Positions 1 to 64,000 of a stretch of 64,000 bases of DNA are shown one piece after another. The stretch is taken from the IMG/VR virus record IMGVR_UViG_3300028887_000087; one strand, given 5' to 3'. Source of the stretch: a virus. Taxonomy: Duplodnaviria; Heunggongvirae; Uroviricota; Caudoviricetes. The notes beneath the pieces were generated by a model that was not told where the DNA came from, ran no database searches, and worked only from the letters and a program-made list of their open reading frames with translations. The translations under genes were made by a program, and so were the position numbers. Positions within the stretch are counted from its first letter, which is position 1. Each line of letters starts with the position of its first letter.

Positions 1-84
1 TTACTATGACTTTACCAACCCTCCCAATGAAGATACTTGCCAAAATTACTTTAGATTGAAAAAGCTAACACCTAGGAAGCACGA

Positions 85-567
85 ATGAGTACAGTAGCAA
101 TTATCGCAATGAAGCTTACAATTGATATTCACAGACAATACCGACAGCGAACAAAGAGTGGGACTGATGAGGTATTTGATGTTGATTTCTTTGCAGGCGA
201 CATAGTTGCTTCAAAAGTATATTACGATGGTTATCCTAAACTTGAAGATGTGTTGCAAGATGACCCAGGGATTCTTAACCATCTTTATAACACTATATTA
301 TCTTGGGAAGCATTTCCACTTCTTGGAAATCGAAGAGATATTAGAGGAGACGAATTTGTTGGCAACCCAGTTCCTTATACATTCAAAGAACGATTGGACT
401 TTGACGTTTGGTGTAAAGAAAATTGGGATGCTGAATACTTATATTGGATTGATGGACCAAAAACATTAAGATATTGTGAGCTTCATCATTGGAACCCAGA
501 GAATCACCAGATTGGGAAAATTGATTATGATTATCCTAATGGGCCGTGGATAAGATTTGCAAAATGA
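85..567 (+). CDS. hypothetical protein (160 aa)
   Basis: ORF with AGGAAG RBS 8 nt upstream; no recognisable motif. Confidence 0.5.
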   Translation: MSTVAIIAMKLTIDIHRQYRQRTKSGTDEVFDVDFFAGDIVASKVYYDGYPKLEDVLQDDPGILNHLYNTILSWEAFPLLGNRRDIRGDEFVGNPVPYTFKERLDFDVWCKENWDAEYLYWIDGPKTLRYCELHHWNPENHQIGKIDYDYPNGPWIRFAK

Positions 568-908
568 CCGAAAAAGAGTTTGTTCAGAGAGTATTTTTAG
601 ATGTTCCTCTTGATAAAATTGGCTGCTGCGGTAACGGTTATTATTATGAGCTTACTCGTGATTGCACAGATTGGGGACTTTGGTGGTATGTGTCTGTACT
701 TTATGATGGTCCTCGAAAAGTTTTGAAATGTGTTTTAAATGCAGGTAAGCTTGATAAGTGGCTCGAGACAGGAGATAGTTATATTAGACGAGATGCTTTC
801 AGTATTATAGTCGACAACACTTTCACAATGCTAACGAATGACATAAGACAATATAATGATCCTGAAGAGTGGGTTATAAAAATTGAAGAGGAGCCTTGGA
901 AAATATGA
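564..908 (+). CDS. hypothetical protein, tandem paralog family member 1 (conserved FL-DV / tWW / DPE-WVIKIEE motifs)
   Basis: ATG at 564 overlaps upstream stop; shares motifs with next 3 ORFs. Confidence 0.5.
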   Translation: MTEKEFVQRVFLDVPLDKIGCCGNGYYYELTRDCTDWGLWWYVSVLYDGPRKVLKCVLNAGKLDKWLETGDSYIRRDAFSIIVDNTFTMLTNDIRQYNDPEEWVIKIEEEPWKI

Positions 909-1258
909 ATGCAAAAGATTTGATATGTACTGCATTTTTAACTGATGTAAATCCTAGTGAACTTATTGACCTTCACAGGCTGTCGGCTCCAAAAGGACTT
1001 ATTTATAAAGTTGTACCTGAAGATATAGAGGGCAATGCAACTTGGTGGCATTTTGACTTTTACTTTGATACACTTGGTCCTGTTTTGAAATGTTGGCTCT
1101 ATGAAGGCAATTATCAGGGTTGGACAGAAAATATATCAAGACCACATTGTAAAGAAAAATTGTTCATCCACGTTCACAACTTCTTTGAAGATGATGATAT
1201 TTATAAAGAAAAAGATCCTTCTCAATGGGTTATAAAAGTTGAGGAACTAAAATGGTGA
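905..1258 (+). CDS. hypothetical protein, tandem paralog family member 2
   Basis: ATGA overlap with upstream gene; paralog motifs (ATWWHF, DPSQWVIKVEE). Confidence 0.5.
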   Translation: MNAKDLICTAFLTDVNPSELIDLHRLSAPKGLIYKVVPEDIEGNATWWHFDFYFDTLGPVLKCWLYEGNYQGWTENISRPHCKEKLFIHVHNFFEDDDIYKEKDPSQWVIKVEELKW

Positions 1259-1605
1259 CAATACAAGAACTTATTTGTAGATACTTTTTAGAAGGCGTTG
1301 CTCCTCAAGATGTACATTCTATAGGTTCAGATTTCTTTTTTATGTTGCGTCCTGACTTTCATAACAAATGTGATATGTGGTGGTTTTTTGACGTCAGCAC
1401 TAGCGGCAAAGATTTAGAAATTTCTTGCAATCTATTTGAAGGTGACTTTATACGATGGAAGAAGTACCCAGCAGATTGGGACTACAGCGATACTTCCGCA
1501 ATTGATAAAGTAAATATTTTTATACGAAATATGTATAGCGTAGGACGAAAGGTTCAAAACCCAGAAGAAGATTGGAAAGTTGAATATGTTTATTACGAGA
1601 TGTGA
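1252..1605 (+). CDS. hypothetical protein, tandem paralog family member 3
   Basis: ATG overlaps upstream stop; paralog motifs (DMWWFF, NPEEDWKVEY). Confidence 0.5.
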   Translation: MVTIQELICRYFLEGVAPQDVHSIGSDFFFMLRPDFHNKCDMWWFFDVSTSGKDLEISCNLFEGDFIRWKKYPADWDYSDTSAIDKVNIFIRNMYSVGRKVQNPEEDWKVEYVYYEM

Positions 1606-1607
1606 CT

Positions 1608-1937
1608 ATGAGAATAAGAGACATTATTGCTAAAGCATTCTTACAAGTTGAAACAGATTATATTCACCCCGTAGAAGACGGCTTTTATTACGAAGTTCAT
1701 ACTGACATTCTTCGTGATACAAAAACTTGGTGGTATATCAATCCCAAGCTCGAGCTTAATCATAACCTAACTTTAATTTGTACTTTACTTGAGTCCCCGA
1801 TGAAAAGTTTTGACTTATGGTTAGAAGATGAAGGCCGACATATTGAAAATGATACAAAAATACTTGATAACATATTTGTGAATATATCAAATTATGATGA
1901 AGATCCTGAAAAGTGGGTTGTAGGTATACAAGATTAA
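1608..1937 (+). CDS. hypothetical protein, tandem paralog family member 4 (alt. GTG start 1602)
   Basis: Coupled to upstream stop; paralog motifs (KTWWYI, DPEKWVVGI). Confidence 0.5.
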   Translation: MRIRDIIAKAFLQVETDYIHPVEDGFYYEVHTDILRDTKTWWYINPKLELNHNLTLICTLLESPMKSFDLWLEDEGRHIENDTKILDNIFVNISNYDEDPEKWVVGIQD

Positions 1938-1972
1938 ACTTTACCTAAAGTCTTTTTATATTATATTGTAAT
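1934..1972 (+). promoter_or_regulatory. class-1 phage promoter-like bipartite motif (AAACTTT-N12-TTTATATTATATTGTAA)
   Basis: ttaaacttt...tctttttatattatattgtaat immediately upstream of ATG 1973; motif recurs ~10x. Confidence 0.5.
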
Positions 1973-2308
1973 ATGGCAGTTATAACAATAAATGAAGCGA
2001 TGAAACGACCGACTCAAGTTCGTACATCGGACATTTCAAAAATCTCTGCAGAAGTTAATAATGCAAAAGATGTTCACGAAGTATGTGTTGCACTTGCAAG
2101 ATATGTTCGTGATAACCCAGATGAATACGCAAGAGAGCTTCTTGTTCGTGTTCGATATTGTAAAACTTTAGAAGCTGCACAATCTATGTTTTATACTTTC
2201 CTCTTATCTGTTGAAGGACAAGGCGTTCTTAGAGAATACGAAACAAAATATGTAAGACATAAAGGCTCAGCAATTGGCGGAATGGAATGTCATTCGCCTA
2301 GGAGTTGA
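1973..2308 (+). CDS. hypothetical protein (111 aa)
   Basis: ORF directly after class-1 motif. Confidence 0.55.
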   Translation: MAVITINEAMKRPTQVRTSDISKISAEVNNAKDVHEVCVALARYVRDNPDEYARELLVRVRYCKTLEAAQSMFYTFLLSVEGQGVLREYETKYVRHKGSAIGGMECHSPRS

Positions 2309-2310
2309 TT

Positions 2311-2766
2311 ATGTTTTTCAAAAAGCGTAAAAGAAACCTTGACTTATATATTCAAAAGCCTGAAACACCCAAAAGAAAAAGATATAAATATGTTGAGCCT
2401 TATTATGTTGTCAAATGTAATAACGGCTATCTTGCACTTGAAGTAAAACGCTATTACAATAAAGCAAAATATTTCCGCGCCTATTGTGAAGAAGTTCAAA
2501 TCAAACATAGAAAGAACGCTGCAGGTGAATGGGAAAGTTATGCTTATTGCAACAACTATTGGGTTGTAAAAAGAAAAAGCAAAGAGTCTGCTGAAAAGCA
2601 GGTTGAAAAAGCATTGAATAATTTTGGTAAGACAAGAATTCCTGATAGGTTTTTAGGCGCAAAGCTTGTGCTTATTGATGTACCTTGGAATGAGTATATC
2701 AAAAAAGAATATAAAGAAGCAGTGGAGGCAGACCAAATTGAAAGAAGAAGGATGTATAATTATTGA
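2311..2766 (+). CDS. hypothetical basic (K/R-rich) protein
   Basis: ATG 2311 with TAGGAG RBS; TTG alt start 2305. Confidence 0.5.
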   Translation: MFFKKRKRNLDLYIQKPETPKRKRYKYVEPYYVVKCNNGYLALEVKRYYNKAKYFRAYCEEVQIKHRKNAAGEWESYAYCNNYWVVKRKSKESAEKQVEKALNNFGKTRIPDRFLGAKLVLIDVPWNEYIKKEYKEAVEADQIERRRMYNY

Positions 2767-3724
2767 TGGAAAAGAATTCAAAAAGTCAGTGTATAAGTAT
2801 TATACACTCGAACAGTATGAAGCAATTAAAGACACATTGAAACATACTTATGTCGAAGATATTAAAAGAGACGTTGAAGGAAAGTTCCGTGTAAGTAATT
2901 GTGATTGCTATTGGGATGCTCCTGCTGAAGTTATTGGTAAAGCTGTTTTCGATTGGTATGCTCCGCTTCCAAGAAATGTTCGTGAAGCAATTGATGCTCT
3001 TGAAAAAGAACCTTGTGAAGAGAACGCTGCTATGTTCCTTGCTGCATTGAAAATTGCTTTAAGAAGCCCAGACAACAATTTATCTGAATACGAGTACCCA
3101 GCTCTTATGATACGCGGACACGAAAACTCTTGGGGCACGGACAGCGCTTGGGCAAAGATTGAACTTTGGAAAAAAGATGATAAGATAGGATTTGCACCAG
3201 TAGCAAAACACGGCCCAGGCAGTTATCACGACACCCACGATCTTCTTATGTATACAGACGAAGAAACAAGAAGTAATTGTTTTGAAATTATCAAACTTGC
3301 ATTACGAAATTCAATGGACCGCGTAAATAGCTGGGAAGTTATGTGCGGCAACTCAGAACATACGTTCTCACACGGCAGTTATGCGCCATCTGAAAAGTCT
3401 TACAAAAGTTTTTGCAAAACTTTTATGAAGATTGACCCAATTGAAATGTTGAATACTTATGAGTTTTATTATAATAAAACTCAGAAAGGTTATAACCCTT
3501 GGCGCAATTGTCATACCTGTAAAGAAGAGACCAAGCATAAAAAGATTCAGGCAAAATCGAAAAAAGAAGCCTATGAAATATTCAAAGAATGGGTTAAAGA
3601 AGAAAATGAACATTACAGCAATATGTGGTTCCCAGGGACTGAAGGAAATCCACACCTAAAAGCATTACCTATGTCAGATGGTCGTTTAACTTTCAAACCT
3701 AAGAAAGGTGAAGTATATTGTTAG
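2678..3724 (+). CDS. hypothetical protein (~349 aa); start uncertain, overlaps upstream gene by ~80-100 nt in +1 frame
   Basis: Long ORF; in-frame starts TTG 2666/ATG 2678/ATG 2690; no RBS evident. Confidence 0.45.
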   Translation: MYLGMSISKKNIKKQWRQTKLKEEGCIIIDGKEFKKSVYKYYTLEQYEAIKDTLKHTYVEDIKRDVEGKFRVSNCDCYWDAPAEVIGKAVFDWYAPLPRNVREAIDALEKEPCEENAAMFLAALKIALRSPDNNLSEYEYPALMIRGHENSWGTDSAWAKIELWKKDDKIGFAPVAKHGPGSYHDTHDLLMYTDEETRSNCFEIIKLALRNSMDRVNSWEVMCGNSEHTFSHGSYAPSEKSYKSFCKTFMKIDPIEMLNTYEFYYNKTQKGYNPWRNCHTCKEETKHKKIQAKSKKEAYEIFKEWVKEENEHYSNMWFPGTEGNPHLKALPMSDGRLTFKPKKGEVYC

Positions 3725-3735
3725 GGGGTTTGAAA

Positions 3736-4071
3736 ATGATTAGTCAAGAATGCCGTGATGCAATAAAGGAAGCCTCAAAATTGTTGGAACCCTTTACAAA
3801 TTATAAGTTTATCGAAAAAGCGTTAACTGATATGAATAGTCCGATTTGGAGAGAAGATCGTAAGATAGCTTATAAAGCTTATGAGGCAAAAAGATTAAAG
3901 GCAGAAGAAGAACTTCTAACCGCACTTAAAGAAGGTAAAACCCTACAGTATTGTTATAGTAGGAATAGAGATAAGAATCCTCCTATATGGGATGACCTCC
4001 CAAAAGAAAAAGCTTATAATTTTATTGAACACGGTCAATGGGAATATATGAGAATAAAGGGTGACAGTTAA
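3736..4071 (+). CDS. hypothetical protein (111 aa)
   Basis: ATG 3736 after AGGGGG RBS. Confidence 0.5.
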   Translation: MISQECRDAIKEASKLLEPFTNYKFIEKALTDMNSPIWREDRKIAYKAYEAKRLKAEEELLTALKEGKTLQYCYSRNRDKNPPIWDDLPKEKAYNFIEHGQWEYMRIKGDS

Positions 4072-4074
4072 TAT
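4067..4074 (+). promoter_or_regulatory. class-2 TTAATAT -10-like box, 6 nt before ATG 4081 (leaderless candidate)
   Basis: gttaatat then aaaatt then ATG; no SD. Confidence 0.4.
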
Positions 4075-4080
4075 AAAATT

Positions 4081-4428
4081 ATGAAGTTATCAGATGTTTT
4101 AAGAAGAGATGCCAAAAAGATTGAATTCGTCTTAAAGGCTGTTTATAATGAAGGTTATAATGAAGGCCTTAAAGATGGCAGCAATCACGAATGGCATTAT
4201 GTATCGGAAAAAGATTATCCTCGCCCAGGTGAATTAGTTTTCTGTCACGGCACATTGACAACAACTTATGGCGGCAAGGCTATTTGTGAAAAGACTTTCA
4301 TTGGATATTACAAAGATGGCGGCTATGGTTGGTTTATCAAAAATGCAGTTGATGGAGAGCCTGACCAAAGTTGGCCTGTCGAAGAATGGAAATATCTTGA
4401 TAAGCCAGTAAAAAAGGTGGATGCGTAA
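4081..4428 (+). CDS. hypothetical protein (115 aa)
   Basis: ORF; no SD, TAATAT box upstream. Confidence 0.5.
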   Translation: MKLSDVLRRDAKKIEFVLKAVYNEGYNEGLKDGSNHEWHYVSEKDYPRPGELVFCHGTLTTTYGGKAICEKTFIGYYKDGGYGWFIKNAVDGEPDQSWPVEEWKYLDKPVKKVDA

Positions 4429-4616
4429 TGGGTGCATTAAATTGGAGACACATAACACTTTGTATTTATGATAGCGAAGGAACTCTTGTTGCTAAACTTT
4501 TTACAACACTGGGTTTACAGTACGAAGATAATATTGATAAGATTGCACAGGAAGCAAGAAACAACGGTTATACTGCAATCACATCAGTAAGAGATATGCT
4601 TCCTATGGGGTTATAA
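4428..4616 (+). CDS. hypothetical protein (62 aa)
   Basis: TAATG-coupled small ORF. Confidence 0.4.
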   Translation: MGALNWRHITLCIYDSEGTLVAKLFTTLGLQYEDNIDKIAQEARNNGYTAITSVRDMLPMGL

Positions 4617-5086
4617 TGTTGGATAGAATTGACCAAAATATTTTTCTTAAAAAGTTTCTTCTTGACTTTGTAAAGAAACACGGAGATGTCACTTGGTCGG
4701 GCAGAAGATATATTATCAACTCTGATGAGTCAGCATCACTTCTTGTTGATAAATTGATTGATGCGATGAAAGAAAATCCACAGTTCTTTACTTTTGTTGT
4801 TGAAGGCACAGGACCTATAGGTGAAGGTGAAATAAAGATACCTATAAAGAACGCTGCAAGTATTCTTCCAATGCTTTCTTACTTCAGAAATAAGAGACGT
4901 GAAATTGAGATGGAACAATTCTTTACACCTCAGGAATTAAAAGATTTAATCGGACTTCTTCAAACAAAATACAATGAACTTGACGAAAAAGAAAAAGAGG
5001 AAGAAGAAAGAAAGCGTCTTATATATCTTGAAAAGAAAGAGCGCGAAGAATACGAAAGACTTAAGAAAAAGTTTGGAGGTCAGTAA
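4616..5086 (+). CDS. hypothetical protein with K/E-rich C-terminal helix
   Basis: ATG overlaps upstream stop; charged coiled-coil-like tail. Confidence 0.5.
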   Translation: MLDRIDQNIFLKKFLLDFVKKHGDVTWSGRRYIINSDESASLLVDKLIDAMKENPQFFTFVVEGTGPIGEGEIKIPIKNAASILPMLSYFRNKRREIEMEQFFTPQELKDLIGLLQTKYNELDEKEKEEEERKRLIYLEKKEREEYERLKKKFGGQ

Positions 5087-5457
5087 TGAGAGACTATACA
5101 GAAGTAGCAAATAAATATGCAAAAGATACAGGAAGAACTGAGCCTGATTGGTTGAGAAAACAAGTAGTTCAAGATTTTACTGCAGGTGCCAATTTTGCAG
5201 ATAAAGCAAATGAAATGACTGGTTTGAAGGAGCAGACTTTTGCAATCGTATCTTCAAGAAACAATAAATTACTTTTCTGGGGCGGTTCAACAAAGCCCAA
5301 GTTTGACAGCTTTACTTCTGTAAAACTTTACAAAACTGAAACTCTTGCAAACAAAACGCTCGAAGACCGAAAAAGACGAATGGTTGACCCACTTTGGCGA
5401 ACAGCCTATGTTATGGAACTTAAAGTCGAATTCGGCAAAATTTGCACATCTAATTAA
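5086..5457 (+). CDS. hypothetical protein (123 aa)
   Basis: ATGA-type coupling with upstream gene. Confidence 0.5.
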   Translation: MRDYTEVANKYAKDTGRTEPDWLRKQVVQDFTAGANFADKANEMTGLKEQTFAIVSSRNNKLLFWGGSTKPKFDSFTSVKLYKTETLANKTLEDRKRRMVDPLWRTAYVMELKVEFGKICTSN

Positions 5458-5492
5458 ACTTTCTCTCCGTCCTCTTTATATTATTATTGTAA
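5452..5492 (+). promoter_or_regulatory. class-1 phage promoter-like bipartite motif
   Basis: attaaacttt...cctctttatattattattgtaa followed by AAAGGAGGA RBS and ATG 5509. Confidence 0.55.
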
Positions 5493-5508
5493 ATTAAAGG
5501 AGGACTTT

Positions 5509-5832
5509 ATGGCAACTGAAAACATTGATATTATTCTTGACAAACTTCAGTCTCGTCTTGACGTTTTGAAGGCAAATAAGAAAAATTTACAGTATTTTGA
5601 AGATCACGGCGACGGCGGTTTTTGGCGTGATCTTACTGAAGAAAAGGCAGCACAGTTTGCAAACGATGACTGGGACCTTTGCGACTTTCAGGTAGGCGAA
5701 TTGTTCTTCCTTGTTGCAACTCCTGATGGAATTAAGATTGTTTCAGAAACTGAAAAGGCTTTGCTTCCTCAGTTCAATGTTTTGTATCAGGGTTCAAAGC
5801 AGGCTTGCAAAAACTTTATAAAGGTGGACTAA
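5509..5832 (+). CDS. hypothetical acidic protein (107 aa)
   Basis: Strong RBS; class-1 motif upstream. Confidence 0.6.
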   Translation: MATENIDIILDKLQSRLDVLKANKKNLQYFEDHGDGGFWRDLTEEKAAQFANDDWDLCDFQVGELFFLVATPDGIKIVSETEKALLPQFNVLYQGSKQACKNFIKVD

Positions 5833-5833
5833 A

Positions 5834-6070
5834 ATGGCAAAAAATCCAAACTTACCAAAAGCACCTGACCACGACATTCGTTGGGGTTGTTTACAACCTG
5901 CCTGTGAAGTTAAGTTCAGAGATTGGATAATCAGCCTCATCGAAGAAGCAATTAAAGACCCTACAAAAAGAGTTGATATTGCCTACACAATTTACGATGA
6001 GGTTCTTGACCTCGGTTATGATTATGGCAGAGATTCAGCTGCGGAAGATCGAGCTTGGGAAGAAGGTTAA
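5834..6070 (+). CDS. hypothetical protein (78 aa)
   Basis: Tightly coupled ORF. Confidence 0.45.
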   Translation: MAKNPNLPKAPDHDIRWGCLQPACEVKFRDWIISLIEEAIKDPTKRVDIAYTIYDEVLDLGYDYGRDSAAEDRAWEEG

Positions 6071-6073
6071 TAT
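6066..6073 (+). promoter_or_regulatory. class-2 TTAATAT box, 8 nt before ATG 6082 (leaderless candidate)
   Basis: ggttaatataaatcaatATG; no SD. Confidence 0.4.
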
Positions 6074-6081
6074 AAATCAAT

Positions 6082-7290
6082 ATGAATAGCAGAATTTATT
6101 TGAGAGACGACTTTGTTGATATTGAAGTGTGCAACACAAAATATTTCAACACTTGTCGTTTTATCGAAGAAAGAGACGAAGATTTCAAAAAAGGAAAAGG
6201 CCATAAAGTTGTTGTGCAAATCTGCAGAGTAGGCGGCCGCGGAAGTCTTCTTCATATCAACGTTTGGTATTGGCGCGGACTTGCAAGAGAAGACGAGAAT
6301 TGCGGCGTTGTAATTGCAAGTTTGGAATTGTGTCTTGAGAAAAATCAAAGACAGGATATAAAAATAAAGTTGCCTAAGACAGGTGATTGGACTCCTGTTT
6401 ATTATTTTATTGCTGCTCGTAGCAATTGTAAAGTTGAAAGATTCAAAGAAGATAAATCTGAAAATATTGAAAAAGTAAGATGTACCTCAATTTGCAGCAA
6501 CGAGCCTATTGCTCTTGAATGGGAACAGTTCCCAAGTCCTGCAGAAGCAAAGAAACAGTTCAATTATATCAAAAGACATAATCTTGTATCAAAATTTTAC
6601 TGGGACCCAGAGTTCCACGAATATGACTGCTATTGCAAAGCTTGTGAAACAAATAATGTAAGAGTTGGACAAACAGTTCACAAGTGGCGTTCTTGGGTAT
6701 CAAATCCTGATATTGGTTATGTAAGACCTGTAGGCTTTAAGTGTGATAGGAATGACGGCGTTTTCAAATACAGTTCTTTTGGAGAAGCAGGAAAACTTTA
6801 TGAGCCTATTGAGGGTTCAGAGTACGACCGCTTGGTATTTTACAACTTAGGTGAATATCGGGAAGAGTGTACAAGAGTCGGCGGCAAACACGAAAAGTTT
6901 GATGCTATCTGGGAAGTTCGACTTCATCAGCAAGATATAGCTGACAATGGCAACATCAAAGGCGGTGCTTGGCGTCATATTGAAACAGGTGAAATAATTA
7001 CAAATGCAGACGATATGAACAATGCTTGTTTGGAAAAAGTTAACGAAAGTAAGCCAACTTTTGAAAAAGTTGTGACACTTGGTTATCATCGAACAAATCC
7101 AAAGAACGCTGTAAGATGTCCTGTATGTGATGACTTGTATCGTATTATGTGTCGTTCAGGTTATAATCCTCGCCCATTTCTTTTAAGGGAGAGAGAAAAA
7201 TCTAGTTACCGAATTCACGATGTGCTCACAAGAATCAAAGTTTGGTTTGCAGATAGAAAATACTTTAAGGAGCATCCTGATGATTGCTAA
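6082..7290 (+). CDS. hypothetical Cys-rich protein (402 aa)
   Basis: Long ORF, >20 Cys incl. CxxC pairs. Confidence 0.55.
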   Translation: MNSRIYLRDDFVDIEVCNTKYFNTCRFIEERDEDFKKGKGHKVVVQICRVGGRGSLLHINVWYWRGLAREDENCGVVIASLELCLEKNQRQDIKIKLPKTGDWTPVYYFIAARSNCKVERFKEDKSENIEKVRCTSICSNEPIALEWEQFPSPAEAKKQFNYIKRHNLVSKFYWDPEFHEYDCYCKACETNNVRVGQTVHKWRSWVSNPDIGYVRPVGFKCDRNDGVFKYSSFGEAGKLYEPIEGSEYDRLVFYNLGEYREECTRVGGKHEKFDAIWEVRLHQQDIADNGNIKGGAWRHIETGEIITNADDMNNACLEKVNESKPTFEKVVTLGYHRTNPKNAVRCPVCDDLYRIMCRSGYNPRPFLLREREKSSYRIHDVLTRIKVWFADRKYFKEHPDDC

Positions 7291-7591
7291 GTTTTTTATT
7301 CTTTGTTTAATTTTATGGCCTGTGTCATACTTTTTATTCATATTCTTTACTTGGATTGATTGCGGGCTTTTTATCGAGCCTTATGGAGAATTCAGTTCAA
7401 TCGGGAAAGTGATGAAGGAATTCTTTTGGAATGAACAGACTGACAAGTACGACTTTTGGTCTGGGTTCCCTTATATTGGAATGGCTCCTTTAGTTTGTGT
7501 ATTGGCTGCAGTTATAACAATCGTTCTTGCAATAATAACGCCTTGCAAAATACTTATTAAAAAGTTTGAGGATAAGCTTAATGAAGATTGA
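7280..7591 (+). CDS. hypothetical membrane protein (~103 aa, 2-3 TM)
   Basis: ATG 7280 after AAGGAG RBS; hydrophobic segments. Confidence 0.45.
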   Translation: MIAKFFILCLILWPVSYFLFIFFTWIDCGLFIEPYGEFSSIGKVMKEFFWNEQTDKYDFWSGFPYIGMAPLVCVLAAVITIVLAIITPCKILIKKFEDKLNED

Positions 7592-7853
7592 AAATGATTG
7601 GTGGGTGAACGGCAATTCAATCCTTAAAAGCAAAATGCAGTGGGTTGTTGAAATATCACCTGACGGTACAGGCGGTTGGAGTATTCGTTTCGGCAAAGGT
7701 GAAAAAGGAGACGGTTCTCCTTGGCTCCCTGGGTTTGCAAGAATAACAATCGAACAGTGTATGGAAATATACGACAAGTACAAAGATATAAAATTCTTTG
7801 AAGACTTGGCTAAACAAATTGAAATTGACCAAAAAGAAGAACCTTTATATTAG
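7581..7853 (+). CDS. hypothetical protein (~90 aa)
   Basis: ATG 7581 after GAGGA RBS. Confidence 0.45.
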   Translation: MKIENDWWVNGNSILKSKMQWVVEISPDGTGGWSIRFGKGEKGDGSPWLPGFARITIEQCMEIYDKYKDIKFFEDLAKQIEIDQKEEPLY

Positions 7854-7862
7854 GAGTTTTAT

Positions 7863-8462
7863 ATGATGGACCCTTTAAGCACAGCTTTAATGTTTGCATT
7901 TTTTACAATGTTTCTTTATTGGATTGCTCTTGGTGGACCTATCCCAAGATTTAGAGTTGTTAGGAAAAAGATTGACCTTTCAAAACTTTCTGATAAAGAA
8001 TTGCGTGCAACTGTTCCGTATGAAAAGTACTTCATTGTAAACACAACAATGGCTTGTGAAAGAATGCAAAAAGAGTTTAAGTCTTTGGTTGGTTTTTTCA
8101 AAGATGAATATAAAAATCTTGACTTAAGGTCACAATTTTTTCTTACTGCAATAATTAAAGCAGAAGACCTTGAAATTGATGCTCTTTTTGAAAAATGTAA
8201 GCACTATAATGAAAACTTAAAAGAAGTTGAAAAGTATTTGAAGGACCACACTTACAATCAAACAGTGATTGATCTTTTTCGTCCTAAGAGAAGTTATTAC
8301 CTTATAAAAGTTTTGCAGGCAACTCGCGATGCGATGAAGAATAAAGAACAAGTACCTCTTCCTGCACCCGTACTTGATAAAATAGGAGATGATCTTAATG
8401 AATGGTTTACAAAAGTTGAAGAAGCACCTAAAGATACTGCAGCAGTTAGCAAGAGCAAATAA
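7863..8462 (+). CDS. hypothetical protein with N-terminal TM helix (199 aa)
   Basis: GGAG RBS; hydrophobic N-terminus. Confidence 0.5.
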   Translation: MMDPLSTALMFAFFTMFLYWIALGGPIPRFRVVRKKIDLSKLSDKELRATVPYEKYFIVNTTMACERMQKEFKSLVGFFKDEYKNLDLRSQFFLTAIIKAEDLEIDALFEKCKHYNENLKEVEKYLKDHTYNQTVIDLFRPKRSYYLIKVLQATRDAMKNKEQVPLPAPVLDKIGDDLNEWFTKVEEAPKDTAAVSKSK

Positions 8463-8700
8463 CTGCGGCTTTTATTGCCCAAACTGTTCAATTGAAAGAC
8501 ACAATGCAACTGCAGGCGCAAATGCAGTTGAAGACGAATTGTATCATAAAACAAAATACTTTATCAGATGTAAGCGTTGCAATTTGACAACTCCTGCTTA
8601 TGAAACTGTAAAAGATGCAGCTGAGTCTTGGGAAAATGTTTGTGCATCTGTTGAAGATAAAATGTTAATATCAATTTATGAGCACAAAAAAGACAACTAA
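8398..8700 (+). CDS. putative zinc-ribbon protein (CPNCS...CKRCN)
   Basis: Two CxxC pairs; start uncertain (8389/8398), overlaps upstream gene. Confidence 0.4.
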   Translation: MNGLQKLKKHLKILQQLARANNCGFYCPNCSIERHNATAGANAVEDELYHKTKYFIRCKRCNLTTPAYETVKDAAESWENVCASVEDKMLISIYEHKKDN

Positions 8701-8911
8701 AGCTGCACCTAAATCAGAGAAAACAAAAACTGCTCCAAAGCCTAAAGGATGTCGACTTTGCAGATACAGAGTTGCGCCTCCTAAACAAAATGGTGAAAGG
8801 GTTCCTTGTTGTTGTTTTGGTTATCCAATCAACGATGAAAAGAAGCCTACGGAATGCGGTGAATTATTTGCAGAAACTGATTATTACATCAAGCACCCAG
8901 AGGAGCCTTAA
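8678..8911 (+). CDS. Lys-rich small protein with Cys cluster (CRLCRY...PCCCFGYP...ECG)
   Basis: ORF; basic N-terminus + Cys-rich C-terminus. Confidence 0.45.
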   Translation: MSTKKTTKAAPKSEKTKTAPKPKGCRLCRYRVAPPKQNGERVPCCCFGYPINDEKKPTECGELFAETDYYIKHPEEP

Positions 8912-8958
8912 AGCTCAATTTTTTATTTTTAAACTAGATTATTGGAGGATTTAATTTA

Positions 8959-10233
8959 ATGTCGAAAAATATCAGATGGCTTGCATATCAGCCTCTTATC
9001 GGCGGAATGGACATCGGAGCTGAAAAGGCTTTTGGCTGCCCACCTACTGCAGTTCTTGACTACGATGGAATTGCAAATTCGGAGTTGTATCTCAACTATA
9101 TGAATGAGGTAAAAGGCAACAAGCTTAAACATTTTTATTTGAATGGCGGAGCCTATTCTCTTGCTGAAGATTTCAAACCGGAAGTTGATGCAGAAGGAAA
9201 CGAAAAGGTTGTTTGGAATTGGGATATGCCTGAGTTTAAGGACCTTGATGTTGTTGTAGGTGTTCCTATTTGTGCAGGACTTTCTTCAGCAAATACTCAG
9301 TCAGGCAGCAACTCAAAGATGGGTCGTGGTTCTGATGCTATGCAGAACAACAATATGTTGGGTATGCTTTCGAATGTTTTGAAATATTTGAAGCCTAAAG
9401 TTTACATTTTTGAAAATGCTTACAAACTTGCAACACCTCTTGGAGCAGGTATCAAAGAAAAGCTTACAAAGATGGCAAACGAGGCAGGTTATGGTGTCAA
9501 CCTTGTAAAAGTAAATACTTTGCATCACGGTCTCCCACAGAACAGAACTCGTACATTTATGATTTGTGTAAAGGACAGCAACGCTCCTTATCTTGAATAT
9601 GATGGTCCTGCTCCTATTCCTGCAATTATGGACATCATTGGTGACTTGCCAAAACAGCAGGGTGCTTGTCAGGTTCGTTCAGCTGATGACGGCTGGATAA
9701 AATGGTTGAAGAGCAAATGGGGTGATAAATATCGCGAAGAGTGGGCAAAGCACAACGCTGCTGCTGACTTCTGTGCTGACGAATGTGGTGAACTTGCAAA
9801 TGTAAAGGACTTCTTCGAAAGACAGAAAGATAAAGACGATATTGATTACTTCATTTCAAAGAAAGCCCAGGGAAAAGGTTGGATGTCAGGTGCTCCACTT
9901 TATTTTGGTACACACAAACTTCCTTCTTTGTACGGTCGTTCAATGGGTCGTATTTGGCACCCAGTTGAAGAGCGTGGTTATTCAATCCGTGAATGTATGA
10001 GATTGATGGCTTTGCCTGATGATTTCCCAGAAGTACCTAAACAGAAGATGGGTATGATTGGTCAGAATGTTCCTGTATGTACAGCACAGTATTACTGTAA
10101 TGAAGTTAAGAAGTTCCTTGAAGGAAAACTTAACATTGCAGAAACACAGAATGTTGACCAAGACTTCTGCTCTGAGGCAAAAACAAAGCCGAAGAAATCA
10201 ATCCCAAGCGGGTTCAACAAGTTTATGAAATAA
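8959..10233 (+). CDS. DNA (cytosine-5)-methyltransferase-like protein with atypical motif IV
   Basis: Motif I LIGGMDIGAEKAFG; ENV-like IFENAYKL; motif VIII LPQNRTRTFMI; motif X GQNVPV; PCQ replaced by VPICAGLS. Confidence 0.6.
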   Translation: MSKNIRWLAYQPLIGGMDIGAEKAFGCPPTAVLDYDGIANSELYLNYMNEVKGNKLKHFYLNGGAYSLAEDFKPEVDAEGNEKVVWNWDMPEFKDLDVVVGVPICAGLSSANTQSGSNSKMGRGSDAMQNNNMLGMLSNVLKYLKPKVYIFENAYKLATPLGAGIKEKLTKMANEAGYGVNLVKVNTLHHGLPQNRTRTFMICVKDSNAPYLEYDGPAPIPAIMDIIGDLPKQQGACQVRSADDGWIKWLKSKWGDKYREEWAKHNAAADFCADECGELANVKDFFERQKDKDDIDYFISKKAQGKGWMSGAPLYFGTHKLPSLYGRSMGRIWHPVEERGYSIRECMRLMALPDDFPEVPKQKMGMIGQNVPVCTAQYYCNEVKKFLEGKLNIAETQNVDQDFCSEAKTKPKKSIPSGFNKFMK

Positions 10234-10238
10234 AATAA

Positions 10239-10268
10239 GGCGGGCTTCGGTCCGCCGTTAATATTTTA
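10239..10268 (+). terminator. Rho-independent terminator-like hairpin (GGCGGGC-TTCG-GTCCGCC)
   Basis: 7-bp GC stem, TTCG tetraloop, T-rich tail interrupted by TTAATAT box. Confidence 0.45.
10257..10264 (+). promoter_or_regulatory. class-2 TTAATAT box (with SD-containing leader to ATG 10283)
   Basis: gttaatattttaaatggaggttcactATG. Confidence 0.35.
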
Positions 10269-10282
10269 AATGGAGGTTCACT

Positions 10283-10549
10283 ATGGATTTGACAAAACTT
10301 AATCTTAAAGGTTTTCATTATAACCCAGACATTGAAAGCAAAATAAAGTGTTGGTCTTATGACCGCGATGGAGATGAAGATTGTTGGATTGAAATAAGTG
10401 AAGACTCTTTCGACAACGAACGTCTTATCGTTACTTTTACAGAAAGATGCTCTCCTGTTGCAATCACAACTTTTCTCGTTCCTGAAATTGATTATCTCGA
10501 GGAATGGCTTAATAAAACAATCGAAACAAAGGCAGTGTTCTCTTACTAA
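10283..10549 (+). CDS. hypothetical acidic protein (88 aa)
   Basis: GGAGG RBS. Confidence 0.5.
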   Translation: MDLTKLNLKGFHYNPDIESKIKCWSYDRDGDEDCWIEISEDSFDNERLIVTFTERCSPVAITTFLVPEIDYLEEWLNKTIETKAVFSY

Positions 10550-10571
10550 TTGATTTAAGAAGGACACCTCA

Positions 10572-10754
10572 ATGCTTGAAAAAGAAGACTATGAAAATGA
10601 CAAACCTATAGAAGTTGCTTATGATGAATTTTCAAAAAAGTATAAGGAACTTTTTGATGTTGCAAACGCTGCAGTTATAAGGTTTGTATTTTCAGAAGGT
10701 TGGAAAGCACACAAGAATTATATTGATGTGTGTTATGGGGATGACGGCAAATAA
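10572..10754 (+). CDS. hypothetical protein (60 aa)
   Basis: ORF. Confidence 0.4.
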   Translation: MLEKEDYENDKPIEVAYDEFSKKYKELFDVANAAVIRFVFSEGWKAHKNYIDVCYGDDGK

Positions 10755-10978
10755 TGTATTTCGCAGTAATAGAAAAGAAAACAAGAACTCGTTTTTATTT
10801 TGCAGGATATGATACCTCGAAGAGAGGCTTGTGTCGTTGGTCTCAATCAAAACTTCAAGCAGTAAATCTGTCAGATGTTAATATAATTGAAAAATTGAGA
10901 AGATTCTTAGTACTTAATTCAATCTTCGACACAAACATCTACCGATTTGAGGCTATTGATGAGCAGCACATATATTAA
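10754..10978 (+). CDS. hypothetical protein (74 aa)
   Basis: TAATG coupling. Confidence 0.4.
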   Translation: MYFAVIEKKTRTRFYFAGYDTSKRGLCRWSQSKLQAVNLSDVNIIEKLRRFLVLNSIFDTNIYRFEAIDEQHIY

Positions 10979-11642
10979 AGATTTATACAAAAAGAACTTC
11001 GTTCCTGAAAATGAAATCCAAAAAAGAATTGAAAATACAGCAGAGTTTTGTTGCTACCTAACACAGAATCCTGATAAGCTTGAGCCTATTTATGATTGGA
11101 TGCTCAACTTATATTTCAATGGTCTTGACGCAAACTCTGAAGTTGTAATGTTTGATGAGGATGTTAAAAGATTTGCAAAATGTGGGTATAAAGTTATTCC
11201 TATTGTGTTTCACGAAGCAATTGGTTCAATCGCAGAAAACAGTCCTTTAGGATTTGTATTAGATGTGTGGGACCAAAACTCACCTGAGTGTCTTGATTTA
11301 AGAGAACAAGAGTACGTTACTGATTTGCTTAAAAAAATAAAATTCAAATGTGATGAATACGCTTTTGTCGATATGAATTGGGACTACTTTTTTGCACAAT
11401 GTTGGAGAACAGTAATTCACGAAGCTTTTGAATTTTATTATGGCACAACATATCAGAGAGCAGTTGATAACATTATCAATCAAAAGATAAATAAAATTAT
11501 GAAAGAAGAAGGCCTTGAATTGACATACATAAAAGAACTTGACCCAAAACAAAAAATGAGTTGTATTGGTTTTGATATGTCAAATGTATGGCCAAAAATT
11601 CCTGCCAAAGATCTTATTATCAGAATGGAAGATTTAAAGTAA
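10959..11642 (+). CDS. hypothetical protein (~227 aa)
   Basis: ATG 10959 (TTG alt 10947). Confidence 0.5.
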   Translation: MSSTYIKDLYKKNFVPENEIQKRIENTAEFCCYLTQNPDKLEPIYDWMLNLYFNGLDANSEVVMFDEDVKRFAKCGYKVIPIVFHEAIGSIAENSPLGFVLDVWDQNSPECLDLREQEYVTDLLKKIKFKCDEYAFVDMNWDYFFAQCWRTVIHEAFEFYYGTTYQRAVDNIINQKINKIMKEEGLELTYIKELDPKQKMSCIGFDMSNVWPKIPAKDLIIRMEDLK

Positions 11643-11678
11643 TCTTCTTGCCGTTTAGTTTAAAAAACTAATTTTATT

Positions 11679-13175
11679 ATGGCAGAAGAGTTTCTTAAAA
11701 AAGTATATGACCGCTACTTGGGTTCTGATTATGAATTCGGTGATTCTGACTTAAACCCAAAAAGAGAAATTTCAAAAACTAATCTTGAAGAGTTGGAGCT
11801 TGAAGAAGATGCAATTATGGAAAAAATTGCAAATCGTCTTCGTGAGCTTCACGCAATGGCGACATCTCTGCCAAAGTACAAAGTTCCTGAAAAGATTGAT
11901 AACGATGACTTCAAGACAGAGTCTTCAGGTGCAGGTTTAGGACCTGACCCAAACCCAGAAGTAAATGCAAACGAACTCGCAATGAAATTGAGTTTGGGTG
12001 GTGACCCAACTGATACTCACTTATTGCTCCCAGGCGGTGGACTTGATTCTCAGGTTGACTTCTTGGTAGGCGAACTTGAAAACATTCTTATAAACGTTCT
12101 TGCAGTTTCTCCTCCTGAGCCTGGGCCTGGGCCATTCCCTGGGGGTGGTGGTGACTTAACACAATTATACAACCCTGGGTGTGATGACTTCGATGACGAT
12201 GGCAATGAAGAGTTTGAAGACCAAAGTAATCTTCTCGACGATTTGAAAAAAGGTATCAACGCATCTCTTAATTCCGATGGAAACGGAGATGACGACAGTG
12301 GCAACGAAGATGATGACGGTGGCAGTGGCGGTGGAGAAGCAAAAAAGAAAAGTGCTGCTGAAGCTGCTGACGATTCTGCAGGTGAAAATAACGCAAATAG
12401 AGACGCTGCCGCTGCTGAAAGAGAAAAAGAAGTTGTTGAATGTATTGCAAAAGAACTTCCTATTCTTTCGGCTATTCTTGCAATCTTAAAAGTTGTAAAT
12501 GTTCTTAAGAAAGTTCTTCTCTTAATTCTCACAATTGTTGTTCCTATTGTAAAGATGATTACTTTTGCTGCTCAGTGTTGGATTAACCCTCCTGCTGCAG
12601 GACAAGTTATTCAAATGGTAGCAGAAAAAATTGCAGCTTTACTTATTTCAGCAATCGGTGAAATTTTGCAAATGCTTTGGAATATGTTGGAACTTGATTG
12701 TAAGACAGAACAAGTACAGTCAGTACTTGACCAAATAAATGAAGTTCTTTCAGGTATTTCAAGTTCAATCAGTTCAACAAAGTCTGCTGCTATCAGTTTT
12801 GCAAATCAAGGTAAAGCTTTGGCAAATGAACTTGCTGATGCGTTTAGTAAAGACAAGTTTGAGCAAGGTGCTGAAAACTGGAAAAATGCAGTTAAGTCTT
12901 GGGCTGAAGAAGATTCTTGGAATCAGGGTAAAGAAGCATTCAATCAACAACTTTTTGGTGGAGAAGGCTTCTCAGGCGCAGGACTTGAAAATCTTATGTC
13001 GAAAGCTCTCCCACAAGATATTAAGAGTAAACTTAATAATGTTATCAACAGTACTAAACAAGTGGTTGATAATACAAAGAACGCAGTTAAAGAAGTTGAT
13101 ACTGAAGATAAGACAGGTGTTCAGCAGAAACTTAACGACCTTGCTTCATTCTTAGGTCCTTTCAGCGTAAAATAA
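11679..13175 (+). CDS. acidic low-complexity (D/G/P-rich) protein with central hydrophobic TM helices; possible internal virion/ejection protein
   Basis: PEPGPGPFPGGGGD, DGNGDDDSGNEDDDGGSGGG then ILSAILAILKVVNVLKKVLLLILTIVVPIV. Confidence 0.55.
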   Translation: MAEEFLKKVYDRYLGSDYEFGDSDLNPKREISKTNLEELELEEDAIMEKIANRLRELHAMATSLPKYKVPEKIDNDDFKTESSGAGLGPDPNPEVNANELAMKLSLGGDPTDTHLLLPGGGLDSQVDFLVGELENILINVLAVSPPEPGPGPFPGGGGDLTQLYNPGCDDFDDDGNEEFEDQSNLLDDLKKGINASLNSDGNGDDDSGNEDDDGGSGGGEAKKKSAAEAADDSAGENNANRDAAAAEREKEVVECIAKELPILSAILAILKVVNVLKKVLLLILTIVVPIVKMITFAAQCWINPPAAGQVIQMVAEKIAALLISAIGEILQMLWNMLELDCKTEQVQSVLDQINEVLSGISSSISSTKSAAISFANQGKALANELADAFSKDKFEQGAENWKNAVKSWAEEDSWNQGKEAFNQQLFGGEGFSGAGLENLMSKALPQDIKSKLNNVINSTKQVVDNTKNAVKEVDTEDKTGVQQKLNDLASFLGPFSVK

Positions 13176-13201
13176 AATATGAGACTAAATTATAGAGGTC
13201 A

Positions 13202-16200
13202 TTGATGAATTTAGATAACTTTTTTGACGGTACCGCAACAGATTGGACATCCCTTACAGGTGCTATTAAACAGAAGAAGTCTGTAAACGAAAGCTTCTTC
13301 AAAAAGATGTACGATGCTGCTGGGAAGACACCTCGATACAACACAGTAAAAGATGCTTATGGAAATTATGTAAATGTTCCTATCTCTGATACAAATGGCA
13401 CAGGCGCAGTTGCAAACGGTAAAAACGAATGGACTTTATCTGAGTTTTTGAATTTGCAAAAAGCTGGCGAAGATAGTGCTGAACTTGCATCTTACCTTGA
13501 CCTCAAAGGTTGGACATTAAGATCACTTGGCGATGACGCAGGTGAAAAGCTCAACAATCAAATAAATACTCAAGCTGCTTTACAAGTTATTCAAAACTTT
13601 TATGATATGTACATATCTCCTGTAGGTGAAACTGATGCAAAGTATCGTCTTGGTGATGTCACAGGTAAAGCAAAGCCGGGGACTGTAAATAATCAGACTG
13701 ATGAGTTCGGCCGTTTAAGAACTCGTGCGCTTTTCAATTCAAAAGTTGATTATAAAGAATGGGAAGGAACTTCTCTTAAAGATAAGACAGAATATTATTC
13801 TGTTATTTGGTTCCCACCTTATTCTCCATTAAATATTAAGCCTACTTCTTGGAAAGGCATCAGTACAAAAAAGTATGATAAAGCCACAGGTCTTGAAGTT
13901 GATAACAACGGCTATCTTCTTGATGCAACAGGTCAGCGTATTAAGTACAGAGGCGAAGACGGTAAATTGTATTACAGAAAGTCACAAGGTGAAACTTCTT
14001 CTGTAAGTACAATGACAATGAAAGATTACCTTGCACAAGCAAAAGATAAAAGACAAAAAGAACTTGATGAAAAGAATCAAGAGTTGCGTGATGACGGAAA
14101 AGAGGTAACTGTTACAGAAGCTGAAGACACTCGCCTTGCAATCAAAAACGAAACAGACAAGTATTACGATACTTATGATATGGAAAGTGGTCTTGCTGCT
14201 CGTTCTTCATTTACATATCGTGCGCCTGGGTTTAAGGCAATCAATGACAATATCAATATGTTGCAGTGGGTTCTTGAAGGTATGTCAGGTATCGTTTCAA
14301 CATATCTTACAGAGTGGGACCTTTCAATATATCTTCAGGAAGGTTTAGTGACTAATACTGAAAGCACTTTGCCTAACATTATTATGTTGACACACCGCTT
14401 GGATAAGGACAATCCTAATCAATACGGATGGAAAGATTCAGAAGGAAATCCTGATGACCGTGCTGCATCTTGGGGTGTTATCAACTGTGCCATTTCAAAA
14501 ATATACGGTGACAATCATAAGTCTTGGATAATCAACGCCTATCCTTATGCACAATGGCATACACTTTATCCCGACCCAACTGCAATGTCAGGTTGGCTTG
14601 ATAAGATTACTGCTGCTGATGGTACAACTGCTTATGTACCAAACTATTATAGAATTGCAAAGGCAGGCTTACGCAATTACTTGGAAGGAAAAGATAATCA
14701 CGGAAGAGTAAGAGGCGATTCAGTTCAGAACAGATTGATGTTCCAAGATTTTGAAGGTGCTGCTCTTTCAGGTTATAAAGAATGGAATTACGGCAACAAA
14801 ATTTGGAAAGCATTGTACACGTCTGCTGACGATGGCTTCTCTGATGTTGATATTCTTTTCTTGCAGACTGCAATCGGTCTTTATCACAAAAGAGATTTAA
14901 TTGAAGATGTTCAGATAATCAATTACCAAGTAGGTGGAAACGGTGAGCCTTATGATGGCTATGATATGATTGTCGGTGGTAACGATGCTTCAGGTAATGG
15001 TCAGAACACAGGTTATTCTTTCAATGACCCAGAAGAAGGTTCGGGTGGTAATAAGTACTGCCCAGGCTCAGTTTTCAAAGGTGCGTTGACATTCTTAAAT
15101 ATGTTCAATAAGAGAGACTCGTCAAAAGAGTCAGCACTTTCAAGAGCAGGCGCAAACGGTGACGGAAGCGTAAGTGAAAACAAAAATGTATATGGTACCA
15201 TTCAGGATTCTCTTGGTGCAACAAAAGCTGCGAGCTCAAACAATGCTATTGATGAAGGTGCTGAACACGCATACTTGTTAGGTACTGATAAAGGTCTTAC
15301 AGATAATTCAAACGGTGTTGGTGTACCTCAGTATAACCCAACACTTTATGGTGGACCTCACTCTTATTACCGTTCACCAAAATCATATCAATCTTACTAT
15401 CAGGAAAACAATATCTTCTTAAGAAATGTTCCTCGTATTGATAAGTGTCCTGACAGCTTTGACCACGATGCAGATAATGGTATTACTTGGCCATCACTTC
15501 CAAACTGGCAGGATAACTATTATTACAAAGGAAACGAAAAATGGTGTTCAAATGTTTCAGCTGTTGTAAACGGTGAAAGACAAGCTTATGAGCAATCTTG
15601 GTCTGCAGGTCTTGCAAGACTTAAAAAAGGACATCATAGTACAGGTGAAGTTCCTGCATATCTTCGTGTAAAAGTTTACAGTGATGTTGAGTTCTATGCA
15701 CAGCTTCAGTGGCACTGGGGTTGGAATTATTGGCACTGGGGTTGGTGGGAATGGAGATGGACTCGTCCAACACATTTCTCAAACGGTGAGCCTTATCATT
15801 ACGAAGGTTATGGTTGGTGGCAATGGTTCCACAAAGACCTCGGCTTGACTTCAAGTTGGTGGTGGTACGGTTGTTGGAATCACGGTTGGTACGATTACTA
15901 TTGGAATAGATATTATAATTACTCTTGGTATTACCGTTGGGAATGGACAGGCAACTGGTGGGGTTGGCGTTTGTCTGTTGCTTATTATGCGCCTTGTCAA
16001 AGAGCTTGGCATTATGAATGGAAATTTACAACATTCAAAAGATATGTACTCCATTCAGAGCCAAATGCGCCTTGGAGAATTGTTCAAACAAGACATTACG
16101 AATCTTATTTGCCAAACAACTCAAGCAGCGTATTTAAGAACGCTTGGAATAATTCTTATAGGGCATTATTCGGCTATTCAAGAGATTATGCGTACCTCTT

Positions 16201-19114
16201 TGCAACACAACCTAATGAGGATTACGAATTATTTGTAGACGGACCTCAAGGCGGCAATTATTCTAATTGGAGCATCCTCAATGAAGCAACAGGACAGGTG
16301 TTGAATGTTTACCAAACTAACGCTGAACACAATATTATGACAAGTATTGTTGACTGGTGGGGCGGTATGATTGGTGCGCACAACAAAGCATTCTTCTTGA
16401 CAAGAGATGGTGCGGGTCGTCCTGATTGTTTGTTCCGTGCGGAAATATTCCACAATCAAAAGCCAGTTTATTACTTCTGTTTACACTCAAGAACATATTC
16501 TTCAAATAAACGAAAGTATTGGTGGGAAAGACACTGTGGTTGGAAAACTTATATGTCTGTTAAGTTGTACTCAACTGACAGATTCTGGGCGGGACTTTCA
16601 AAGCCAACATTTACAAACTATGGTTCAGTAAATAACGGTGAAGAATCTATCGGTGTATCTTCTCCTCCTATTGATGGAAACGTAACTGCAGAAACTGCAA
16701 ACAACTCAATTCTTTCTGTAATGGGCGTAGGCTACACAGGTACAAATTGTTGCGAAACAAGAAAGACACCTTACGACCTTATCACAGGAATTACAGGAAG
16801 AGAAATTCCGTTATTTGATACAACAATCGTAGCAGACGGTATCGTCGGTGCTGACCGTATGATTGCATCTTATAACGGTATCTCAGGTGTAGGTATTATC
16901 GGTGACATCCCAGGCCTTGACTTTGAGGCAGATGACGGCGCGGAAATATATTCAAATAAATGTTGTTCTAAACAAAAAGCAGCTGATATGAACGGCGGCT
17001 CTTGGATGGATGTTGCTTTCAAAAATATAAGATTCCCAATGTGGCAGATTTCAGGTTGGATAAACAAAGGTGAAGTCACAATCAACGGAAACACTTATCG
17101 TCCTGAAGGAAACGGTTTTGCAATTTATAGTGAAATAACACCTCCTGATTGGTGGCACGCAATGATTCTCAATATGGGGTTGAGAAACACATTCTATCGT
17201 GGCGATGCAAACGGTCCTTTAAGAGTTAACTTCAAGGTTCTTCAGTACGGTATTGATGTTGAAGGAAAGAGCTTTGCTGATGCACTTACTTATATTGAGT
17301 CAAGAGGCTGTACAGTACAATCTGCTGCAGGTTCATTCAAGATTAAAGCAAGTGACATCAGAACTTATACAACAGTTAAACGTTTAGTCACATTAAGCAA
17401 AGATGGCGTTGAGTACGTTGAAAATCACGACATCGTAGACACAGTTTACTTAAAGAATGCTTGGTCTGCATTGAAGTATTATTTTACTTCTTTCGACATC
17501 GCACCAAGATTCTTGTATAATATTCTTGCAACACAAGAAGGTTATCTCAACTTTGCAAAAGACTTTATCTGCGGTAAAGATGAACACGGTCAGTACATTG
17601 TTTCATTTGACTTTATTCGTAAAATGATTGAAGGTACTGCAAAATCTCCTGGGCTTATTTCACCAAGAACTTATTATCTTGCTGACCCAAGAAAGAATTA
17701 TATTGCGGACCCTAATGGTGATGTAATTATCAATGAGAAAACAGGTTCTCAAAGTTCTCTTAATAGCAACGGTACTCTTCCTGCAGGTTGTATTAAAGCT
17801 TCTTGGTGTGAAGATATTTATGGCTATAATCCTTGGATTAAGACAGCTCGTGAATGGTTCTGCAACAGCCCTTCAGAAAATCAAAGATTGCACGATGACT
17901 TAGGTTTAGTACTTGACCAAAGAAAGAATACAATTCTTAAAGTACAACGTTTGCTTGAGCCTTATCTTTATATGGATATGGGTTCATATTCATACAACAG
18001 TATGAACACAGCTTGGAAGTCAGTAAATGAATTTATTGATTTGAAAACAAATGAAGAGCCTGAAAGATTCTTACTTGCTTACCTCAACGTATTGTATGAA
18101 GCAAGAAGATACTTTATCAATAAGAGATGTAATAAACAGGACGGTACTTTATGGATGTGTCGTCACCTTGAGAAGATGCTTCCTCAGGTTATCGGTTCCG
18201 CTGTTGCATCTGCAGGTACTGTTGATATGACAGCATTCCAAGGTAAGTCTTCAAAGATTGATGTTTCATTCTATGAAATACAAAATACACTTGCTATGAA
18301 AGCTGATGTTCTTAAGAAGCAGGCACAAGGTTCAAATGCAGAACTTGAGCCTGATAGAATTAAGACAGTTTATGTCAAGGTTAAATATGTTTCTTATGAA
18401 AGATACTTGGCTTGTCAAGCAAAACTCAAAGACGGTACATTAAAGCGCACTGACGAAAGAGTTGTTCCTGTTCAGCCTATTGCTTTCGTTAAGAAAAGAG
18501 ACGGTTCTTTCAAGAATAAAGCAAACGGTGATAAACTTGCTGCTGATGAAACTTGGAATGAAAACGGCTGGGCAATTAGAAAAGGTAAGATTAAGTACGC
18601 AGTTAAACCTGAAGACGGTGTTTATAAATTGTATTCAGTTGAAAAGCACCGTGATGAAGATAACGCTGCAAAGAAACTTCAAAATCCAAACGGTCCATAT
18701 ATCACATACGACTATGATGATGCAAAATGGAATATTGATTGGAGTAAGATGGCTGAAGATAATCAAATCCTTTTCAATTATTATGGCGGCGTTGATACTT
18801 CTGCTCTCAAGGATTTGACTGCAAGTGGTGAGACTGACCCACAGGCACTTCTTTGTGGTGCAAAGCAAGCAGCAGACTATTGGATCATTCCAGTTCAAAG
18901 TGCTTTGCCTAGAGCAATCGGTTATCGTTCTCAACTTACACTTGAAATGATAACAGATGGAAGTATTGGTATGGAAGGCGTATCAACAAAAGACAACCCA
19001 GTTGCTTTGGTTGGTGCTTCTGCTTATGCTATGTGGCCAATCGTTGAAGATCAAACAGACGTTATGCCAAATAACGGTGACTTTGCTAAAATTATGAGCG
19101 GTTTAGGAGCATAA
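13202..19114 (+). CDS. giant protein (1970 aa) with Trp-rich aromatic segment; probable virion structural protein
   Basis: Uninterrupted 5.9 kb ORF, AGAGG RBS; WHWGWNYWHWGWWEWRW... segment; no RNAP DxDGD motif. Confidence 0.7.
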   Translation: MMNLDNFFDGTATDWTSLTGAIKQKKSVNESFFKKMYDAAGKTPRYNTVKDAYGNYVNVPISDTNGTGAVANGKNEWTLSEFLNLQKAGEDSAELASYLDLKGWTLRSLGDDAGEKLNNQINTQAALQVIQNFYDMYISPVGETDAKYRLGDVTGKAKPGTVNNQTDEFGRLRTRALFNSKVDYKEWEGTSLKDKTEYYSVIWFPPYSPLNIKPTSWKGISTKKYDKATGLEVDNNGYLLDATGQRIKYRGEDGKLYYRKSQGETSSVSTMTMKDYLAQAKDKRQKELDEKNQELRDDGKEVTVTEAEDTRLAIKNETDKYYDTYDMESGLAARSSFTYRAPGFKAINDNINMLQWVLEGMSGIVSTYLTEWDLSIYLQEGLVTNTESTLPNIIMLTHRLDKDNPNQYGWKDSEGNPDDRAASWGVINCAISKIYGDNHKSWIINAYPYAQWHTLYPDPTAMSGWLDKITAADGTTAYVPNYYRIAKAGLRNYLEGKDNHGRVRGDSVQNRLMFQDFEGAALSGYKEWNYGNKIWKALYTSADDGFSDVDILFLQTAIGLYHKRDLIEDVQIINYQVGGNGEPYDGYDMIVGGNDASGNGQNTGYSFNDPEEGSGGNKYCPGSVFKGALTFLNMFNKRDSSKESALSRAGANGDGSVSENKNVYGTIQDSLGATKAASSNNAIDEGAEHAYLLGTDKGLTDNSNGVGVPQYNPTLYGGPHSYYRSPKSYQSYYQENNIFLRNVPRIDKCPDSFDHDADNGITWPSLPNWQDNYYYKGNEKWCSNVSAVVNGERQAYEQSWSAGLARLKKGHHSTGEVPAYLRVKVYSDVEFYAQLQWHWGWNYWHWGWWEWRWTRPTHFSNGEPYHYEGYGWWQWFHKDLGLTSSWWWYGCWNHGWYDYYWNRYYNYSWYYRWEWTGNWWGWRLSVAYYAPCQRAWHYEWKFTTFKRYVLHSEPNAPWRIVQTRHYESYLPNNSSSVFKNAWNNSYRALFGYSRDYAYLFATQPNEDYELFVDGPQGGNYSNWSILNEATGQVLNVYQTNAEHNIMTSIVDWWGGMIGAHNKAFFLTRDGAGRPDCLFRAEIFHNQKPVYYFCLHSRTYSSNKRKYWWERHCGWKTYMSVKLYSTDRFWAGLSKPTFTNYGSVNNGEESIGVSSPPIDGNVTAETANNSILSVMGVGYTGTNCCETRKTPYDLITGITGREIPLFDTTIVADGIVGADRMIASYNGISGVGIIGDIPGLDFEADDGAEIYSNKCCSKQKAADMNGGSWMDVAFKNIRFPMWQISGWINKGEVTINGNTYRPEGNGFAIYSEITPPDWWHAMILNMGLRNTFYRGDANGPLRVNFKVLQYGIDVEGKSFADALTYIESRGCTVQSAAGSFKIKASDIRTYTTVKRLVTLSKDGVEYVENHDIVDTVYLKNAWSALKYYFTSFDIAPRFLYNILATQEGYLNFAKDFICGKDEHGQYIVSFDFIRKMIEGTAKSPGLISPRTYYLADPRKNYIADPNGDVIINEKTGSQSSLNSNGTLPAGCIKASWCEDIYGYNPWIKTAREWFCNSPSENQRLHDDLGLVLDQRKNTILKVQRLLEPYLYMDMGSYSYNSMNTAWKSVNEFIDLKTNEEPERFLLAYLNVLYEARRYFINKRCNKQDGTLWMCRHLEKMLPQVIGSAVASAGTVDMTAFQGKSSKIDVSFYEIQNTLAMKADVLKKQAQGSNAELEPDRIKTVYVKVKYVSYERYLACQAKLKDGTLKRTDERVVPVQPIAFVKKRDGSFKNKANGDKLAADETWNENGWAIRKGKIKYAVKPEDGVYKLYSVEKHRDEDNAAKKLQNPNGPYITYDYDDAKWNIDWSKMAEDNQILFNYYGGVDTSALKDLTASGETDPQALLCGAKQAADYWIIPVQSALPRAIGYRSQLTLEMITDGSIGMEGVSTKDNPVALVGASAYAMWPIVEDQTDVMPNNGDFAKIMSGLGA

Positions 19115-19142
19115 ACTAAATAATATAAATGTCGGAGGTTTT

Positions 19143-19580
19143 ATGACAGTTAATTCAAGATTGCCTTATTACAAGGATGAGGCAAAGAAGATTTCAAACG
19201 ATGAATACGTTTCATCAAAAATTGTCAATTTAGCCCAGAGAGCTTTCTCTGATGGCGTTGTTTCAATAATTCAATCAAACGCAAAGAAGAGTGGGAGCAA
19301 GTCTGAAGCGATTGAAAATTTAAATCAAAACATTTCAGACTTCTACGTTGAAAAGAATTATGATACTTTGTATGAATACTTCTTATCTCTTATAGACAAC
19401 ATTACAAGAGACGGCAAACTAATTTTGAGTTATCAGGATGTTGCCAAAGAAGATTTCAAAAGTATCATAAAAGCCATTTATGATATGGGTTTAATAGCGG
19501 GTACACAAATTGCTCAGGACCCAAAGCAACTTTCAATCTTCTTTGAAAATAGGGAGAAAATTGAAAGTGGAACTTACTAA
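19143..19580 (+). CDS. hypothetical protein (145 aa)
   Basis: GGAGG RBS. Confidence 0.5.
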   Translation: MTVNSRLPYYKDEAKKISNDEYVSSKIVNLAQRAFSDGVVSIIQSNAKKSGSKSEAIENLNQNISDFYVEKNYDTLYEYFLSLIDNITRDGKLILSYQDVAKEDFKSIIKAIYDMGLIAGTQIAQDPKQLSIFFENREKIESGTY

Positions 19581-19845
19581 GGATTACTCTTTTACAAAAT
19601 ACTTTTATCAAGTATACGCTGAAAGAGTTGGCGTACCATTGAATGAGGACTCAAGAGCTTACATCTTAAGTGTTTTGAAAACAACAGAACCTCATACAAA
19701 GTATGACAACAAAGGACGGCATTCCGAGTATTTTACTTTAAGAGTTGAAGATAAATTGATTACGATTGTTTGTGATGCTGATACACATAAGATTATTACT
19801 TGTGTTATCGAGACACATCATCGTAAGGAGTTTGAAAACTTATGA
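19561..19845 (+). CDS. hypothetical protein (~94 aa; TTG 19561 or GTG 19567 start)
   Basis: ORF overlapping upstream stop; AGGGAG upstream. Confidence 0.4.
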   Translation: MKVELTKDYSFTKYFYQVYAERVGVPLNEDSRAYILSVLKTTEPHTKYDNKGRHSEYFTLRVEDKLITIVCDADTHKIITCVIETHHRKEFENL

Positions 19846-20084
19846 AATTAGTTTTTAAGGACGTTAAAGGCGACGAAGAAAGAATGCTTTTTATTATCAT
19901 CGTTGATGACGATGGTTTTGAAGTTGCAAAATATCCTATATATTTGACAAAAGAAGCTTCAGAAAAGTTGCCTGTCCTTCAGGAAACATTTACAAAAATC
20001 AAAGACATTTTCGAACTTGTTTATAATTCAGGAAAAAAGAAGGAAGACCTTGAATTTGTACTCGAAAGTGTTAATATAAATTAA
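19842..20084 (+). CDS. hypothetical protein (80 aa)
   Basis: ATGA coupling; AAGGAG RBS. Confidence 0.45.
   Translation: MKLVFKDVKGDEERMLFIIIVDDDGFEVAKYPIYLTKEASEKLPVLQETFTKIKDIFELVYNSGKKKEDLEFVLESVNIN
20070..20077 (+). promoter_or_regulatory. class-2 TTAATAT box adjacent to class-1 motif
   Basis: gttaatataaattaaacttg. Confidence 0.3.
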
Positions 20085-20115
20085 ACTTGTCGGAATTTCC
20101 TTTTATATTATTATT
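20081..20115 (+). promoter_or_regulatory. class-1 phage promoter-like bipartite motif
   Basis: ttaaacttg-N12-ttttatattattattgg. Confidence 0.45.
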
Positions 20116-20155
20116 GGGTAAATGGGAGGAAATCAGAAGACACGGAGGCAGCAAA

Positions 20156-20386
20156 ATGACGGGTACTTGGTTCAAAAGAACAAATGTCAAAGACGTCCTT
20201 AATGCTGTTGAGGACATCCTAACAAAAGAGTTCGTTTACGAAGTCAAGATTGAAAAACTTGGTAGCGGAGACGAAGTTATTTACAAACTTAAAGCGTATG
20301 TTTGTGAGGATGATGTTCGAAAGCTCAATGAGTTCCTTTACGAAAAGGGTTGGGCTAACGACCTAGAAACTTTATCTAAAAGATGA
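20156..20386 (+). CDS. hypothetical protein (~76 aa; TTG alt 20087)
   Basis: ATG 20156 after GGAGG RBS. Confidence 0.45.
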   Translation: MTGTWFKRTNVKDVLNAVEDILTKEFVYEVKIEKLGSGDEVIYKLKAYVCEDDVRKLNEFLYEKGWANDLETLSKR

Positions 20387-21126
20387 ACACAAAAACAATA
20401 AAAATTGAAAAAGAAAAAGACATTAAGAAATGTCGCAAAATCGATGACGTCCTTTATGTAGCAGAAATGATGAGCTACGATGGGAATATTATGCCTAAGA
20501 GTTTTGAAGGTTCGATTGGCTTATCTTGTGTGATATGTGGCGAACAAACAAAAATCATTGGTGAAAGAGCTTTTGCGAATTGCAAAAATTTAATTCGTTT
20601 TGATGGGTTTCCTGAAATTATTGCAAAGGAAGCTTTTTCTTTTTGTTCACGATTAAAGAACTTCAATTTTTCAAATGTTGCAAACTTATCAGAAAGTTCA
20701 TTTGCTTATTCAGGCCTTGAAACAATCGACATCCCAAGTAATATCAAAAACATCCCAAGTAATTGTTTCGCAGGCTGTCTTAATCTGAAATCAATCAACT
20801 TAAATGAAGTTGAACAAATTGAAGATGAAGCTTTTCAAACTTCAAGCTTAAGATATATCAAAATACAAAATCCGTTGGAACAGATTGGCAAAAAAGCTTT
20901 TGAAGGCAGTATGGTTTTGACTGACATTTTTGTTGAAAGAATCTTGCCGCCAAAAATCTTTTCTTCAACTTTCTACGGTTGTCCTATCCGCAATATTTAT
21001 TTTTATTCTGATGTTCAAGTTGACTTCTTTATAAGAGATAAGAATTGGTCTAAGTATCAAGATTACTTCAAAGTCATTTCGCCTAAAGATGCCAAAGTAC
21101 TTATCAATAACTTAAGGAGCCTTTAA
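20383..21126 (+). CDS. BspA-type leucine-rich repeat (LRR_5-like) protein
   Basis: Repeats FANCKNL / FSFCSRL / FAGCLNL / AFEGS every ~22-25 aa. Confidence 0.6.
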   Translation: MNTKTIKIEKEKDIKKCRKIDDVLYVAEMMSYDGNIMPKSFEGSIGLSCVICGEQTKIIGERAFANCKNLIRFDGFPEIIAKEAFSFCSRLKNFNFSNVANLSESSFAYSGLETIDIPSNIKNIPSNCFAGCLNLKSINLNEVEQIEDEAFQTSSLRYIKIQNPLEQIGKKAFEGSMVLTDIFVERILPPKIFSSTFYGCPIRNIYFYSDVQVDFFIRDKNWSKYQDYFKVISPKDAKVLINNLRSL

Positions 21127-21208
21127 TGATACACATCGACAACTATAAGTTATTTAAATTTATAAAAATAATATTCCCAATCAAAATCGTTTGCACTGTT
21201 CTTCTGTT

Positions 21209-21216
21209 GTTAATAT
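21209..21216 (+). promoter_or_regulatory. class-2 TGTTAATAT extended -10-like box, 8 nt before ATG 21225 (leaderless candidate)
   Basis: tgttgttaatattttaaaatATG; no SD. Confidence 0.4.
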
Positions 21217-21224
21217 TTTAAAAT

Positions 21225-22856
21225 ATGATAGACTACAAAAAATATTTCCCGTATGATAATATTCGTCCTGAGCAGGAAAGAGTGTTGTCTGAAATTGTAA
21301 AGAACTGGGATAACAAGAAGTATTTTATTTTGCAATGCGATGTTGGTACAGGTAAGTCGGGTATTGCAAAAACAGCCGCAAATTGGTGTGAGAACTCTTT
21401 TATCATTACAGAAACAAAACAACTTCAGCAGCAGTATGTTGATGACTTTGCTCACGAAAGAAATATGGTTTCTATCAAAGGTAAAGCAAATTACCCTTGT
21501 GATAGAAATGGTCGCCTCAACTGTGAAAATGGTCCTTGTACATTAAGAAAAGCAAGTGCAGAGCCGCCTAAGTGTATGTTCACTTGTAAGTATTATTCTC
21601 TTCGAAAGAAAGCTCTTGCATCTCAAATTGTACTTACATCTTATGCATATATTTTCCGCGCCTTCGATTGCAGTAATTTATGGAAGCCAAGAAAGTTGAT
21701 GGTTTTTGATGAGTGCCATCTTATCGAAGACCAACTTATCAATTTTGCTTCTTTTACAATTGACCCAGAACATCTTGATAAAATGTACGGCTTGTTTGAC
21801 AATCTTCCCGATAGAGATATGCACATTCAGCGTTTCACTGAAGATGGTTGGACAGAAAGTAATAAAGCAAGATTTGCTGTGACTTACGCTGCAGTTGTAA
21901 ACAAAAGAAATGAATTATTTGATATGATGAAAGAGGAACTTGGAGAAGACAACCCTGAGGACCTTGACGAAGATACTCTTGACATCTTATCAAAAACACA
22001 TAAGCTTTATTACGATATTGATAAACTTTACAAAAAGATGGAAGTATTCAACTTTCAGAAGAAAGATGATTGGATTGTTGCTTGCGATACTGAAGGACAT
22101 TTGACATTCACTCCATTAAATGTAAATTCTTTGTTCCATAAGTTCTGTAATAACTGGGCTGAAAAGTTTATCTTTATGTCTGCAACAATTCTTGACACTG
22201 ATGGCTTTATAAAAGAATTAGGTATTGACCCTAATCAGTGTCTTGTCGTAAAAGTTGAATCTTCTTTTGACCCAAGTAAGTCTCCTATTTATTTTATGCC
22301 TTGCGGAAGTATGAGTTATCAAAACATTGAAGAGTCTCTTCCTAAAGCTTGTCAGGCAATCGACTTTATTATGCAAAAGAAGCCAAACGATAAAGGCATT
22401 ATTCATACAGGCAATTATAAAGTTGCTGATAAAATATGGAATAGCATTCTCATACATAAACACAATCACGACCGCTTCTTAATAAAAGCAAGTGAAGATG
22501 TGACAAATCAAAACTTGTTGAAGATACACGAAAGATCACAGAACACTGTTCTCCTTTCGCCTTCAATGACAACGGGTGTTGATTTGAAAGATGACTTATC
22601 AAGATTCCAAATTGTTGTCAAAATGCCATTCTCTTCACTTGGTGACCCAAGAACAAAAAAGAAGTCTGAAATCAATTCTGATTGGTATACCTGTCAGATG
22701 TTGAAGAATTTGGTTCAAGCTTGTGGACGTTCAACTCGTTCAGCGGAAGACCATTCTGCAACTTTCATACTTGACTCTTCATTCCGTTATTGGGTAACGA
22801 AATATGAAAAGTGGCTTCCTAAGCAATTCTTACAAAGGATAAAAGGGTTCGACTAA
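21225..22856 (+). CDS. XPD/DinG/Rad3-family Fe-S ATP-dependent DNA helicase
   Basis: Walker A DVGTGKSG; 4-Cys cluster CDRNGRLNCENGPC...C; DECH box VFDECH; motif VI QACGRSTRS. Confidence 0.8.
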   Translation: MIDYKKYFPYDNIRPEQERVLSEIVKNWDNKKYFILQCDVGTGKSGIAKTAANWCENSFIITETKQLQQQYVDDFAHERNMVSIKGKANYPCDRNGRLNCENGPCTLRKASAEPPKCMFTCKYYSLRKKALASQIVLTSYAYIFRAFDCSNLWKPRKLMVFDECHLIEDQLINFASFTIDPEHLDKMYGLFDNLPDRDMHIQRFTEDGWTESNKARFAVTYAAVVNKRNELFDMMKEELGEDNPEDLDEDTLDILSKTHKLYYDIDKLYKKMEVFNFQKKDDWIVACDTEGHLTFTPLNVNSLFHKFCNNWAEKFIFMSATILDTDGFIKELGIDPNQCLVVKVESSFDPSKSPIYFMPCGSMSYQNIEESLPKACQAIDFIMQKKPNDKGIIHTGNYKVADKIWNSILIHKHNHDRFLIKASEDVTNQNLLKIHERSQNTVLLSPSMTTGVDLKDDLSRFQIVVKMPFSSLGDPRTKKKSEINSDWYTCQMLKNLVQACGRSTRSAEDHSATFILDSSFRYWVTKYEKWLPKQFLQRIKGFD

Positions 22857-22867
22857 ACTAAATTTAT

Positions 22868-23815
22868 ATGTTTAAGTTTAGTGACAACTCTTACATTGAA
22901 GGTCAGCTCGACCTATGTCAAACATTAAACAATAAATATGCCTCAATGGACGATTGTTTCTTCGAGCCTCAAGGCTATGATCTTGAGCGCTATGAAGAAA
23001 ATAGCGCTTTAGGAATTAAAAGAATTGTATTTGAGGCAGGAAAGAATTACGATTATCATAGTGACCGCGACACTGTACTTGCATATTGGAGAGCACGCGG
23101 TCGCCCTAAAGGCAACAATGCCGTACTTCACAAGTTTGAATATACAAACAAAACAAACCAAACCGCACAAGTTTTCGTTACTTATTATGACCACTTTCAA
23201 AATAATGAATTAAGCTATTACGATTGGAACGGAAACTATTGTCCTTATTTTTTTACAAGTTATTCAAGCGGCAGCAGTAGCAGTAGCGGTTCTTATGAGT
23301 ACGACTTCAGTGGTGATGGTGATATTGACGCAAGAATTCATTGCAAAAGAAATTATCGGTACGTAGAAGTAGCTTATTCTTGGACAACAGGTTGGTGGTT
23401 CTGGGAAGAGACACACTGGGGCACAAGAATGGAATGGAGATGGGAAGATGATTACACAACAGACTGCTCTGATAATAACCGTATAACATTTAAGTATTGT
23501 GATTTACCTCCTGGGCAAAATGTTGAAATTTATTTGAGTGGTGAAGATGGCAATTCGATACCTGACCCAGAATGTTATTTGAAAGTTGAAGTTATTTTTG
23601 ATGGCGATCTTCCTGAGGCCTCAGAAAAACCTGCTAATGAGCCAGCTACTGACCCATTCACAAAAGAAAGCTTAAATGGTTGTATAAATAATCTTAATCT
23701 TAAATGGGTTGAAGATAAGACATCTGACTCAAGTATCAATAATATGAACTTTGGTTGGGTTGATGATAAAGTTGATAATGAAGCAACAATTATGAATATG
23801 CATTGGAGAATTTAA
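22868..23815 (+). CDS. hypothetical protein with Trp-rich motif (WTTGWWFWEETHWGTRMEWRWEDD), likely structural
   Basis: ORF; Trp-rich motif resembling giant protein segment. Confidence 0.5.
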   Translation: MFKFSDNSYIEGQLDLCQTLNNKYASMDDCFFEPQGYDLERYEENSALGIKRIVFEAGKNYDYHSDRDTVLAYWRARGRPKGNNAVLHKFEYTNKTNQTAQVFVTYYDHFQNNELSYYDWNGNYCPYFFTSYSSGSSSSSGSYEYDFSGDGDIDARIHCKRNYRYVEVAYSWTTGWWFWEETHWGTRMEWRWEDDYTTDCSDNNRITFKYCDLPPGQNVEIYLSGEDGNSIPDPECYLKVEVIFDGDLPEASEKPANEPATDPFTKESLNGCINNLNLKWVEDKTSDSSINNMNFGWVDDKVDNEATIMNMHWRI

Positions 23816-26619
23816 TGGCTGAGTGTACTATTGTTTATCACGGAAGAGGCATATATAAATTAAACTCAGGTACTATCGTTAGCTTGTATGGCGGTGAGGC
23901 TACTTATAGCTTTAATGTAAGTGACAGCGTTAACATCAGCGATATAGGTACTTATATCAGAAGACTTTCTCCTCTTGATATATTTTACGATGCAGACCCT
24001 TCAATGCCTATGCCTATTTGGGTTAAAGATAACAGTGTTTCAAAAAGTAAATTAAGAAGCTATAATGGGCCTCTTGACTTATACATTGACCATTGTGAAG
24101 ATGGATTTTATAAAGGCGATAATAAAATTCGTTATGTGACAGTAAAGTCAGGTGAAAATGAAAATGCTGTTGAAATGTTTGCAAATTGTAGCAACTTAAA
24201 AGGTGCAAGAATTGAAACAGTAAATGTCTCAGACGCTTCTTCAATGTTTGCAAACTGCGAATCTTTAGAGGACATATCGGGTTTTCAAAGACTTGTAAAT
24301 ACAACAGCTGATTATATTTTCAGTAAAGATAAAAAACTTGCAAAGACTTTAGGTAAGAAAGGCGTTAAAGATACAATCGACGTTTTAGGACACGGACCTG
24401 AATGGTACGACGGCTTAAACAGAACATACTTCTGGGATTGCCCTTATAATGGAACTTTACCTGAATGGCTTGCAAATCAAGCACAAAGCGGCGCTGATTA
24501 TGATTGGCAAAAAAGTCAAGATAATTTCAATCCAAACATTCTTATCTTAAAAGCTATCAATAGTGTACCGTTGAAGAATAGGCTTGATACGCTTAATGAA
24601 ACAAGCACACCTAACCCAGATATAAAATCAGAAATTGACTTTATTGATGACTCAGAAGATAACTTACTTAATCTCCATTTTGATAACACCAATTATAGTG
24701 TGTCTTTTGATACTGAACTGCCTATCAACGGAACTGACCCTTCAAACTGGGTTCGTCAGGACCCTCATATAAGTATGACTGATAATTATGAGGACAAAGT
24801 AAAAGGCATTCAAAATCTTTTATACAACCTTAAAGATATATGGGACTATGGCGCTTTTGAAAATACAAAAGATCCAACACTTGAACTCAATACATCAGTT
24901 GTTCTTAATATGGAACATAATGGTCCAAAGCTTAATGATGTAATATCTCCTATATGGGACCCTGATGATAATTTCAGATTACATCTTAAAGAACTTGATA
25001 TTTCAAATACTATTAAAGAAACTAAAACAATTCAAGAGCATTACTGGGATGGACCTCATACATATAATGATAAAAGAATAAACAATAATAATTGGATTAA
25101 CGCCAATTTATTTATACCTGAAGGCGCTGAAAATACAGAAAGATGGTACAACTGGGTTATAATTGATACTATCACACATCTTGAAGGCAATTATGAAGAA
25201 CTTCGGGGATGGTGGATTGCAACAAAACGGATTCAGACAAAACACGAACCTGTATATGAATATCGTATTACGAATACGCAATATAACACAGGGTCTTACT
25301 TTTGGGTAAAAGATATTGATGAATGGAAAGAAGTCCCATATTTTGTAAGAAGAACTTATAATAATCAAGGACAAGAAATAGGCAACCCACAGCAGTATGA
25401 ATGGCCTTATCAAAAAGTTACTTGGACTCCTACAGGCGCGCCCAACAATAGCGCTTGGTATATCAGAGGAAGTGAAAGAACAGTCAACTATCGTAATTAT
25501 GTTGAAGCTTGGCCTCGCCCATATTATATTGACAAAACGCGTCCTCTTAATATTCAAGTACCTAAGAAAGTTAGATTACAAGACTCTGATTGTCCTGCTC
25601 AAGACATAAGCGGCATTTTCAAAGATGTACCTTATATTAAGACAATTGATTTCTCTATCAATAAAATAACAAAAGCTGATGAACTCTTTATGAATTGTAA
25701 AAATATTGAGTCAGCAATCGGTTCAATAGCAAATCAAGGACGTATTAAAGTTGAAAGTGCAAAACATATTTTTGATGGTGCTTTTATTACAGACCCACAT
25801 ATAGACTTTGTTGTTGATACACTTGATGCTGAAAGTGCTTTTGAAAACTCAGGTGTTGTTGACCCAACATTCTTTACAAGCTGGTCTTCAGTATTGAACG
25901 GTAATAAATTATTTAAGAACTCAAAAGTTGGAAGTCTTAGAAATGCAGTATTCCCAGAAGGAATACAAACAATTGCAGAAGCTTTTGCTGATTGTGAAAA
26001 CCTTGTTGATGTTGAAGGTAATTGGCTGCAGCCTAACTCAAGTATGCATTACCAAAACTATACATATCACTTGGACACAAACTCTTGGACAAAAGACTGG
26101 GTAAATCCTACAAGTAAAGATGGGTACTTCTATTTCCCAGATAGTGTTCAAGATATTCACAGTCTTTTCAAAGATAGCGGACTTCAATCAGTAAAAGAAT
26201 TAGCTTTGTTGCGTTTTGGTAATAACGATAATGTATTTGATGGCTGTCATAATCTTACTGAAATTGAAAATCTTTACTTAAATGAAAATCCTAATTATGG
26301 CAACATCTTCTATGATACACCTAATCAAAATAAAGATTGGAGAATTTGGTTCCCAACAAACATTAAAAGTTCTTACGCAAATGCAGCCGATATTGGTCTC
26401 GACCCTTATAAAGTCCCTAATCTTTATTGTGATGATGGCTTTATTGTTGTTGATAATGAATCACCCGATTCACAGGTTTATAGACGAGTTGCTTATGAGG
26501 CTGTTCTTAATCCTGAAAGAAAGTTTAAGTTTAATTACTTTTCTCATATACATCCTCATACAATTGACAACAATCGTTTCTATCACGAGATACACGATGT
26601 GGACGTTTGGTATAAATAA
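23815..26619 (+). CDS. large putative structural protein (934 aa) containing BspA-type LRR repeats
   Basis: GGAGAA RBS, TAATG coupling; FANCSNL / FANCESL / FMNCKNI / FADCENL repeats. Confidence 0.55.
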   Translation: MAECTIVYHGRGIYKLNSGTIVSLYGGEATYSFNVSDSVNISDIGTYIRRLSPLDIFYDADPSMPMPIWVKDNSVSKSKLRSYNGPLDLYIDHCEDGFYKGDNKIRYVTVKSGENENAVEMFANCSNLKGARIETVNVSDASSMFANCESLEDISGFQRLVNTTADYIFSKDKKLAKTLGKKGVKDTIDVLGHGPEWYDGLNRTYFWDCPYNGTLPEWLANQAQSGADYDWQKSQDNFNPNILILKAINSVPLKNRLDTLNETSTPNPDIKSEIDFIDDSEDNLLNLHFDNTNYSVSFDTELPINGTDPSNWVRQDPHISMTDNYEDKVKGIQNLLYNLKDIWDYGAFENTKDPTLELNTSVVLNMEHNGPKLNDVISPIWDPDDNFRLHLKELDISNTIKETKTIQEHYWDGPHTYNDKRINNNNWINANLFIPEGAENTERWYNWVIIDTITHLEGNYEELRGWWIATKRIQTKHEPVYEYRITNTQYNTGSYFWVKDIDEWKEVPYFVRRTYNNQGQEIGNPQQYEWPYQKVTWTPTGAPNNSAWYIRGSERTVNYRNYVEAWPRPYYIDKTRPLNIQVPKKVRLQDSDCPAQDISGIFKDVPYIKTIDFSINKITKADELFMNCKNIESAIGSIANQGRIKVESAKHIFDGAFITDPHIDFVVDTLDAESAFENSGVVDPTFFTSWSSVLNGNKLFKNSKVGSLRNAVFPEGIQTIAEAFADCENLVDVEGNWLQPNSSMHYQNYTYHLDTNSWTKDWVNPTSKDGYFYFPDSVQDIHSLFKDSGLQSVKELALLRFGNNDNVFDGCHNLTEIENLYLNENPNYGNIFYDTPNQNKDWRIWFPTNIKSSYANAADIGLDPYKVPNLYCDDGFIVVDNESPDSQVYRRVAYEAVLNPERKFKFNYFSHIHPHTIDNNRFYHEIHDVDVWYK

Positions 26620-26681
26620 ATACTAACTAATTATTATAACTTCGTGGGAGCAATATATGCTTCATTATATGGGAGAACAGA

Positions 26682-28754
26682 ATGAGTGAAAGATTTATTG
26701 AGGTAAACGGCCATAAGCTTTATCACATTCGTGAAAGTGCTTTGCGTTTATCAAACAATGATTACAAGCTTCTTAATGAAAATGAAATCCCAACAGAGTT
26801 AAAAGAATCGAGAGCATATAAAGCAAATGTAGGCAAACGCTTTACAGAGTCTGAAACTACAGGTGCTTTGAAAGCTGCTATCAAACTTCGTGAAGGTACA
26901 ACAAATCTTCAGGAAAGAGCAGTTTTCGATAATGTTATCAAGAAACTCCGTGAGGAAGGCATTTCTTCAGAAAGAAAGCTTTGGAAATTTCCAGTATCAA
27001 GATTCGGTAATGTAAACGGCAACGGTCGTATTTATACTGAACAGTTGTGGCGTAATGTTATCAACAATCAAAGAGATACTTGGCAAGGTGGTTGTGGTCT
27101 TGCAGATCACCCAATGGACGACGCTGACCCAGGACAGTTCAAGACATCAGCTATTGTTTGGCTTGATATGATTATTGATACTGCCAACAAACTTATCTGG
27201 GCTATCGGTACATTCGTTGGCGAATATGGTCGTCTTGCTCAGGAAATCATTGAAGCAGGTGGACGTGTAGGTTTCAGTTCATCAGGATTTGGCGAAACAC
27301 TTTCTGATGGTAAAACTGTTGACCCAGATACATATATCATTGAAAGAGTGGCAGACATCGTAACAAATCCGTCACAGTCAGTTTTCGGTGACATTTCTTC
27401 AGAGCAGTCATATAACCCTGGGAATGTTGAATATTCAAAGCAAACTAGGGAGTCTGTTGAAGTCTCACCTAAATCAAAGATTATAGAAGGAAAGGAAAAA
27501 CATATGAAAGTAGATGCAGTAAATATGGACGAAGGCAAGACAGCTGCTCCTGAGACAAAACTCGAGGAAGGCAAAGTTGCTAATGTAGGACCTGCTACAC
27601 TCTCAAAGCTTGAAAGAAAAGTAATTGAGAAGCAGGTTGAGTCGATGTTGAATGAAGCTGACAACTCAGCTAACCCAATGGAAAAGCTCACAGAAGTAAA
27701 CGAGCTTCTCAAACTTGTTAAAGAGTCTAACGACGAAGAACTTATCAACAAAGTTCAGGAAAAACTTGAAAAGACTCACGCCGAACTTACAGCACTTGTT
27801 GAGTCAGCTGCTGCTGCAACAAAAGAGTTTGGTGACCTCAACGAAATGGTTGAAAACACAAAGAAGAATCTTCAGATTGGTGTTCTTCTTAACGAACAGG
27901 TTGCTGATTATAAGGAACTCTGCGAAGGCTTGACAACTCGCAACCGCGAACTTGCAAAGCAGAATGCAATCCTTGAGTCTAAACTTGCACTCAAAGAAAA
28001 CCACATTGCAAAAACTGAAGAAACAGTTAAAAATGAAAAGATGGCTGAGGAAAAGACTGTTGCTGATTTGAAAGCAAAACTTGAAGAATCAGAGTCAAAA
28101 CTTGCTGAAGCTGAAATGAAAGTTGCTTCTCTTACAAAAGGCAACAAAAAGATGGAATCTGATAACGGCGTATTGAGAACTCGTCTCAACCACGTTATGA
28201 GCAACCTCAAGATTGCTAACGAAAATATTGAAAAGCTCACAAAAGAAAACACAACACTTCTCGAAAGCAAGAACACATATCGTCAGAAGGTTATCCGCTT
28301 ACAGACAACTATCAAAGAAAACGAAGCAACACTTGCTGCTGAAAGACAGAAGTTTGAAGAGTATAAACAGATGAACAAGCCAAAGCTTGACTTTGAGCCT
28401 GCACAGGTTGAAGCTGTTTCAAAATATCTCAACATCCGCGAGAGCAAAGGCCTTGCAGTTGAAAATTATTGGAATGACCTCGTATCACAGTACGGCGAAG
28501 CAGTTAAGCCATTCGAGCGCCAGATTCGTGGTGCAAAAACATACCGCGAAGCATTCGATGCATTTATGAAATATTTGCCAAGAATTGACGAATCTGCAGG
28601 ACAGGCTGAAGCAGCTGCTTGGGATGAAGGTGTTGGTACATACCGCGAGAGACAGCAGAATCTCGAAGATGCAGGTATGGAAAAGATGACTGAGGACATC
28701 GATGAAATCAACGCAATCGAGCTCGAAAATATGAGAAAAATGGGATTGATGTAA
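26682..28754 (+). CDS. 690-aa protein: N-terminal globular domain + long E/K/A-rich coiled coil; possible prohead protease/scaffold-like
   Basis: GGGAG RBS; ~300 aa heptad-like EKLxxE repeats; function inferred only from architecture. Confidence 0.55.
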   Translation: MSERFIEVNGHKLYHIRESALRLSNNDYKLLNENEIPTELKESRAYKANVGKRFTESETTGALKAAIKLREGTTNLQERAVFDNVIKKLREEGISSERKLWKFPVSRFGNVNGNGRIYTEQLWRNVINNQRDTWQGGCGLADHPMDDADPGQFKTSAIVWLDMIIDTANKLIWAIGTFVGEYGRLAQEIIEAGGRVGFSSSGFGETLSDGKTVDPDTYIIERVADIVTNPSQSVFGDISSEQSYNPGNVEYSKQTRESVEVSPKSKIIEGKEKHMKVDAVNMDEGKTAAPETKLEEGKVANVGPATLSKLERKVIEKQVESMLNEADNSANPMEKLTEVNELLKLVKESNDEELINKVQEKLEKTHAELTALVESAAAATKEFGDLNEMVENTKKNLQIGVLLNEQVADYKELCEGLTTRNRELAKQNAILESKLALKENHIAKTEETVKNEKMAEEKTVADLKAKLEESESKLAEAEMKVASLTKGNKKMESDNGVLRTRLNHVMSNLKIANENIEKLTKENTTLLESKNTYRQKVIRLQTTIKENEATLAAERQKFEEYKQMNKPKLDFEPAQVEAVSKYLNIRESKGLAVENYWNDLVSQYGEAVKPFERQIRGAKTYREAFDAFMKYLPRIDESAGQAEAAAWDEGVGTYRERQQNLEDAGMEKMTEDIDEINAIELENMRKMGLM

Positions 28755-28774
28755 TCAAACCTTAAATAACCGAA

Positions 28775-28810
28775 AGGACAAATTCGCAAGGATTTGTCCT
28801 TTTTTATTTT
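28775..28810 (+). terminator. Rho-independent terminator (AGGACAAAT-loop-ATTTGTCCT + T5)
   Basis: Perfect 9-bp stem, 8-nt loop, TTTTT tail. Confidence 0.75.
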
Positions 28811-28868
28811 AAATAAATTTACCTTCATATTCTTTTTTTATTCCCTCCATTATAGTTCAAAAATTATA

Positions 28869-28885
28869 TTGACACTTTCTGTCAA
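28869..28885 (+). promoter_or_regulatory. inverted repeat TTGACA-N5-TGTCAA (possible -35/operator)
   Basis: ttgacactttctgtcaa between terminator and class-1 motif. Confidence 0.3.
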
Positions 28886-28897
28886 AATGTCAGGATA

Positions 28898-28940
28898 AAT
28901 TAAACTTTACAGTCGACTTCTTTATATTATATTTGACGTA
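28898..28940 (+). promoter_or_regulatory. class-1 phage promoter-like bipartite motif
   Basis: aattaaacttt-N12-tttatattatatttgacgtaAGGAGGatgttATG. Confidence 0.55.
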
Positions 28941-28951
28941 AGGAGGATGTT

Positions 28952-29266
28952 ATGATTTACGTTGCAGAAGTTAAAACAGCAGCAGGTGTTTATTTCAGAT
29001 TTTACGAAACAACAAAATTGACGAAAAGAACAGAAACAGTTCAGGCAGTCGGTGTAAAGCCTTATAGTAAAATTTCCTCAACAGAGTTTGAAGTTCAGCC
29101 CGATTTGAATAATCACTACGGACCTGAGTTCCGTGTTCAGAAAAACGGTGCAGGACTTTATATTGAAGGCAACGGCAAAAAAGGTCTTCAGAGAACTTAT
29201 CTGACTGAAGGCTACAACGCAAACAAAAAATATATAAATATTTTCGACAAATCTAAACTTCAGTAA
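28952..29266 (+). CDS. hypothetical protein (104 aa)
   Basis: AGGAGG RBS, class-1 motif upstream. Confidence 0.55.
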   Translation: MIYVAEVKTAAGVYFRFYETTKLTKRTETVQAVGVKPYSKISSTEFEVQPDLNNHYGPEFRVQKNGAGLYIEGNGKKGLQRTYLTEGYNANKKYINIFDKSKLQ

Positions 29267-29292
29267 GTTGATCTTTATATTATTATTGTCAG
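29253..29292 (+). promoter_or_regulatory. class-1 phage promoter-like bipartite motif
   Basis: ctaaacttc-N12-tttatattattattgtcag then AAAGGAGGA. Confidence 0.5.
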
Positions 29293-29312
29293 TTCAATTA
29301 AAGGAGGACGTT

Positions 29313-29783
29313 ATGACAAAAGCTGAAAGAGAAGAGAAGTTTGCAGGCCGCGTTCACAAGGAAGCAATTCGTTTGTTTGTTTTTTCAAAGGACTGCCCTT
29401 CTTATCTTAACCCATACAATTATGTTCGCAACGCTCTTATGGATAAGTTTGTAGTTGCTGCAAACGATATTCTTGCAAAGAACGAAAAGAACAATTTCGT
29501 TTCAGGCTTTACAGCTTCAGTTGTTCAGCAGATTGAAACAAAGGGTTATGTTTCAAACAATCAGCTTGCTCAGATACAGCGTATCCTTTCTGAAAACGGT
29601 TTCTTGACTGAGGCTGATCTGTCAGCTCTCGAAAATGACGGTGAAAAAGAAAAGGCAGCTCGTTTTGAATATCTTGAGTCACATTACGAGGAACTTTGTT
29701 CAAAGTTTGAACTTCAGGCAACTGAAAACGTTAAGGCTGCAAACCGTGCTTACGCTGCAGGTTTCCATTACAGGAGATGGTAG
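29313..29783 (+). CDS. hypothetical protein (~156 aa)
   Basis: ATG 29313 after AAAGGAGGA RBS (TTG alt 29268). Confidence 0.55.
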   Translation: MTKAEREEKFAGRVHKEAIRLFVFSKDCPSYLNPYNYVRNALMDKFVVAANDILAKNEKNNFVSGFTASVVQQIETKGYVSNNQLAQIQRILSENGFLTEADLSALENDGEKEKAARFEYLESHYEELCSKFELQATENVKAANRAYAAGFHYRRW

Positions 29784-29785
29784 GA

Positions 29786-30349
29786 ATGGAACAGAAGTTT
29801 TTCAAAAACACAAACTTTTATAACGGCTGCGGACCTAAGGGAATTGCAATAAAGTTTTCTCTCCAAAGCTTGAATGTTGCTCGTGCTTTCATAAAAGGTT
29901 GCGGCGGTGTTATTGACAGCGAAAAGTCAAGAGCAGATGCTTATAAGCACGCTCAGTGGCTTATTGACCAAGGCAACTATACATATTATATTGACAACGA
30001 AAACGGTACACCTTTTGAAGACCTTCCTAAAAAAGAACAGGAAAAGATTCACGCGCCTCAGTGGGGTGATAAAGGTAAATGGACTAAATGGACTCCTGAA
30101 CGTATTCTTGAAAGAGACGGTTGGTATGAAGGCGAAGTTTATTGGTTTTCAATTCAAAAAGACAATACTTATACTTATCAACTTATCTTAAAGGAAGGCG
30201 ATTGGATTTTCCGCGAACTTCTTACTTCTGACCCAGTAAAGTTCAGAAAGGCAGAAGATATTGATGGAAATCCTGCAATCCCTTATATGAGTGATTGGGA
30301 AGAAGTTTCAGAAGAAGACTTCGATAAGATAGAAGTAAATGTAGGTTAA
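29786..30349 (+). CDS. hypothetical protein (~187 aa)
   Basis: ATG 29786, CAGGAG RBS. Confidence 0.5.
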   Translation: MEQKFFKNTNFYNGCGPKGIAIKFSLQSLNVARAFIKGCGGVIDSEKSRADAYKHAQWLIDQGNYTYYIDNENGTPFEDLPKKEQEKIHAPQWGDKGKWTKWTPERILERDGWYEGEVYWFSIQKDNTYTYQLILKEGDWIFRELLTSDPVKFRKAEDIDGNPAIPYMSDWEEVSEEDFDKIEVNVG

Positions 30350-30352
30350 TAT
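30345..30352 (+). promoter_or_regulatory. class-2 TTAATAT box 6 nt before ATG 30359 (leaderless candidate)
   Basis: ggttaatatttgtttATG; no SD. Confidence 0.4.
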
Positions 30353-30358
30353 TTGTTT

Positions 30359-31174
30359 ATGGACAAAAAGATACGATTGGCGAAAAAACATTATATTCAC
30401 ACATCAGAACCTGCAAAGTATATTTTTGATTATACGCAGCAGAAGTTCAAATATGTATCTCACTCTTACTTCAATTCAATTCTTGAAGATTACAAAAATA
30501 AGTTGTACAGTTTACGGGAAGACTATGTTGCTGCAAAATGCGAAGCACATCATAAGCAGATTGAAATCGAAGATGCGAAAAAGCATTTGTCATATTCTTA
30601 TATGGAGTACAAAAGTAATCGTAATGAAACAACTTTGGAAAAACTCCGACTTGCAACAAACTCTTATCACATTATAAGAGACGCTTGGAAAGCTCAGGCA
30701 ACTGAAGTTATTCAAATAAGAAATCATATAAAAGAAGTTGAAAGAAAACTTAATTCAATTTGTGAAGTCGTTCCTGCAGATATTTTGACTAAATGTCTTA
30801 CAAAAGAATGGAAGACAAAGAGCGCAGGCCTTCTTTCTGATAAGAGAATTGAACAAAGATGGAATTATATTATTTCATTAGTTAAAGAAGCAAGACACAA
30901 TTCTTATAGTTATCATAATGGCTTTGTAAGAATTATGGGTGATGCTTTTAAGACCAGAAAGATACCTATGATTGCAGAGACTGCTGACCACAATTTTATC
31001 TTTTATTATATTGACAAGCAGTCACACGAAATGATGCCTGTAAATATCAAAACTTTTAAATCTTTAGGAAAAGCCGTAAACGGTATGTTAATATCATTAA
31101 CACAGGAAGAAGGCTTTTCAGCAGAAGACATTGGAAAGAATTTCAGTTTCAAAGCTGAGATAAAATATTTTTAA
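30359..31174 (+). CDS. hypothetical protein (~271 aa)
   Basis: ORF, no SD. Confidence 0.5.
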   Translation: MDKKIRLAKKHYIHTSEPAKYIFDYTQQKFKYVSHSYFNSILEDYKNKLYSLREDYVAAKCEAHHKQIEIEDAKKHLSYSYMEYKSNRNETTLEKLRLATNSYHIIRDAWKAQATEVIQIRNHIKEVERKLNSICEVVPADILTKCLTKEWKTKSAGLLSDKRIEQRWNYIISLVKEARHNSYSYHNGFVRIMGDAFKTRKIPMIAETADHNFIFYYIDKQSHEMMPVNIKTFKSLGKAVNGMLISLTQEEGFSAEDIGKNFSFKAEIKYF

Positions 31175-31195
31175 ATTATTTTTTGGAGGTTGCAA

Positions 31196-32830
31196 ATGAT
31201 GATGGTATTTGCGATTGCGGGAGGAGCAACACTGTTCGTTCTCCTTTTGATTATGTTCTTTGTTGGTTATTTCAAAGCTCCAACAAACAAGTGTTATGTT
31301 ATTTCAGGTTTGAGAAAGACAGCCCGTAAAGTTATCGGTAAGTCCGGTTTCCGTATTCCGTTCCTTGAACGTAAAGATGAACTTACACTCGATTTGATTT
31401 CAGTCGATGTAAAGACACAGGAAGCTGTTCCTACTGCTGAATGTATCAATATTTCAGTTGATGCTGTTGCAAATATTAAGATTGGTACTTCTGAAGAAGC
31501 CTTGGCAAAAGCTGCACAGCACTTCTTAAATAAAGATGCTCGTGACATCAATGCAACTGCCCGTGAGGTTCTTGAAGGAAACTTGCGTGAAATTGTTGGT
31601 ACAATGTCTTTGAAGGCTATGATGAATGACCGTAAAACTTTTGCGGAAGCCGTTCAGCAGAATGCCGTTCCTGACTTGGACCGTATGGGTCTCGAGATTG
31701 TATCTTTCAATGTTCAGAACTTCAGTGACGAGCAGGGTGTAATCAACAACCTCGGTATTGACAATATCGCAACAATTCAGAAGAATGCTTCTATTGCAAA
31801 GGCAAATGCTAACAAGGAAGTTGCTGTTGCAGAAGCAAAAGCTCGTGAGGAAGCAAACGATGCAAAGGTTGCAGCAGATACAGCAATTGCTGAAAAGAAC
31901 AACGCTCTTGAAGTTCGTAAAGCTGAACTCGAAGCTGCCCGCTTGAAGGAAGTTGCAAAGTCTGAAGCTGCAGGTGCTATCGAAAAGGAAACACAGCGTA
32001 AGACAATCGAAATCACAAAGCAGAATGCCGAAATCGCCCGTCTTGAAAAAGAGACTGAGTTGAAGGAACAGGAAATCGCAATCAAGGAAAAGGCTCTTGA
32101 TGCTGAAATCAAAAAGCAGGCTGATGCTGAAAAGTATGCTGCACAGACAAAGGCTGATGCTGAACTTTATGAAAGAACAAAGGCTGCTGAGGCTGAAAAG
32201 ATTGAACGCGAACGCAATGCGGAAGCAAATCTTATTGCTCTTCAGAAGAAAGCTGAAGCTGAAAAGTACGAACAGGAAAAATCTGCTGAAGCTTTGATTG
32301 CAAAAGCTGATGCTGAAAAGAAAGCAAAGGTTGCAGAAGCCGAAGGTCAGAAAGCTCTTGCTGAAGCAATTCAGGCAAAGGGTGAAGCTGAAGCTGCCGC
32401 TGTAAAGGCAAAGCTCCTTGCTGAAGCAGACGGTATCAAACAGAAGGCCCTTGCTGAGGCTGAAGGTTTGAAGGAAAAAGCTGAAGCTATGAAGCAGTAC
32501 GGTGATGCTGCTAAGATGCAGATGGAACTTGATACTTTGAAAGTTCTCTTTACACAGTTGCCTGAGATGGCAAGAGCTGCAGCAGAACCTTGGAGCAAAG
32601 TTGGAAATGTCACAATCTATGGTGGCGGAAAAGACGGTTCAAGTGGTGAAATGCTTACAGGCAACATCACAAAGACAATCACACAGGTTGCAAGCGGCTT
32701 GAAAGACAGCCTCGGTATCGACCTTGGAAGTGTAGTATCATCAATGCTAGCAGGTAAACTTGCAGGCAAAGAACTCGGCGCTGCTCTCGATGCTGCAACA
32801 AAGTCAACAAAGAATCCAAAAAGTGAATAA
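31196..32830 (+). CDS. flotillin-like SPFH/band-7 family membrane protein
   Basis: N-terminal TM helix, SPFH-like domain (PFLERKDELTLDLISVDV...), ~250 aa EA/K-rich flotillin-type coiled-coil repeats; GGAGG RBS. Confidence 0.75.
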   Translation: MMMVFAIAGGATLFVLLLIMFFVGYFKAPTNKCYVISGLRKTARKVIGKSGFRIPFLERKDELTLDLISVDVKTQEAVPTAECINISVDAVANIKIGTSEEALAKAAQHFLNKDARDINATAREVLEGNLREIVGTMSLKAMMNDRKTFAEAVQQNAVPDLDRMGLEIVSFNVQNFSDEQGVINNLGIDNIATIQKNASIAKANANKEVAVAEAKAREEANDAKVAADTAIAEKNNALEVRKAELEAARLKEVAKSEAAGAIEKETQRKTIEITKQNAEIARLEKETELKEQEIAIKEKALDAEIKKQADAEKYAAQTKADAELYERTKAAEAEKIERERNAEANLIALQKKAEAEKYEQEKSAEALIAKADAEKKAKVAEAEGQKALAEAIQAKGEAEAAAVKAKLLAEADGIKQKALAEAEGLKEKAEAMKQYGDAAKMQMELDTLKVLFTQLPEMARAAAEPWSKVGNVTIYGGGKDGSSGEMLTGNITKTITQVASGLKDSLGIDLGSVVSSMLAGKLAGKELGAALDAATKSTKNPKSE

Positions 32831-32855
32831 CAAAATAAATAGTTAAAAAAGTTTT

Positions 32856-32879
32856 GGCGGGTTTCGGCCCGCCTTTTTT
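32856..32879 (+). terminator. Rho-independent terminator (GGCGGG-TTTCGG-CCCGCC + T6), A6 upstream
   Basis: GC stem-loop followed by TTTTTT. Confidence 0.8.
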
Positions 32880-32887
32880 GTTAATAT
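32880..32887 (+). promoter_or_regulatory. class-2 TGTTAATAT box directly after terminator
   Basis: ttttttgttaatataaaataaagaggtttttATG. Confidence 0.35.
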
Positions 32888-32904
32888 AAAATAAAGAGGT
32901 TTTT

Positions 32905-33144
32905 ATGGCAAACGATGGAACAGCAAAGGGAAGAGTTCAGCAAGAACTTGAAGAACTCCGAACAAGAAATCAAAAACTTGGTTGCCTTCTCGGCAAAATA
33001 AAATCAGATAACTGGGTTGCACATCAGAAGCTTTTGAATTCATTATCAAATGAACAGAAAAAGTTGTTGAAAAAGCAGTATGCCGTTCAGAAAGAATATA
33101 TTCGTATTCTTGAGAAAAGATTGAAAATTTGGGTGGAGGAATAA
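32905..33144 (+). CDS. hypothetical protein (79 aa)
   Basis: AAGAGG RBS. Confidence 0.5.
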   Translation: MANDGTAKGRVQQELEELRTRNQKLGCLLGKIKSDNWVAHQKLLNSLSNEQKKLLKKQYAVQKEYIRILEKRLKIWVEE

Positions 33145-33145
33145 G

Positions 33146-33436
33146 ATGGGAGTTTCTTTCGATTGCACAAAAGAAGAACATATTTTCAGAAAGAAGCCTG
33201 TGACTATTGCAGCGATTGGTTGGAATGGTAAAAACTTTGATGCAGTGAAAAAGTTTGCAGGCGATAATGTTTACCTTGAGAACGGTGAATTGATTATCAA
33301 AACTTTGGAAGACGGGGTTGACGGAAAAGTAAAGCACGCAGCAACTGTTGGTGATTTTGTTATTCGTGGTGTTAAAGGTGAATACTACTTCTGCAAACCT
33401 GACATCTTCGAAGCAACTTATGAGGTTGTTGAGTAA
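33146..33436 (+). CDS. hypothetical protein (96 aa)
   Basis: GGAGGA RBS. Confidence 0.5.
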   Translation: MGVSFDCTKEEHIFRKKPVTIAAIGWNGKNFDAVKKFAGDNVYLENGELIIKTLEDGVDGKVKHAATVGDFVIRGVKGEYYFCKPDIFEATYEVVE

Positions 33437-34146
33437 TGCCAGTTGAAGTTAAAGAATGTACAACAAAAACTCCGCTTCAAATGATTGGCGAGTTTGCAGG
33501 TATTTGCTGGGGTGCAAATATCAATGATGCTGAAAAGAATATTGCTCGGGCAATTGATTGTATCGTCTCAGGACACGAAAGAACTGAAGAGTTTCCTGAT
33601 GTTTATCTTGTTCTTAGCGACCATTCAGCAAAATGTATTCGTGAACTTTATACACATATAGGTGGAGCACCTACAAGATTGCAGGCTTCAACTCGTTATA
33701 TTGATTACGAAAAGAAAGGTGTTGAAGTTGTGACACCGCCTTCAATTGGAAAAAATCAAGAAGCTTTGGCTGTATGGAATTCAACTGTTGATACAATCAG
33801 AAACGCAATGAAAGCTTTGAAGGATTATGGAATTCCAAATGAAGACTTGACAAACTTGCTTCCACTTGCGTATAAAACAAAAATGGTTTGGAAGGTTAAT
33901 CTTCGAACACTTGTTCATTTTATGAATATGCGTTTGTGTTCAAGAGCGTATTGGGAAATCCGTGCCCTTTCATTAGAAATCAAAAATGCTTTGGAAAACT
34001 ATTCAGAGGAATGGGCAATTATCTCTGCACATCTTTTTAGACCAAAGTGTGAGGTTTCAGGTTTCTGTACTGAAACAAAATGCTGCGGAAGAGCACCTCA
34101 AAAACAGATGGAATTCAAATATGAGAAAGCTGACAAGAGCCGATAA
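33436..34146 (+). CDS. thyX: flavin-dependent thymidylate synthase ThyX-family protein with divergent RHR motif
   Basis: SGHERTEEF; ...QASTRY; C-terminal VNLRTLVHFMNMRLCSRAYWEIR matches ThyX xNxRxLxHFxxLRxxxxAQWEIR; RHR replaced by REL..TH. Confidence 0.7.
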   Translation: MPVEVKECTTKTPLQMIGEFAGICWGANINDAEKNIARAIDCIVSGHERTEEFPDVYLVLSDHSAKCIRELYTHIGGAPTRLQASTRYIDYEKKGVEVVTPPSIGKNQEALAVWNSTVDTIRNAMKALKDYGIPNEDLTNLLPLAYKTKMVWKVNLRTLVHFMNMRLCSRAYWEIRALSLEIKNALENYSEEWAIISAHLFRPKCEVSGFCTETKCCGRAPQKQMEFKYEKADKSR

Positions 34147-34642
34147 AAAAGTTTTGATTGCAAATCAAAGACGTATTGAAAAAGAGGCAAGATCAGAAAG
34201 AGCTTCAATCTTTAAGTTATGGTTTTGGTTTCACAAAATAAATAAAGCTGCAAAAAAGTATGACATCAACTTTATTGCAATCAAAAGTGATGACCTACAC
34301 GGTTATTCGTATAAATATAAAAAGCCTAATGAAAACGGAGAATTAGAAGTTAAAGACTATCAGCCGTTATGTCGACTTTCTCCTGGGATATGGCAATTTC
34401 CTGAAAAGCATTATAAAGCTTTAAGGGAGAGAATTGATAATGTAAGGGAACATCCTCATATCGTGGTTTTCTTAACTATCCCTTATGTTGATGTAAATCA
34501 ATTAAAACTTGTTGGCTTTGAAAATAATGACGGAAGTGAACTTCCTCGACTTATTTACACAGCTGATAAGCCGAAATATACAAAACTTAACCCATCTTGT
34601 TATAATGATTGGGTAGTATTTACTAAAGAGGTTGTTTTATGA
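34121..34642 (+). CDS. hypothetical protein (~173 aa)
   Basis: ATG 34121 overlapping thyX end. Confidence 0.45.
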   Translation: MRKLTRADKKVLIANQRRIEKEARSERASIFKLWFWFHKINKAAKKYDINFIAIKSDDLHGYSYKYKKPNENGELEVKDYQPLCRLSPGIWQFPEKHYKALRERIDNVREHPHIVVFLTIPYVDVNQLKLVGFENNDGSELPRLIYTADKPKYTKLNPSCYNDWVVFTKEVVL

Positions 34643-35091
34643 ATGTAAGCTATGTTAAAGGTGATATCTTTACTCAGATTGGTTATGAGTTTGTCTTTGC
34701 ACTCGACTCAACTTTCAAATGTGATGTTGGCATTTGCAAACAGTTTGATGACAAATACGGAATTGAGTCAACTTTGAAAGCAATTCCTGTTGAAGCATCA
34801 AAGTGGCGCGGCAATGGTTATTGTATATCTTTTGAAAAGGGCGGAGAAAAGTTTCACGCCTTGGTTGTAAAAGCTTTACCTCAGCAAATCCCAGAGTACG
34901 TTAATATTGCTAAGGCGCTTGCAACTCTTGCTTCTGAAATTAGAGAAAGCGGTTCTGTTATTACAAGAAAGTTGGCTTTTCCACATATTTGCTGCGGCAG
35001 CTACGACAAAAGAGATTGGGACAAAATTGAAGACATTATAAAAGATGCTTTCAAGGATGTTGATGTAGAACTTTTATTTATCGAAAATTAA
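34639..35091 (+). CDS. macro-domain (ADP-ribose binding/processing) protein
   Basis: VKGDIFTQ...EFVFALDSTF...GICKQFDDKYG and KLAFPHICCGSYD match macro GDIT/AIVNAAN/IAFPAISTG pattern. Confidence 0.6.
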   Translation: MNVSYVKGDIFTQIGYEFVFALDSTFKCDVGICKQFDDKYGIESTLKAIPVEASKWRGNGYCISFEKGGEKFHALVVKALPQQIPEYVNIAKALATLASEIRESGSVITRKLAFPHICCGSYDKRDWDKIEDIIKDAFKDVDVELLFIEN

Positions 35092-35127
35092 ACTTTCCAA
35101 AAGTCCTCTTTATATTATATTTGTAAG
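35087..35127 (+). promoter_or_regulatory. class-1 phage promoter-like bipartite motif
   Basis: attaaacttt-N12-tttatattatatttgtaag then AAGGAGGA. Confidence 0.55.
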
Positions 35128-35146
35128 TCAAAATAAGGAGGACTTT

Positions 35147-35518
35147 ATGGTATTTACTTCAGAAGCACAGCTTATCAATCATATGAAACAGGCTTTAGTT
35201 CGTCACAACGACGAAGATCCTGTTCTTGAGGCAAAATACCGCGCCTATCGTGGAGCCGCTCTGGTTCGTATCTTTGAAAATCAAACACGCGACGAACAGG
35301 TTTCTGAGTCGACAAACCGCTTCAACGGTATCGGCTTTACAGGAAGTGACGCAAAGTTCCTTACTTCTCTTGCAAAGCAGTATCAGAGAAAAGGTTTTAT
35401 TTCCGACAAGCAGGACATTTACCTTCGCCGCAAGATTGTAAAATATGCAGGACAGCTTGTTCGCGGTTCAATCGCTGAAGGCAAAATCAAAAAAGAAAAC
35501 GGCAAGTACGTTTGGTAG
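35147..35518 (+). CDS. hypothetical protein (123 aa)
   Basis: AAGGAGGA RBS. Confidence 0.55.
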   Translation: MVFTSEAQLINHMKQALVRHNDEDPVLEAKYRAYRGAALVRIFENQTRDEQVSESTNRFNGIGFTGSDAKFLTSLAKQYQRKGFISDKQDIYLRRKIVKYAGQLVRGSIAEGKIKKENGKYVW

Positions 35519-35527
35519 GAGAACACA

Positions 35528-36034
35528 GTGACAGAAGCACAAATCTTCGCCGAGATTGAAAAAATCGGCGGAGTAAGAAAAGTATACAAATCGACAAGGG
35601 AGCTTCAGAAGCTTTACGGCGGCACGAAAAAGTTTAGTGTTTTAGCTGAAGCTTTGAAGTATTGCGGAAATCCTTGTCATATTTATGGTGTCTCTTGGCA
35701 AGAAGCACAGAAGAAAGGATATAAACAATATGTTCTTAAAGATGGGCTTATTGATTTCTTTGCAAGTAGTTGGTACTCTGCAAGCCACGCAACTTTTTAT
35801 GCGCCGCCGCTCGTTGAGGTACTTGATGAAGTTGTAGAGTTTTTGAAAACTTTAGGACCTAATTACGAAGATTATATTGGATGGACTTCTTGGGACAATG
35901 GCAAGACTGCGTACTCACACAATCGCGACAAATTGCCAAAAGAAGACTGGTTCAAAAAGAAAAGATATTGTCTTGAAGGTGTACTTAATGTTCTTAAGTC
36001 ACACGATCTTGTTATTGAAAAGGAACTTGATTAA
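35528..36034 (+). CDS. hypothetical protein (168 aa, GTG start)
   Basis: AGGAG RBS before GTG 35528. Confidence 0.5.
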   Translation: MTEAQIFAEIEKIGGVRKVYKSTRELQKLYGGTKKFSVLAEALKYCGNPCHIYGVSWQEAQKKGYKQYVLKDGLIDFFASSWYSASHATFYAPPLVEVLDEVVEFLKTLGPNYEDYIGWTSWDNGKTAYSHNRDKLPKEDWFKKKRYCLEGVLNVLKSHDLVIEKELD

Positions 36035-36162
36035 TGGCTCCACTTGAAATGTTATGTGAACGCTGTGGTTGGAATTACGATGTTGTATGTACAGCTGCTG
36101 TTATCACTGTGGTAGTTTTAAGCTTACTCTTTGAATATCTAATTAACAAAAGGAAAAAATAA
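36034..36162 (+). CDS. possible small hydrophobic peptide (42 aa)
   Basis: TAATG coupling; MAPLEMLCERCGWNYDVVCTAAVITVVVLSLLFEYLINKRKK. Confidence 0.3.
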   Translation: MAPLEMLCERCGWNYDVVCTAAVITVVVLSLLFEYLINKRKK

Positions 36163-36163
36163 A

Positions 36164-37888
36164 ATGGGTGCAACAACTTTCTCTGCGATAAACAAAGTTT
36201 GTATGGTTGTGTATCGCAAAAATAAAATAGAAATTCCTGACTCAAAAGAGATTACTCAGCTTATGGAGTATTTTCATATTGAAAAGGAAGAAGCAATACT
36301 CTTTGCTTATTTTACTTATCGAAAGATTGAAGAAAGTTGTGCTTATTTTACGCTTGAAGACTTAAACCGCGACGTTGATGTTTCAATGACAGAAACACTT
36401 TCTTATATTCCTACAATCGAAAACTTGCTTAAGAAAGGTTTGTTCTGCTTAAGAGACAAAATAAAGTTTGACCCAAATGTTCAGAAAGTTGACAGATGGA
36501 CAGCTTTCACAGTTGATGAAGAACTTATTGACTTGATTACTTATAATAAGCCAATTGAAGATTATAAGCCAACTTATTCAACTAAAGTTTACAATGCGGT
36601 TGACTTCATTTCATCAATTTACAATCTCCCAAAAAGAATGTTGCGTTCAAAATACAGTATGTCTCACCACGTTGCGCCTTATATGAAAGACCCTTGGGTT
36701 AAAAAGCTTGTAAACGATTTGGTTGATATGGGTGACGGAAGAGGCAAGAAATGTGAGGATGCTGATAATAGCGATATTATCATAGTCGACCCAATGGGAT
36801 CTTGGACAAACTTCCTTCACTTTTGTATGCTTGCTCGTGAGTTGTGGACAGAAAAGACAGCATCAGTAAAAGGTGTGTTCTCTGATTACGATGTTTCAAC
36901 AAACGATATTATTTATGAACTTAATCAGATAAAGACAGGAAAGTCTGTTCTTATTCAGAAAGAATATTTTGAATTGGACAAGACTGATATTGCCGATAAT
37001 ATTGAAGTAATATGGGGACCTAGAGTTCTCAAGGCTTTTGAAGGCTACGAAGACTTATTGCTTCAGGAAAGCTCAGGCAAAGAATTGCAGAAAATTGAGT
37101 TTAAGGACATTAAGCCAAAAAACTTATATTATAACGAATCTAATGAAAAAGACATCGAACGTCTTGAAAGTATTATGAAGGAAGAAAATTACCTTCAGTT
37201 GAGAAAGCGTCTTGACGAAAAGGGATTGCCAAAAGGCCTCACAGTACTTTTATACGGAGCACCTGGGACAGGTAAAACTGAAACAGTTATGCAGCTTGCA
37301 AAAAAGACAGGACGCGATGTGTATCATTTGAATATTGAACAAATAAAAAGTTGTTGGGTGGGTGAATCTGAAAAGAACATCAAGGCTATCTTCAAATCTT
37401 ATTACGCATCAAAAGCAAAGATTAAGCCTATACTTCTTTTCAATGAAGCTGATGCCATTATTTCAAAAAGAACATCAGTAGACGGCTCAAATGCAGCAGT
37501 GACAAAGATGGAGAACGCAATTCAAAACTTGCTTCTTGAGGAACTCGAAAAGTTTGACGGTATTTTTATTGCAACGACTAACCGCGCCACTGACATTGAC
37601 TCTGCATTCGACCGAAGACTCCTTTTCAAATTGAAGTTCGAAAATCCGAACGTACCTGTGAAGGTAAAAATTTGGAAGGACCGTTTGGACTGGCTTGACG
37701 ACAATGATGCAAACAAATTAGCAGAACGTTATGACTTATCAGGTGGACAAATTGACAACATTTATCGCAAGTCAGAAATCGACTATCTACTCTACGGCAA
37801 AAAGCCGAGTGTAGATGAATTGCTTGATTTCTGTAAGAAAGAAAAGTTAGGAAATGAAGGCAGTTCTAAAATAGGATTTTGCAACTAA
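36164..37888 (+). CDS. AAA+ family ATPase (SpoVK/CbbX-like AAA domain at C-terminus)
   Basis: Walker A GAPGTGKTE, Walker B LLFNEAD, sensor IFIATTNR, arginine finger FDRRL. Confidence 0.8.
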   Translation: MGATTFSAINKVCMVVYRKNKIEIPDSKEITQLMEYFHIEKEEAILFAYFTYRKIEESCAYFTLEDLNRDVDVSMTETLSYIPTIENLLKKGLFCLRDKIKFDPNVQKVDRWTAFTVDEELIDLITYNKPIEDYKPTYSTKVYNAVDFISSIYNLPKRMLRSKYSMSHHVAPYMKDPWVKKLVNDLVDMGDGRGKKCEDADNSDIIIVDPMGSWTNFLHFCMLARELWTEKTASVKGVFSDYDVSTNDIIYELNQIKTGKSVLIQKEYFELDKTDIADNIEVIWGPRVLKAFEGYEDLLLQESSGKELQKIEFKDIKPKNLYYNESNEKDIERLESIMKEENYLQLRKRLDEKGLPKGLTVLLYGAPGTGKTETVMQLAKKTGRDVYHLNIEQIKSCWVGESEKNIKAIFKSYYASKAKIKPILLFNEADAIISKRTSVDGSNAAVTKMENAIQNLLLEELEKFDGIFIATTNRATDIDSAFDRRLLFKLKFENPNVPVKVKIWKDRLDWLDDNDANKLAERYDLSGGQIDNIYRKSEIDYLLYGKKPSVDELLDFCKKEKLGNEGSSKIGFCN

Positions 37889-37893
37889 CTAAA

Positions 37894-38898
37894 ATGACAG
37901 AGAGGTTAAACAAGTACCTAGCATTTTCCACTTGCGGGGCAGGTATGTTGGCAAACACAATTGGGCTCATCTCAAGGCTGAATTATTTTGACGGCGGTCT
38001 TCTTTATTTTGTAAACATCGCATCTACAGCTTTTTCACTTTTTTGTATTATTGCCTTGGGAGCAATCTTTTTTAGGAGAAAAGAGTATACAAAGTACATA
38101 AGCGCAATCGTTATAATTACCGCAGCAGTAAATTTTCCGATAACTTTTTTGACAAATCAAAGTAATATATTTATGTTCTATCTTCCTATGATGGGAACAG
38201 CAATAGGTTTGCTTTCAATTGAAAATTGGAAAAAGTCAGTTGTTTGGGGTTCGATTGTTTTAGCAGAAGATACAGCAATGATTTTCTTGAAACATTACCT
38301 TGGTTTGTATAATGATTGGTGGGCATCACATTGGATAAATTGTTTCGGAGCAATTATTTCAACTTTCTTATTCTCTGCAATTGTTGTATCACTTACACTT
38401 AAAGCTTTCAGAGATACAAACAAAAGATTGAGTAAAGAAGCTGAACACGACCAACTTACAACAGTTTACAACAGATACAAAATGGACCAAGATATTAAGT
38501 CAAAACTTTATAAGTATGCTGCTATGATTGATATTGACTGGTTCAAAAAAGTTAACGATACTTATGGACACAAAGCAGGTGATAGAGCTTTGCAGCAATT
38601 AAGTCAATCGTTATTAAGATATGTGACAGATGACTTCCGTGTATATCGTTACGGTGGAGAAGAGTTTTTGATACTTTGCCGCAGCGATGAAAAAGATTTT
38701 CTTGAAAGACTTGATATGATTTGGGAAGACCTTGAACTTACATTCTGTTTAAGACAAGGCGAAAAATTGAGTGTTTCAATAGGCGCAGCTTTTTCAGACA
38801 AATCTCATAGGCTTATCAACTTAGCAGACGAAAATCTTTATAAAGCAAAAAATAACGGTCGTCATCAAGTTTGGTACAACAATAATAAACTTTACTAA
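37894..38898 (+). CDS. membrane-anchored GGDEF-domain diguanylate cyclase
   Basis: ~6 N-terminal TM helices; FKKVNDTYGHKAGDRAL; YRYGGEEF; LYKAKNNGRHQV. Confidence 0.8.
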   Translation: MTERLNKYLAFSTCGAGMLANTIGLISRLNYFDGGLLYFVNIASTAFSLFCIIALGAIFFRRKEYTKYISAIVIITAAVNFPITFLTNQSNIFMFYLPMMGTAIGLLSIENWKKSVVWGSIVLAEDTAMIFLKHYLGLYNDWWASHWINCFGAIISTFLFSAIVVSLTLKAFRDTNKRLSKEAEHDQLTTVYNRYKMDQDIKSKLYKYAAMIDIDWFKKVNDTYGHKAGDRALQQLSQSLLRYVTDDFRVYRYGGEEFLILCRSDEKDFLERLDMIWEDLELTFCLRQGEKLSVSIGAAFSDKSHRLINLADENLYKAKNNGRHQVWYNNNKLY

Positions 38899-38923
38899 AA
38901 TCCTCTTTATATTATTGTTGTAA
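38885..38923 (+). promoter_or_regulatory. class-1 phage promoter-like bipartite motif
   Basis: aataaacttt-N12-tttatattattgttgtaAGGAGGattatctATG. Confidence 0.5.
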
Positions 38924-38935
38924 GGAGGATTATCT

Positions 38936-40417
38936 ATGACAATTAAAGATCAGTTCAAAGCAAAAGTCCTCGAGCCTATTGATGAAGCAGGCTTCAAAGC
39001 TTACTTTGTAGGCGGTTGTGTTCGTGACTTTTTGATGGGCGTTGAGCCTCACGATTACGATATTTGCACAACTGCAACCCCTGAAGAATTGCACAAAATC
39101 TTTGATAAGTTTTCAAATGTTTCAGCAAACAGTGAGCCATTCGGTGTTACGATGCCGCTGATTGAAATTGATGGAAAGCTTGAAGAAGTTGAAATTGCAA
39201 CTCTCCGCAAGGATATTACAAAAGGACGACATCCAAAAATCGAGTTTACTCGTGACATCAAAGAAGATGCAGAACGCAGAGATTTTACTGTGAATGCCCT
39301 TTACGAAGATATTGACGGTTTTATTTTTGATATGGTTGGCGGCGCTCAGGACATCAAAAACAGAACATTACGTTTTGTTGGAAATGCTCAGGACCGCATC
39401 GATGAAGACCCATTAAGAATATTCCGTTTTGTTCGTTTCCTTGCTTCAAAAGGTTTCAAGTCAGCTTACACAAAAAGAGAAGTTCTTGATTGGAATTTTT
39501 CTTTTACTGAAGTATCTGCTGAAAGACAGCTGAAAGAGTTAGAGAAAACTTTTGCAGGTAAGTTTTTATTCCCAGATACTTGGGAGTTTGTTTTAGCAGC
39601 AAGAGTTTTAACTCCGTTAGGATTAACTTCGATTATGGTTGACCTGCGAAATATTGTTCAGTCTTGGATGTGGCACGCTGAGGGTTCAACTTGGACAAAA
39701 GACGGAAAGGATTTCAAAGGCGACGAGATAACAGATTTTGACGGTTTTGTTCCTGCAACCCACGGAACTGCTTGGGACCATACACTGTTAGTTATGAAAA
39801 GAATGGCAGAGTTATCAAAAGACTTAGACGAGCACACTCGTTTCGTAATGATGATGGCTGCTTTCTTACACGACATCGGTAAGGCTCATTCAAAGCTGGG
39901 CTTAAAAACAAATACTTTCAAAATTGGAAGCAAAGAGTTTACTGAGACAATTCCTAAGGTTTCTGACCACGATGTTGTTGGCGCTCCTATTGCATACGAT
40001 ATTTGCAAAAGTATCGGTATGACAAACGATGACAGTGAGACAGTTCGCGAGCTGGTTGGCTTACATATGCGAGCTCATCAGTTAGGTGATATGAAATCAA
40101 AGAAGGCAATCTGGGAGATTACTTCAAACCCTATTTTCGATAAACTGGTTATGTTAGCAAAGGCTGATGAGTCAGCTTGTGTTAAGACAGTTGACGATGC
40201 TTGGGTTGGTATTGAGAAATCTTTAGAGAAGCCTATCATTCAGTCAGTTATCGGTAAGCCAATGCCTAAGCCAATTATTACAGGTCAGTTCCTGATTGAC
40301 AAAGGCAGAACTCCTGGGCCAAAGTTTAAGCATATCTTAGATGTTGCATTAAAGATGCAGATTGACAAGGATATGACTGATGCTGAGGCAATTTACAAAA
40401 TTGTGAAAGGATGCTAA
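38936..40417 (+). CDS. cca: CCA-adding enzyme / poly(A)-polymerase-family tRNA nucleotidyltransferase with HD domain
   Basis: GGCVRDFLMG...DYDICT head motif; RRDFTVNAL; HD motif AFLHDIGK. Confidence 0.8.
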   Translation: MTIKDQFKAKVLEPIDEAGFKAYFVGGCVRDFLMGVEPHDYDICTTATPEELHKIFDKFSNVSANSEPFGVTMPLIEIDGKLEEVEIATLRKDITKGRHPKIEFTRDIKEDAERRDFTVNALYEDIDGFIFDMVGGAQDIKNRTLRFVGNAQDRIDEDPLRIFRFVRFLASKGFKSAYTKREVLDWNFSFTEVSAERQLKELEKTFAGKFLFPDTWEFVLAARVLTPLGLTSIMVDLRNIVQSWMWHAEGSTWTKDGKDFKGDEITDFDGFVPATHGTAWDHTLLVMKRMAELSKDLDEHTRFVMMMAAFLHDIGKAHSKLGLKTNTFKIGSKEFTETIPKVSDHDVVGAPIAYDICKSIGMTNDDSETVRELVGLHMRAHQLGDMKSKKAIWEITSNPIFDKLVMLAKADESACVKTVDDAWVGIEKSLEKPIIQSVIGKPMPKPIITGQFLIDKGRTPGPKFKHILDVALKMQIDKDMTDAEAIYKIVKGC

Positions 40418-40421
40418 TCCT

Positions 40422-40453
40422 CTGTCTCCTGCTTCGGTGGGAGACAGCTTTTA
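40422..40453 (+). terminator. Rho-independent terminator (CTGTCTCC-loop-GGAGACAG + TTTT)
   Basis: 8-bp stem with TTCGG-containing loop, T-rich tail. Confidence 0.65.
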
Positions 40454-40456
40454 TAT

Positions 40457-40819
40457 ATGAATATCAGAATACTTGGAACACAAATTTTAGAATCTCTTGG
40501 GTTTAAATATGAAAAAGAGTTTGTAAACTTTACCCAACATCGAACAGGCCACGGTATGATATTTTGGGAAAAAGATCATCGGTGGGTTTTTAGTGTAAGT
40601 GACTTTGGGGCTTTACAGGGTCCTAAGAATAATATTCAAAGGTTTTATTGCTGTTGTAAGTTAGACAGCGGTGAAGATGAAATGGGCTTTATAGGACATT
40701 ATGAAATCGCATATAACAGAACGCTTAATTGGAATTGTAAATTGCTTTCTATGTATGAGATTGATGTTGATGTTGCAAAGCATATGATATTAGCAGCAAA
40801 TGATGCAGCAAAGGGGTAG
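40457..40819 (+). CDS. hypothetical protein (120 aa)
   Basis: ORF. Confidence 0.45.
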   Translation: MNIRILGTQILESLGFKYEKEFVNFTQHRTGHGMIFWEKDHRWVFSVSDFGALQGPKNNIQRFYCCCKLDSGEDEMGFIGHYEIAYNRTLNWNCKLLSMYEIDVDVAKHMILAANDAAKG

Positions 40820-40820
40820 T

Positions 40821-41195
40821 ATGTATATAAATACACGCAATGCAATAATAGGTGATATAGCAGTTCCTGCACTTGATGAACTCGGTTTCGGAGAAACAAC
40901 TCCTGAGATTATTTCAACAAGCGGACACGAGGAAGGGTATGGCGCTCAGATTGTTTTAAGACTGCACACAGGAACTCCTAATGTATCTTGGCTTTGTTAT
41001 ATTGAAACAGACTTTTTAAATTTAGCTTTTCAACCTACAAAGTTGACAATGTATTGCGTTCTTACTGAACAACACGGTATGACATTTAAGGTGCTCGATA
41101 AAGCTGCTTACACAGTTTATGCAAAAGATATGAAGTTTGAAAAAGCTGAGGAGCAGAATCCTGAAATTGCAGCAAAGCTGTTTACGTTAAAGTGA
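40821..41195 (+). CDS. hypothetical protein (~124 aa)
   Basis: ATG 40821 after AAGGGG. Confidence 0.45.
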   Translation: MYINTRNAIIGDIAVPALDELGFGETTPEIISTSGHEEGYGAQIVLRLHTGTPNVSWLCYIETDFLNLAFQPTKLTMYCVLTEQHGMTFKVLDKAAYTVYAKDMKFEKAEEQNPEIAAKLFTLK

Positions 41196-41503
41196 TGTGG
41201 AATAGAAAAGACGCAAAGATGTACTTAACACAAGTTCTCGGTGCAATCGAATGGGATAACCTTGAGGTTGACAAAAAGAACTTTGATTACAGTGCATATT
41301 CATATTATATAACTGCTCGCTTATTGACTGACCAACCCAATATGTATTGGCTTTGTCAGGTGACAACTGTTCAAGCTGCAGGGGAAGTAATTGAAATAAA
41401 TGCGGACTTAACATTGAAGATTGATAGGAAGATAAAAGATAAAGTGTCTTATACAATTTATATTGATAAAGAAGGCGGCGTTGATAGGATAGTACAAAGA
41501 TGA
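41195..41503 (+). CDS. hypothetical protein (~102 aa)
   Basis: coupled ORF. Confidence 0.45.
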   Translation: MWNRKDAKMYLTQVLGAIEWDNLEVDKKNFDYSAYSYYITARLLTDQPNMYWLCQVTTVQAAGEVIEINADLTLKIDRKIKDKVSYTIYIDKEGGVDRIVQR

Positions 41504-41904
41504 TGCATTTAGATGATAAAGAATGGCAAACATTTGCAAAAAAGGCAATAGCGTATGTTGGCTTTCCTTTTGATAATTATACAATACCTCTACACAACAT
41601 CCCTATATTCAGCGACCCAGAAAACGAACAAAAGTTTTGCTGTCTTGTAGTTGATATAGATCATAAATGGTCATTTCATTTTACAAAAAGTTTAAGGTGG
41701 AACTATTCTCTCCCAAGTAATAAGGCTTTAATAGTATTCAAAGGCGTTTTGAAAGAAAAACTTCCTGATGGCAAATGGAAGCCTATTGACTCCTTTAAGT
41801 ATGAATTTATATTTGATGGTAATGACATAACTTTTGTAAGAGAGATACCGACAGATATACATAAAATACAAGAAAGATATTTAATACAAATGGGTAAACT
41901 ATGA
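41500..41904 (+). CDS. hypothetical protein (134 aa)
   Basis: ATGA coupling. Confidence 0.45.
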   Translation: MMHLDDKEWQTFAKKAIAYVGFPFDNYTIPLHNIPIFSDPENEQKFCCLVVDIDHKWSFHFTKSLRWNYSLPSNKALIVFKGVLKEKLPDGKWKPIDSFKYEFIFDGNDITFVREIPTDIHKIQERYLIQMGKL

Positions 41905-42356
41905 CATCAGAAGAATTGCATAATGCTTGGGTTGAACAAGCAAAAAGACGAAAGGAACAAGCTCTCGAAGACGCAAAAAGAGAACAGCTACGACAACAAA
42001 TTAAGATCAAAGCTTTCAATAATCATATCGCGCCAGCACTTACAAAATTTGGTCTTACGATAAATGTAGGTTCAATGACTTGGGAACGTTCATCTCCTTT
42101 TGGAGATTATACAGCGCTTGATGGCAAGTTTATTATGAAGATTGACAACAACCTTAAATGGGTGTTCAAAGTAAATGCTTTACGACCTGAAGCTGTTCGT
42201 TTACATACTTACGATGTTGCTGCTGTATTATATGACAATCATAAATTAAGTGATTGCTTTGAACTTCGTATATCAGAAGATGTTATGTTGAATACTTGCG
42301 AAGTTATAAGAATGAAGGAGTTTAAGAAAAATGACCACACCGCCAAGCCACTCTGA
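41901..42356 (+). CDS. hypothetical protein (151 aa)
   Basis: ATGA coupling. Confidence 0.45.
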   Translation: MTSEELHNAWVEQAKRRKEQALEDAKREQLRQQIKIKAFNNHIAPALTKFGLTINVGSMTWERSSPFGDYTALDGKFIMKIDNNLKWVFKVNALRPEAVRLHTYDVAAVLYDNHKLSDCFELRISEDVMLNTCEVIRMKEFKKNDHTAKPL

Positions 42357-42723
42357 AGATTTGATTTTTGTAAATTATATTCTCCCAGTGATAAAGCTTT
42401 ACGGCTTTGATATACGGCCTCATCAAGTACGCATTTTCAAAGATGGTTGGACAATCAATATCGGAAGAGATCAGAATTGGGTCGCAACACTTGTTGACCC
42501 TAAGAGCCCTGCACAGCACATCCTTATGATGACCTTATATGATGGTGATTTTGCAACTGATGCTTTTTTAGTAAGATATGAACTTGGAGAAGATGATAAG
42601 GTTAAAGTTCTTGATGAAGACAATAATATTGATGTTTCAACTTTCCCTACTTATGATGGGTTAGTTGACCCAGACTTAGGTATATCTTTAGAGGATAAGG
42701 CAGTTTTTAGAAAGAATGACTGA
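42331..42723 (+). CDS. hypothetical protein (130 aa)
   Basis: overlapping ORF. Confidence 0.4.
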   Translation: MTTPPSHSEDLIFVNYILPVIKLYGFDIRPHQVRIFKDGWTINIGRDQNWVATLVDPKSPAQHILMMTLYDGDFATDAFLVRYELGEDDKVKVLDEDNNIDVSTFPTYDGLVDPDLGISLEDKAVFRKND

Positions 42724-43051
42724 AGGCGGACTTTTATTATCAGCAGTATCAAAATTTATGGGAATAGAGTTGCACGCAGGAAGTAAACTTGATATTTGGG
42801 GCAGCGAGAAGTTTAATGATGGCCGTACTGTTATTAAATTCCTATGTGATGATGAATACGAATGGACAATTGTTGCACTCAAGTTTGCAGAAGTTGATAT
42901 TTATTATAATGTATACGGACAACTTCATAGGATAATTCATTCTCCCGACCCGTATGCAGAAAATTGGTATAAGTCAACAAACCGTTTGGACGACTTTAGC
43001 TTTACGGTTTACCCGAAAAATGACTATAAAAGTTATGAAATTGGTGCATAA
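42716..43051 (+). CDS. hypothetical protein (111 aa)
   Basis: coupled ORF. Confidence 0.45.
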   Translation: MTEGGLLLSAVSKFMGIELHAGSKLDIWGSEKFNDGRTVIKFLCDDEYEWTIVALKFAEVDIYYNVYGQLHRIIHSPDPYAENWYKSTNRLDDFSFTVYPKNDYKSYEIGA

Positions 43052-43052
43052 A

Positions 43053-43094
43053 ATTAAACTTTTTGCTTGACTTCTTTATATTATATTTGTAAAA
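43053..43094 (+). promoter_or_regulatory. class-1 phage promoter-like bipartite motif
   Basis: attaaacttt-N12-tttatattatatttgtaaaa then AAAGGAGGA. Confidence 0.55.
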
Positions 43095-43112
43095 ATCCTA
43101 AAGGAGGACGAA

Positions 43113-43583
43113 ATGGATAAACTTGAAGCTATCAAAAAGGAATATGGCCCAGCAGTTGAACTTGATGAGTCATTCAACCCACCACGTTTTACAGTTGACG
43201 GAGAAGTTTTTTCAATCCGCGACGATGACGAACTCGAAGCTGATGCAAAAGAAAATGCAAAGGAAATCTTCGAAGAGTCAACTGACGAAGCCAATTCTGA
43301 ATGGGTAAAAAAGTGGGGCGGAATTTCTGAGTTCTACGATGAAGTTTGGGTAAACGATTTCCGTATCGAAGACAGCGAAACTTTCGGAGACCTCTCTGAT
43401 GAAGAGATTCTTGACAAGCTCGAAAATGAATACTGTTATTTTGAAGACGGCTATCCTCGTGCTGCACTTGACTTTGACAAAATGGCAGACTTTGTTTATG
43501 ACTATGACGGTGCTGTAGGTCTTTCAAGATACGACGGCAATATTAAATACGTTTACGGTTTCCACGTAATCAGGGAGGAATAG
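43113..43583 (+). CDS. hypothetical acidic protein (156 aa)
   Basis: AAAGGAGGA RBS. Confidence 0.55.
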   Translation: MDKLEAIKKEYGPAVELDESFNPPRFTVDGEVFSIRDDDELEADAKENAKEIFEESTDEANSEWVKKWGGISEFYDEVWVNDFRIEDSETFGDLSDEEILDKLENEYCYFEDGYPRAALDFDKMADFVYDYDGAVGLSRYDGNIKYVYGFHVIREE

Positions 43584-43586
43584 AAA

Positions 43587-43865
43587 ATGGATTTCAACGA
43601 TCTTAAGTTCAACCCTGAGTTCAAAGCTGAATATGTTCTTACTTTGAATAACGGAATTGGTCACAAACGCAATCTTGCCTGCTACTGTGAAAAGCATCGC
43701 TGCTTCGTAACACAGAAACAGATTGCAAGCGGCAATCGCCACTGCACAAGCCCTTCAAAAGATGGAACACTTCCTCACTGTTCATATTGTGTATTCATCA
43801 CAGAGGAAAACTTTGAAGAGTTGAAAGCAAAGTCAGCTTTGGAAGAAAAGTTGAAGGAATATTAA
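43587..43865 (+). CDS. Cys/His-rich small protein (putative Zn-binding)
   Basis: GGAGG RBS; CYCEKHRC...HCTSP...HCSYC. Confidence 0.5.
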   Translation: MDFNDLKFNPEFKAEYVLTLNNGIGHKRNLACYCEKHRCFVTQKQIASGNRHCTSPSKDGTLPHCSYCVFITEENFEELKAKSALEEKLKEY

Positions 43866-43866
43866 A

Positions 43867-44211
43867 ATGGCAACATTTTTTGCTCCTGAAAAATACTTTA
43901 TGACAATTGCAATGGATGTGATGAACTTCAACGGAAAGCTCCTTGCAGACGAGTTGCTTAATAACAGGTTTGCTTGGGGCAACAACGGAGAAGATTATTG
44001 CAGCGTGCATTTTGTAATGCAGCAAGATAAGAATGCCAATCTGTGGTGGGAGTTAATTTGTAAAAACGCTTACGAAAATAGTTGGAAGTTTGTTGCAAAT
44101 CTTTACGATGGAGTAAAATTGCTTGATAAGATTGTTTATTATTTCAATGTTGTAAACGGCGATGTTGATAAAAAAACGATAGAAGAAGTCAATCCTTTAC
44201 GGGGAGAATAA
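43867..44211 (+). CDS. hypothetical protein (114 aa)
   Basis: AAGGAA RBS. Confidence 0.5.
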   Translation: MATFFAPEKYFMTIAMDVMNFNGKLLADELLNNRFAWGNNGEDYCSVHFVMQQDKNANLWWELICKNAYENSWKFVANLYDGVKLLDKIVYYFNVVNGDVDKKTIEEVNPLRGE

Positions 44212-44585
44212 TGCGTACACCATTTTCTGACTTTGAAAGATATTGTGTTGACATTTGTAAAAGCATAGGCTTCGACCCTTTAGAGGTAGCGAACGCAATT
44301 GAAAAGGTTAAATCTAAGCCTGAGTTAACTGACCGCTATTCTACAGGCACATATAAAGTAAGTGCAGGAGACGGCTACTTTTGGTTTATTGATTGTTCAA
44401 GACTTTCAACTTTTTTGGGTAGCCCAAATGCTGCACCTGCTAGAATCGTAGTAGATTGTCAGCTTTTTAGAGGAACTGACGGACCTGACGGAGAAGCATT
44501 ACTTGTTGACAGAGCACATTACGATTGCAAAAGAAGTGGTTCAAGCGAGCCGTTCACTATTACTGAAACAAAATGCGACAGTTAA
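44211..44585 (+). CDS. hypothetical protein (124 aa)
   Basis: GGAGAA RBS. Confidence 0.5.
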   Translation: MRTPFSDFERYCVDICKSIGFDPLEVANAIEKVKSKPELTDRYSTGTYKVSAGDGYFWFIDCSRLSTFLGSPNAAPARIVVDCQLFRGTDGPDGEALLVDRAHYDCKRSGSSEPFTITETKCDS

Positions 44586-44588
44586 TAT
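44581..44588 (+). promoter_or_regulatory. class-2 TTAATAT box (SD-containing leader to ATG 44610)
   Basis: gttaatattattaaaaaaggagcttttatATG. Confidence 0.35.
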
Positions 44589-44609
44589 TATTAAAAAAGG
44601 AGCTTTTAT

Positions 44610-45194
44610 ATGAAAGAGTTTTTTGTTAGTGACTTACATATAGGACACGAAAACTGTTTAAGATTTGACAACCGTCCTTTTAAGGACCTTGCAGAACAGA
44701 ATGAAAAAATGGTTGAAATTTGGAACAAAAGAGTAAAGCCTGAAGACCACGTTTGGATGCTTGGTGATATTCTTTGGTTTGCAAATAAAGAAAATGAAGA
44801 TGTACTTAAATCTCTCAACGGCAAAAAGTATCTCGTCACAGGCAATCACGATGGACGAATGCTTAAAGTCGGACATATCAAAAATCTTTTTGAAGAAATC
44901 CACGAAGGCTATCATAAGCTTCACGACAGCAAAGGTCGTACACTTATTCTTTCACATTACCCAATTATTCAGTTTGACGGCGTAATGCGTGGAAACATCC
45001 ATCTTTACGGACACATCCACGTTAACCCAAAAGATAACGCTTTTATTGAAAAGTGGAAGAAAGAATACGAAAAAGAAATGACAGGACAGGCTGGCAATTC
45101 ATTCAAAGTGAATATGTATAATGTAGGTTTTGCTGTTCCTTATATGGAATGGGGGCCAAAAACATTAGATGAAATATTGGAGGCAAACAAATGA
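44610..45194 (+). CDS. calcineurin-like metallophosphoesterase
   Basis: SDLHIGH, WMLGDI, VTGNHD, SHYP, GHIH motifs. Confidence 0.75.
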   Translation: MKEFFVSDLHIGHENCLRFDNRPFKDLAEQNEKMVEIWNKRVKPEDHVWMLGDILWFANKENEDVLKSLNGKKYLVTGNHDGRMLKVGHIKNLFEEIHEGYHKLHDSKGRTLILSHYPIIQFDGVMRGNIHLYGHIHVNPKDNAFIEKWKKEYEKEMTGQAGNSFKVNMYNVGFAVPYMEWGPKTLDEILEANK

Positions 45195-45700
45195 AACACT
45201 TTATCGTAATTGATATGCAGAATGATTTCTGCACAGGCGCTTTGAAAAACGATGCCGCTGTTGCAATTATACCACGCATTAAAGCGGAATTGCAGGCAGC
45301 AAAGGCAGACAGCGCAAACATCATCTTTACTCGTGATACACACTTTGACGGTTATCTTGAAACAGGTGAAGGTAAGCATCTCCCAGTAAAGCACTGTCTT
45401 CAGAATACAGAAGGCTGGGAAATTGTTCCTGAACTTAAAGAAGAGATTGATGACAAAACTACAGTCATTGACAAGCTTCACTTTGGCTACGACAACTGGG
45501 GCAATTACATCAAGCCTAACGATGAAATTACAATCGTAGGAACTTGTACTGACATCTGTGTTGTAAGCAACGCCCTTGCTCTCAAAATGATTGAAGGTGT
45601 TGAAGTAAAAGTAATTGCTGATTGCTGCGCAGGCCTTACTCCTGAAAGCAACGAAGCTGCATTGACAACAATGAAAATGTGTCAGTGCGAAATTGTATAA
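45191..45700 (+). CDS. pncA: nicotinamidase / isochorismatase-family cysteine hydrolase (PncA-like)
   Basis: VIDMQNDFCTGA, FTRDTHFDG, KHC, IVGTCTDICV, VIADCCAG match PncA catalytic D/K/C and metal-site motifs. Confidence 0.8.
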   Translation: MKHFIVIDMQNDFCTGALKNDAAVAIIPRIKAELQAAKADSANIIFTRDTHFDGYLETGEGKHLPVKHCLQNTEGWEIVPELKEEIDDKTTVIDKLHFGYDNWGNYIKPNDEITIVGTCTDICVVSNALALKMIEGVEVKVIADCCAGLTPESNEAALTTMKMCQCEIV

Positions 45701-45712
45701 GAGGTACACATT

Positions 45713-45925
45713 ATGAGCATCACAACTTATGACGACGATTTTATCAACAGAAAAGTTGAACAATATCAGAAGACCCGTTATAAAAGTGATGCTCACGGTG
45801 TTTACGATAACGAAGAAGATATTCGAGCAGAAGAAGAATACGACAACGGTTTTGAACAAGGAAGAGATGAAGGCTTCTTTGATGGTTATCTTCAGTGCTT
45901 AAAAGACTTAGGAATAAGAAAATGA
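45713..45925 (+). CDS. hypothetical acidic protein (70 aa)
   Basis: AGAGG RBS. Confidence 0.45.
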   Translation: MSITTYDDDFINRKVEQYQKTRYKSDAHGVYDNEEDIRAEEEYDNGFEQGRDEGFFDGYLQCLKDLGIRK

Positions 45926-46362
45926 GCGGCGGACATTTTTATAACAACAATCTTTCAATGAATCTTGAGCAACTCGAAAACGAATTGAGATGGCAAGGTG
46001 GAGCTTTCGATGAGAAAACTCAAAAAGCTCTTCGTGAATGCCTTAAAACAATTCGCAAAGCACAGGTTTGTTTGCATCGAGTTGATTATTTGTTCTCAGG
46101 AGACGACGGAGAAGATAACTTTATAGAACGCCTTGAAGAAGACCTTAAAGAGGTTGAAGAAAAACCTATTCCTGAGTTTGGAAAGCCTTGTTGTGAAAAC
46201 TGCAAATACAACGGAAAAGTTCAAGTACGTTATAAACAGTCTTATTACTACCGTGAAGGTGAACATAGTGATTATGTTGAAACGGGTTGTGAAAAGACTG
46301 AAGAAGATTGGCCTAACGGTGAACACTGTTATGGGTTCAAACACGTGGAGGATTGGGATTGA
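45922..46362 (+). CDS. hypothetical Cys-containing protein (~146 aa)
   Basis: ATG 45922. Confidence 0.45.
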   Translation: MSGGHFYNNNLSMNLEQLENELRWQGGAFDEKTQKALRECLKTIRKAQVCLHRVDYLFSGDDGEDNFIERLEEDLKEVEEKPIPEFGKPCCENCKYNGKVQVRYKQSYYYREGEHSDYVETGCEKTEEDWPNGEHCYGFKHVEDWD

Positions 46363-46461
46363 AAAACTTCATAAAGTTTATCAAGGTATCTCTTATATTG
46401 ATTTACCTTAAAATTACAAATGCAATTGACAGATGGAAGAGAAACAGACAGGAGAAGAAAA

Positions 46462-47265
46462 ATGACTAGTTTTGATACTTTTACAAATGAAGAAAGAATG
46501 AAGGACATTCACGATAAGATTATCGTTTGGATTAAGAACTTTTTTAATGACAAGAAAGGTCCTGCAGTAATTGGTATCAGCGGCGGAAAAGATTCAACAA
46601 TCTGTGCTGCTCTTCTTACTGAAGCACTTGGCAAAGACCGTGTAATTGGTGTAATGATGCCAAACGGTGAGCAGAAGGACATCTCTGACTCAAAGAAAGT
46701 TATCAGCACTCTTGGTATTCGTGAAATTGAAATCAACATCAATGGAATGTACAAAGACATCACATCAAGAATTGGTGATTGGTACGAAGGTGATGAAATA
46801 CCAAGTCTTTTCACAACAAACACTCCTGCCCGTCTTCGTATGGTGACTCTTTACGGAATTGCTGCAGTTTACGGCGGACTTGTTTGCAACACTTGTAATA
46901 AGTCTGAAGATTATGTTGGCTACAGTACAAAATACGGCGACGCTGCAGGTGACTTCTCACTTCTCAATCGTTTGACAAAAACTGAAGTTGTTGCACTTGG
47001 CGATTATATGAAATTGCCAAATGAACTTGTACACAAAATACCTTCAGATGGTATGTGCGGCAAGAGTGATGAAGACAATATGGGCTTTACCTATGAAGCA
47101 CTTGATACATTTATCTTGACAGGACTTCCTCCAAAGTCTGAGGAAGTTTTCAGAAAGATTGTCACAATGCATCACAATCCTAACACAAAATACAAACTTA
47201 TTGATATGCCTTCTGCTCTTGAAGAATTCATCCCTGATGCTTTCGACAGAGTAGCAGAATGTTAA
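46462..47265 (+). CDS. nadE: NH3-dependent NAD+ synthetase (PP-loop ATP pyrophosphatase)
   Basis: PP-loop VIGISGGKDST; ATG 46462 after AGGAG RBS. Confidence 0.8.
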   Translation: MTSFDTFTNEERMKDIHDKIIVWIKNFFNDKKGPAVIGISGGKDSTICAALLTEALGKDRVIGVMMPNGEQKDISDSKKVISTLGIREIEININGMYKDITSRIGDWYEGDEIPSLFTTNTPARLRMVTLYGIAAVYGGLVCNTCNKSEDYVGYSTKYGDAAGDFSLLNRLTKTEVVALGDYMKLPNELVHKIPSDGMCGKSDEDNMGFTYEALDTFILTGLPPKSEEVFRKIVTMHHNPNTKYKLIDMPSALEEFIPDAFDRVAEC

Positions 47266-47268
47266 TAT
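47261..47268 (+). promoter_or_regulatory. class-2 TGTTAATAT box 6 nt before ATG 47275 (leaderless candidate)
   Basis: aatgttaatattattttATG; no SD. Confidence 0.4.
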
Positions 47269-47274
47269 TATTTT

Positions 47275-48282
47275 ATGTTGGATTTCAGATTACTGCAAGA
47301 TGTTTTACCTAAAGCTTTTGCAAATATGGGACCCGTGATTGAAATCAATTGCGAGCAACCTACACAAAGTTTTGATTGCTTCAGCGGTCATTTTGAACGA
47401 CCGTTTGGGCAAATGCAGTACCACATAAAGTTTCTTTGTGGTTATATTGAAATGGGTGAAAACGAGCTTTGGGACAAAATAAGTCCTTATATTGAAGAAG
47501 AAAGCGATGACGAGGAAGTTGTCGAAGAAAATACGGAGGTTAATATGGACGTAAATGGAATGTTTGGAAAGTTCCTTAAGCCAATCAAGCCTGGGATGGT
47601 AAGAATTGGCCTTAATGGTGAACTTGCTGTAAAAAGTGGCTCAGGCTATAAAACTTACAACGCTAAAACAAAACAGCTTGTAAATGTTCAGGATTTCTGT
47701 TTCGATATTGGGCAGGATTTGTTTATTTGTGTTCCAACTGCAAAAGTAAAAGTTGGCGACATCATTGTTCTTGATGACCCAGACGCTCCTCAGGGAGTTG
47801 CACCTAAGTGTGTTACTGCTCTCGAAGACGGCAAGACAATCAAGGTTATGGACTACAGAACAAATGAAATTCAAACAATCGTGCCTGAGCGTCATTTCTT
47901 CCTTGGAAAGATGTTCTTCTACAACAAAATCCATTCTCTTATCCCAATCGGAGACCTTGCAGGTTCAAAAGGAACTGACAAGTTCGGTAAGCTTCTTGGA
48001 AAGATGGCTTTGATGAATGCATTTACTGGTAAAGGTTTCAACTTTGGTGGCGGCAGCGGAGACAGTGAAGGTAATGGCGGACTTAACGGTTTGGCTATGA
48101 TGGCTCTTTTCGGCGGCGGACTTTTTGGCGGCGGCGGAGACGATGATTTGTTCGACTTCTCAGGTATGTTCGACCTTGAAATCCCAGACGTTGATGTAAA
48201 CGGCGATGAAACACCTGAAGCAAAGAAAGCTCGCCTCAAGGCAGAACTTGCTGCTCTTGAAGCTGAAGAAGAGAAAAAATAA
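47275..48282 (+). CDS. hypothetical protein with Gly-rich/acidic C-terminus
   Basis: GGGSGDSEGNGG...GGGLFGGGGDDDLFDF tail. Confidence 0.5.
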   Translation: MLDFRLLQDVLPKAFANMGPVIEINCEQPTQSFDCFSGHFERPFGQMQYHIKFLCGYIEMGENELWDKISPYIEEESDDEEVVEENTEVNMDVNGMFGKFLKPIKPGMVRIGLNGELAVKSGSGYKTYNAKTKQLVNVQDFCFDIGQDLFICVPTAKVKVGDIIVLDDPDAPQGVAPKCVTALEDGKTIKVMDYRTNEIQTIVPERHFFLGKMFFYNKIHSLIPIGDLAGSKGTDKFGKLLGKMALMNAFTGKGFNFGGGSGDSEGNGGLNGLAMMALFGGGLFGGGGDDDLFDFSGMFDLEIPDVDVNGDETPEAKKARLKAELAALEAEEEKK

Positions 48283-48303
48283 AATAACATAAACGCCTTC
48301 ACT

Positions 48304-48322
48304 ATAACATCACTGATGTTAT
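48304..48322 (+). repeat. 19-nt perfect palindrome ATAACATCA-C-TGATGTTAT
   Basis: seen directly; intergenic, followed by TTTTG. Confidence 0.4.
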
Positions 48323-48353
48323 TTTGAAGGTTTAAATGTTATGGAGGTACAAT

Positions 48354-49268
48354 ATGGGTGGCGGATGCTACAGTGAAAGTTCTTTCAGCAGCTATGCAAA
48401 ATCAGTTGGCGCTGTAATGGATAATTGTGAAGTTGATGGCGTAAGAACACTTCGTCTCAACAATATGAAATATTCCCAGACATCTTTACATAGCGAACTT
48501 GACCCTAAGAGTCGTGTTCGTGAATGTTGTAATACAGAGGAACATCCTAATACAATGCCTGTTATCCTTGCTCTTGATGTGACAGGTTCAATGGGTTCAG
48601 CTTGTGATGAATGCGCTGCTTCTGTTGCAAACTTGATGAAGGATCTTTATGAAAAGTTTGAAGATGTTGAAGTTTGTGTAATGGGTGTAGGTGACCTTGA
48701 ATGTGATAGCTCGCCTCTTCAGGTTTCTCAGTTTGAGTCTGATGTTCGTGTTGCAAAACAGATGCAGGAAATTTATCTTGAAAAGGGTGGTGGCGGAAAT
48801 AGTTATGAATCATATACAGCTCCTTGGTATTTTGGTCTTTACCATACAAGATTGGATTGTTTCGACAAGCAGGGAAGAAAAGGCGTTATTATTACAATGG
48901 GTGATGAGCCGCTCAATCCTGCATTAAACAGAAGAGATGTTGAGCACTTCTTGGGCGTTGGATTGGAAGAGCAGACTGAAGTAAAAACAGACAAACTTTA
49001 CAAGGCAGCTTCAAAGAAGTTTGACATCTATCACATTTCTGTCGAAGACGACAGAACAAACTATAACAGCGACAGAACTTCTTACGAAGATCAGGTTGAT
49101 AAGTCATTCAAAGATGTTATCGGAGATGACCATTACCTTGTATCTTCAGTAAACGGACTTCAGAAGAACATCGTTAAATGTATTGAAAAATCATACAAGA
49201 AACGCGAAAGACTTACTGAAGAAGCCCCTGCAAAATCAAAGAAAGATAAATCTGAGGTTGAGTGGTAA
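48354..49268 (+). CDS. von Willebrand factor A (vWA)-like protein
   Basis: MIDAS-like LDVTGSMG; GGAGG RBS before ATG 48354. Confidence 0.5.
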   Translation: MGGGCYSESSFSSYAKSVGAVMDNCEVDGVRTLRLNNMKYSQTSLHSELDPKSRVRECCNTEEHPNTMPVILALDVTGSMGSACDECAASVANLMKDLYEKFEDVEVCVMGVGDLECDSSPLQVSQFESDVRVAKQMQEIYLEKGGGGNSYESYTAPWYFGLYHTRLDCFDKQGRKGVIITMGDEPLNPALNRRDVEHFLGVGLEEQTEVKTDKLYKAASKKFDIYHISVEDDRTNYNSDRTSYEDQVDKSFKDVIGDDHYLVSSVNGLQKNIVKCIEKSYKKRERLTEEAPAKSKKDKSEVEW

Positions 49269-49696
49269 TGATTAAAGGAATTCTTTATAAGCATAAACCT
49301 AATTACGTCCGCGCCTTCTATGTTGACAAAGAAGAGGCAAAAAGAAACGAAGATTATGTTTGCAAACTTATACAAGAGTTCCTTGGTCCCGCTTGGAATG
49401 TTTATACAGTAATTACTTCAGGCGGAAGAATGTGGCATATTTATCGAGATAACTGGGAAGGCCCAGGAAGCCGCAACTATTATGAAGACTTTTACAAAAG
49501 TTGGTTGTTGGTGAAAGAAGAATCAGATGCAGAAAGTGCAGATGATGTTTGCTTTACAGATTACCCATCTTTTTACAAACTTTATGAAGATGCTAAAGAA
49601 GATGAAATCGAGTATGTTGATTTGCCACAGCTTGATGATGAAAGTCCAAAAGAAATCTTTTATACACGAGACGGCGTCAAGGAGCTTGAATGGTAA
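49262..49696 (+). CDS. hypothetical protein (144 aa)
   Basis: coupled ORF. Confidence 0.45.
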   Translation: MVMIKGILYKHKPNYVRAFYVDKEEAKRNEDYVCKLIQEFLGPAWNVYTVITSGGRMWHIYRDNWEGPGSRNYYEDFYKSWLLVKEESDAESADDVCFTDYPSFYKLYEDAKEDEIEYVDLPQLDDESPKEIFYTRDGVKELEW

Positions 49697-49992
49697 AGAA
49701 GTATCTTAAAAAGCCTATAATGGTTGAAGCACTTGAATTTGATGGCAGCAATCTTGATGAAGTTAAAAGTTTTATCGAAGAAAGAAAGCGTAAGGCTGAT
49801 AAGTTGACAATTGTAGAATCTGATCTTGCAACATACGAGTATGAATTGATTTTACCAAACGGTCAGGGCATTGGCTTTAAGAAAGGTGACTTTCTTGTTC
49901 AAGGTGTTGATGGTTCAATTTACCCAGTACATAAAAACACTTTTTGGAAAGTTTACGAAACTCTTGATGACGATAATTATATAAGTTGGTAG
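49690..49992 (+). CDS. hypothetical protein (100 aa)
   Basis: coupled ORF. Confidence 0.45.
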   Translation: MVKKYLKKPIMVEALEFDGSNLDEVKSFIEERKRKADKLTIVESDLATYEYELILPNGQGIGFKKGDFLVQGVDGSIYPVHKNTFWKVYETLDDDNYISW

Positions 49993-49995
49993 AAA

Positions 49996-51078
49996 ATGAG
50001 TATTGATGTTGTAATTGGCGCAAATTATGGAGATGAAGGCAAAGGCCTCACAGTTGCTCGTATTGCAAAGCAGTATGACCCAAGACAAACTTTTGTTATT
50101 ATGGGTAATGGCGGTGCGCAAAGAGGACACTCTGTAATACACGATGGAAAACAACATATCTTCAAACATTTCAATTCTGCAACTCCATTAGGTGTTCGAA
50201 CATTCTTCAGCCCAGACTTTATTCTTGACCCTATTCAGTTCAATGTTGAAAAAGAGGAACTTAAAAAAGTTTACGGTATTGAGCCTATAGCAATTCGTTC
50301 TGCATCTTGTAAGTGGGTGACACCTTGGGACATAATGGCAAATCAAATGTTGCAAAAAGAAAATTGGACAGGCTCTTGCGGTATGGGTATCTGGGAAACT
50401 GTACTTCGTTATCGTAACGGCGTGTATATGGACTTTGATAGTTTTGCTGCTCGTCCACACGATGAACAAGTTGAGTTTCTCAAAAAGATTCGCGACTATT
50501 ACGAAGGTGTAAGAAAGATCAAAGTCAACCCAAAATACCGAACACCTTGGTATTCTGATATTCTTATTGAGCATTTCATAAGAGACTTTATGTCAATGTT
50601 TGAATGTTGCAAAGTTAGCCCATCATTCTTAAACTTGGCTTCAAAACTCCAGTCACAACATTTTATTATCGAAAATGGACAAGGACTTCTTTTAGGCGAT
50701 AAAGGATTTGATGATAAGGAAGCAACACCTTCAAATACAGGACTCCCATCATACATCGACTTGAAAGATGCAAATGTTCATTTCGTAACACGACCTTATA
50801 TTACTCGTCACGGCTCTGATACTTTTGTTGGCCACAAACTTGATTGTGACCTTAATAAGTCAACTGAAATCAATCAGTACAACGAATGGCAGCACGACTT
50901 CTTTTACGATTACCTTGACTTGGCTGATTTGAAAAAGAGATGCGATGAAGAAGTCGCAATGCATCATATCAAAAGATATACAGTCGAAGTCACTCATTGT
51001 GATGAACTTGACCGTGAAGTTGAGTTCAAAAATATTTTTCACGGAAATTGTAATTTTTACGATTCAAATAAACTTTAA
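49996..51078 (+). CDS. adenylosuccinate synthetase (PurA)-family protein, divergent (PurZ-like candidate)
   Basis: P-loop GANYGDEGKG; NGGAQRGHS (cf. GGHNAGHT); GSCGMGIWETVLRY (cf. GTTGRGIGPAY); ENGQGLLLGD (cf. EGAQGTLLD); KLD motif. Confidence 0.7.
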   Translation: MSIDVVIGANYGDEGKGLTVARIAKQYDPRQTFVIMGNGGAQRGHSVIHDGKQHIFKHFNSATPLGVRTFFSPDFILDPIQFNVEKEELKKVYGIEPIAIRSASCKWVTPWDIMANQMLQKENWTGSCGMGIWETVLRYRNGVYMDFDSFAARPHDEQVEFLKKIRDYYEGVRKIKVNPKYRTPWYSDILIEHFIRDFMSMFECCKVSPSFLNLASKLQSQHFIIENGQGLLLGDKGFDDKEATPSNTGLPSYIDLKDANVHFVTRPYITRHGSDTFVGHKLDCDLNKSTEINQYNEWQHDFFYDYLDLADLKKRCDEEVAMHHIKRYTVEVTHCDELDREVEFKNIFHGNCNFYDSNKL

Positions 51079-51104
51079 TCAAAACCCTTTTATATTATAA
51101 ACAA
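51067..51104 (+). promoter_or_regulatory. class-1 phage promoter-like bipartite motif
   Basis: aataaacttt-N12-tttatattataaacaaATG. Confidence 0.45.
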
Positions 51105-51701
51105 ATGGAATATATAGACTATAACGTAAGAGACGCCTTTAAAACAAAGGCAACTGAAAACGGCAGAAGCACTGATTACATCAATTTATATATGCTCATA
51201 TATGAATTCAGCGATGACCGCCACGGCTACGATTGGGACAAAAGAGAAAAGTACTTTAACGACCTTCAGGATTTCGTAAAACATTTTGAAGGCGAAGGTA
51301 TTGTAGGCAGTCAAAGTGATTTAAGGGATTGGGACTTTGAAAGTCAGCAACCTTTTTATCAAAAAGGTGATATTGAGTGCGTCAGCATAATGGCTCCCGA
51401 AGATGACTTCTTTGTAAGAAACCTTCTTGATGCATTAAATCCTCTCGATTATGCAATTGAATACAGAAAAATGGCTCCTCGCAAAATTACAAAATTGCCA
51501 AAAGACGCATACGGAACTGAAGTCGAGATTGGCGATATTGTTGTTTGGGAAGGCGCTGCACACAGAGTTAAAAGTATCATTTCCGAAATAACGATAAACA
51601 AGAAAAGAATGTTTACCCGTGATTGTGTTGTTGTAAGAACAAATAACCCAAACAAGAAACTTGGCTGGGTTGAATATATTGATAACGGCAGAAAAGAATA
51701 A
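51105..51701 (+). CDS. hypothetical protein (198 aa)
   Basis: ORF after class-1 motif. Confidence 0.5.
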   Translation: MEYIDYNVRDAFKTKATENGRSTDYINLYMLIYEFSDDRHGYDWDKREKYFNDLQDFVKHFEGEGIVGSQSDLRDWDFESQQPFYQKGDIECVSIMAPEDDFFVRNLLDALNPLDYAIEYRKMAPRKITKLPKDAYGTEVEIGDIVVWEGAAHRVKSIISEITINKKRMFTRDCVVVRTNNPNKKLGWVEYIDNGRKE

Positions 51702-51717
51702 TTGGAGGTTCACTTAT

Positions 51718-53025
51718 ATGTGGTTAATCAATGGTAAATTGACTGATGATGAAAATGTCGTAATGGTGGCTTTTGACTTGAAATACCCGCCTATGGTAAA
51801 ATCACCGCTTGATACTGACCAGTACAAAAAGTCTATGAAACAGACTTATCTGCATCAGTTTAGCGATGCCCACGCAACTTGGGATTTCAAAGCCCGCAAT
51901 GTTGGTGATGGAACAAAACACGAAAAGTATACGGAAGAAGACCGTATTGAAATTAAGAAACAGATTATGGCTTACTGTGCTCTTGTTTACACAGAAGCAG
52001 AACTTGCCTTCCTTGGTGACCCAGTAAAACGTCCTTGGATTCATAACAACTTCATTGAAGTTGAACGCGATTGGCGTCCTCATCTTGAAGACTTTGAAGT
52101 TCTTGAAGATGAAAAGACAGGCCTTGCAATTCACACAAAAGGCGTTCAGTGGAAAATTTCTGATTACGAAATTCCTGTTCTTGAAATTGCTGCAGAAACA
52201 TATTACCGCAATCACTACGATTACGAACAGCTTGTAAAAGACTTCAAGGAAAAAACACTTGAAAAGATTGATTATATCAAGCGCGGCATTTTCCGCCCAG
52301 GTGCTTTCTCTGAGTTTGGTGCTCGTCGTCGTGTAAGTTTTGAACTTCAGGATTGGTTGGTAAAGACTCTTGTTGAAGCTGCAAAGGACCCAGACTTTGC
52401 AAAAAATGCAAAGTTTGTCGGAACTTCAAATATGTTCCTTGCTATGAAGTATGGAATTATGTCAGTAGGTACAATGGCTCACGAGTTTATTATGACTGTG
52501 GGACAGGGTTATCTCAAACACAATCCTGCATTCAGCAATTGGTACGCTCTTGATGCTTGGGTAAAAGAATACGGTACAATGAACGGTATCGCTCTTACAG
52601 ATACAATCGGAACTGATGTGTTCCTCCGCGACTTCAAGAAAACATTTGCAACAGTGTTCAGCGGCGTTCGTCACGACAGTGGTGACCCATACGCTTGGGG
52701 TGATAAAATCATTGCACATTACAAGAGCTTGGGTATTGACCCTATGACAAAAACTTTGATGTTCAGTGATGGTTTGAACTTGAAGAAAGCAACAGAACTT
52801 AACGAATACTTCAAAGGTAAAGCTCAGGTTGCGTTCGGTATCGGAACAGACTGGAGCGGTCCTCAGGGAATTGATGCTTTGAACATCGTATGTAAGGTTG
52901 CAATTGTAAACGGCCTTGATGTTGCAAAACTCAGTGATGCTGAAGGCAAGAATATGTGCCGCAATCCTGCAGCAATCGAACATCTTAAGAATGAGATTGC
53001 TTGGAGAATGGCAACTGACAAATAA
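51718..53025 (+). CDS. nicotinate (or nicotinamide) phosphoribosyltransferase, NAPRT/NAMPT family (PncB-like)
   Basis: FGARRRVS, GTSNMFLA, VGTMAHEF, VRHDSGDP, VAFGIGT family motifs; GGAGG RBS before ATG 51718. Confidence 0.7.
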   Translation: MWLINGKLTDDENVVMVAFDLKYPPMVKSPLDTDQYKKSMKQTYLHQFSDAHATWDFKARNVGDGTKHEKYTEEDRIEIKKQIMAYCALVYTEAELAFLGDPVKRPWIHNNFIEVERDWRPHLEDFEVLEDEKTGLAIHTKGVQWKISDYEIPVLEIAAETYYRNHYDYEQLVKDFKEKTLEKIDYIKRGIFRPGAFSEFGARRRVSFELQDWLVKTLVEAAKDPDFAKNAKFVGTSNMFLAMKYGIMSVGTMAHEFIMTVGQGYLKHNPAFSNWYALDAWVKEYGTMNGIALTDTIGTDVFLRDFKKTFATVFSGVRHDSGDPYAWGDKIIAHYKSLGIDPMTKTLMFSDGLNLKKATELNEYFKGKAQVAFGIGTDWSGPQGIDALNIVCKVAIVNGLDVAKLSDAEGKNMCRNPAAIEHLKNEIAWRMATDK

Positions 53026-53050
53026 AATAATTGGGAGCTTCGGCTCCCAA
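53024..53050 (+). terminator. GC hairpin TTGGGAGC-TTCG-GCTCCCAA overlapping next gene's RBS (attenuator/terminator-like)
   Basis: 8-bp stem, TTCG loop, followed by GGAGTTTTT. Confidence 0.35.
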
Positions 53051-53061
53051 GGAGTTTTTAA

Positions 53062-53748
53062 ATGTTTAAGAAAGAAAAGAAATATGTTGCACTTATCAGA
53101 GAAGCAACAAGTTTTGGTCCTGAAGGCCTCAACAACGAAGAAAGAATTGTAAGAGAATGGGAAATGGACGACTATGATGATGCAATCAATTATGTAAACA
53201 TAAACGGCTTTGGAGTTCAGAATTATCACAATATGTCAGTCCCATATTACCGCCTTGATGTTATTACTGAAAGAGTTGAAAAGGGCAGGGTAAAGAGAGA
53301 ATACGACCATCGTATTCGTAACTTTTCACTCAGAGAAGATACAATCGAAAAGTACAAACTTGCAAGAGTTGATGAGTGGTGTCAGAATAACAATGCTTGG
53401 ATTGCTTACAGAATGCTTTGGGACTTGAAACAGGAAGTTCCTGCTATTGAATGTCGTATGCCTAACGATACTCACTATTACACTGATTTTGAAAAACTCA
53501 AAGCTATGTACGAAGCTGTAAAGAAAGAGCAGCAGCCTTTTGCAATCAAAGGAACTGATTGGCCTTATTGGTTTAAGGTTGCAGGACAGCTTATTCCATC
53601 AACAACATCAAATTGGTTTAAGCATCTTCTTATCAAATACAACTATGTTGCAGAAGCTTCTCTTGAGCCTTACACAGGTGAAGACAAGTATGAAGAACAT
53701 ACAACCAAAAACGCAAGCGGTGTTTCCGTTTGTAGGAGTATAAGCTAA
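53062..53748 (+). CDS. hypothetical protein (228 aa)
   Basis: GGAG RBS. Confidence 0.5.
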   Translation: MFKKEKKYVALIREATSFGPEGLNNEERIVREWEMDDYDDAINYVNINGFGVQNYHNMSVPYYRLDVITERVEKGRVKREYDHRIRNFSLREDTIEKYKLARVDEWCQNNNAWIAYRMLWDLKQEVPAIECRMPNDTHYYTDFEKLKAMYEAVKKEQQPFAIKGTDWPYWFKVAGQLIPSTTSNWFKHLLIKYNYVAEASLEPYTGEDKYEEHTTKNASGVSVCRSIS

Positions 53749-54047
53749 TGCCAGCTGACAATAAACTTGAACATAAAACCGGCGAATATTATGCTTCTTT
53801 GGCAGAAAAAGACAGAGCTGAATTTCATAAACGCATTGAAAACTCTGACCTGCCAAAGGACAAAAAGATTGAATACATCGCCGTTTTTGATAAGGGTTTT
53901 GACTTAGGCTTTGCTTGTGCCAAACAGTATTGTGATAAGGATTTGCAAAACTTGACTGCAGAACTGACTTCAATGACAAAAGAAGAGTTTGACAGTTATG
54001 TAAAACTTCACAAACTTTTGACAGAAACTGAACTTTTACATCCTTAA
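53748..54047 (+). CDS. hypothetical protein (99 aa)
   Basis: TAATG coupling. Confidence 0.45.
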   Translation: MPADNKLEHKTGEYYASLAEKDRAEFHKRIENSDLPKDKKIEYIAVFDKGFDLGFACAKQYCDKDLQNLTAELTSMTKEEFDSYVKLHKLLTETELLHP

Positions 54048-54065
54048 CTTTATATTATTTTTGTA
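54030..54065 (+). promoter_or_regulatory. class-1 phage promoter-like motif (variant)
   Basis: gaactttt-N12-tttatattatttttgtATG. Confidence 0.4.
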
Positions 54066-54265
54066 TGGAAGAATATACAACAGATACAATCTACAATTTT
54101 AAGCTTACCACTTCAAAAGATAACTTAAGAAAGTTTGTTGAAGGCGGCTTGTTTACCTTCAAAACTGGCGGAAAGGAATATACCCGCAGAGTTTATTGGA
54201 GCAACAAGCAGGGCTTACATATCAACTTCCGCGGTTATGCGGTTGCTTACGAAGATTTCAATTAA
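54065..54265 (+). CDS. hypothetical protein (66 aa)
   Basis: ORF. Confidence 0.45.
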   Translation: MEEYTTDTIYNFKLTTSKDNLRKFVEGGLFTFKTGGKEYTRRVYWSNKQGLHINFRGYAVAYEDFN

Positions 54266-54276
54266 GGAGTTTATAA

Positions 54277-54681
54277 ATGAATGAACTTTTGAATGCTCTT
54301 ATCGCATCACTTGCACAGGAGCCTAAACAGGAATCTGCAGAATTCGGACCTCGCAGAAAGGTTAGCCCAGATGTAATGGAAGACCTTGCAAAAGCAATCA
54401 AAGATAAGCGTGAACTCGCAAATCAGTACTTTCAGGCAGCTCTTGCTTTCAAACAGGAAGCTGATAAACTTGAAGCTGCTCAGAAGGCTCAGAAGCTTCA
54501 CTTCGAAGAAGACCTTCGTCCAATTCCTGCAGTAAAATACAACAACAAAGTTGAGCGTTTTGCCCGTGAACAGGATGCAAACAACTATGCTGCATATCTT
54601 ATTGAAAATGGTGCAAAGCCTGAGGATATTGAGACTTTCAATATTGACATCAATATGAACCCAAGATTCTGGAGAGCTTAA
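54277..54681 (+). CDS. hypothetical protein (134 aa)
   Basis: AAGGAG RBS. Confidence 0.5.
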   Translation: MNELLNALIASLAQEPKQESAEFGPRRKVSPDVMEDLAKAIKDKRELANQYFQAALAFKQEADKLEAAQKAQKLHFEEDLRPIPAVKYNNKVERFAREQDANNYAAYLIENGAKPEDIETFNIDINMNPRFWRA

Positions 54682-54828
54682 ATGGAAAAGGCTGTTAACT
54701 GGCTTATTGAAGACGGTGCTTTTACGTGGTTTGATGGCAGCGGATTTGCTTTCATCGTATGTTGTGTTGCAATCGGCTTTTGTGTAGCCTGTGCAGTATC
54801 AAAGAAAGTACGAAGTAAGTTCTTTTAA
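54682..54828 (+). CDS. possible small membrane peptide (48 aa)
   Basis: TAAATG coupling; hydrophobic core FAFIVCCVAIGFCVACAV. Confidence 0.3.
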   Translation: MEKAVNWLIEDGAFTWFDGSGFAFIVCCVAIGFCVACAVSKKVRSKFF

Positions 54829-54836
54829 GAGGTAAT

Positions 54837-55472
54837 ATGAAAAAGATTAAAGAAGAAGAGTTGCTTAAGACTCCCGTATTCACAGTTGTCAAAAAGACTT
54901 TTGACGGCACAAAGTTCAACCCAGTAGGACTTAATTGCCACGATTGGGTTATGGTAATTATAACCGATAAACCTTGTTGGGAAGCTGATGCAAAAGCAGT
55001 TCTTATCAAACAGACTCGCTGGGGTCTTGAAGATAAAACAATTGAATTCCCTTGCGGCACAGTTGATGACGAAGACTTTTTCGCTGCTGCACTTGTAAAA
55101 AACGAAGAAGAGTTTGAAGAACTTTGGAAAAGAATAAGCGATGACGAAAAGCGGGACATCCTTGCAGACGGAAGAATGAAAGCTGCAGCCCGTGAGTTGA
55201 AAGAAGAAACAGGAATGGACGTTGTTGATATTGACTTGAAACATCTTATCACTTTCAACCCAAATCCTGCCTACTTCAACAACACAATGTCAATTTATCG
55301 CTGCGTCGTACCAAACCTTGATGAATTGATTGCAAAGAAAGGCGAACAGAATCTTGACGAAAACGAAGATTGTGAAGTAATTTACGACCGCCTTTTGGAC
55401 CATACTTCTGAAATATCAGAACACGCGATGGGTATTGCGGCACTTTTTGCTGCAGGTTATCATCTTGACTAA
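54837..55472 (+). CDS. Nudix hydrolase (ADP-ribose/NADH pyrophosphatase-like)
   Basis: Nudix box core RELKEETGM (REUxEExGU); AAGAGG RBS. Confidence 0.65.
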   Translation: MKKIKEEELLKTPVFTVVKKTFDGTKFNPVGLNCHDWVMVIITDKPCWEADAKAVLIKQTRWGLEDKTIEFPCGTVDDEDFFAAALVKNEEEFEELWKRISDDEKRDILADGRMKAAARELKEETGMDVVDIDLKHLITFNPNPAYFNNTMSIYRCVVPNLDELIAKKGEQNLDENEDCEVIYDRLLDHTSEISEHAMGIAALFAAGYHLD

Positions 55473-55483
55473 GGAGAAACAAA

Positions 55484-56062
55484 ATGGCAAGAATTGGTAT
55501 TTTTGGTGGCACATTTGACCCGTTCACTCCTGGGCACGCCGCAGTTTCTACAAAAGCTTTCGAACAGCTTAATCTTGATAAGTTGATTATCGTACCTACG
55601 ACAGTCAACTACTACCGTTCCGATAAGCGCTATCTTTTCACTTACGATGAAAAGCTCAAAATTATTCGGGACTTTATGACTGGGTTCAAATACCCAACCG
55701 AAATCGACACAATCGAGCAGGACAAAGATGGCTCTTGGAGAACAATTGATTTGGTTCAGTATTTCCGTCAGAAGTTCCCAAAAGATAAGTTGATTTTGAT
55801 TATTGGTGAAGACTCTTACAACGAGTTCAGAACTTGGACACGCTGGAGAGAAATCCTTGAATATGTTGAACTTGCAGTTGCAAATCGTTGTCAGAAATCA
55901 AACGAATGGAAGCCACAGGAAGAAGTACCTGCTCTCCCAATCAATATGGGAGACCGCTTCGAAGATTGTTCTGCAACAGTTGTAAGAAACAAACTTATTG
56001 AAGAAGTAATGGACTTGTACTTATCTGATAAAGATTGGTACGCTAATCTTGGAGGGCTTTAA
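55484..56062 (+). CDS. nadD: nicotinate/nicotinamide mononucleotide adenylyltransferase (NadD-like)
   Basis: GIFGGTFDPFTPGH (HxGH NT motif), ISAT-like C-terminal motif; AAGGAG RBS. Confidence 0.8.
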   Translation: MARIGIFGGTFDPFTPGHAAVSTKAFEQLNLDKLIIVPTTVNYYRSDKRYLFTYDEKLKIIRDFMTGFKYPTEIDTIEQDKDGSWRTIDLVQYFRQKFPKDKLILIIGEDSYNEFRTWTRWREILEYVELAVANRCQKSNEWKPQEEVPALPINMGDRFEDCSATVVRNKLIEEVMDLYLSDKDWYANLGGL

Positions 56063-56271
56063 TGAAAACTTGGATGCGTTATGTAAACTTCGGTATTTCC
56101 GTTTTGATTGCTATTGGCGGTTTTCTTTATATTATTGACGGAATAAAAGACGGAGATATGGGAAGGCTTGCAGCAGGATGGGTTATGTTGGTCTATTCAA
56201 AACTTTGTAAGATGGACGATGACCTTTACGAAGTCAAAGATGATATTAAACAATTAAAAATAAAGAAGTAA
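56062..56271 (+). CDS. small membrane protein (69 aa)
   Basis: ATGA coupling; one TM helix. Confidence 0.4.
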   Translation: MKTWMRYVNFGISVLIAIGGFLYIIDGIKDGDMGRLAAGWVMLVYSKLCKMDDDLYEVKDDIKQLKIKK

Positions 56272-56280
56272 AAATTGCAA

Positions 56281-56307
56281 GTCGGTCGAAAGGCCGACTA
56301 ATTTTTT
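56281..56307 (+). terminator. Rho-independent terminator (GTCGGTC-GAAAG-GCCGAC + T6)
   Basis: GC stem-loop then ATTTTTT. Confidence 0.7.
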
Positions 56308-56718
56308 ATGGCAAATCAATATTTGAAATTAGACCCAATAGATGACGACCCTCTTCAAGTACACGGCGGAGAAGGCGGACAAGTAAAGCCTAAACAAAAA
56401 TGGCCTGTGACTACTACGACTTTAGCAGGATTGAACAATAAAAGCTTAGCAAAAGAATTGTGGGATGCTTTAGGTAGCGATAAAAAAGCAGCAGGTGTAA
56501 ATGACTCAAACTTCGCTTCCGCTGTAAATATGGTTATGGGTCTTTCAACAAAAGTTTCTATCGGCGATAAGACTTATTGGTTTATCAAAAAGAAAGAAGC
56601 CACCGCTTTTGAAGAAAAACTTGGCGATGATTGCGAAGATTCATCAAAAGCTGATGGCGAATACAATTCAAACAACTTCGTTAAAAAAGTTTCTGATATT
56701 TTCAACGAAATAAAATAA
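56308..56718 (+). CDS. hypothetical protein (136 aa)
   Basis: ORF starting immediately after terminator T-tract. Confidence 0.5.
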   Translation: MANQYLKLDPIDDDPLQVHGGEGGQVKPKQKWPVTTTTLAGLNNKSLAKELWDALGSDKKAAGVNDSNFASAVNMVMGLSTKVSIGDKTYWFIKKKEATAFEEKLGDDCEDSSKADGEYNSNNFVKKVSDIFNEIK

Positions 56719-57036
56719 TTACTTTCCTTCTACATCTTCTTCTTTAGCTTCTGTGTTAGCAATTGAAGGCTTATCATTCTTTTTTGTTTCAAAACCTTGC
56801 AATGCTTTATTTCCACCAATTATACCTGTTATCACTCCAAGCAATAAAGCTACTGAAGCGTAAAACTCATTAGGAATAGGTTTGCCTAAAAAGTGGCCAA
56901 CTATACCTGAGATAATTGTGATAACAACAATATAAAGGTCTGCTTTTACAACTGAAGCGAAAGCCCATCTTGTACTTGAAATTGTTGTGTCGTCGTCTGC
57001 GATTTCGCGTATTGAAATTAAGTCCCTTTTCTTCAT
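56719..57036 (-). CDS. small two-TM membrane protein (only minus-strand gene)
   Basis: rc RBS AGGAG 5 nt before ATG; two hydrophobic helices, charged termini. Confidence 0.55.
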   Translation of the reverse strand: MKKRDLISIREIADDDTTISSTRWAFASVVKADLYIVVITIISGIVGHFLGKPIPNEFYASVALLLGVITGIIGGNKALQGFETKKNDKPSIANTEAKEEDVEGK

Positions 57037-57134
57037 AATAAACTCCTAAAATAATTAGTCATAATTAGTAGGAAATTTTTTCATCAGCCCGCACTATAGC
57101 TTTTTTAAACTCATAAACTAATTATTAAAATTAT

Positions 57135-57149
57135 CCGAAGAGTCTTCGG
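57135..57149 (+). promoter_or_regulatory. perfect 7-bp hairpin CCGAAGA-G-TCTTCGG in 5' leader of 957-aa gene
   Basis: seen directly, 3 nt upstream of AAAGGAG RBS. Confidence 0.4.
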
Positions 57150-57165
57150 GTAAAGGAGATATTCA

Positions 57166-60039
57166 ATGGGTTCAAAAAATTCTTGGCGCTTGCAGTTCAT
57201 TGATATTGATAGTTCATTCACAATCAATACTGAAGCAAGCACAATCAAGGGCTATATGGTTGTAAGAGCTCCTAAGGGTGAAAAGAATCCTTATTATTTT
57301 GAAAAAGGTAATATGGAAGCTATTTACGCTATGGTTGGTGTTCCTACATCAAATTGGCCTGACCTTTATGAGGCAGAAGCTTTCAACCAAGAGTACGGTT
57401 TGTACATCTCTGCTCCTGCAGGTTCTTCAGCTTCATATCCTTCATACTTCGGCGGTTCTTACATCACAAGTAAAGGTCTTATCGACTTCTACAATGTCAC
57501 AGGTAAGGACGTAGTTGACTATACACAAATGGTTCAGGTTGGCTTTGAAAACGCTCAAGGCTACAGAGATTCAAATGTAAACATTATCGTTAACCCAGAA
57601 GGCGTTGGCGGTGAATCAGGTTATCCTACAGGTGCACTTCCTGACGGAACAAAAGACAACCTCGCAGTTTACATCACAGGTATTACTGCAAAAGTTTGGG
57701 CAAATGTTCAGGAAATTGGTCTCAACTATTGGGGAGACGAAAAGTCAGGATTTGAGGAAGGTGTTTACTACTACTCTGTAAACAAAACTGACCACAAACT
57801 TTATGTTGAAAACGCAGACGGAGACGTCGTAACAGACTTCTATTGTGGTGTTTGGTGGAAGGCAGAAGATGGTACATATTCTGTAATGATTGGTGGTAAT
57901 TCTTGGGTTATCAACAACTCATCATTCAAGACAGGACAGGCAACTGCTCTCAATACTCTTGCAGAACTTGGTATCACAGCAACTTCTACAAACGATTACA
58001 ACAATTCAGACGCTCCACTTTTGACTTTGACAGACCTCTTGCCAAATGTTGAATTGGCTTGTGCAATGCAGTCTTCAAAATACTCTTGGAATAATGTTGT
58101 TGCTTACCTCGAAGATGGCAACTCATTCGGTGCTGCAGGTGCTGCAGTTGACCCTAACTTCCTTGGTGTTGAAATTATCGTAGATAGCGAACAGGGCAAG
58201 ACAATGTATGAGACAACTTCTACATACGTTTCTCCAAAGAACCGCTATCAGGGTATTACTTGGTTGCTCAACGTAAAGGCTGATACATACGGATATATCG
58301 TTCAGAAGTCTCCTGCTGAGGTGACAACTGAAGTTACTATTACAGGCATCGGTTATGATAAATGGAAGTACGATTTCGCGGCTCCTCTTATCATTGGTGA
58401 CCTTAAGAAAATTGACCGTTCAGTTCTTGACAATTTGAACTACAACAATGACGACAACTTGTTCTTGAACATTGAAGGTTCTTACTCAAGCAACGCTCTT
58501 ATCGTTCCAGAAAAAGCTGCTGCTGCAAAGAAAATCAAGTTGTATTCTTACAACCCAGATTTGGATAAGACAAAGTATCCTACAGCTGCTAAGGCTTCTG
58601 CAAATGTTGGTGAGTCTTACTTGACACAGTCAATCTTGATTTACGGTGTAAAGGTTTTGAACAACAACGCTGAAACAGCAACTCAGCTTGATGACAACAC
58701 AACAACACTTCAGATTGACCACGAAATCGTTTACGTTGTATCTCCTTCAAACTTCCAGTTTGAAGCAGAGGATGATAAGAATTATCCATTGGTTAAGGAC
58801 ATCAACTTCAACACAATGACATTCAACGTAAAAGAGGAAGTTTACCCAGGTGAAATGATGAGCGGTGGTGAGTTCACTGGTTCGTTCGATGAAAAGGGTA
58901 AAGACGGATTTGGTGCAAACATTTATTGGCCAAACGTACTCAACGATGACGATATGTCATTCATTGAAATCCATCCTGACAAGACTTTTGACGAAGATCT
59001 TGACTCACACGGTATTTATACAAAGAAACGTATCGTTGATGACAAATTGACATACGATGCAGAAGGAAACATTGTTCCTGTGACATACAAACTCAAGCTC
59101 AAAGGTCAGCGTTATGCTACTTATGCAGTTGAGAAAAACCTTGCTGAAGGAACAGTTGGTGGTTCTTGGCGCGATGAGTTTATGATGATTGTTAAGCAGG
59201 GTTGGACTGAAGCATTCGATGCTCAGTACGACGACGTATATGTATTTATGGATCCTACAGGACAGGAATTCGTACATACACAGCACGCTTCACTTGTTGA
59301 AACACACAAGCTTGCAATGGCAATTTCACCTAAGCTTATTACTCAGGGTGAGTTCGCAAATCCTTCAAAACTCACTGTTACTGGTCGTTCTAAACAAACT
59401 GCTCAGTATGCAGGTGAATTCCAGTTCTACGATGCTTACACAGGTAAGTCATTCTGGATGATGCCTATTGGTGATGTTGGTTTGATGTACTGCCGTATCA
59501 TCGAAAAGAAGATGGGTGGTTGGGCTCCTGCTTGGTACAATTACAACAATATGGGTGGTCAGTTGCCTCGTGCAATTCTCAAAGCTCGTTGGAACTTCTC
59601 TGACTCAGCAACAAAGATTATGGATGAAAAGGGTATCAACCCAATCGTTTATAACGCTGATGATGGTTTGATGTGTGTATCATCAAAGACAACTCAGGAC
59701 CCTAACAACGTCACAGACTGGTCTGAAGTAGGTCACGTACTTGCATTCTTGCTCTGTAAGCGTGAAATCCGCGACAACGTAATGCGTCAGCAGATTAAGA
59801 AACCTATTGATGATTACTGGATGGGTGTTCGTCAGGAACAGGTTGAGGCAATCCTCGCAAAGAGAACTGTTGGTTCAAACAAGATTTGGGCAAAAGCAGT
59901 TTGCGATATTGCAGGTGTAAACAACGATACAACAAAAGCTATGAAGAAGTTCTACATTTACGTTAAAGTAAAGGTAAACGTATTCTCAGAATATGTTGTA
60001 CTCGTATTCGAGAACGTTGGGCAGACAACTAACATATAA
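57166..60039 (+). CDS. 957-aa protein, probable major virion structural (capsid-like) protein
   Basis: Own leader with hairpin + strong RBS, strong terminator downstream; composition typical of highly expressed structural protein; no motif match. Confidence 0.55.
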   Translation: MGSKNSWRLQFIDIDSSFTINTEASTIKGYMVVRAPKGEKNPYYFEKGNMEAIYAMVGVPTSNWPDLYEAEAFNQEYGLYISAPAGSSASYPSYFGGSYITSKGLIDFYNVTGKDVVDYTQMVQVGFENAQGYRDSNVNIIVNPEGVGGESGYPTGALPDGTKDNLAVYITGITAKVWANVQEIGLNYWGDEKSGFEEGVYYYSVNKTDHKLYVENADGDVVTDFYCGVWWKAEDGTYSVMIGGNSWVINNSSFKTGQATALNTLAELGITATSTNDYNNSDAPLLTLTDLLPNVELACAMQSSKYSWNNVVAYLEDGNSFGAAGAAVDPNFLGVEIIVDSEQGKTMYETTSTYVSPKNRYQGITWLLNVKADTYGYIVQKSPAEVTTEVTITGIGYDKWKYDFAAPLIIGDLKKIDRSVLDNLNYNNDDNLFLNIEGSYSSNALIVPEKAAAAKKIKLYSYNPDLDKTKYPTAAKASANVGESYLTQSILIYGVKVLNNNAETATQLDDNTTTLQIDHEIVYVVSPSNFQFEAEDDKNYPLVKDINFNTMTFNVKEEVYPGEMMSGGEFTGSFDEKGKDGFGANIYWPNVLNDDDMSFIEIHPDKTFDEDLDSHGIYTKKRIVDDKLTYDAEGNIVPVTYKLKLKGQRYATYAVEKNLAEGTVGGSWRDEFMMIVKQGWTEAFDAQYDDVYVFMDPTGQEFVHTQHASLVETHKLAMAISPKLITQGEFANPSKLTVTGRSKQTAQYAGEFQFYDAYTGKSFWMMPIGDVGLMYCRIIEKKMGGWAPAWYNYNNMGGQLPRAILKARWNFSDSATKIMDEKGINPIVYNADDGLMCVSSKTTQDPNNVTDWSEVGHVLAFLLCKREIRDNVMRQQIKKPIDDYWMGVRQEQVEAILAKRTVGSNKIWAKAVCDIAGVNNDTTKAMKKFYIYVKVKVNVFSEYVVLVFENVGQTTNI

Positions 60040-60060
60040 GTTGATTTGATATAAATGCAA

Positions 60061-60084
60061 AGGTGGACGCAAGTCCACCTTTTT
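60061..60084 (+). terminator. Rho-independent terminator (AGGTGGAC-GCAA-GTCCACCT + T4)
   Basis: perfect 8-bp stem, GCAA loop, TTTT. Confidence 0.8.
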
Positions 60085-60108
60085 ATTACTTAGGTAAACT
60101 AAATATAT

Positions 60109-60522
60109 ATGAAAGAAGAATTATTTGAAAGTATCTTAAAAGAGGCTGACGGTTTTACAATCGGAAACACAACTGTTTTACCAACGCCTGAGCCTTCTTC
60201 ATCACAGGCTAAATTATCATACACAAGACCTAACGTTGATGCAAAGCACGGCTATTATGCAATCATCAAATATATTGTAGAACACCCATTCTGCAAGAGA
60301 CGTGAAATTTTAGATAATCTTTGGCACGAGTATGTTTCTCGTGGTCAGTGGAGTTCAGTATTCAAAGCTTTGCATTACGATGGTTTCTTCCGTATTACAA
60401 ATAAGTGGGAATACATCCCAACAGGAAAGGCTGTTGACTTTATTGCAAAACACGAAGGAAGAGAGATTATAAATCCTTCTGAAGAAGAGATTGAAGATCA
60501 CGAAGCAGACGAGGAAGAATAA
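60109..60522 (+). CDS. hypothetical protein (137 aa)
   Basis: ORF. Confidence 0.45.
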   Translation: MKEELFESILKEADGFTIGNTTVLPTPEPSSSQAKLSYTRPNVDAKHGYYAIIKYIVEHPFCKRREILDNLWHEYVSRGQWSSVFKALHYDGFFRITNKWEYIPTGKAVDFIAKHEGREIINPSEEEIEDHEADEEE

Positions 60523-61769
60523 TGGGAAAGATAGCGGTTCTTGCTTGGGGAAGAATGAATCCTCCAACAATTGGACATCTTAAGTTAGTTGACACTGTAA
60601 AAGATTTGGCAATTGACAATAACGGTGAGCCTTTTGTTTACTTATCTCATTCTGTCGATAAAAAAGGTGAAAACAAAAATCCTCTCCCATACGAATTGAA
60701 AATCAAATATGCACAAAAAGCTTTCGGTGATTGTGTAAAAGCATCAGACGCAAAAACTGTTATCTTTGCTCTTCACGAGATATACGAACAAGGCTTTACT
60801 GATTTGATTTATGTTGGCGGAGAAGATCGTATTGGCGGTGATGGCGACATTACTGAAATGATTGAAAAGTATAATGGATTTGAAGCAAAGAACCCTGCGA
60901 TGTATTACAAGTTTGACACAATCAGATTTGAAAGCGCAGGTGCTCGTGACGACAATTCTGAAGATTTGACAACAAAGGCTTCTGCATCTTATGTACGCAA
61001 ACTTGTTCTTGAAGGCGACCACGAAATGTTTTTGAAAATGGTTCCTCTTGAGAATGATGATGCTGAAGATATGTGGGAAGACTTGAGAAGTATTATGGTA
61101 AGCAAAGAAGCAATGTTTGAAAGTCTTCTTAACCCTAAACTTCAGGAAAGTGTTGACCCAGTAGTTGCAGTTTCTGCAACAGCTTATATTGGCTTAATGG
61201 CAGCTGCACTTGTTGGTTTCGGTCGTTCAGTTTATCAATACCTTAGAGAGCCTATTGATGAAGCTGAAAAAAGTGGAGATGTTGAAGTTGTTAAAACAGA
61301 CTCTTTACTTACAAAGGCAAAAGCGTATCTTAAAGATCTTAAGGACAACTTTTTGAATAATGATGAGTTCAAATTGACCGAAGAGGAAATTGCTCAGCTT
61401 GATAAAATTATCGGTGAAGTTGTTGAAAGTAAATATGTAAATGGCAAAGTTTCTCTTGGTACACTTACTTGGGGTGTACTTGCAAGATTGAAAAGAGAAT
61501 GCCCAGAAGTATTCAATAAGATGAATGATAAGGCTCGTAACAGAATAAGTTTTGAACATCAAGATGATTTCTTCGATTATGTTTACGATAAAACAGATCG
61601 TGCACATAGTGAGAAGTTCCCAAAGTATCATCCATTGTCAGATTCACCAAATGCTAAACGAGCATATTACAATAAACAGTTTAAAGATGAATATGGTATC
61701 AAAAGCTTAGCAGCTCAACACCATAACAGAGATATAGGTCGTAACATAAAAGGGGATATAAATGCTTAA
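60522..61769 (+). CDS. nucleotidyltransferase-superfamily protein (HxGH-type, NadM/cytidylyltransferase-like N-domain) + unknown C-terminal domain
   Basis: VLAWGRMNPPTIGHLKLV (cf. GRFQPFHKGH), SASYVRKL (cf. ISSTxIR); ATGA coupling. Confidence 0.45.
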   Translation: MGKIAVLAWGRMNPPTIGHLKLVDTVKDLAIDNNGEPFVYLSHSVDKKGENKNPLPYELKIKYAQKAFGDCVKASDAKTVIFALHEIYEQGFTDLIYVGGEDRIGGDGDITEMIEKYNGFEAKNPAMYYKFDTIRFESAGARDDNSEDLTTKASASYVRKLVLEGDHEMFLKMVPLENDDAEDMWEDLRSIMVSKEAMFESLLNPKLQESVDPVVAVSATAYIGLMAAALVGFGRSVYQYLREPIDEAEKSGDVEVVKTDSLLTKAKAYLKDLKDNFLNNDEFKLTEEEIAQLDKIIGEVVESKYVNGKVSLGTLTWGVLARLKRECPEVFNKMNDKARNRISFEHQDDFFDYVYDKTDRAHSEKFPKYHPLSDSPNAKRAYYNKQFKDEYGIKSLAAQHHNRDIGRNIKGDINA

Positions 61770-62073
61770 GAATTATTTCAATGATGATAAATTGTTTGAG
61801 TCAGTTTACAACGAAGGCAAATGCGGTGCTCCTAGCGGACACTGTGGCGCAGACAAATTGACTTGCGGTGGCGGTGGTGGCTGCGGATTCAAGGAATCAG
61901 TAATGAAAGAATCAAATGATTATTCTTCTGACTCATACGCAATTGGTGGCTGCGGTGCACTCGGATATGTTAACTATTGTAAAGTAGGTAGGTTTGTTGT
62001 TGTAAAAAGCCGCTTACACGGAGAAGTTATTGGTGAACTTCTTGGTTATGTTCCTAAGGACATTGATGACTAG
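61762..62073 (+). CDS. Cys/Gly-rich small protein, tandem duplicate A
   Basis: MLKNYFNDDKLFESVY...CGGGGGCGFKES...LLGYVPKDIDD. Confidence 0.45.
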   Translation: MLKNYFNDDKLFESVYNEGKCGAPSGHCGADKLTCGGGGGCGFKESVMKESNDYSSDSYAIGGCGALGYVNYCKVGRFVVVKSRLHGEVIGELLGYVPKDIDD

Positions 62074-62082
62074 GAGATAAGA

Positions 62083-62436
62083 ATGCTTAAGAATTATTTT
62101 AATGACGACAAACTTTTTGAGTCAGTATACAAAATGAATGAAGATTGTGGTGGTAATAGCGGTTGCGGAAGATCAGAAGAAAACAACAGCAGCTGCGGTG
62201 GTTCAGGTTGTGGATTCAGGGAATCAATAAAGCTTCACGAATGCGGAAGTAGTGGCTATAGTTATTCAGGTTCATCTTGCGGCGGTTCAGGATATTCTTC
62301 TTCAGGCTGTGGTGGCTGGTCTAGTCATTCTTCTTCACACTCTTGTGAAATTGGAAGAAGAGTTAGGATTATTATAGATGGTAGTTGTGGTGGATTAACT
62401 GAAGTTGGGCGCCTTTTAGGATATGCTGACGACTAA
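62083..62436 (+). CDS. Cys/Gly/Ser-rich small protein, tandem duplicate B
   Basis: Same N-terminus (MLKNYFNDDKLFESVY), CGGSGCGFRES, LLGYADD. Confidence 0.45.
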   Translation: MLKNYFNDDKLFESVYKMNEDCGGNSGCGRSEENNSSCGGSGCGFRESIKLHECGSSGYSYSGSSCGGSGYSSSGCGGWSSHSSSHSCEIGRRVRIIIDGSCGGLTEVGRLLGYADD

Positions 62437-62456
62437 TAATTAAAGTTGACTTTTTC

Positions 62457-62484
62457 AGGACAGGTTTACGCCTGTCCTTTTTTT
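62457..62484 (+). terminator. Rho-independent terminator (AGGACAGG-TTTACG-CCTGTCCT + T7)
   Basis: perfect 8-bp stem then TTTTTTT. Confidence 0.8.
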
Positions 62485-62492
62485 GTTAATAT
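62485..62492 (+). promoter_or_regulatory. class-2 TGTTAATAT box 6 nt before ATG 62499 (leaderless candidate)
   Basis: tttgttaatatacctatATG; no SD. Confidence 0.4.
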
Positions 62493-62498
62493 ACCTAT

Positions 62499-62684
62499 AT
62501 GGAATTAACAAAGTTTGTGAATCAGCTTCAGGACATTGCTCATCAAGGTTATGCTATGTGTGACCTCGAAGTCCATATCGTGACACCTGACTCGGAAGCT
62601 GATGTTATTATCGAAAATCCAACAATAAGACCTCAAATTATCAACAATGAAAAAGTCAGATTAGTTCTTTCAAACGAAGACTAA
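62499..62684 (+). CDS. hypothetical protein (61 aa)
   Basis: ORF. Confidence 0.4.
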   Translation: MELTKFVNQLQDIAHQGYAMCDLEVHIVTPDSEADVIIENPTIRPQIINNEKVRLVLSNED

Positions 62685-62693
62685 TTATGGCAA

Positions 62694-62948
62694 ATGGTTG
62701 AAGCTGATTTTGGTCGTGTTATCACGAAGAAAGAAACAACTGTTGGTACTGCTTACATATTTGATTTAATACCTTCTATGTGGGCAGTTATTGTATTTGA
62801 TGCAAATAGTCAAATCATTCTTTCAAGAAATTTCCCTTACAATGAATTGACTGAAAAAGAAATGTTTGCTACTTGCAAAACTTTTTATAAAAAAGTTAAA
62901 GATGTTCTTTTGAAGAAGGATGTTGATGCCTTAGAAGAAATGCTTTAA
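62694..62948 (+). CDS. hypothetical protein (84 aa)
   Basis: ORF. Confidence 0.4.
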   Translation: MVEADFGRVITKKETTVGTAYIFDLIPSMWAVIVFDANSQIILSRNFPYNELTEKEMFATCKTFYKKVKDVLLKKDVDALEEML

Positions 62949-62961
62949 CGTGGAGGATTAT

Positions 62962-64000
62962 TTGAGTATATCTCTTACATCTTATGGTGCTGCTGGCGAA
63001 GTCACTGGCTCAAAACACTTATTGTCTATCAACGATGAAAAATATTTAATTGATTGCGGCGCTTGGCAAGGCAATCAGGAAGCTAATCAAAGAAACAAAG
63101 AATTCACATTACCTGATACTGATAAATTATCGGGAGTCTTTTTAACACACGCTCACTTTGACCATTCAGGTCTTTTACCAAAATTGGTTAAGGACGGGTA
63201 CAAAGGTAAAATCTATTCAACACCTGCAACTCGTGACCTTGCTTCAATTATTTTACTTGACTCAGCAAAGATTCAAAAATATGAAAAGCCTGCTCCTGCT
63301 TACAATGAACAGGATGTTGTAAATACAATGGACTATTTCCGTTGTCATTATTACCATAAGAAGAAGTATGTAAATGACAACCTTACATTTACTTTTTATG
63401 ATGCAGGACATATCTTAGGCTCTTCAATGATTGATATTGAGATTCCTAAAAAGAAGTCATTGTTGAGAAAACTTCTTAAGAAAGAAAACAAAAAGATGCA
63501 CATTCTTTTTACGGGTGACTTAGGCCGTAAATCAAATCCGATTACAAATGAGCCTGAGACTTGTATGCCCGCGCCTGACTACATCGTAATGGAAAGTACC
63601 TACGGCAACCGTACACATCAGTCATCTGAAGTTTGTTATACACAGCTTGAAGAGATTATCAATAAAACAATCGAAAGAGGCGGAAAGGTTATCATTCCAT
63701 CTTTTGCAATTGAAAGAGCTCAGGAAATTATTTACAACATCAAACTTTTGATGAGAGATAAGAAAATTCCAAAAGTTCCTGTTTATGTTGACTCTCCTAT
63801 GGCAACTGCAGCAACAGGTGTTTTCAATATTCACCCTGAGTGTTTTAATAAAAAGATTGTTGAGCAGTTTGTAAGTCAAGGTAAAAATCCATTCAGTGTT
63901 CGATCTTTGCACTGTATTACTGACTTCAAGGACTCACAAAGAATTGCAAAAACTGATAAGCCTTGTATTGTAATTGCTGCAAACGGTATGTGTGAAGCAG
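62962..64000 (+). CDS. metallo-beta-lactamase-fold nuclease (RNase J / beta-CASP-like), TTG start, 3'-partial
   Basis: GGAGG RBS 5 nt before TTG 62962; EVTGS start, HAHFDHSG (HxHxDH), FTGDLGR, ESTYG motifs; ORF runs off window end. Confidence 0.65.
   Translation, partial: MSISLTSYGAAGEVTGSKHLLSINDEKYLIDCGAWQGNQEANQRNKEFTLPDTDKLSGVFLTHAHFDHSGLLPKLVKDGYKGKIYSTPATRDLASIILLDSAKIQKYEKPAPAYNEQDVVNTMDYFRCHYYHKKKYVNDNLTFTFYDAGHILGSSMIDIEIPKKKSLLRKLLKKENKKMHILFTGDLGRKSNPITNEPETCMPAPDYIVMESTYGNRTHQSSEVCYTQLEEIINKTIERGGKVIIPSFAIERAQEIIYNIKLLMRDKKIPKVPVYVDSPMATAATGVFNIHPECFNKKIVEQFVSQGKNPFSVRSLHCITDFKDSQRIAKTDKPCIVIAANGMCEA

Follow-up and report, generated by a model that had tools for sequence, protein, structure and literature searches.

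A two-box element repeated ten times in jumbo-phage DNA is almost certainly one promoter class specific to an uncultivated family of about 300-kb phages

The window, i.e. the whole 64,000-nucleotide stretch of Caudoviricetes DNA that was analysed (IMG/VR record IMGVR_UViG_3300028887_000087), contains ten copies of a two-box element, called class A, all of them on the plus strand (Table 1). The window also has bacterial-type intrinsic terminators and several very large ORFs without detectable homologs, e.g. a 1970-aa protein at 13202–19114. The auxiliary genes, which include those for a FlaB-type flagellin and a FlaA sheath protein, are bacterial, and because of them the host of the phage family is probably a spirochete, so that the sigma-70 preference of the host is an assumed one.

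Table 1. Class A copies in the window, with the genes downstream of them. Names beginning with L denote related phage sequences.
Copy	Position	Strand	Box start	Box	Downstream gene	Other features
1	1934..1972	+	1936	TTAAACTTT, then 12-nt spacer and TTTATATTAT	1973–2308 (111 aa)	ATG 8 nt past TATTAT, no SD, leaderless-looking
2	5454..5492	+	5456		5509–5832 (107 aa; SD AAAGGAGGA)	Spacer GTCCTC complementary to GAGGAC at SD; orthologous footprint against L004 and L127
3	20081..20119	+	20083	AAACTTG	20156–20386	Class B GTTAATAT motif 13 nt upstream (20070–20077); spacer ATTTCCT complementary to downstream AGGAAAT
4	28900..28938	+	28902		28952–29266 (104 aa)	Terminator, conserved hub element and TTGACA/TGTCAA palindrome upstream; entire cassette missing from L044
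5	29253..29291	+	29255	AAACTTC	29313–29783 (156 aa)	Only a decayed −10 remnant left in L044
6	35088..35126	+	35090		35147–35518 (123 aa)	Top motif score; spacer AAAGTCCTC complementary to GAGGACTTT at SD, 9 bp (−15.2 kcal/mol, computed for the identical copy in L021)
7	38885..38923	+	38887		38936–40417 (493 aa), CCA-adding tRNA nucleotidyltransferase	Spacer AATCCTC complementary to GAGGATT; additional putative promoter copy and small gene inserted upstream in L044
8	43054..43092	+	43056		43113–43583 (156 aa)	Kept in L034, L060 and L129
9	51068..51106	+	51070		51105–51701 (198 aa)	ATG 6 nt past TATTAT, no SD, leaderless-looking
10	54028..54066	+	54030	GAACTTT	ORF 54065–54265 (66 aa)	ATG 6 nt past TATTAT, no SD, leaderless-looking

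A search of the window for AAACTTT-N12-TTTATA with at most one mismatch returned 12 matches against 0.70 expected, a count reached by none of 100 shuffles, and ten of these were the sites listed in an earlier, sequence-only reading of the same DNA, which proved real. The remaining two matches (39546 on the plus strand and 49930 on the minus strand) lacked TTTATATTAT and look like chance occurrences. The gap between the box and TTTATA was 12 nt in all ten sites, exactly as had been claimed, and TTTATATTAT was unchanged throughout. When the scan proposed in that reading was run over both strands (128 kb) with a position weight matrix derived from these ten, the sites themselves scored 37–56 and the runner-up 10.7; the ten sites are a discrete class, far above chance. 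Some details had to be corrected: the earlier positions mark the (A)TT ahead of the box and not the box itself, three boxes (20083, 29255 and 54030) deviate instead of the one at 54030, and the tail, given as ATTTGTAA, holds as the consensus (T/A)(A/T)TTGTAA and is missing at 51070, where AAACAAAT is found. Sigma-70 consensus promoters were not enriched at 20–40 kb (58 against 52 ± 8), and the element yielded no consensus RNA structure (0 pairs).

The putative start site of transcription was placed by three SD-less ATGs, at the copies at 1936, 51070 and 54030, which lie 6–8 nt past TATTAT and look leaderless, and the element positions are numbered from it. An A is conserved at the position of the leaderless ATG in 47 of 56 family sites, and a separate, independent motif, GTTAATAT, is followed by an ATG exactly 6 nt downstream at 25 sites, the same distance as in leaderless class A. 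An ATG 15–25 nt downstream with a near-perfect SD, which had been ascribed to every copy, was present in about seven of the ten; at the three leaderless-looking copies the distances were 8, 6 and 6 nt and the SD was absent, so that the description of the downstream genes as small and strongly translated stands as to size and fails for these three as to a strong SD. In this numbering the element would begin with an A-rich, UP-like tract (about −47 to −39), followed by the box TT(A/G)AACTTT at −37 to −29, i.e. in the −35 position, and by a spacer that always measures 17 bp up to the −10 hexamer and is free in sequence except for a pyrimidine-rich 3′ end closing in TC at −18/−17. TTTA and TATTAT, the latter as the −10, would then occupy −16 to −7, with TTGT at −4 to −1 ahead of A(+1)A.

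The conserved span follows the geometry of promoters for bacterial RNA polymerase, and from these features we infer transcription initiation and its start site, as well as the reader and the temporal class discussed below. The −10 hexamer TATTAT matches TATAAT at 5/6 positions and was unchanged in all ten window sites and in 56/56 family sites. In housekeeping promoters the −35 hexamer stands 16–18 bp ahead of the −10, and transcription begins about 7 nt past it. Upstream, AAACTT, 17 bp from TATTAT, matches TTGACA at 0/6 positions, and TTAAAC, 17 bp from TATATT, at 3/6, without the G. The box is invariant and is therefore not a degenerate −35, in agreement with the earlier remark that it matches the sigma-70 −35 poorly.

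Conservation was followed in a family sample of about 0.55 Mb of DNA holding 95 distinct TATATTAT words, with the upstream box not forced. RAACTY started exactly 21 nt upstream of the word in 56 of the 95, any other spacing occurred at most twice, and the variant ATACTTT was found at four further TATATTAT sites. Columns outside the search pattern were conserved as well: TT ahead of AAAC (45/56 and 56/56), T at −29 (49/56), the A-tract at −47 to −39, TC at −18/−17 (45/56 and 41/56), and TTGTAA at −4 to +2 (46–51 of 56). A co-oriented ORF started within 75 nt downstream of 51 of the 56 distinct sites, these genes being mostly small (median about 120 aa), and in relatives with divergent modules the strand of the motif tracks that of the genes. 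At orthologous positions both boxes were kept while spacer sequence and leader length drifted; between the window and a 188-kb relative, the boxes were identical, the spacer was identical at 5/12 positions and the leader carried a 5-nt indel. Among 185,579 species genomes, the strict pattern was found only in a related phage-like contig of 306 kb and, by chance, once inside a gene, and was repeated in no bacterial chromosome. The element is specific to this phage family, whose jumbo genomes are about 300 kb long. The ten copies form a discrete set on one strand, keep a rigid spacing and stand directly ahead of genes that run in their own direction; they are almost certainly promoters of one class, as had been proposed, and specific to this uncultivated family.

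In most cases the upstream gene has its stop codon within the ATTAAAC box or the spacer, so that the elements overlap 3′ gene ends and do not occupy free intergenic DNA. In five relatives (L135, L045, L123, L072 and L003) the box lies in the loop of terminator hairpins; in the window, short box/spacer palindromes were seen only at 1936, 29255 and 35090, and most copies had no hairpin. Cassette indels between relatives were bounded by class A copies, e.g. window positions 28807–29273 are missing from L044; as stretches of ~45 bp near-identity, the copies mark the points at which one relative has gained or lost a gene cassette with respect to another.

Paired with its own SD region, a spacer gave a duplex energy of −7.06 kcal/mol, where cross-pairs gave −6.05 (p = 0.0027 by permutation), and L004 showed a change that is in part compensatory; as a sign of SD masking this signal is modest and confined to a subset of the copies. 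In the T4 genes e, soc, 49 and I-TevI, the promoter lies inside a hairpin and the upstream sequence pairs with the ribosome-binding site, read-through transcripts being silent in translation and internal-promoter transcripts active. A likeness of class A to these genes would consist in the complementarity of that subset.

Two more promoter-like motifs were identified, GTTAATAT (class B), which is a TGnTAATAT-like extended −10 without a −35, and ACTAAWTWWW, which stands ahead of the largest, structural-looking genes. Class A stands ahead of ORFans and auxiliary genes. With a different motif ahead of the largest genes, an early or middle role is likelier for class A than a late one; of the middle/late assignment made before, the late part is probably wrong, and an early or middle class fits the ORFan and auxiliary targets.

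In T4 middle promoters the MotA box replaces the −35 at a fixed distance, and promoters of this kind stand ahead of many small non-structural genes. Class A has in common with them a housekeeping-type −10 combined with a conserved phage-specific box, and as to mechanism the likeness is one of analogy. A T4-type MotA box, (a/t)(a/t)(a/t)TGCTTtA centred at −30, was rejected, as TTRAACTTT at −37 to −29 differs in sequence and is separated from TATTAT by 16 bp, and from TATATT by 14 bp, against 11–13 bp to the −10 for MotA. T4 middle promoters and AsiA/MotA sigma appropriation are treated in the introduction of PMC5312081.

The −35 of group IV sigma factors, GGAACTT at −35 to −29, comprises an AAC motif and a downstream T-tract, and the E. 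coli sigma-E promoter reads GGAACTT-N16-TCTGA (Lane & Darst 2006, PMC1540707). Class A shares the purine-AAC with its T-tract in the region of about −35 to −29, an element that exceeds the 6 bp of the housekeeping −35, and this ECF-type layout, (A/G)AACTTT, was found at 56/56 family sites (final T, at −29, in 49/56); it differs upstream, where A or T usually replaces the G. An ECF-type −10, which would resemble CGT, GTC or TCTGA and follow the −35 by about 16 nt, was rejected, TTTATATTAT standing there with no conserved C or G but the C at −17. The early promoter of AR9 for the virion RNA polymerase, AAATATATATTAT-(6N)-G+1 (PMC5312081), has in common with class A the word TATATTAT, the 6 nt to the (putative) start, near-invariance and the jumbo-phage setting, and differs in having no upstream box at −35, in starting at G where class A would start at A, and in the beta/beta′-like genes, which were not detected here in the sequences searched (see below). 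The invariance of the 10-mer TTTATATTAT exceeds that of a usual sigma-70 −10, and the 10-mer itself equals the AR9 promoter core.

The PeSL (promoter-early stem-loop) elements of T4-type phages (Arbiol et al. 2010, PMC2839356) are likewise strong promoters that recur, behind an AT-rich tract, in ORFan-rich regions, and they flank single-gene cassettes present in one phage and missing in a close relative. Their stem-loops or terminators can overlap the −35 box or lie between the boxes, and in relatives of the window terminator hairpins carry the class A box in the loop. However, they are sigma-70-like early promoters for the host enzyme, whereas the box in the −35 position has here no relation to TTGACA, a stem-loop is lacking from most copies in the window, and both the phage lineage and the host phylum are different. 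A Bacteroidota promoter (−33 TTTG / −7 TAnnTTTG), with some 19–21 bp between the two and a host that makes no use of SDs, was also rejected: TAnnTTTG fits only 4/10 copies, the upstream element is CTTT and not TTTG, strong AAAGGAGG SDs are present, and a spirochete is the host suggested by the auxiliary genes.

Sigma-70-family domains (Sigma70_r2, r4, r4_2, ECF) were found neither in the window nor, at E ≤ 0.01, in 268 non-window protein clusters of relatives, a sampled pan-genome of perhaps 60–70% of a ~300-kb genome, and decoy counts in this search stayed at 6, 6, 5 and 5. No Rpb1/Rpb2 (beta/beta′) was detected in the window, and among the 101 largest non-window clusters the search matched only its two rpoB and two rpoC decoys. 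The catalytic motifs DFDGD and GNKG were not found, no T7-type polymerase was among the strong Pfam matches listed, and the MotA and AsiA Pfam families gave no match in the window at E ≤ 0.01. Phage sigmas that have diverged are often missed by Pfam. With no sigma-70-family domain found, the phage specificity factor proposed below has no candidate gene, and the phage-encoded or phage-modified polymerase that the sequence-only reading had named as the reader gained no support from the window, the 268 clusters (sigma) or the 101 clusters (beta/beta′).

The reading we favour, and consider probable, is one family-specific promoter class with the geometry of sigma-dependent bacterial RNA polymerase and a specificity determinant that is not the unmodified host sigma-70. 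The TTGACA-unlike box, the group IV (ECF) layout and the housekeeping-like −10 argue for a determinant other than unmodified host sigma-70, with which the host core enzyme would read the sites. Candidates would be a divergent phage sigma-like protein, a sigma-appropriation pair acting like T4 AsiA/MotA or, less likely, a host ECF sigma. Against the reading as a whole stand the −10, which is not ECF-like, the upstream G usual in ECF −35 elements, which is A in 51/56 sites, and the unusually high invariance of TTTATATTAT.

That the copies are ordinary early promoters for the unmodified host sigma-70 holoenzyme seems unlikely. The A-tract, as an UP element, and the near-consensus −10 would then supply most of the binding, and the box would be a −35 variant (TTAAAC, at 17 bp from TATATT) which the phage has optimised and the host tolerates. 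The searches yielded no phage sigma or RNA polymerase, and where a phage has no polymerase of its own, at least one promoter class must be readable by the naive host enzyme; the small ORFans downstream are typical of early genes, and the layout of UP-like tract, −35, 17 bp and −10 is like that of T4 early/PeSL promoters (PMC2839356), which precede ORFans and flank indels. Yet the box is as invariant as the −10 without having the G of TTG or the rest of TTGACA, its match is 0/6 in the register set by the leaderless ATGs, GTTAATAT is a simpler candidate for unaided host sigma-70, and no bacterial chromosome among the 185,579 species genomes repeats the strict motif. We regard as quite improbable a phage-encoded, non-sigma-70 RNA polymerase, e.g. 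a virion-delivered one (phiKZ/AR9-like or crAss-like), multisubunit or giant single-chain, which would take TTTATATTAT-N6-start as its core signal and the upstream box as an extra contact. The jumbo genomes of about 300 kb and very large ORFs without detectable homologs, such as that of the 1970-aa protein, speak for it, and the AR9 enzyme, whose early promoters share TATATTAT and the start distance, tolerates near-zero deviation (PMC5312081), which fits the 56/56 invariance; but Rpb1/Rpb2 were found neither in the window nor, in a decoy-controlled search, in the 101 largest non-window clusters, DFDGD and GNKG were not found, no T7-type polymerase was among the strong Pfam matches listed, and a box in the −35 position with a fixed 17-bp spacer is a sigma-dependent signature, AR9 early promoters having no such box.

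A function other than that of a promoter, i.e. a recombination linker, a mobile repeat (MITE- or PeSL-like), a terminator or processing site, or a non-transcriptional protein site, is very improbable, although copies delimit cassette indels between relatives and some coincide with terminator hairpins. Terminal inverted repeats, target duplications and an associated transposase are lacking, orientation with the downstream gene and distance to start codons are strict, no consensus RNA structure exists and the hairpin is absent from most window copies, and two boxes around a free spacer of fixed length are the geometry of protein–DNA contact and not of a recombination core. That the element is a TATA box of archaeal type (TTTATATA-like), preceded by a BRE, in a virus infecting a rumen methanogen is effectively refuted by spacing. 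TTTATATT resembles the methanogen box A consensus, and the metagenome identifiers are rumen- or gut-like, but the SD or ATG lies 8–26 nt downstream here and archaeal transcription starts about 25 nt past the TATA box, which would leave the SD and even the start codon outside the transcript; the intrinsic terminators are moreover bacterial-type, as are the FlaB-type flagellin and FlaA sheath genes.

Read as promoters of one sigma-dependent class with a determinant other than unmodified host sigma-70, the copies would each open a short unit in which ORFan or auxiliary genes are transcribed, three of the units apparently leaderless, and units of this kind fit an early or middle class and not a late one. 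The element may also act as an insulator, as the upstream gene ends inside it and, in relatives, the loop of the upstream terminator hairpin contains the box. For about one copy in three, the 3′ end of the spacer, by pairing with the SD region, could serve as a translational gate, through which the SD would be masked in read-through RNA and free in RNA initiated at the promoter itself.

The window was scanned for the bipartite class A element as AAACTTT-N12-TTTATA, allowing up to one mismatch, and 12 matches were obtained against 0.70 expected from dinucleotide-preserving shuffles, none of which reached 12. Ten of these matches are the sites listed in the sequence-only reading, and the gap of exactly 12 nt between the boxes held in every one of the ten copies, all of which were on the plus strand and carried an invariant TTTATATTAT. 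The remaining two matches (39546 and 49930) were without the full second box, and their number fits the chance expectation. The weight-matrix check, run on the window, gave scores of 37–56 for the ten sites and 10.7 for the best other position on both strands, and class A therefore stands apart as a discrete group that does not grade into weaker sites. Details of the earlier description needed amendment: GAACTTT had been named as the one variant box, and indeed occurs, but three boxes deviate (AAACTTG, AAACTTC and GAACTTT); the ATTTGTAA tail is the consensus but is missing at 51070; and the Shine-Dalgarno (SD) sequence and ATG described after each copy were found for about seven copies. At 1936, 51070 and 54030 the ATG follows TATTAT by 8, 6 and 6 nt, respectively, without an SD. 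Upstream genes mostly had their stop codon inside the ATTAAAC box or the spacer.

In a family set of about 0.55 Mb, comprising the window and 0.49 Mb of loci from related phages, 56 distinct class A sites were identified. When the search was anchored only on the 8-mer TATATTAT, leaving the upstream box free, RAACTY started exactly 21 nt upstream in 56 of the 95 distinct occurrences; no other distance was seen more than twice, and a variant ATACTTT stood upstream at four further sites. Several columns that belonged to no search pattern were conserved among the 56 sites: TT preceding AAAC (45/56 and 56/56), T following CTT (49/56), TC directly before TTTATATTAT (45/56 and 41/56), and TTGTAA two nucleotides past TATTAT (46–51 of 56), together with an A-rich tract filling the ten positions upstream of the box. 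Between the window and a 188-kb relative both boxes were identical, the spacer retained its length with 5/12 identical positions, and the leader differed by a 5-nt indel. Two conserved boxes at a fixed distance with a drifting spacer are the footprint that would be expected of a protein-DNA site. A co-oriented ORF began within 75 nt downstream of 51 of the 56 sites (median ORF about 120 aa), and where relatives have divergent gene modules, the strand of class A changed together with that of the genes. A structured RNA element was rejected, as RNAalifold on the ten copies returned 0 pairs and no consensus structure.

The most economical register, derived from the three leaderless-type ATGs (6, 6 and 8 nt) and from 25 sites of the class B motif GTTAATAT with an ATG 6 nt past TAATAT, would place TATTAT as the -10 element at -12 to -7 and the transcription start at the conserved A of TTGTAA. 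AAACTTT would then occupy -35 to -29 (the spacer, counted from AAACTT, being 17 bp) and the A-tract about -47 to -39, which is where a proximal UP-element subsite would fall. The register of the sequence-only reading (TTAAAC, 17 bp, TATATT) is possible, but the start would then lie 9 nt downstream.

Class A is very probably a promoter, and a function of any other kind is highly improbable. It is moderately probable that unmodified host sigma-70 does not suffice to read it and that another specificity factor is needed. The upstream box bears no resemblance to TTGACA when the preferred register is used and matches it at 3/6 positions in the alternative one. Since its invariance nevertheless equals that of the -10 element, the box appears to be specifically recognised; reading by the unaided host enzyme is considered unlikely. 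With a purine-AAC and then a T-tract, together spanning -35 to -29, the box resembles the -35 element of group IV (ECF) sigma factors, of which Escherichia coli sigma-E recognises GGAACTT at -35 to -29 with the AAC motif and downstream T-tract (PMC1540707), whereas the class A -10 looks housekeeping-like and not ECF-like. Still less credible is a phage polymerase as the reader. In the Bacillus jumbo phage AR9, early promoters are read by the virion polymerase and have the form AAATATATATTAT-(6N)-G+1 (PMC5312081). These do share the TATATTAT word at an equal distance to the start, inferred in class A, but they are without the upstream box that class A has, and polymerase genes were not found in the window or the sampled relatives.

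In the window, Pfam searches detected neither a sigma-70-family domain nor any RNA polymerase, sigma factor or MotA/AsiA-type protein. The relatives contributed another 268 protein clusters (66,667 aa; part of a genome of about 300 kb), in which Pfam again detected no sigma domains: known sigma sequences were spiked in as decoys to bring the sigma families to the head of the ranking, and the counts of these families stayed at the decoy numbers. Divergent phage sigmas are often missed by Pfam. Queries of all ORFs with RpoE and the RpoD C-terminus by phmmer gave no match. RpoE also served as query in a homolog search to gather material for a sigma profile, but everything retrieved was an ortholog of over 86% identity and useless for that purpose. 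Beta/beta'-like domains were absent from the 101 largest clusters of the relatives (Pfam, with E. coli rpoB/rpoC decoys), and regular-expression searches for RNA polymerase catalytic motifs were negative. Of other promoter types, archaeal TATA/BRE was ruled out because the SD or ATG lies at an incompatible distance, and the Bacteroidota -33/-7 promoter was rejected on its partial match, the strong SDs and the spirochete-type host.

The promoter-like class B motif occurred 15 times in the window, always on the plus strand, against 3.1 expected. Family-wide there were 111 distinct sites without a conserved -35 element, often preceded by T to give TGnTAATAT, resembling an extended -10, and very often followed by an ATG exactly 6 nt downstream. 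Seven window sites had an ATG 6 or 8 nt downstream without an SD (leaderless type), and three came after intrinsic terminators. The count of a third promoter-like motif, class C (ACTAAWTWWW), was not enriched in the window (9 vs 7.1 expected); all nine matches stood just upstream of co-oriented genes, including the sole clear minus-strand gene, and the largest ORFs (498, 1970, 690 and 957 aa) were preceded by it. In the family, 94 of 95 class C sites lay outside long ORFs, often with an ATG at offset 11, and the motif agrees with the T4 late promoter TATAAATA in 6 of 8 positions. Sigma-70 consensus promoters showed no enrichment in 20–40 kb of the window. On the simplest reading, class C would be a candidate late class and class A, since it precedes ORFans and auxiliary genes and class C is taken as late, an early or middle class, so that the family would run a three-class promoter programme.

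Positions of promoter-like motifs, associated elements and genes (window coordinates unless a relative's locus is named)
Feature	Position	Strand	Basis or detail
Class A box starts	1936, 5456, 20083, 28902, 29255, 35090, 38887, 43056, 51070, 54030	+	pattern scan
Class B GTTAATAT	4067, 6066, 8664, 10257, 10877, 20070, 21209, 30345, 31087, 32880, 34900, 44581, 47261, 47539, 62485	+	motif scan
Class C ACTAAWTWWW	11667, 13184, 19115, 22857, 26626, 56297, 57117, 60098	+	motif scan
Class C ACTAAWTWWW	57059-57050	-	motif scan
Spacer/SD complement	5456	+	GTCCTC / GAGGAC
Spacer/SD complement	20083	+	ATTTCCT / AGGAAAT
Spacer/SD complement	35090	+	AAAGTCCTC / GAGGACTTT
Spacer/SD complement	38887	+	AATCCTC / GAGGATT
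Intrinsic terminators	10240-10256, 28772-28806, 32856-32879, 40425-40446, 53033-53048, 56281-56298, 60062-60084, 62459-62484
Segment absent from 188-kb relative	28807-29273
ATAAATTTA near hub element	28814-28822
Hub element	28838-28861		core TTATTCCCTCCATTATAGTTCAAA
Palindrome near hub element	28865-28893		TTGACA...TGTCAA
Tandem small paralogous genes	546-1937; 40800-41500; 61762-62433
498-aa protein	11679-13175		Gly/Asp-rich
1970-aa ORF	13202-19114
ThyX	33436-34146
GGDEF diguanylate cyclase	37879-38898		membrane-anchored
CCA-adding tRNA nucleotidyltransferase	38936-40417		with HD domain
Nicotinamidase	45191-45700		isochorismatase-type; NAD salvage/synthesis
NadE	46420-47265		NAD salvage/synthesis
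PurA-like gene	49996-51078
NAPRTase	51661-53025		NAD salvage/synthesis
Nudix	54837-55472		NAD salvage/synthesis
NMNAT	55484-56062		NAD salvage/synthesis
Flagellin/FlaA region, L026	2201-3055	-
Flagellin/FlaA region, L150	6001-6858, 7307-8134

The terminators had G+C-rich stems with UUCG or GNRA-type tetraloops, e.g. GGCGGGCTTCGGTCCGCC, and several stood directly before GTTAATAT. A further element, here called the hub element, was 100% conserved and present in 4–5 copies per genome in the relatives, in both orientations, always intergenic beside class A or B promoters and often between divergent genes. It was often followed by an operator-like palindrome, ATTTTGACA-N11-13-TGTCAAAAT, and gave no RNA-structure signal. 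The hub element is possibly a regulator binding site or, as it holds a T7-like TATAG, a promoter for another enzyme.

Some class A copies may have additional roles. In several relatives the upstream gene has a terminator hairpin whose loop is the TTAAAC box and whose T-run leads into the -10 region, as in locus L135 (GGACGGAA-TTAAAC-TTCCGTCC-TTTTTGCTTTATATTAT) and similarly in L045, L123, L072 and L003; we propose that such copies would provide insulation. In a subset of copies the SD, together with its 3' flank, had its complement in the 3' end of the spacer. A simple longest-complement test was dominated by A/T words and uninformative, and duplex energies with permutation were used instead: for 31 non-redundant sites the spacer paired with its own SD region at -7.06 kcal/mol against -6.05 kcal/mol for non-cognate pairs (permutation p = 0.0027), a modest effect concerning about one third of the copies. 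One orthologous pair of the window and locus L004 was partly compensatory (GTCCTC/GAGGAC to GTTTTC/GAGAAC). Since the upstream arm precedes the inferred start, the SD would be masked in read-through RNA only, a principle familiar from the T4 genes e, soc and 49. The segment absent from the 188-kb relative holds the hub element, the promoter at 28902, a 104-aa gene and the box of the promoter at 29255; at that position, what follows the terminator in the relative is no more than a decayed remnant of the -10, and the relative has an additional promoter copy and small gene inserted before the CCA-enzyme gene. Such cassette gain and loss at class A copies resembles the T4-type PeSL cassettes (PMC2839356).

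The window has a G+C content of 35–41%, nearly all of its genes are on the plus strand, and strong AAAGGAGG SDs prevail. Megablast against 50,697 phage records found no near relative, and PHROGs gave almost no matches. By Pfam, a C5 DNA methylase, a DEAD_2 helicase, an SPFH/flotillin protein, ThyX, an AAA ATPase, a GGDEF cyclase, a CCA-adding enzyme and a PurA-like enzyme were identified, as were the nicotinamidase, NadE, NAPRTase and NMNAT of an NAD salvage set. The cyclase gene adjoins that of the CCA-adding enzyme; tRNA and Rfam scans of the window gave no matches, and tRNA genes are absent despite this enzyme. The 1970-aa ORF, which contains a Trp/Tyr-rich stretch (e.g. WHWGWNYWHWGWWEWRW), had no Pfam, PHROG or PDB sequence match, the PDB search being equally unproductive for the 957-aa protein; its product is probably a virion protein. 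The 498-aa protein encoded upstream of it has a hydrophobic segment. Four paralogs of about 117 aa with 22–31% identity occupy 546-1937, and two more paralog pairs occur elsewhere in the window.

Scanning IMG/VR with the motif revealed a family of contigs with many class A copies, including one of 188,745 bp (75–92% identity), one of 61.5 kb (98%) and more distant ones. In 185,579 species genomes the strict pattern met only a phage-like contig and a chance match, and a host promoter of bacterial genomes was hence discarded. The contig, JAZNWZ010000130.1 (306,108 bp; loci L123 and L125-L132), carries nine matches, is 92–95% identical to parts of the window and was binned in a 'Candidatus Fimenecus' (Clostridia) MAG; it is most likely a near-complete, mis-binned phage genome. 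The chance match is antisense within a bacterial gene of a Lachnospiraceae MAG. Homologs of the flagellin gene of the family lie on contigs of 301–306 kb, which points to a jumbo-phage family. By sequence the phage flagellin belongs to the spirochete FlaB type: among solved structures it matched 284–286-aa flagellins best (up to 358 bits; Bacillus flagellin 226 bits), three of the four best-matching sequences were from entries also containing 'flagellar filament outer layer protein', and a FlaA (PF04620) sheath-like gene lies close downstream. Because of this gene pair we infer a spirochete host, probably Treponema-like, an assignment resting on auxiliary genes, and regard the Clostridia bin as mis-binning; SD strength and the MAG bin had pointed to a Firmicutes host, which was given up for the same reason. 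The relatives also encode a eukaryote-type topoisomerase IB, anaerobic NrdD, a Cpn60 chaperonin, RecA, ClpP and IS200/IS605 TnpB.

Repeated phage-specific promoter motifs are common and of a well-known kind, of which class A is a variant; judged from sequence it is a well-supported annotation, not a surprise. The motif seems not to have been described before, as searching the literature for its string gave nothing relevant, and its hybrid box composition, terminator overlap and probable SD masking set it apart as new within that kind. As a tentative model, the three-class programme would include class A promoters served by a new sigma-like or sigma-appropriating phage factor, coupled to SD masking, in a spirochete phage without a recognisable sigma or polymerase. 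Through an unrecognised phage protein, the host core or sigma-70 enzyme would acquire a -35 specificity of ECF-like kind (RAAC and T-tract) and keep its housekeeping-type -10 recognition, and with the built-in SD-masking hairpins only promoter-initiated RNA would be translated.

If these readings are true, class A would directly supply the operon map of an uncultivated jumbo-phage family whose probable gut or rumen spirochete hosts have almost no characterised phages, and would point to a specificity factor joining an ECF-like -35 with a housekeeping-like -10. It would likewise offer compact, portable modules of promoter, terminator and translation gate. With three motif classes and many leaderless starts, the family is a good test case for deriving temporal programmes from sequence alone.

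Follow-up and report, generated by a model that had tools for sequence, protein, structure and literature searches.

The octamer GTTAATAT, which recurs along a 64,000-nt stretch of DNA of a large uncultivated phage (hereafter, the window), is probably the core of a −35-independent promoter of the −10 type, with a predicted transcription start about 7 nt downstream of the box that would yield leaderless or minimal-leader mRNAs. Two kinds of elements are found at this distance. In seven genes of the window, including one for a DinG-type helicase, the start would fall on the A of ATG, always preceded by T, giving an mRNA that is leaderless or has a 2-nt leader and is translated without a Shine–Dalgarno (SD) sequence; in three genes, it would coincide with the beginning of a GGAGG-type SD, leaving a minimal leader of 10–15 nt. 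Such a promoter would be used by this lineage of large phages. The promoter action on DNA, the exact start site, and the leaderless translation are what we infer from sequence and conservation; leaderless and minimal-leader expression as such is already known.

Box copies in the window

Exact matches to GTTAATAT occur 15 times on the plus strand of the window and never on the minus strand, all of them on the coding strand, whereas dinucleotide shuffles give a chance expectation of 3.1 ± 1.7 (15 copies were reached in 0 out of 100 shuffles) and a third-order Markov model gives 1.1; this is the top over-represented 8-mer of the plus strand. The ten coordinates listed in the initial annotation are all exact plus-strand copies, but five further ones (8664, 10877, 31087, 34900, 47539) had been omitted (Table 1). 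The motif comprises the hexamer TAATAT, matching TATAAT at only four out of six positions, and invariant G and T at positions −14 and −13. The extended form TGnTAATAT, noted earlier as frequent, is indeed seen as TGTTAATAT in eight out of 15 copies; the TG dinucleotide is present in only half of them. None of the 34 one-mismatch variants of the octamer lies at a gene junction, and no conserved −35 element was found upstream of the boxes.

Several copies stand apart. Those at 10877, 31087, and 34900 are intragenic, with no obvious target. The copy at 20070, previously listed together with the start-adjacent ones, is followed by a class-1 promoter rather than by a start codon, the two forming a tandem upstream of the SD-led ATG 20156. 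The copy at 47539 was rejected as a genuine box, being in reality GGAGG-N5-ATG: the octamer letters decay in two relatives (TTCCTAT in L022, TTAGTAT in L023), while GGAGG and ATG are kept. Distant homologues of the surrounding gene have 232 aa, fitting this core of the gene, and a GGAGG-TTAAT-ATG look-alike is also present at another gene in L022.

Table 1. Boxes and adjoining elements in the window. Spacer, number of nucleotides between the box and the ATG; L001–L023, related phage sequences.
Feature	Position	Strand	Context	Relatives
Class-1 −10 box TTATATTAT	1956-1964	+	SD-less ATG 1973, spacer 8	
GTTAATAT box	4067-4074	+	TAA 4069-4071 is stop of gene 3736-4071; SD-less ATG 4081, spacer 6; 115 aa	Box and spacer identical in L006, upstream sequence unalignable
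GTTAATAT box	6066-6073	+	TAA is stop of gene 5834-6070; SD-less ATG 6082, spacer 8; 402 aa, homologues full length	Box and spacer identical in L006; orthologous protein 58% identical
GTTAATAT box	8664-8671	+	Within 3' end of gene 8398-8700; SD-less ATG 8678, spacer 6; 77 aa	Box and spacer identical in L006, coding sequence diverged; orthologue of 8678 gene independently called
Terminator-type hairpin	10239-10256	+	Directly 5' of box 10257	Compensatory stem change and T5 tract in L006
GTTAATAT box	10257-10264	+	GGAGG from 8 nt past box; ATG 10283 at 18 nt; minimal-leader type	Conserved in L006
GTTAATAT copy	10877-10884	+	Within ORF 10754-10978; may be internal promoter or chance occurrence	No covering relative
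GTTAATAT box	20070-20077	+	Abuts −35-like element AAATTAAACTT of class-1 promoter at 20078; TTATATTA at 20103	Conserved in L001–L003
GTTAATAT box	21209-21216	+	In 98-nt intergenic gap; SD-less ATG 21225, spacer 8; 543-aa DinG/XPD-type helicase	Kept in L001–L003; flanks and spacer altered
TAAACT hexamer (TAnnnT-type box)	22854-22859	+	SD-less ATG 22868, spacer 8	
GTTAATAT box	30345-30352	+	TAA is stop of gene 29786-30349; SD-less ATG 30359, spacer 6; 271 aa	No covering relative
GTTAATAT copy	31087-31094	+	Within gene 30359-31174, 101 nt 5' of SD-led SPFH/flotillin gene (ATG 31196); may be long-leader promoter or chance occurrence	No covering relative
Intrinsic terminator	32856-32873	+	7-bp GC stem, then T6; directly 5' of box 32880	
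GTTAATAT box	32880-32887	+	After terminator; SD AGAGG from 8 nt, GAGG core 9 nt; ATG 32905 at 17 nt	Conserved in L001
GTTAATAT copy	34900-34907	+	Within ORF 34639-35091	No covering relative
GTTAATAT box	44581-44588	+	TAA is stop of gene 44211-44585; SD AAGGAG ~9 nt past box; ATG 44610 at 21 nt; metallophosphoesterase	Conserved in L022 (distance 21) and L023 (distance 20)
GTTAATAT box	47261-47268	+	TAA is stop of NAD synthase gene 46420-47265; SD-less ATG 47275, spacer 6; 335 aa, homologues at 70-83% identity full length	Kept with distance 6 in L022 (spacer aatttt) and L023
Look-alike, not a box	47539-47546	+	GGAGG-TTAAT-ATG; SD and in-frame ATG 47545 inside gene 47275-48282	Octamer letters decay
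Class-1 −10 box	51090-51098	+	SD-less ATG 51105, spacer 6	Identical in L022, L023
Class-1 −10 box	54050-54058	+	SD-less ATG 54065, spacer 6	Geometry kept in L023; longer SD-bearing leader instead in L022
TAAACT hexamer	60095-60100	+	12 nt past terminator 60059-60082; SD-less ATG 60109, spacer 8	
Intrinsic terminator	62457-62478	+	9-bp stem, then T6; directly 5' of box 62485	Kept in L017, L018, L019
GTTAATAT box	62485-62492	+	After terminator; SD-less ATG 62499, spacer 6; 61 aa	Box and ATG kept in L017, L018, L019; spacers include acctat, acttat (L017), aataaagt (L018), actaat (L019), T at −1 kept

Distance to the start codon and SD sequences

Seven copies of GTTAATAT have a gene-opening, SD-less ATG exactly 6 or 8 nt downstream (6, 6, 6, 6, 6, 8, and 8 nt), and in three genes with an SD the distances are 17, 18, and 21 nt, so that the distribution is bimodal. 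An ATG that opens an ORF is expected at 6–8 nt with a background probability of 2.2%, and its presence at seven out of 15 boxes is highly significant (P = 1.5e-8). All six cases described earlier (genes at 4081, 6082, 21225, 30359, 47275, and 62499, with spacers 6, 8, 8, 6, 6, and 6 nt, respectively) hold, and a seventh had been overlooked, namely, the box at 8664 with the ATG at 8678 (spacer 6). The association of boxes with start codons is real and stronger than first reported. As for the helicase gene at 21225, it does encode DinG-type helicase domains, with the N-terminus co-linear with that of gp73 of phage G.

The absence of an SD in these genes is also borne out: the predicted energies of the anti-SD duplex range from +1.0 to −3.8 kcal/mol (the remaining 85 genes have a median of −7.3), and seven out of seven box-proximal genes, versus 21 out of 85 others, lack an SD (Fisher P = 1.4e-4), while about two thirds of genes have strong GGAGG SDs. 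The start codon is ATG in all seven, with A at +1 throughout, and T precedes it in seven out of seven, versus 30 out of 85 others (P = 0.001). Transcription start sites usually prefer a pyrimidine at −1 and a purine at +1, and the T−1/A+1 pair at the box-proximal starts agrees with this preference. Over the first 40 nt, these genes have less mRNA structure than the others do (−0.9 vs. −2.6 kcal/mol, P = 0.005). In nine out of nine SD-led cases, the SD core starts 6–11 nt past the box, that is, at the predicted +1.

Since the box contains TAA, the upstream gene often ends within it; this is so in four out of seven SD-less genes, with the stop 9–11 nt upstream of the ATG, and the entire stop–promoter–start junction then spans only 14–16 nt. 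The three terminators said to precede boxes indeed directly adjoin those at 10257, 32880, and 62485. The gene at 62499 is the cleanest leaderless candidate.

Conservation in related phages

Comparison with relatives at 82–96% local nucleotide identity shows purifying selection both on the box and on the spacer length. In the junction boxes, 0 out of 96 positions are substituted, compared with 13.4% divergence of the flanks (P ~ 1e-6); the spacer letters drift, while the length stays at 6–8 nt and T at −1 is kept. The same rule is obeyed in held-out sequence and in relatives on contigs of 259–301 kb, box-to-ATG distances in held-out or related sequence being 6, 6, 6, 6, and 8 nt without an SD and 16–32 nt with an SD. 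Boxes directly after terminators are also found in four relatives (L017, L018, L019, L024). In distant relatives (34–39% protein identity), TTAATAT occurs in 7–9 copies on the coding strand versus 2–3 expected, both after terminators and upstream of genes.

The leaderless-type geometry is not restricted to GTTAATAT: class-1 and TAAACT boxes show it too (Table 1), and it is seen at about 12 out of 92 genes.

Alternative explanations

The assignment of the box to a promoter −10 element, made initially, gains indirect support from its strand specificity, its location at junctions or after terminators, its invariance against diverging flanks, and the SD-less ATG or SD at about +7. Some of these features, namely, the strict strand specificity and the fixed short distance to the SD or ATG, would also be expected of an element acting in RNA, be it an enhancer of translation initiation, a stand-in for the SD, or a site where an endonuclease cuts polycistronic transcripts just 5' of the SD or ATG; such cleavage at the box would likewise yield leaderless or short-leader mRNAs, and a beta-CASP ribonuclease-like protein is among the products of the genome. 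However, many boxes directly follow strong terminators, where little read-through RNA is expected, the element is −10-like (T−12, A−11, T−7) with a +1 that fits the start-site rules, the box is not complementary to the 3' tail of 16S rRNA, and it has no match in Rfam, all of which makes action at the RNA level improbable.

The stop codon inside the box means that SD-less translation could also be explained by termination–reinitiation from the upstream cistron on a polycistronic mRNA, in which case the mRNAs would not be leaderless, the box would be a promoter or some other signal, and its proximity to the ATG would be a by-product of genome compaction. Other SD-less genes of the window are, in fact, overlapping coupled starts of the ATGA/TAATG type. 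Still, such coupling is impossible at 21225, given the 98-nt gap, at 62499, which follows a terminator, and at 8678, where the box is out of frame within the upstream gene, as well as in held-out post-terminator cases (L018 9060, L019 5611); it predicts neither the restriction of spacers to 6 or 8 nt and their absence from the 9–15 nt range nor the invariant T at −1, and other short-gap junctions in the genome carry an SD. We consider it quite improbable.

There is only a slim chance that the box is an operator or activator site of a phage regulator, or some other DNA signal not recognized by a polymerase as −10. Sigma-70 promoters are less typically invariant over a full 8 bp than are the sites of sequence-specific proteins, and no cognate sigma was found in the ~84 kb searched; on the other hand, the box is asymmetric with no dyad partner, its position relative to whichever element is transcribed or translated first is fixed, and behind terminators it has no further promoter-like element close by. 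Moreover, phage promoters that consist of an invariant −10 element only are well established, e.g., T4 late TATAAATA. Finally, a compositional artefact of AT-rich junctions (the window has a GC content of 0.37, and its junctions often contain TAA stops) is effectively refuted by the shuffles, the 15:0 strand split, the lack of one-mismatch variants at junctions and of substitutions, and the held-out replication.

Polymerase reading the box

If GTTAATAT is a promoter, the suggestion that it is likely read by the host sigma-70 is not supported, given 15 out of 15 exact copies, 0 out of 34 one-mismatch variants at junctions, the invariant T−13, and TG present in only half of the copies: such rigidity is not typical of a degenerate class read by sigma-70 and rather resembles a dedicated specificity. 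By rough estimate, the host core carrying a sigma that the phage encodes or remodels is a tentative candidate for the reader, the unmodified host primary sigma seems doubtful, and a phage RNA polymerase is somewhat less plausible still; no phage sigma or RNA polymerase gene was found in ~84 kb of this genome. The host may be Firmicute-like, as suggested by the heavy use of GGAGG and the best match of the helicase to Bacillus phage G.

Comparison with known systems

T4-type late promoters, read by gp55 with gp33 and the sliding clamp, have a nearly invariant 8-bp element in the −10 region and no −35, and define a phage-specific transcription class. The box described here is similar in being a near-invariant 8-bp element that would work without a −35; however, its sequence is different, T4 late mRNAs have SD-bearing leaders, and no gp55 or gp33 homologue was detected in the ~84 kb scanned. 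A classic leaderless phage transcript is the lambda cI mRNA from PRM, which starts at the A of AUG and is translated without an SD. The predicted start is the same here, but PRM is a regulated sigma-70 promoter of a single regulatory gene, whereas here an invariant box is reiterated for many genes.

Thermus phages phiYS40 and P23-45 have middle and late promoters of the −10 or extended −10 type that need no −35 (PMC7403470), and most middle and late mRNAs of phiYS40 are leaderless and dependent on leaderless translation by the host (PMC3594737). Here, −35-free phage promoters of the −10 type and leaderless mRNAs are likewise predicted. Among the differences, the Thermus host naturally has many leaderless genes, compared with strong GGAGG SDs on about two thirds of genes here, the motif is GTTAATAT, in which TG is seen in only half of the copies, the leaderless type accounts for only about two thirds of junction boxes, the others having minimal SD leaders, and a sigma-remodelling factor similar to gp39 or gp76 was not identified here.

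In Deinococcus, leaderless genes are marked by a −10 motif 6–7 bp upstream of the ORF (PMC12340547); more generally, leaderless genes of Deinococcus-Thermus and Actinobacteria, as modelled by GeneMarkS-2, have TAnnnT 6–7 bp 5' of the start and no SD, with the transcript predicted to begin at AUG (PMC12340547, PMC3160421, PMC6028130). An adjacent −10-type hexamer and an SD-less start are common to these genes and ours, but there the boxes are degenerate host sigma-A −10 elements spread across cellular genomes, whereas here the box is a rigid phage 8-mer with invariant −14 and −13 positions, found alongside two other box types.

Early promoters of the virion RNA polymerase of jumbo phages AR9 and phiKZ (AAATATATATTAT-6N-G+1) are AT-rich, with the start fixed 6 nt downstream, and are highly sensitive to single changes; the AR9 5' UTRs are 26–491 nt long, hence its transcripts are not leaderless (PMC5312081). 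GTTAATAT matches neither the AR9 nor the phiKZ consensus, and no beta/beta'-like RNA polymerase genes were found here. The AT-rich invariant element is nevertheless a common feature, the class-1 box of this phage has the TATATTAT core in common, and relatives of this phage are found on contigs of 189–301 kb.

Occurrence and Rigidity of the Box

The invariant 8-mer GTTAATAT (the box), which contains TTAATAT and has the core hexamer TAATAT, occurs 15 times on the + strand of the window and not once on the other strand. Dinucleotide shuffles yield an expectation of 3.1 ± 1.7, and 15 copies were reached in 0 of 100 shuffles; with an expectation of 1.1 under a third-order Markov model, the box is the most over-represented + strand 8-mer. 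The initial annotation, which proposed leaderless mRNAs read by host sigma-70, listed ten copies, all at correct coordinates; the five copies absent from its list are marked in the table.

G-14 is present in all 15 copies and T-13 is invariant; T-15 is found in eight, which read TGTTAATAT. Of the 34 one-mismatch variants, not one occupies a comparable position at a gene junction, and thus the box is a rigid element and not a degenerate consensus. No conserved -35 element was found in the 60 nt upstream of the copies, and in three of them the -35 region is filled by terminator hairpins; the three terminators noted earlier are indeed there and directly adjoin boxes. No Rfam family was found in the window, and a literature search on the motif itself returned nothing relevant.

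Coordinates of promoter-like elements, gene starts and other features (boxes are named by their first base; boxes and the genes following them are on the + strand; distance, from the end of the box to the ATG)
Feature	Position	ATG	Distance (nt)	Remarks
Box, SD-less start	4067	4081	6	TAA of box is upstream stop
Box, SD-less start	6066	6082	8	TAA of box is upstream stop
Box, SD-less start	8664	8678	6	Not listed initially
Box, SD-less start	21209	21225	8	
Box, SD-less start	30345	30359	6	TAA of box is upstream stop
Box, SD-less start	47261	47275	6	TAA of box is upstream stop
Box, SD-less start	62485	62499	6	
Box, SD-led start	10257	10283	18	
Box, SD-led start	32880	32905	17	
Box, SD-led start	44581	44610	21	TAA of box is upstream stop
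Box, tandem with class 1	20070	20156		SD-led
Box, SD look-alike	47539	47545		Not listed initially
Box within ORF	10877			Not listed initially
Box within ORF	31087			Not listed initially
Box within ORF	34900			Not listed initially
Class-1 TTATATTA cores	1956, 5476, 20103, 28922, 29275, 35110, 38907, 43076, 51090, 54050			
Class-1 copies with SD-less ATG		1973, 51105, 54065	6-8, from TATTAT	
Third motif TAAACTAAAT	22854-22859, 60095-60100	22868, 60109	8	SD-less
Third motif TAAACTAAAT	19112-19117	19143		SD-led
ACTAAT upstream of SD-less genes		11679, 56308, 62694		Related to TAAACTAAAT
Start after terminator hairpin	40422-40459	40457	9, from hairpin	cttttatat-ATG
NAD+ salvage/synthesis set	45191-53025, 55484-56062 / 60522-61769			Syntenic in L022 and L023
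NAD synthase; NAPRTase	46420-47265; 51718-53025			
GGDEF (GGEEF) diguanylate cyclase; CCA-adding enzyme; SPFH/flotillin protein; FtsH-like AAA ATPase	37894-38898; 38936-40417; 31196-32830; 36164-37888			Unusual phage cargo
Adenylosuccinate-synthetase-like protein	49996-51078			Divergent
Beta-CASP ribonuclease-like protein	62962-64000			ORF runs past window end
Very large ORFs	13205-19114; 57166-60039; 23815-26619; 26682-28754			1969, 957, 934 and 690 aa

Distance Between the Box and Gene Starts

Eleven copies lie at gene boundaries (junction boxes): seven show leaderless geometry, three are followed by minimal SD leaders, and one forms a tandem with a class-1 promoter, the second promoter-like element of the window. 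In the leaderless class, an ATG without Shine–Dalgarno (SD) sequence follows the box after 6 nt (five genes) or 8 nt (two genes); no box-to-ATG distance of 9–16 nt occurs in the window. All six genes initially assigned this geometry retain it, but the list was incomplete, gene 8678 being the seventh. The background probability of a gene-opening ATG at 6–8 nt is 2.2%, so that the observed seven out of 15 boxes correspond to P = 1.5e-8.

All seven box-proximal genes lack an SD, which is true of 21 out of the remaining 85 genes (Fisher P = 1.4e-4), and their anti-SD duplex energies range from +1.0 to -3.8 kcal/mol versus a median of -7.3 elsewhere. All seven start with ATG, each ORF opens merely 3–9 nt upstream, and homologues support the N-termini of genes 6082, 21225, and 47275. 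An SD-weighted heuristic for gene starts displaced five of these seven starts and four other SD-less ones. In five copies, the upstream gene ends with the TAA within the box; stop-codon read-through at this in-frame TAA was considered and rejected, since the shared frame is an automatic result of the 6-nt distance plus compaction.

Predicted Transcription Start

Counted from the end of the box, the A of an SD-less ATG is nucleotide 7 in five genes and nucleotide 9 in two. It is preceded by T in seven out of seven window cases and in all held-out cases, compared with 30 out of 85 other genes (P = 0.001). Bacterial RNA polymerase prefers a pyrimidine at -1 and a purine at +1, and the T-1/A+1 of the SD-less starts matches this preference. 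In all nine SD-led cases the SD core starts 6–11 nt past the box, and hence the leader would be as short as possible with an SD inside. Three independent features thus converge on a predicted start approximately 7 nt past the box. The first 40 nt of these SD-less genes are less structured than those of the other genes (mean -0.9 vs. -2.6 kcal/mol, P = 0.005), and this low 5′ structure, together with the exclusive use of ATG, fits the requirements of 5′-terminal initiation.

Conservation in Related Contigs

The comparison was made with loci of related contigs (L001–L024). In L006 (approximately 80% nucleotide identity, syntenic with window 3.5–10.3 kb) all four boxes are kept, with the same spacer lengths as in the window (6, 8, 6, and 18 nt). 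Box 4067 is retained there despite an unalignable end of the upstream gene, boxes 6066 and 8664 are retained though the downstream coding sequence diverges at once, and the hairpin preceding 10257 carries a compensatory stem change. When counted over ten junction boxes, each covered by at least one relative at 82–96% local identity, substitutions affect 0 of 96 box positions, whereas the 60-nt flanks differ by 13.4% (P~1e-6).

The out-of-sample set comprised 20 kb past the window end (L015, L017, L024) and intermediate relatives (L018, L019, L022, L023). These loci have two to six boxes each on the coding strand versus 0.1–0.45 expected, and zero or one on the other strand. SD-less ATGs again lie 6 or 8 nt past the box (L015 19349, L019 9996, L022 1105), including cases after terminators (L018 9060, L019 5611), and SD-led genes start 16–32 nt past it. 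Orthologues of gene 62499 retain terminator, box, and ATG with differing spacers (acctat, acttat, aataaagt, actaat), all of which still measure 6 or 8 nt and have T at -1.

In distant relatives (L004, L008, L010; 34–39% protein identity), the G of the box is absent. TTAATAT occurs there in seven to nine coding-strand copies versus two to three expected, with zero to two on the other strand, often after terminators and 20–37 nt upstream of SD-led genes; in a few cases it precedes, by 7–8 nt, an SD-less start that had been called independently (L004 2946, L010 3244). In distant relatives, the orthologue of gene 6082 is headed either by an SD-containing leader together with a box-like element or by an SD only; the putative promoter position is hence older than the leaderless arrangement. 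No box enrichment was found in Bacillus phage G.

Copies Away From Simple Junctions

Copy 20070 adjoins the -35-like part of a class-1 promoter, a position that is conserved; hence the two form a tandem arrangement upstream of an SD-led ATG. Copy 47539 has the form GGAGG-TTAAT-ATG, that is, an SD and an in-frame ATG. Two diverged relatives have altered box letters at this site (TTCCTAT, TTAGTAT) with GGAGG and ATG kept, and an unrelated gene start in L022 shows the same look-alike; thus, at this copy an SD, a spacer, and a start codon merely happen to spell the box, which makes it a natural negative control. This GGAGG-N5-ATG (47539–47547) is a conserved internal in-frame site of gene 47275–48282. 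Distant homologues of the encoded protein have only 232 aa, corresponding to the part downstream of the site. The gene may produce long and short isoforms, or an N-terminal extension of 90 aa may have been acquired in this lineage.

The three copies inside ORFs are in regions without a covering relative, and since one to three chance copies are expected, some of them may be fortuitous; alternatively, copy 31087 could serve the SPFH gene 101 nt downstream.

Other Elements With the Same Geometry

Class 1 has the form AAATTAAACTTT-N13-TTTATATTAT and ten copies in the window. It is best read as a putative promoter in which a 17-nt spacer separates a -35-like TTAAAC from TATATT and a conserved G follows 7 nt downstream. 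These elements are mostly upstream of strong GGAGG leaders and are kept at orthologous sites in L022 and L023. Three copies are followed by an SD-less ATG; at one of them, the 54065 junction, the leaderless geometry is seen in the window and L023, and an SD-bearing leader in L022. The third recurring hexamer, TAAACT, also forms part of the class-1 -35-like element; it precedes two SD-less ATGs, one of them (60109) just past a terminator, and another copy lies upstream of an SD-led gene. Sequences with the related ACTAAT occur upstream of three further SD-less genes.

Overall, approximately 12 of 92 genes have a -10-like box and then an SD-less ATG 6–8 nt on, so that this geometry is not unique to GTTAATAT; the remaining SD-less genes mostly have overlapping, coupled starts. 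Gene 40457 begins 9 nt after a strong terminator hairpin, its sole SD-like sequence is inside the hairpin stem, and no box lies at the canonical distance.

Possible Function of the Box

From these sequence data we favor, with moderate confidence, a reading of the box as a -35-independent promoter whose start site would be set on the start codon or the SD. The fixed box distance agrees with action at the RNA level, the box being a translational enhancer or a processing site; such a role fits poorly with boxes that immediately follow strong terminators and with the resemblance to -10 elements and start sites. Termination–reinitiation could account for four of the seven SD-less genes, but it explains neither genes 21225, 62499, and 8678 nor the post-terminator cases in relatives, and it predicts neither the 6/8-nt quantisation nor the T at -1. 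A chance origin of the pattern is excluded.

Candidate Factors Recognizing the Box

The core TAATAT agrees with TATAAT at four out of six positions. The box resembles extended -10 (TGn) sigma-70 promoters in having T-12, A-11, T-7, and a G at -14 and in lacking a -35 element. However, T-15 is present in about half of the copies, T-13 is invariant, and the 8-mer shows no variation; in TTAATAT boxes of distant relatives, the G is not conserved. This rigidity makes the host primary sigma (sigma-70), proposed initially as the likely reader, a conceivable but less probable one. The box does not fit the Bacteroidetes-type TAnnTTTG promoter, and a sigma-D/sigma-28-type -10 element was rejected as well, there being no TAAA at the required -35 position.

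In its half-present T-15, invariant T-13, and lack of variation, the box more closely recalls phage-specific classes with a -10 element only, among them T4 late promoters. The latter have the consensus TATAAATA at -13 to -6 and involve the phage-encoded gp55 sigma and the gp33 co-activator. The likeness is one of architecture alone, an invariant 8-mer without -35 element, the T4 consensus being different from GTTAATAT; neither a gp55-like sigma nor a gp33 co-activator was detected by Pfam, PHROGs, and NCBIfam in the window and approximately 20 kb beyond.

No sigma factor or RNA polymerase (RNAP) domains were found by Pfam, PHROGs, and NCBIfam in approximately 92 window proteins, or by Pfam in 27 proteins from approximately 20 kb past the window end; no recognisable gp39/gp76-type (sigma-4-remodelling) proteins were found either. 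The 1969-, 957-, 934-, and 690-aa proteins have no RNAP match in Pfam/PHROG, nor do the 1969-, 957-, and 690-aa proteins in PDB sequence searches. Phage G encodes a sigma factor, gp69, four genes ahead of its homologous helicase; a tblastn search of the window and all loci compared gave no homologue of gp69. The one weak hit (E = 0.22) was rejected, as the ORF proved to be a metallophosphoesterase.

It is conceivable, though rather improbable, that the box is read by a phage-specified factor without detectable sigma or RNAP homology, and that leaderless and minimal-leader mRNAs form a separate translational channel in an otherwise strongly SD-dependent (Firmicute-like) host. By analogy with what has been proposed for phiYS40, such a channel could switch expression in time, in conjunction with manipulated initiation factors or ribosomes. 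On this reading, a gene at a stop–promoter–start junction would not be expressed from polycistronic read-through RNA but solely from a leaderless transcript of its own.

Comparison With Known Systems

In Deinococcus-Thermus and other phyla, a -10 motif 6–7 bp upstream of the ORF is generally accepted as marking leaderless genes (PMC12340547, PMC3160421); GeneMarkS-2 models this motif (PMC6028130). Here, a TAnnnT hexamer (TAATAT) likewise ends 6 or 8 nt before the ATG, also in held-out relatives, with ATG starts and no SD. Among phages, most middle and late mRNAs of phiYS40 are leaderless (PMC3594737), and P23-45 has middle and late promoters of the extended -10 class (PMC7403470); the -35-less architecture is common to these promoters and the box, the leaderless geometry being seen here at seven of 11 junction boxes.

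AR9 early promoters have an invariant AT-rich AAATATATATTAT, a start 6 nt downstream, and leaders of 26–491 nt (PMC5312081). The box-to-start geometry is compatible with AR9/phiKZ multisubunit-RNAP promoters, but the sequence match to AAATATATATTAT is limited to the class-1 box, whose TATATTAT core matches the mapped AR9 virion-RNAP early promoter (PMC5312081), and GTTAATAT does not match.

As judged from the sequences, the motif, the uncultivated large-phage lineage, and the setting in a genome otherwise dependent on strong SDs are new here, and the apparent dual use of the predicted +1 for ATG or SD stands out against known systems. If confirmed, the box, 6–8 nt, and ATG or SD would constitute a compact predictive grammar for uncultivated phages of 189–301 kb, correcting gene starts misplaced by SD-based callers and delimiting transcription units; it would also provide a minimal 8-bp portable promoter plus leaderless cassette, and extend programmed leaderless expression in phages past Thermus systems to a strong-SD genome. 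A concrete question would then be which factor recognizes so rigid a -10-only element.

Genome Setting and Gene Content

The window is compact (GC 0.37), with essentially all genes on the + strand. Copies 96–99% identical to its sequence were found on IMG/VR viral contigs of 58–189 kb, and relatives with approximately 70–80% protein identity on contigs of 259 and 301 kb; none reaching upstream of the window start was found. Megablast of 24 kb of the window against 50,697 phage records gave no nucleotide match. Approximately two-thirds of genes have a strong GGAGG-type SD (median anti-SD duplex energy -7.3 kcal/mol), and hence initiation in the host is SD-dependent; the host may plausibly be a Firmicute. 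The Pfam match to crAss001_48 was rejected as a lineage marker, since a single 79-aa protein does not define a lineage.

Encoded functions include a DinG/XPD-type helicase, DNA methyltransferases, ThyX, a CCA-adding enzyme, an NAD-salvage cluster, an SPFH/flotillin protein, and BspA-type LRR proteins. Among characterised homologues of the helicase, Bacillus phage G gp73 comes closest (42% identity over 98% of its length). The NAD+ set also comprises an isochorismatase/nicotinamidase, NMN/NaMN adenylyltransferase-like cytidylyltransferases, and NUDIX. Among the cargo unusual in phages, the CCA-adding enzyme is encoded although no tRNA genes were found in the 64-kb window. The 1969- and 957-aa proteins had no match in Pfam, PHROGs, PDB, or 50,697 phage genomes (tblastn), and the 934- and 690-aa proteins showed LRR repeats or a tendon-like repeat only.

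The adenylosuccinate-synthetase-like protein matches PHROG 1211 (“2-aminooxy adenylosuccinate synthetase,” PurZ-like) at 2.5e-28 but PurA structures only weakly, and it is at most a candidate PurZ (2-aminoadenine DNA); were it genuine, 2-aminoadenine might be present in the phage DNA, which would change every A in the boxes. The beta-CASP metallo-beta-lactamase ribonuclease-like protein, whose L015 homologue has approximately 469 aa, matches the “type VII CRISPR-associated Cas14” model of NCBIfam at 3e-94 and aCPSF1 at 2e-75.

In L001 (9986–16377, 96% identical), the helicase box and the 32880 box are approximately 6.4 kb apart versus 11.7 kb in the window, approximately 5 kb (the LRR-protein and SPFH region with boxes 30345 and 31087) being absent or replaced. 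In L004 (7082–8440, 12213–14351) and L008 (5262–6683, 19513–20709), TnpB/IS605-family genes and a LAGLIDADG homing endonuclease are inserted among syntenic genes.

Follow-up and report, generated by a model that had tools for sequence, protein, structure and literature searches.

Few DNA enzymes are better understood than the C5-cytosine methyltransferases (C5-MTases), whose Pro-Cys-Gln and Gly-Asn motifs are regarded as near-universal. The open reading frame (ORF) considered here lies in a stretch of 64,000 nucleotides (the window) from a jumbo phage of gut Firmicutes and encodes a protein of this kind in which both motifs are altered, which raises the question of whether it is still an enzyme and, if so, which group it transfers to which substrate.

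Identity of the ORF

The ORF starts with ATG, has a GGAGG ribosome-binding site 9 nt before it and encodes a protein of 424 amino acids. The protein matched Pfam family PF00145 (E=2.2e-21, 77.1 bits against a cutoff of 22) over profile positions 57-324 only, and scored 54.9 bits with the NCBIfam dcm model (TIGR00675), under its cutoff of 100.65. M.HhaI was the top PDB sequence match (E=4e-8); the N-terminal 90 residues lie outside both the Pfam and the PDB sequence alignments. The AlphaFold model (pLDDT 90, pTM 0.89) retrieved only C5-MTases as top Foldseek matches, with E-values down to 5e-16 and TM scores of 0.65-0.68 when normalised to HhaI/HaeIII. A sequencing error or pseudogene was ruled out by the presence of the identical protein on 13 contigs and by a dN/dS of 0.06-0.11 relative to close relatives, indicative of purifying selection; motifs IV, VI, VIII and X carried no substitutions in that comparison. 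The ORF is real, and its predicted structure is that of a C5-cytosine DNA methyltransferase.

Table 1. Features of the C5-MTase-like ORF, with positions in the window
Feature	Residues	Coordinates	Strand	Evidence or alignment
C5-cytosine methyltransferase-like ORF, subfamily B of a phage-only family	424 aa	8959..10233	+	Pfam, PDB, model, hhalign, dN/dS, RBS
Motif I loop QPLIGG	11-16	8989..9006	+	aligned to HhaI F18-A19-G20-L21-G22-G23
Asn40, nearly invariant, ending a 7-residue insertion after strand beta-2 and before helix B	40	9076..9078	+	conservation, model, hhalign
Motif IV VPICAGLS; catalytic Cys105	102-109	9262..9285	+	hhalign, family tallies, controls
Family-specific block GSDAMQNNNM; N130 invariant	124-133	9328..9357	+	conservation
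Motif VI FENA (ENV to ENA); Glu152 = HhaI Glu119	151-154	9409..9420	+	hhalign, family tallies
Motif VIII PQNRTRTF; Arg196/Arg198 = HhaI Arg163/Arg165	193-200	9535..9558	+	hhalign, conservation
Variable, mostly alpha-helical insert at the target-recognition-domain (TRD) position	206-335	9574..9963	+	DSSP of model, conservation
Motif IX region RGYSIRE	339-345	9973..9993	+	PDB alignment, conservation, hhalign
Motif X GQNVPV; Gln369 at HhaI Asn304 position	368-373	10060..10077	+	PDB alignment, hhalign, family tallies

Motifs and active-site residues

Residue correspondences were taken from an hhalign profile alignment to HhaI, the sequence of which was checked against the PDB. The motif strings quoted in the initial annotation (I, IV, VI, VIII and X) were all found in place, and their identities were upheld by this alignment. 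The annotation had further described the Pro-Cys-Gln triplet as replaced by Pro-Ile-Cys-Ala, through a one-residue insertion and a Gln to Ala change. The profile alignment, chosen beforehand as the test of this claim, reveals no hidden PCQ, and the non-canonical motif IV is thus real. The register relative to HhaI GFPCQAFS is ungapped (P103=F79, I104=P80, C105=C81, A106=Q82, S109=S85), and relatives with PPCAGLS or CPCAGLS share the identical register, so that the supposed insertion is a substitution: Pro80 becomes Ile just before the Cys, and Gln82 becomes Ala, at residue 106, just after it.

Departures that had escaped the initial annotation are the change of Asn304 to Gln369 in motif X, ENV to ENA in motif VI, where Val to Ala is the sole change across ENV and the QxRxR of motif VIII, and F18 to Q11 together with G20 to L13 in motif I. 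The last two abolish the canonical FxGxG, L13 being invariant in the family according to hhalign and the family tallies. Judged by the alignment, Asn40 would sit roughly where HhaI has its Glu40-Trp41 adenosine contacts, and its role is presumed from this position; the equivalent of HhaI E40, the acidic residue of motif II, is not conserved in the family, in contrast to E/D40 in 81/84 controls. The GSDAMQNNNM block takes the place of the stretch that links motifs IV and V in canonical enzymes, and the helical insert, which contains the nearly invariant Lys301, aligns poorly to the HhaI TRD. Among the 85 canonical C5-MTases that served as controls, P80 was present in 84/84, Q82 in 81/84, V121 in 85/85, F18 in 81/83 and G20 in 75/83; N304 was present in 72/82, the remaining 10 having Glu and none Gln. 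The substitutions of the family at motifs I, IV, VI and X did not occur in any of these 85 enzymes.

A phage-only family

The ORF belongs to a family that occurs only in phages and comprises at least 435 clusters at 50% identity; a gene 97% identical to it lies on the 306-kb contig JAZNWZ010000130.1. The non-canonical motif variants are kept in 183 family sequences with identity down to 28%; Cys105, Glu152, Gln194, Arg196 and Arg198 are invariant among these sequences (28-98% identity). Ala, Ser or Gly at HhaI position 82 occurs together with Gln at 304 in 181/183 of them, versus 0/85 controls, and Pro-Cys is retained by 40% of the family alongside the same other changes. As judged from these alignments, the non-canonical motifs are not products of chance or error and represent hallmarks of the family. 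Within the genome collection the family was absent from bona fide cellular genomes, full-length members being found only on phage-like MAG contigs of 61-410 kb, and a restriction-modification context was rejected on the same observation. Among cultured phages the gene is carried by Pseudoalteromonas phage XG4 (vB_Psh_XG4), which has a full ThyA-HAD-NTP-transferase-GT-GT-MT cluster, and by the cyanophage S-TIM5 group; the literature searched held nothing relevant on the family or on the DNA chemistry of S-TIM5 and XG4. Taking sequence and model together, our favoured reading is that the protein is a DNA cytosine-C5 transferase with a working active site, from a large, uncharacterised branch of the C5-MTases that is confined to phages.

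Gene neighbourhoods

The window gene stands alone among small early-type ORFs. Searches with custom HMMs, and with Pfam on the scanned ORFs, found no homologue of a hydroxymethylcytosine (hmC)/glycosylation module in the 64-kb window of a phage genome of 220-306 kb, and 14/20 subfamily-B lineages, that of the window included, lack hydroxymethylase, glycosyltransferase and sugar genes within 10 kb. In 11/13 lineages of subfamily A and at least 7 of subfamily B, the gene lies beside or overlaps genes of such a module, comprising a gp42-type dCMP hydroxymethylase, a dNMP-kinase-like (P-loop) gene, DNA glycosyltransferases and NDP-sugar synthesis genes, with an epimerase and an NTP-transferase at linked loci. 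Like T4 gp42, the hydroxymethylase partners carry an Asp at each of the sites equivalent to E. coli ThyA N177, D169 and L143. At locus L170, the gene of a subfamily-B relative of 41% identity shares a 17-nt overlap with the hydroxymethylase gene, and a dUTPase/DCD-fold gene comes next, and TAGT and GT2 genes adjoin another subfamily-B member. PolB, RecA, DnaB and Mre11 also co-occur with the family gene. TET/JBP (PF12851) was found neither in the precomputed annotations of nine loci nor among the top 25 families listed for 121 immediate neighbours.

The window contains no tRNA genes. A PurA-like ORF in it was considered as PurZ (Z-genome) and rejected, as it reached 19 bits against a cutoff of 300. 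The initial annotation had also taken a divergent ThyX in the same genome to make a non-standard pyrimidine C5 modification pathway plausible. The divergence of this protein was borne out, since it lacks the RHR signature and scores under the NCBIfam thyX cutoff, but it is a conserved trait of its clade; the gene lies 23 kb from the MTase-like gene, and no functional link between the two was found.

Proposed reaction and alternatives

SAM-dependent methylation of cytosine at C5, serving anti-restriction, is our best guess for the window enzyme, held with middling confidence. As suggested by the fold and by motifs VI, VIII and IX, duplex DNA would be bound and a cytosine flipped out; by the chemistry of M.HhaI, Cys105 would attack C6, with N3 protonated by Glu152 and the base kept in place by Arg196/Arg198. 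The C5 carbanion would then accept an electrophile supplied by an adenosyl-type cofactor, lodged in a remodelled pocket made up of QPLIGG, Asn40, Ile104, Ala106 and Gln369-Asn370, and the enzyme would be freed by beta-elimination. The likeliest electrophile in the window phage is the methyl group of SAM, in which case the product, 5-methylcytosine, would shield phage DNA from restriction. Gln369, longer than the canonical Asn, may make up for the lost motif IV Gln, giving a rewired pocket and not a new reaction.

The dearth of module genes, both near the 14 subfamily-B lineages and in the window, fits a stand-alone orphan methyltransferase, and the pairing of Ala or Ser at 82 with Gln at 304, universal in the family, is what a compensatory swap would produce. 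A missing motif IV Gln is not disabling, because HhaI Q82A still methylates, about 16-fold more slowly (PMC3526304). SAM binding is only putative, because motif I is non-canonical, the acidic residue of motif II is not conserved and the N-terminal 90 residues fall outside the Pfam and PDB alignments. Against plain methylation, the protein scores under the NCBIfam dcm cutoff, and positions 82 and 304 are those that change cofactor or transferred-group specificity elsewhere: HhaI Q82 and N304, with Y254, border the space that the transferred group occupies, and Q82A and N304A admit larger groups (PMC3526304), and in CmoX, a phage DNA cytosine C5-carboxymethyltransferase (PDB 8YF3), the HhaI N304 position is occupied by Arg350, which selects carboxy-SAM (PMC12783734). 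Moreover, if every cytosine C5 already carries CH2OH in the operon-linked phages, plain C5 methylation would be without a substrate there.

The main rival, possible although less likely than not, is that the conserved Cys/Glu/Arg machinery acts on cytosine or 5hmC in DNA and yields an undescribed cytosine hypermodification. A non-methyl group might be transferred, whether from SAM employed in another way or from a cofactor resembling SAM, or the 5-hydroxymethyl group might be exchanged or derivatised via the covalent C6 adduct. A small side chain where HhaI has Q82 would leave space beside C5, and Gln369 would form a hydrogen bond with a polar substituent. Besides the pocket positions and their near-uniform alteration in the family, the remodelled motif I and the operons with hydroxymethylase, kinase-like, glycosyltransferase-like, epimerase and NTP-transferase genes, among them L170 and the TAGT/GT2 locus, speak for such chemistry. 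Covalent adducts with 5hmC DNA, and its dehydroxymethylation, are already on record for canonical C5-MTases (PMC11347137), and at the examined loci there is no TET/JBP to explain the glycosyltransferases by conversion of 5mC to 5hmC. However, an alternative cofactor or product is hypothetical, the window and its close relatives have no module gene within reach, and the co-location may reflect a shared DNA-metabolism and replication module, as PolB, RecA, DnaB and Mre11 are present too. The replacement of cytosine by hmC in uncultured phages is likewise a prediction and may be partial, and the changes at Q82 and N304 could be a neutral compensatory swap. The altered chemistry or substrate suggested by the initial annotation thereby gains circumstantial support from the pocket positions and the 5hmC/glycosylation operons, its premise of an insertion being wrong.

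Retention of the family in predicted hmC phages, where DNA cytosines are already substituted, could also be accounted for by an RNA (e.g. tRNA) cytosine-C5 methyltransferase. DNMT2 shows that the C5-MTase fold is able to switch to tRNA, and the atypical helical insert at the target-recognition region would be in keeping with such a switch. DNMT2, however, retains the canonical PPCQ, ENV and GN that the phage-only family has lost, the window is devoid of tRNA genes, and the close adjacency to DNA glycosyltransferase and replication genes points to DNA, leaving this reading very improbable. We regard as no less remote a nucleotide-level enzyme whose substrate is dCMP or dCTP instead of DNA. The translational coupling to dCMP hydroxymethylase and a dUTPase-fold enzyme at L170 would suit it, but the two-domain architecture is intact, with motifs VIII-X and a 130-residue insert at the TRD position, and known C5 chemistry at the nucleotide level resides in the ThyA/ThyX folds, the literature searched holding no precedent; the free-nucleotide substrate raised by the initial annotation found no support. 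The inactive DNA-binding derivative that it also considered, a catalytically dead, base-flipping protein, is highly unlikely: the Pro-Cys-Gln context and FxGxG are indeed lost and Q82A slows HhaI methylation as noted above, but the nucleophilic Cys, the Glu of ENx and both arginines of RxR are invariant throughout the 183 sequences, dN/dS is 0.06-0.11, and the 40% of the family that keep Pro-Cys carry the same other changes.

Methylation of phage DNA thus remains our best guess for the window enzyme, which may nonetheless do more than ordinary methylation, given its relatives in hydroxymethylcytosine/DNA-sugar operons. For the family as a whole, we entertain as a rather doubtful proposal a Cys-dependent enzyme that acts after replication, in a cytosine hypermodification pathway not yet described, alongside gp42-type hydroxymethylases and DNA glycosyltransferases. 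It would act on 5hmC DNA or add a non-methyl C5 group with the A/S82 and Q304 pocket as specificity determinant; the window enzyme would be a stand-alone member. The question matters as a large phage-only family alters the very pocket positions used by engineers (Q82A/N304A) and by CmoX (Asn to Arg) to switch the transferred group, and many members reside in operons expected to replace cytosine by 5hmC, where an ordinary C5-MTase would be idle. One outcome would be a methyltransferase active site that nature has rewired; the other, a novel way for enzymes to make hypermodified cytosine, with bearing on phage anti-restriction and on DNA-labelling and epigenome-sequencing tools. The cultured carriers XG4 and the S-TIM5 group make the question directly testable.

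Comparison with known systems

The window protein shares with M.HhaI, M.HaeIII and Dcm (PF00145) the fold, the motif order I-IV-VI-VIII-IX-X and the catalytic Cys, ENx Glu, QxRxR and RE, and differs from them in Pro80 to Ile, Gln82 to Ala, Val121 to Ala, Asn304 to Gln, Phe18 to Gln and Gly20 to Leu, in the 7-residue insertion after beta-2 and in the helical insert that replaces a beta-rich TRD. Its best full-length structural match among viral proteins is the annotated C5-MTase of Bacillus phage G (UniProt G3MA42, 426 aa; TM 0.69 both ways), also a C5-MTase-like protein of a jumbo phage, yet one of only 21% identity that tblastn did not retrieve. Like the TET/5mYOX-coupled phage C5-MTs (PMC8256090; bioRxiv 10.1101/2023.12.21.572611), family members cluster with DNA glycosyltransferases, epimerases and nucleotidyltransferases; unlike them, the members examined have no TET/JBP nearby, which ruled out this identity, and their partner is a pre-replicative gp42-type dCMP hydroxymethylase.

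CmoX, marked by an SPPC motif and Arg350, modifies a base that serves as a handle for further hypermodification (PMC12783734). It gave a weak sequence match to the window protein (E=1e-5) and ranked 30 among its structural matches (Foldseek). Both are phage C5-MTase homologues altered at the HhaI Asn304 position, which sets the specificity of CmoX; the window protein has VPIC and Gln369, and membership in the CmoX group was excluded by its lack of SPPC and of Arg at the N304 position. No Pfam match to CmoA (Cx-SAM synthase) or to an asparagine-synthetase-type amide ligase was seen among the scanned window ORFs. The family also resembles the engineered M.HhaI Q82A/Y254S/N304A (mTAG, PMC3526304) in that positions 82 and 304 are both altered, with the identical Ala at 82, and departs from it in having the larger Gln, not Ala, at 304.

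Divergent C5-methyltransferase-like enzyme

The protein encoded by the methyltransferase-like (MT-like) gene matched Pfam PF00145 (C-5 cytosine DNA methylase; E=2.2e-21) over profile positions 57-324 only, which leaves its N-terminal SAM-binding part unrecognised, and its NCBIfam dcm score (54.9 bits) was below the cutoff of 100.65. The closest solved structures by sequence were M.HhaI and M.HaeIII (E ~4e-8), with coverage of motifs V-VIII and IX-X only. A confident AlphaFold2 model computed from an input alignment of 36 family sequences (pLDDT 90, pTM 0.89) had as its top structural matches, without exception, C5-MTases (MET1, HaeIII, HhaI, DNMT1 and the phage carboxymethyltransferase CmoX), and its structural TM to bacterial C5-MTases was 0.65-0.68, normalised to those enzymes. 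The best viral structural match was a 426-aa protein of jumbo Bacillus phage G. The gene is under strong purifying selection, with a dN/dS of 0.06-0.11 and zero changes in motifs IV, VI, VIII and X relative to relatives at 96-98% amino-acid identity; an identical protein was found on 13 contigs.

Residue positions were assigned by profile-profile alignment of the family with M.HhaI, the sequence of which was confirmed to be identical to PDB 1MHT/10MH. The motif IV region aligned without gaps, and thus the one-residue insertion proposed in the initial annotation was wrong; the changes are substitutions, Pro to Ile before the nucleophile Cys and Gln to Ala after it. Distant relatives with LPPCAGLS (cyanophage S-TIM54) or CPCAGLS at this site confirmed the register. 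Further departures, absent from that annotation, were revealed in motif I, motif VI (ENV to ENA) and motif X (GN to GQ).

A word-indexed search returned 43 homologues at 98-29% identity, several of them on 200-295 kb contigs, and a HMMER profile search of 1.84 billion representatives gave 435 clusters (50% identity) at E<=1e-30, the best 150 of which matched over the full length in every case. Residues were tallied in 183 family sequences and in 85 canonical C5-MTases, which the same scan drew out of cellular genomes with search patterns that excluded the tallied positions. Since the control patterns were blind to these positions, the contrast between the two sets indicates that the family signature is real and specific. 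No publication on the family or on its motif signature was found in the literature.

Motif residues of the MT-like protein, its family and canonical controls
Motif	Residue = HhaI residue	Family (183)	Controls (85)
I	Q11 = F18; L13 = G20; G15-G16 = G22-G23	[Q/I/V]-P-L-[I/T]-G-G, Leu and both Gly invariant	F18 81/83; G20 75/83
IV	P103 = F79		
IV, before Cys	I104 = P80	P 73, I 57, V 39, L 7, F 5	P80 84/84
IV, catalytic Cys	C105 = C81	invariant	C81 84/84
IV, after Cys	A106 = Q82	A 103, S 69, G 7, Gln never	Q82 81/84
IV	S109 = S85		
VI	E152 = E119	ENA 182/183	V121 85/85
VIII	R196/R198 = R163/R165	QxRxR invariant	R163 and R165 85/85
X	Q369 = N304	Gln 181/183	N304 72, Glu 10, Gln 0
X	N370 = S305		

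The family is essentially phage-only. Among 50,697 records of cultured phages only 6 carried a member (those of Pseudoalteromonas phage XG4 and of the cyanophage S-TIM5 group), and 185,579 species genomes held full-length members at six loci only, in gut or rumen Firmicutes bins, on 61-410 kb 'MAG' contigs with the look of jumbo phages, among them a 306-kb contig whose MT-like gene is 97% identical. The remaining species-genome matches were partial and to canonical enzymes. No restriction-modification context was seen around family members. Several phages carry two paralogous MT-like copies, in tandem or ~25 kb apart (L007 10001-12500; L059 and L086; L090/L094, which are the same 266-kb contig), and the copies differ in motif details, e.g., ENA versus ENV and PICAGLS versus PLCGGMS.

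Gene neighbourhoods of the family

ORFs were called at 79 IMG/VR loci plus others, and 1,816 neighbour proteins were clustered. A glycosyltransferase-like protein was encoded at 32 loci in 10 lineages, mostly directly upstream of the MT-like gene, and a ThyA homologue at 24 loci in 13 lineages; an NAD-dependent sugar epimerase/dehydratase, a sugar nucleotidyltransferase and the replication genes PolB, RecA, DnaB and Mre11 were likewise recurrent. On a reading of their sequences, not by profile match, other neighbours that recur resemble a P-loop dNMP kinase, a HAD phosphatase and more glycosyltransferases. All ThyA homologues share with the T4 dCMP hydroxymethylase gp42 (reference confirmed against PDB, numbering checked) an Asp at each of the sites that correspond to N177, D169 and L143 of E. 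coli ThyA. By the diagnostic residues for ThyA-family types (PMC13326640), they are thus predicted to be of the dCMP-hydroxymethylase type, the gp42-type Asp residues excluding a thymidylate synthase or a 5-hydroxy-dCMP synthase.

Such a hydroxymethylase, glycosyltransferase (GT) or sugar gene lay within 10 kb in 11/13 lineages of subfamily A (motif IV [C/P]PCAGLS, motif I [I/V]PLxGG) versus 6/20 of subfamily B (P[I/V]C[A/S]GLS, QPLxGG), to which the window protein belongs, and within two genes in 10/13 versus 4/20. An extra subfamily-B case was provided by locus L170 (9319-11753), where the first 17 nt of the gene for the MT-like protein P0030 (41% identical, VPICSGLS) overlap the 3' end of a gp42-like hydroxymethylase gene; a dUTPase/DCD-fold gene comes directly after the MT-like gene, then PolB. 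The arrangement resembles a cytosine-replacement operon with translational coupling that includes a C5-MTase-like enzyme. At L006 (1664-9764) a subfamily-B gene lies beside a TET-associated glycosyltransferase (TAGT, PF20691), three GT2 genes and an unannotated 542-aa protein, and no TET/JBP was detected there. TET/JBP dioxygenases were not seen at any of the nine loci with precomputed Pfam annotation, nor among the top 25 families matched by 121 unannotated immediate neighbours, a list that leaves out families matched by a single member beyond these. RimK/glutathione-synthetase-type ATP-grasp ligases adjoin MT-like genes in two lineages (L036 11584-13984; L061 1215-2858), both of which also have the hydroxymethylase/GT module, a hint that an amino acid may be ligated to a modified base, the step for which the CmoX system has CmoY.

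Genomic context in the window

The window MT-like gene is surrounded by small ORFs without Pfam matches, and the downstream 498-aa/1970-aa pair is retained directly after it in all close relatives (L003, L008-L010, L087, L088). Custom HMMs and Pfam scans of the 50 larger ORFs found no hydroxymethylase/sugar-module homologue in these 64 kb of a 220-306 kb genome.

Features of the window
Feature	Position	Strand	Remarks
MT-like ORF	8959..10233	+	ATG start, 424 aa; GGAGG ribosome-binding site 9 nt upstream
498-aa protein, then 1970-aa ORF	11679-19114	+	low-complexity stretches, acidic and rich in Gly/Pro, in the 498-aa protein; no Pfam match for either
Two BspA-type leucine-rich-repeat proteins and SPFH/flotillin-domain protein	20383-21126, 23803-26619, 31190-32830	+	unusual phage cargo
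DEAD_2 (XPD/DinG-like) helicase	21225-22856	+	
ThyX-like ORF	33436-34146	+	Pfam Thy1 E=1.6e-33
GGDEF diguanylate-cyclase-domain protein	37879-38898	+	
PolyA_pol/CCA-adding head domain fused to HD domain	38936-40417	+	after GGDEF gene
NAD salvage/synthesis cluster	44610-56062	+	metallophosphatase, isochorismatase (nicotinamidase-like), NAD synthase, NAPRTase, NUDIX, NMNAT-like cytidylyltransferase-fold protein
NAD synthase	46420-47265	+	in NAD cluster
Adenylosuccinate-synthetase homologue	49996-51078	+	360 aa; inside NAD cluster
NAPRTase	51661-53025	+	in NAD cluster

The ThyX-like ORF is, by its profile match, a true Thy1 family member. The RHR signature is missing from it (the sequence is YTHIGGAPTRLQASTRY, and RELYTHIGGAPTRLQASTRY against canonical RHRxxS), and its NCBIfam thyX score of 77 is below the cutoff of 87.9. 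Each of the 120 best homologues, many of them from contigs of 280-400 kb, likewise has THI for RHR, and the variant holds across a large clade found on jumbo-sized contigs. Its divergence, as annotated initially, was borne out; the proposed tie to a C5 pathway was not, the two genes being 23 kb apart with no linking evidence found.

The NAD cluster may represent an NAD-replenishing counter-defence module. The adenylosuccinate-synthetase homologue inside it scored far below the cutoffs (purA 41 vs 396 bits; PurZ 19 vs 300 bits) and is thus not a normal PurA, nor can it be recognised as a PurZ. The window contains no tRNA genes. Its credible genes lie essentially all on the + strand at a GC of 35-41%; each 2-kb bin has a positive GC skew and the cumulative skew climbs monotonically. 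Together these suggest a single long jumbo-phage arm in which replication and transcription run in the same direction.

Possible activity and relation to known systems

Covalent C6/C5 chemistry on a flipped-out cytosine is strongly favoured by the invariance of Cys, Glu and Arg-x-Arg and by purifying selection, both of which speak against a dead binder, a reading that we regard as very improbable. For the window phage the simplest reading would be that the enzyme is an orphan 5mC methyltransferase that uses SAM, has a rewired pocket and acts in anti-restriction, a proposal that has about an even chance of being correct. A nucleotide-level substrate would be hardly probable, and an RNA target equally so.

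Transfer of a non-methyl group by the family, or action on 5hmC, is a less probable but serious alternative to 5mC methylation. It would accord with the altered group-specificity pocket positions, with the non-canonical SAM loop and with the operonic placement of many members beside enzymes expected to put CH2OH on every cytosine C5, so that an ordinary C5-methyltransferase would have nothing to act on; canonical C5-MTases, moreover, form covalent adducts on 5hmC DNA and dehydroxymethylate it (PMC11347137). The family would be considerably more important if 5hmC-linked chemistry were real.

Known phage C5-MT clades have a TET partner, unlike the family in the loci examined. In HhaI, Gln82, Tyr254 and Asn304 enclose the transferable group; Q82A lowers methylation ~16-fold and raises extended-group transfer ~4-fold, and N304A brings the largest gain (Lukinavicius et al., PMC3526304). 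CmoX, a natural phage enzyme, uses carboxy-SAM owing to Arg350 in place of Asn304, and is defined by SPPC and Arg at this position (Yang et al., PMC12783734); the family has neither feature, which rules out its membership in CmoX. The same two positions as in engineered HhaI and CmoX are altered in the family in a third way, with A/S at 82 and Gln at 304, where the longer Gln would either refill the space of Gln82 or form a different polar pocket.
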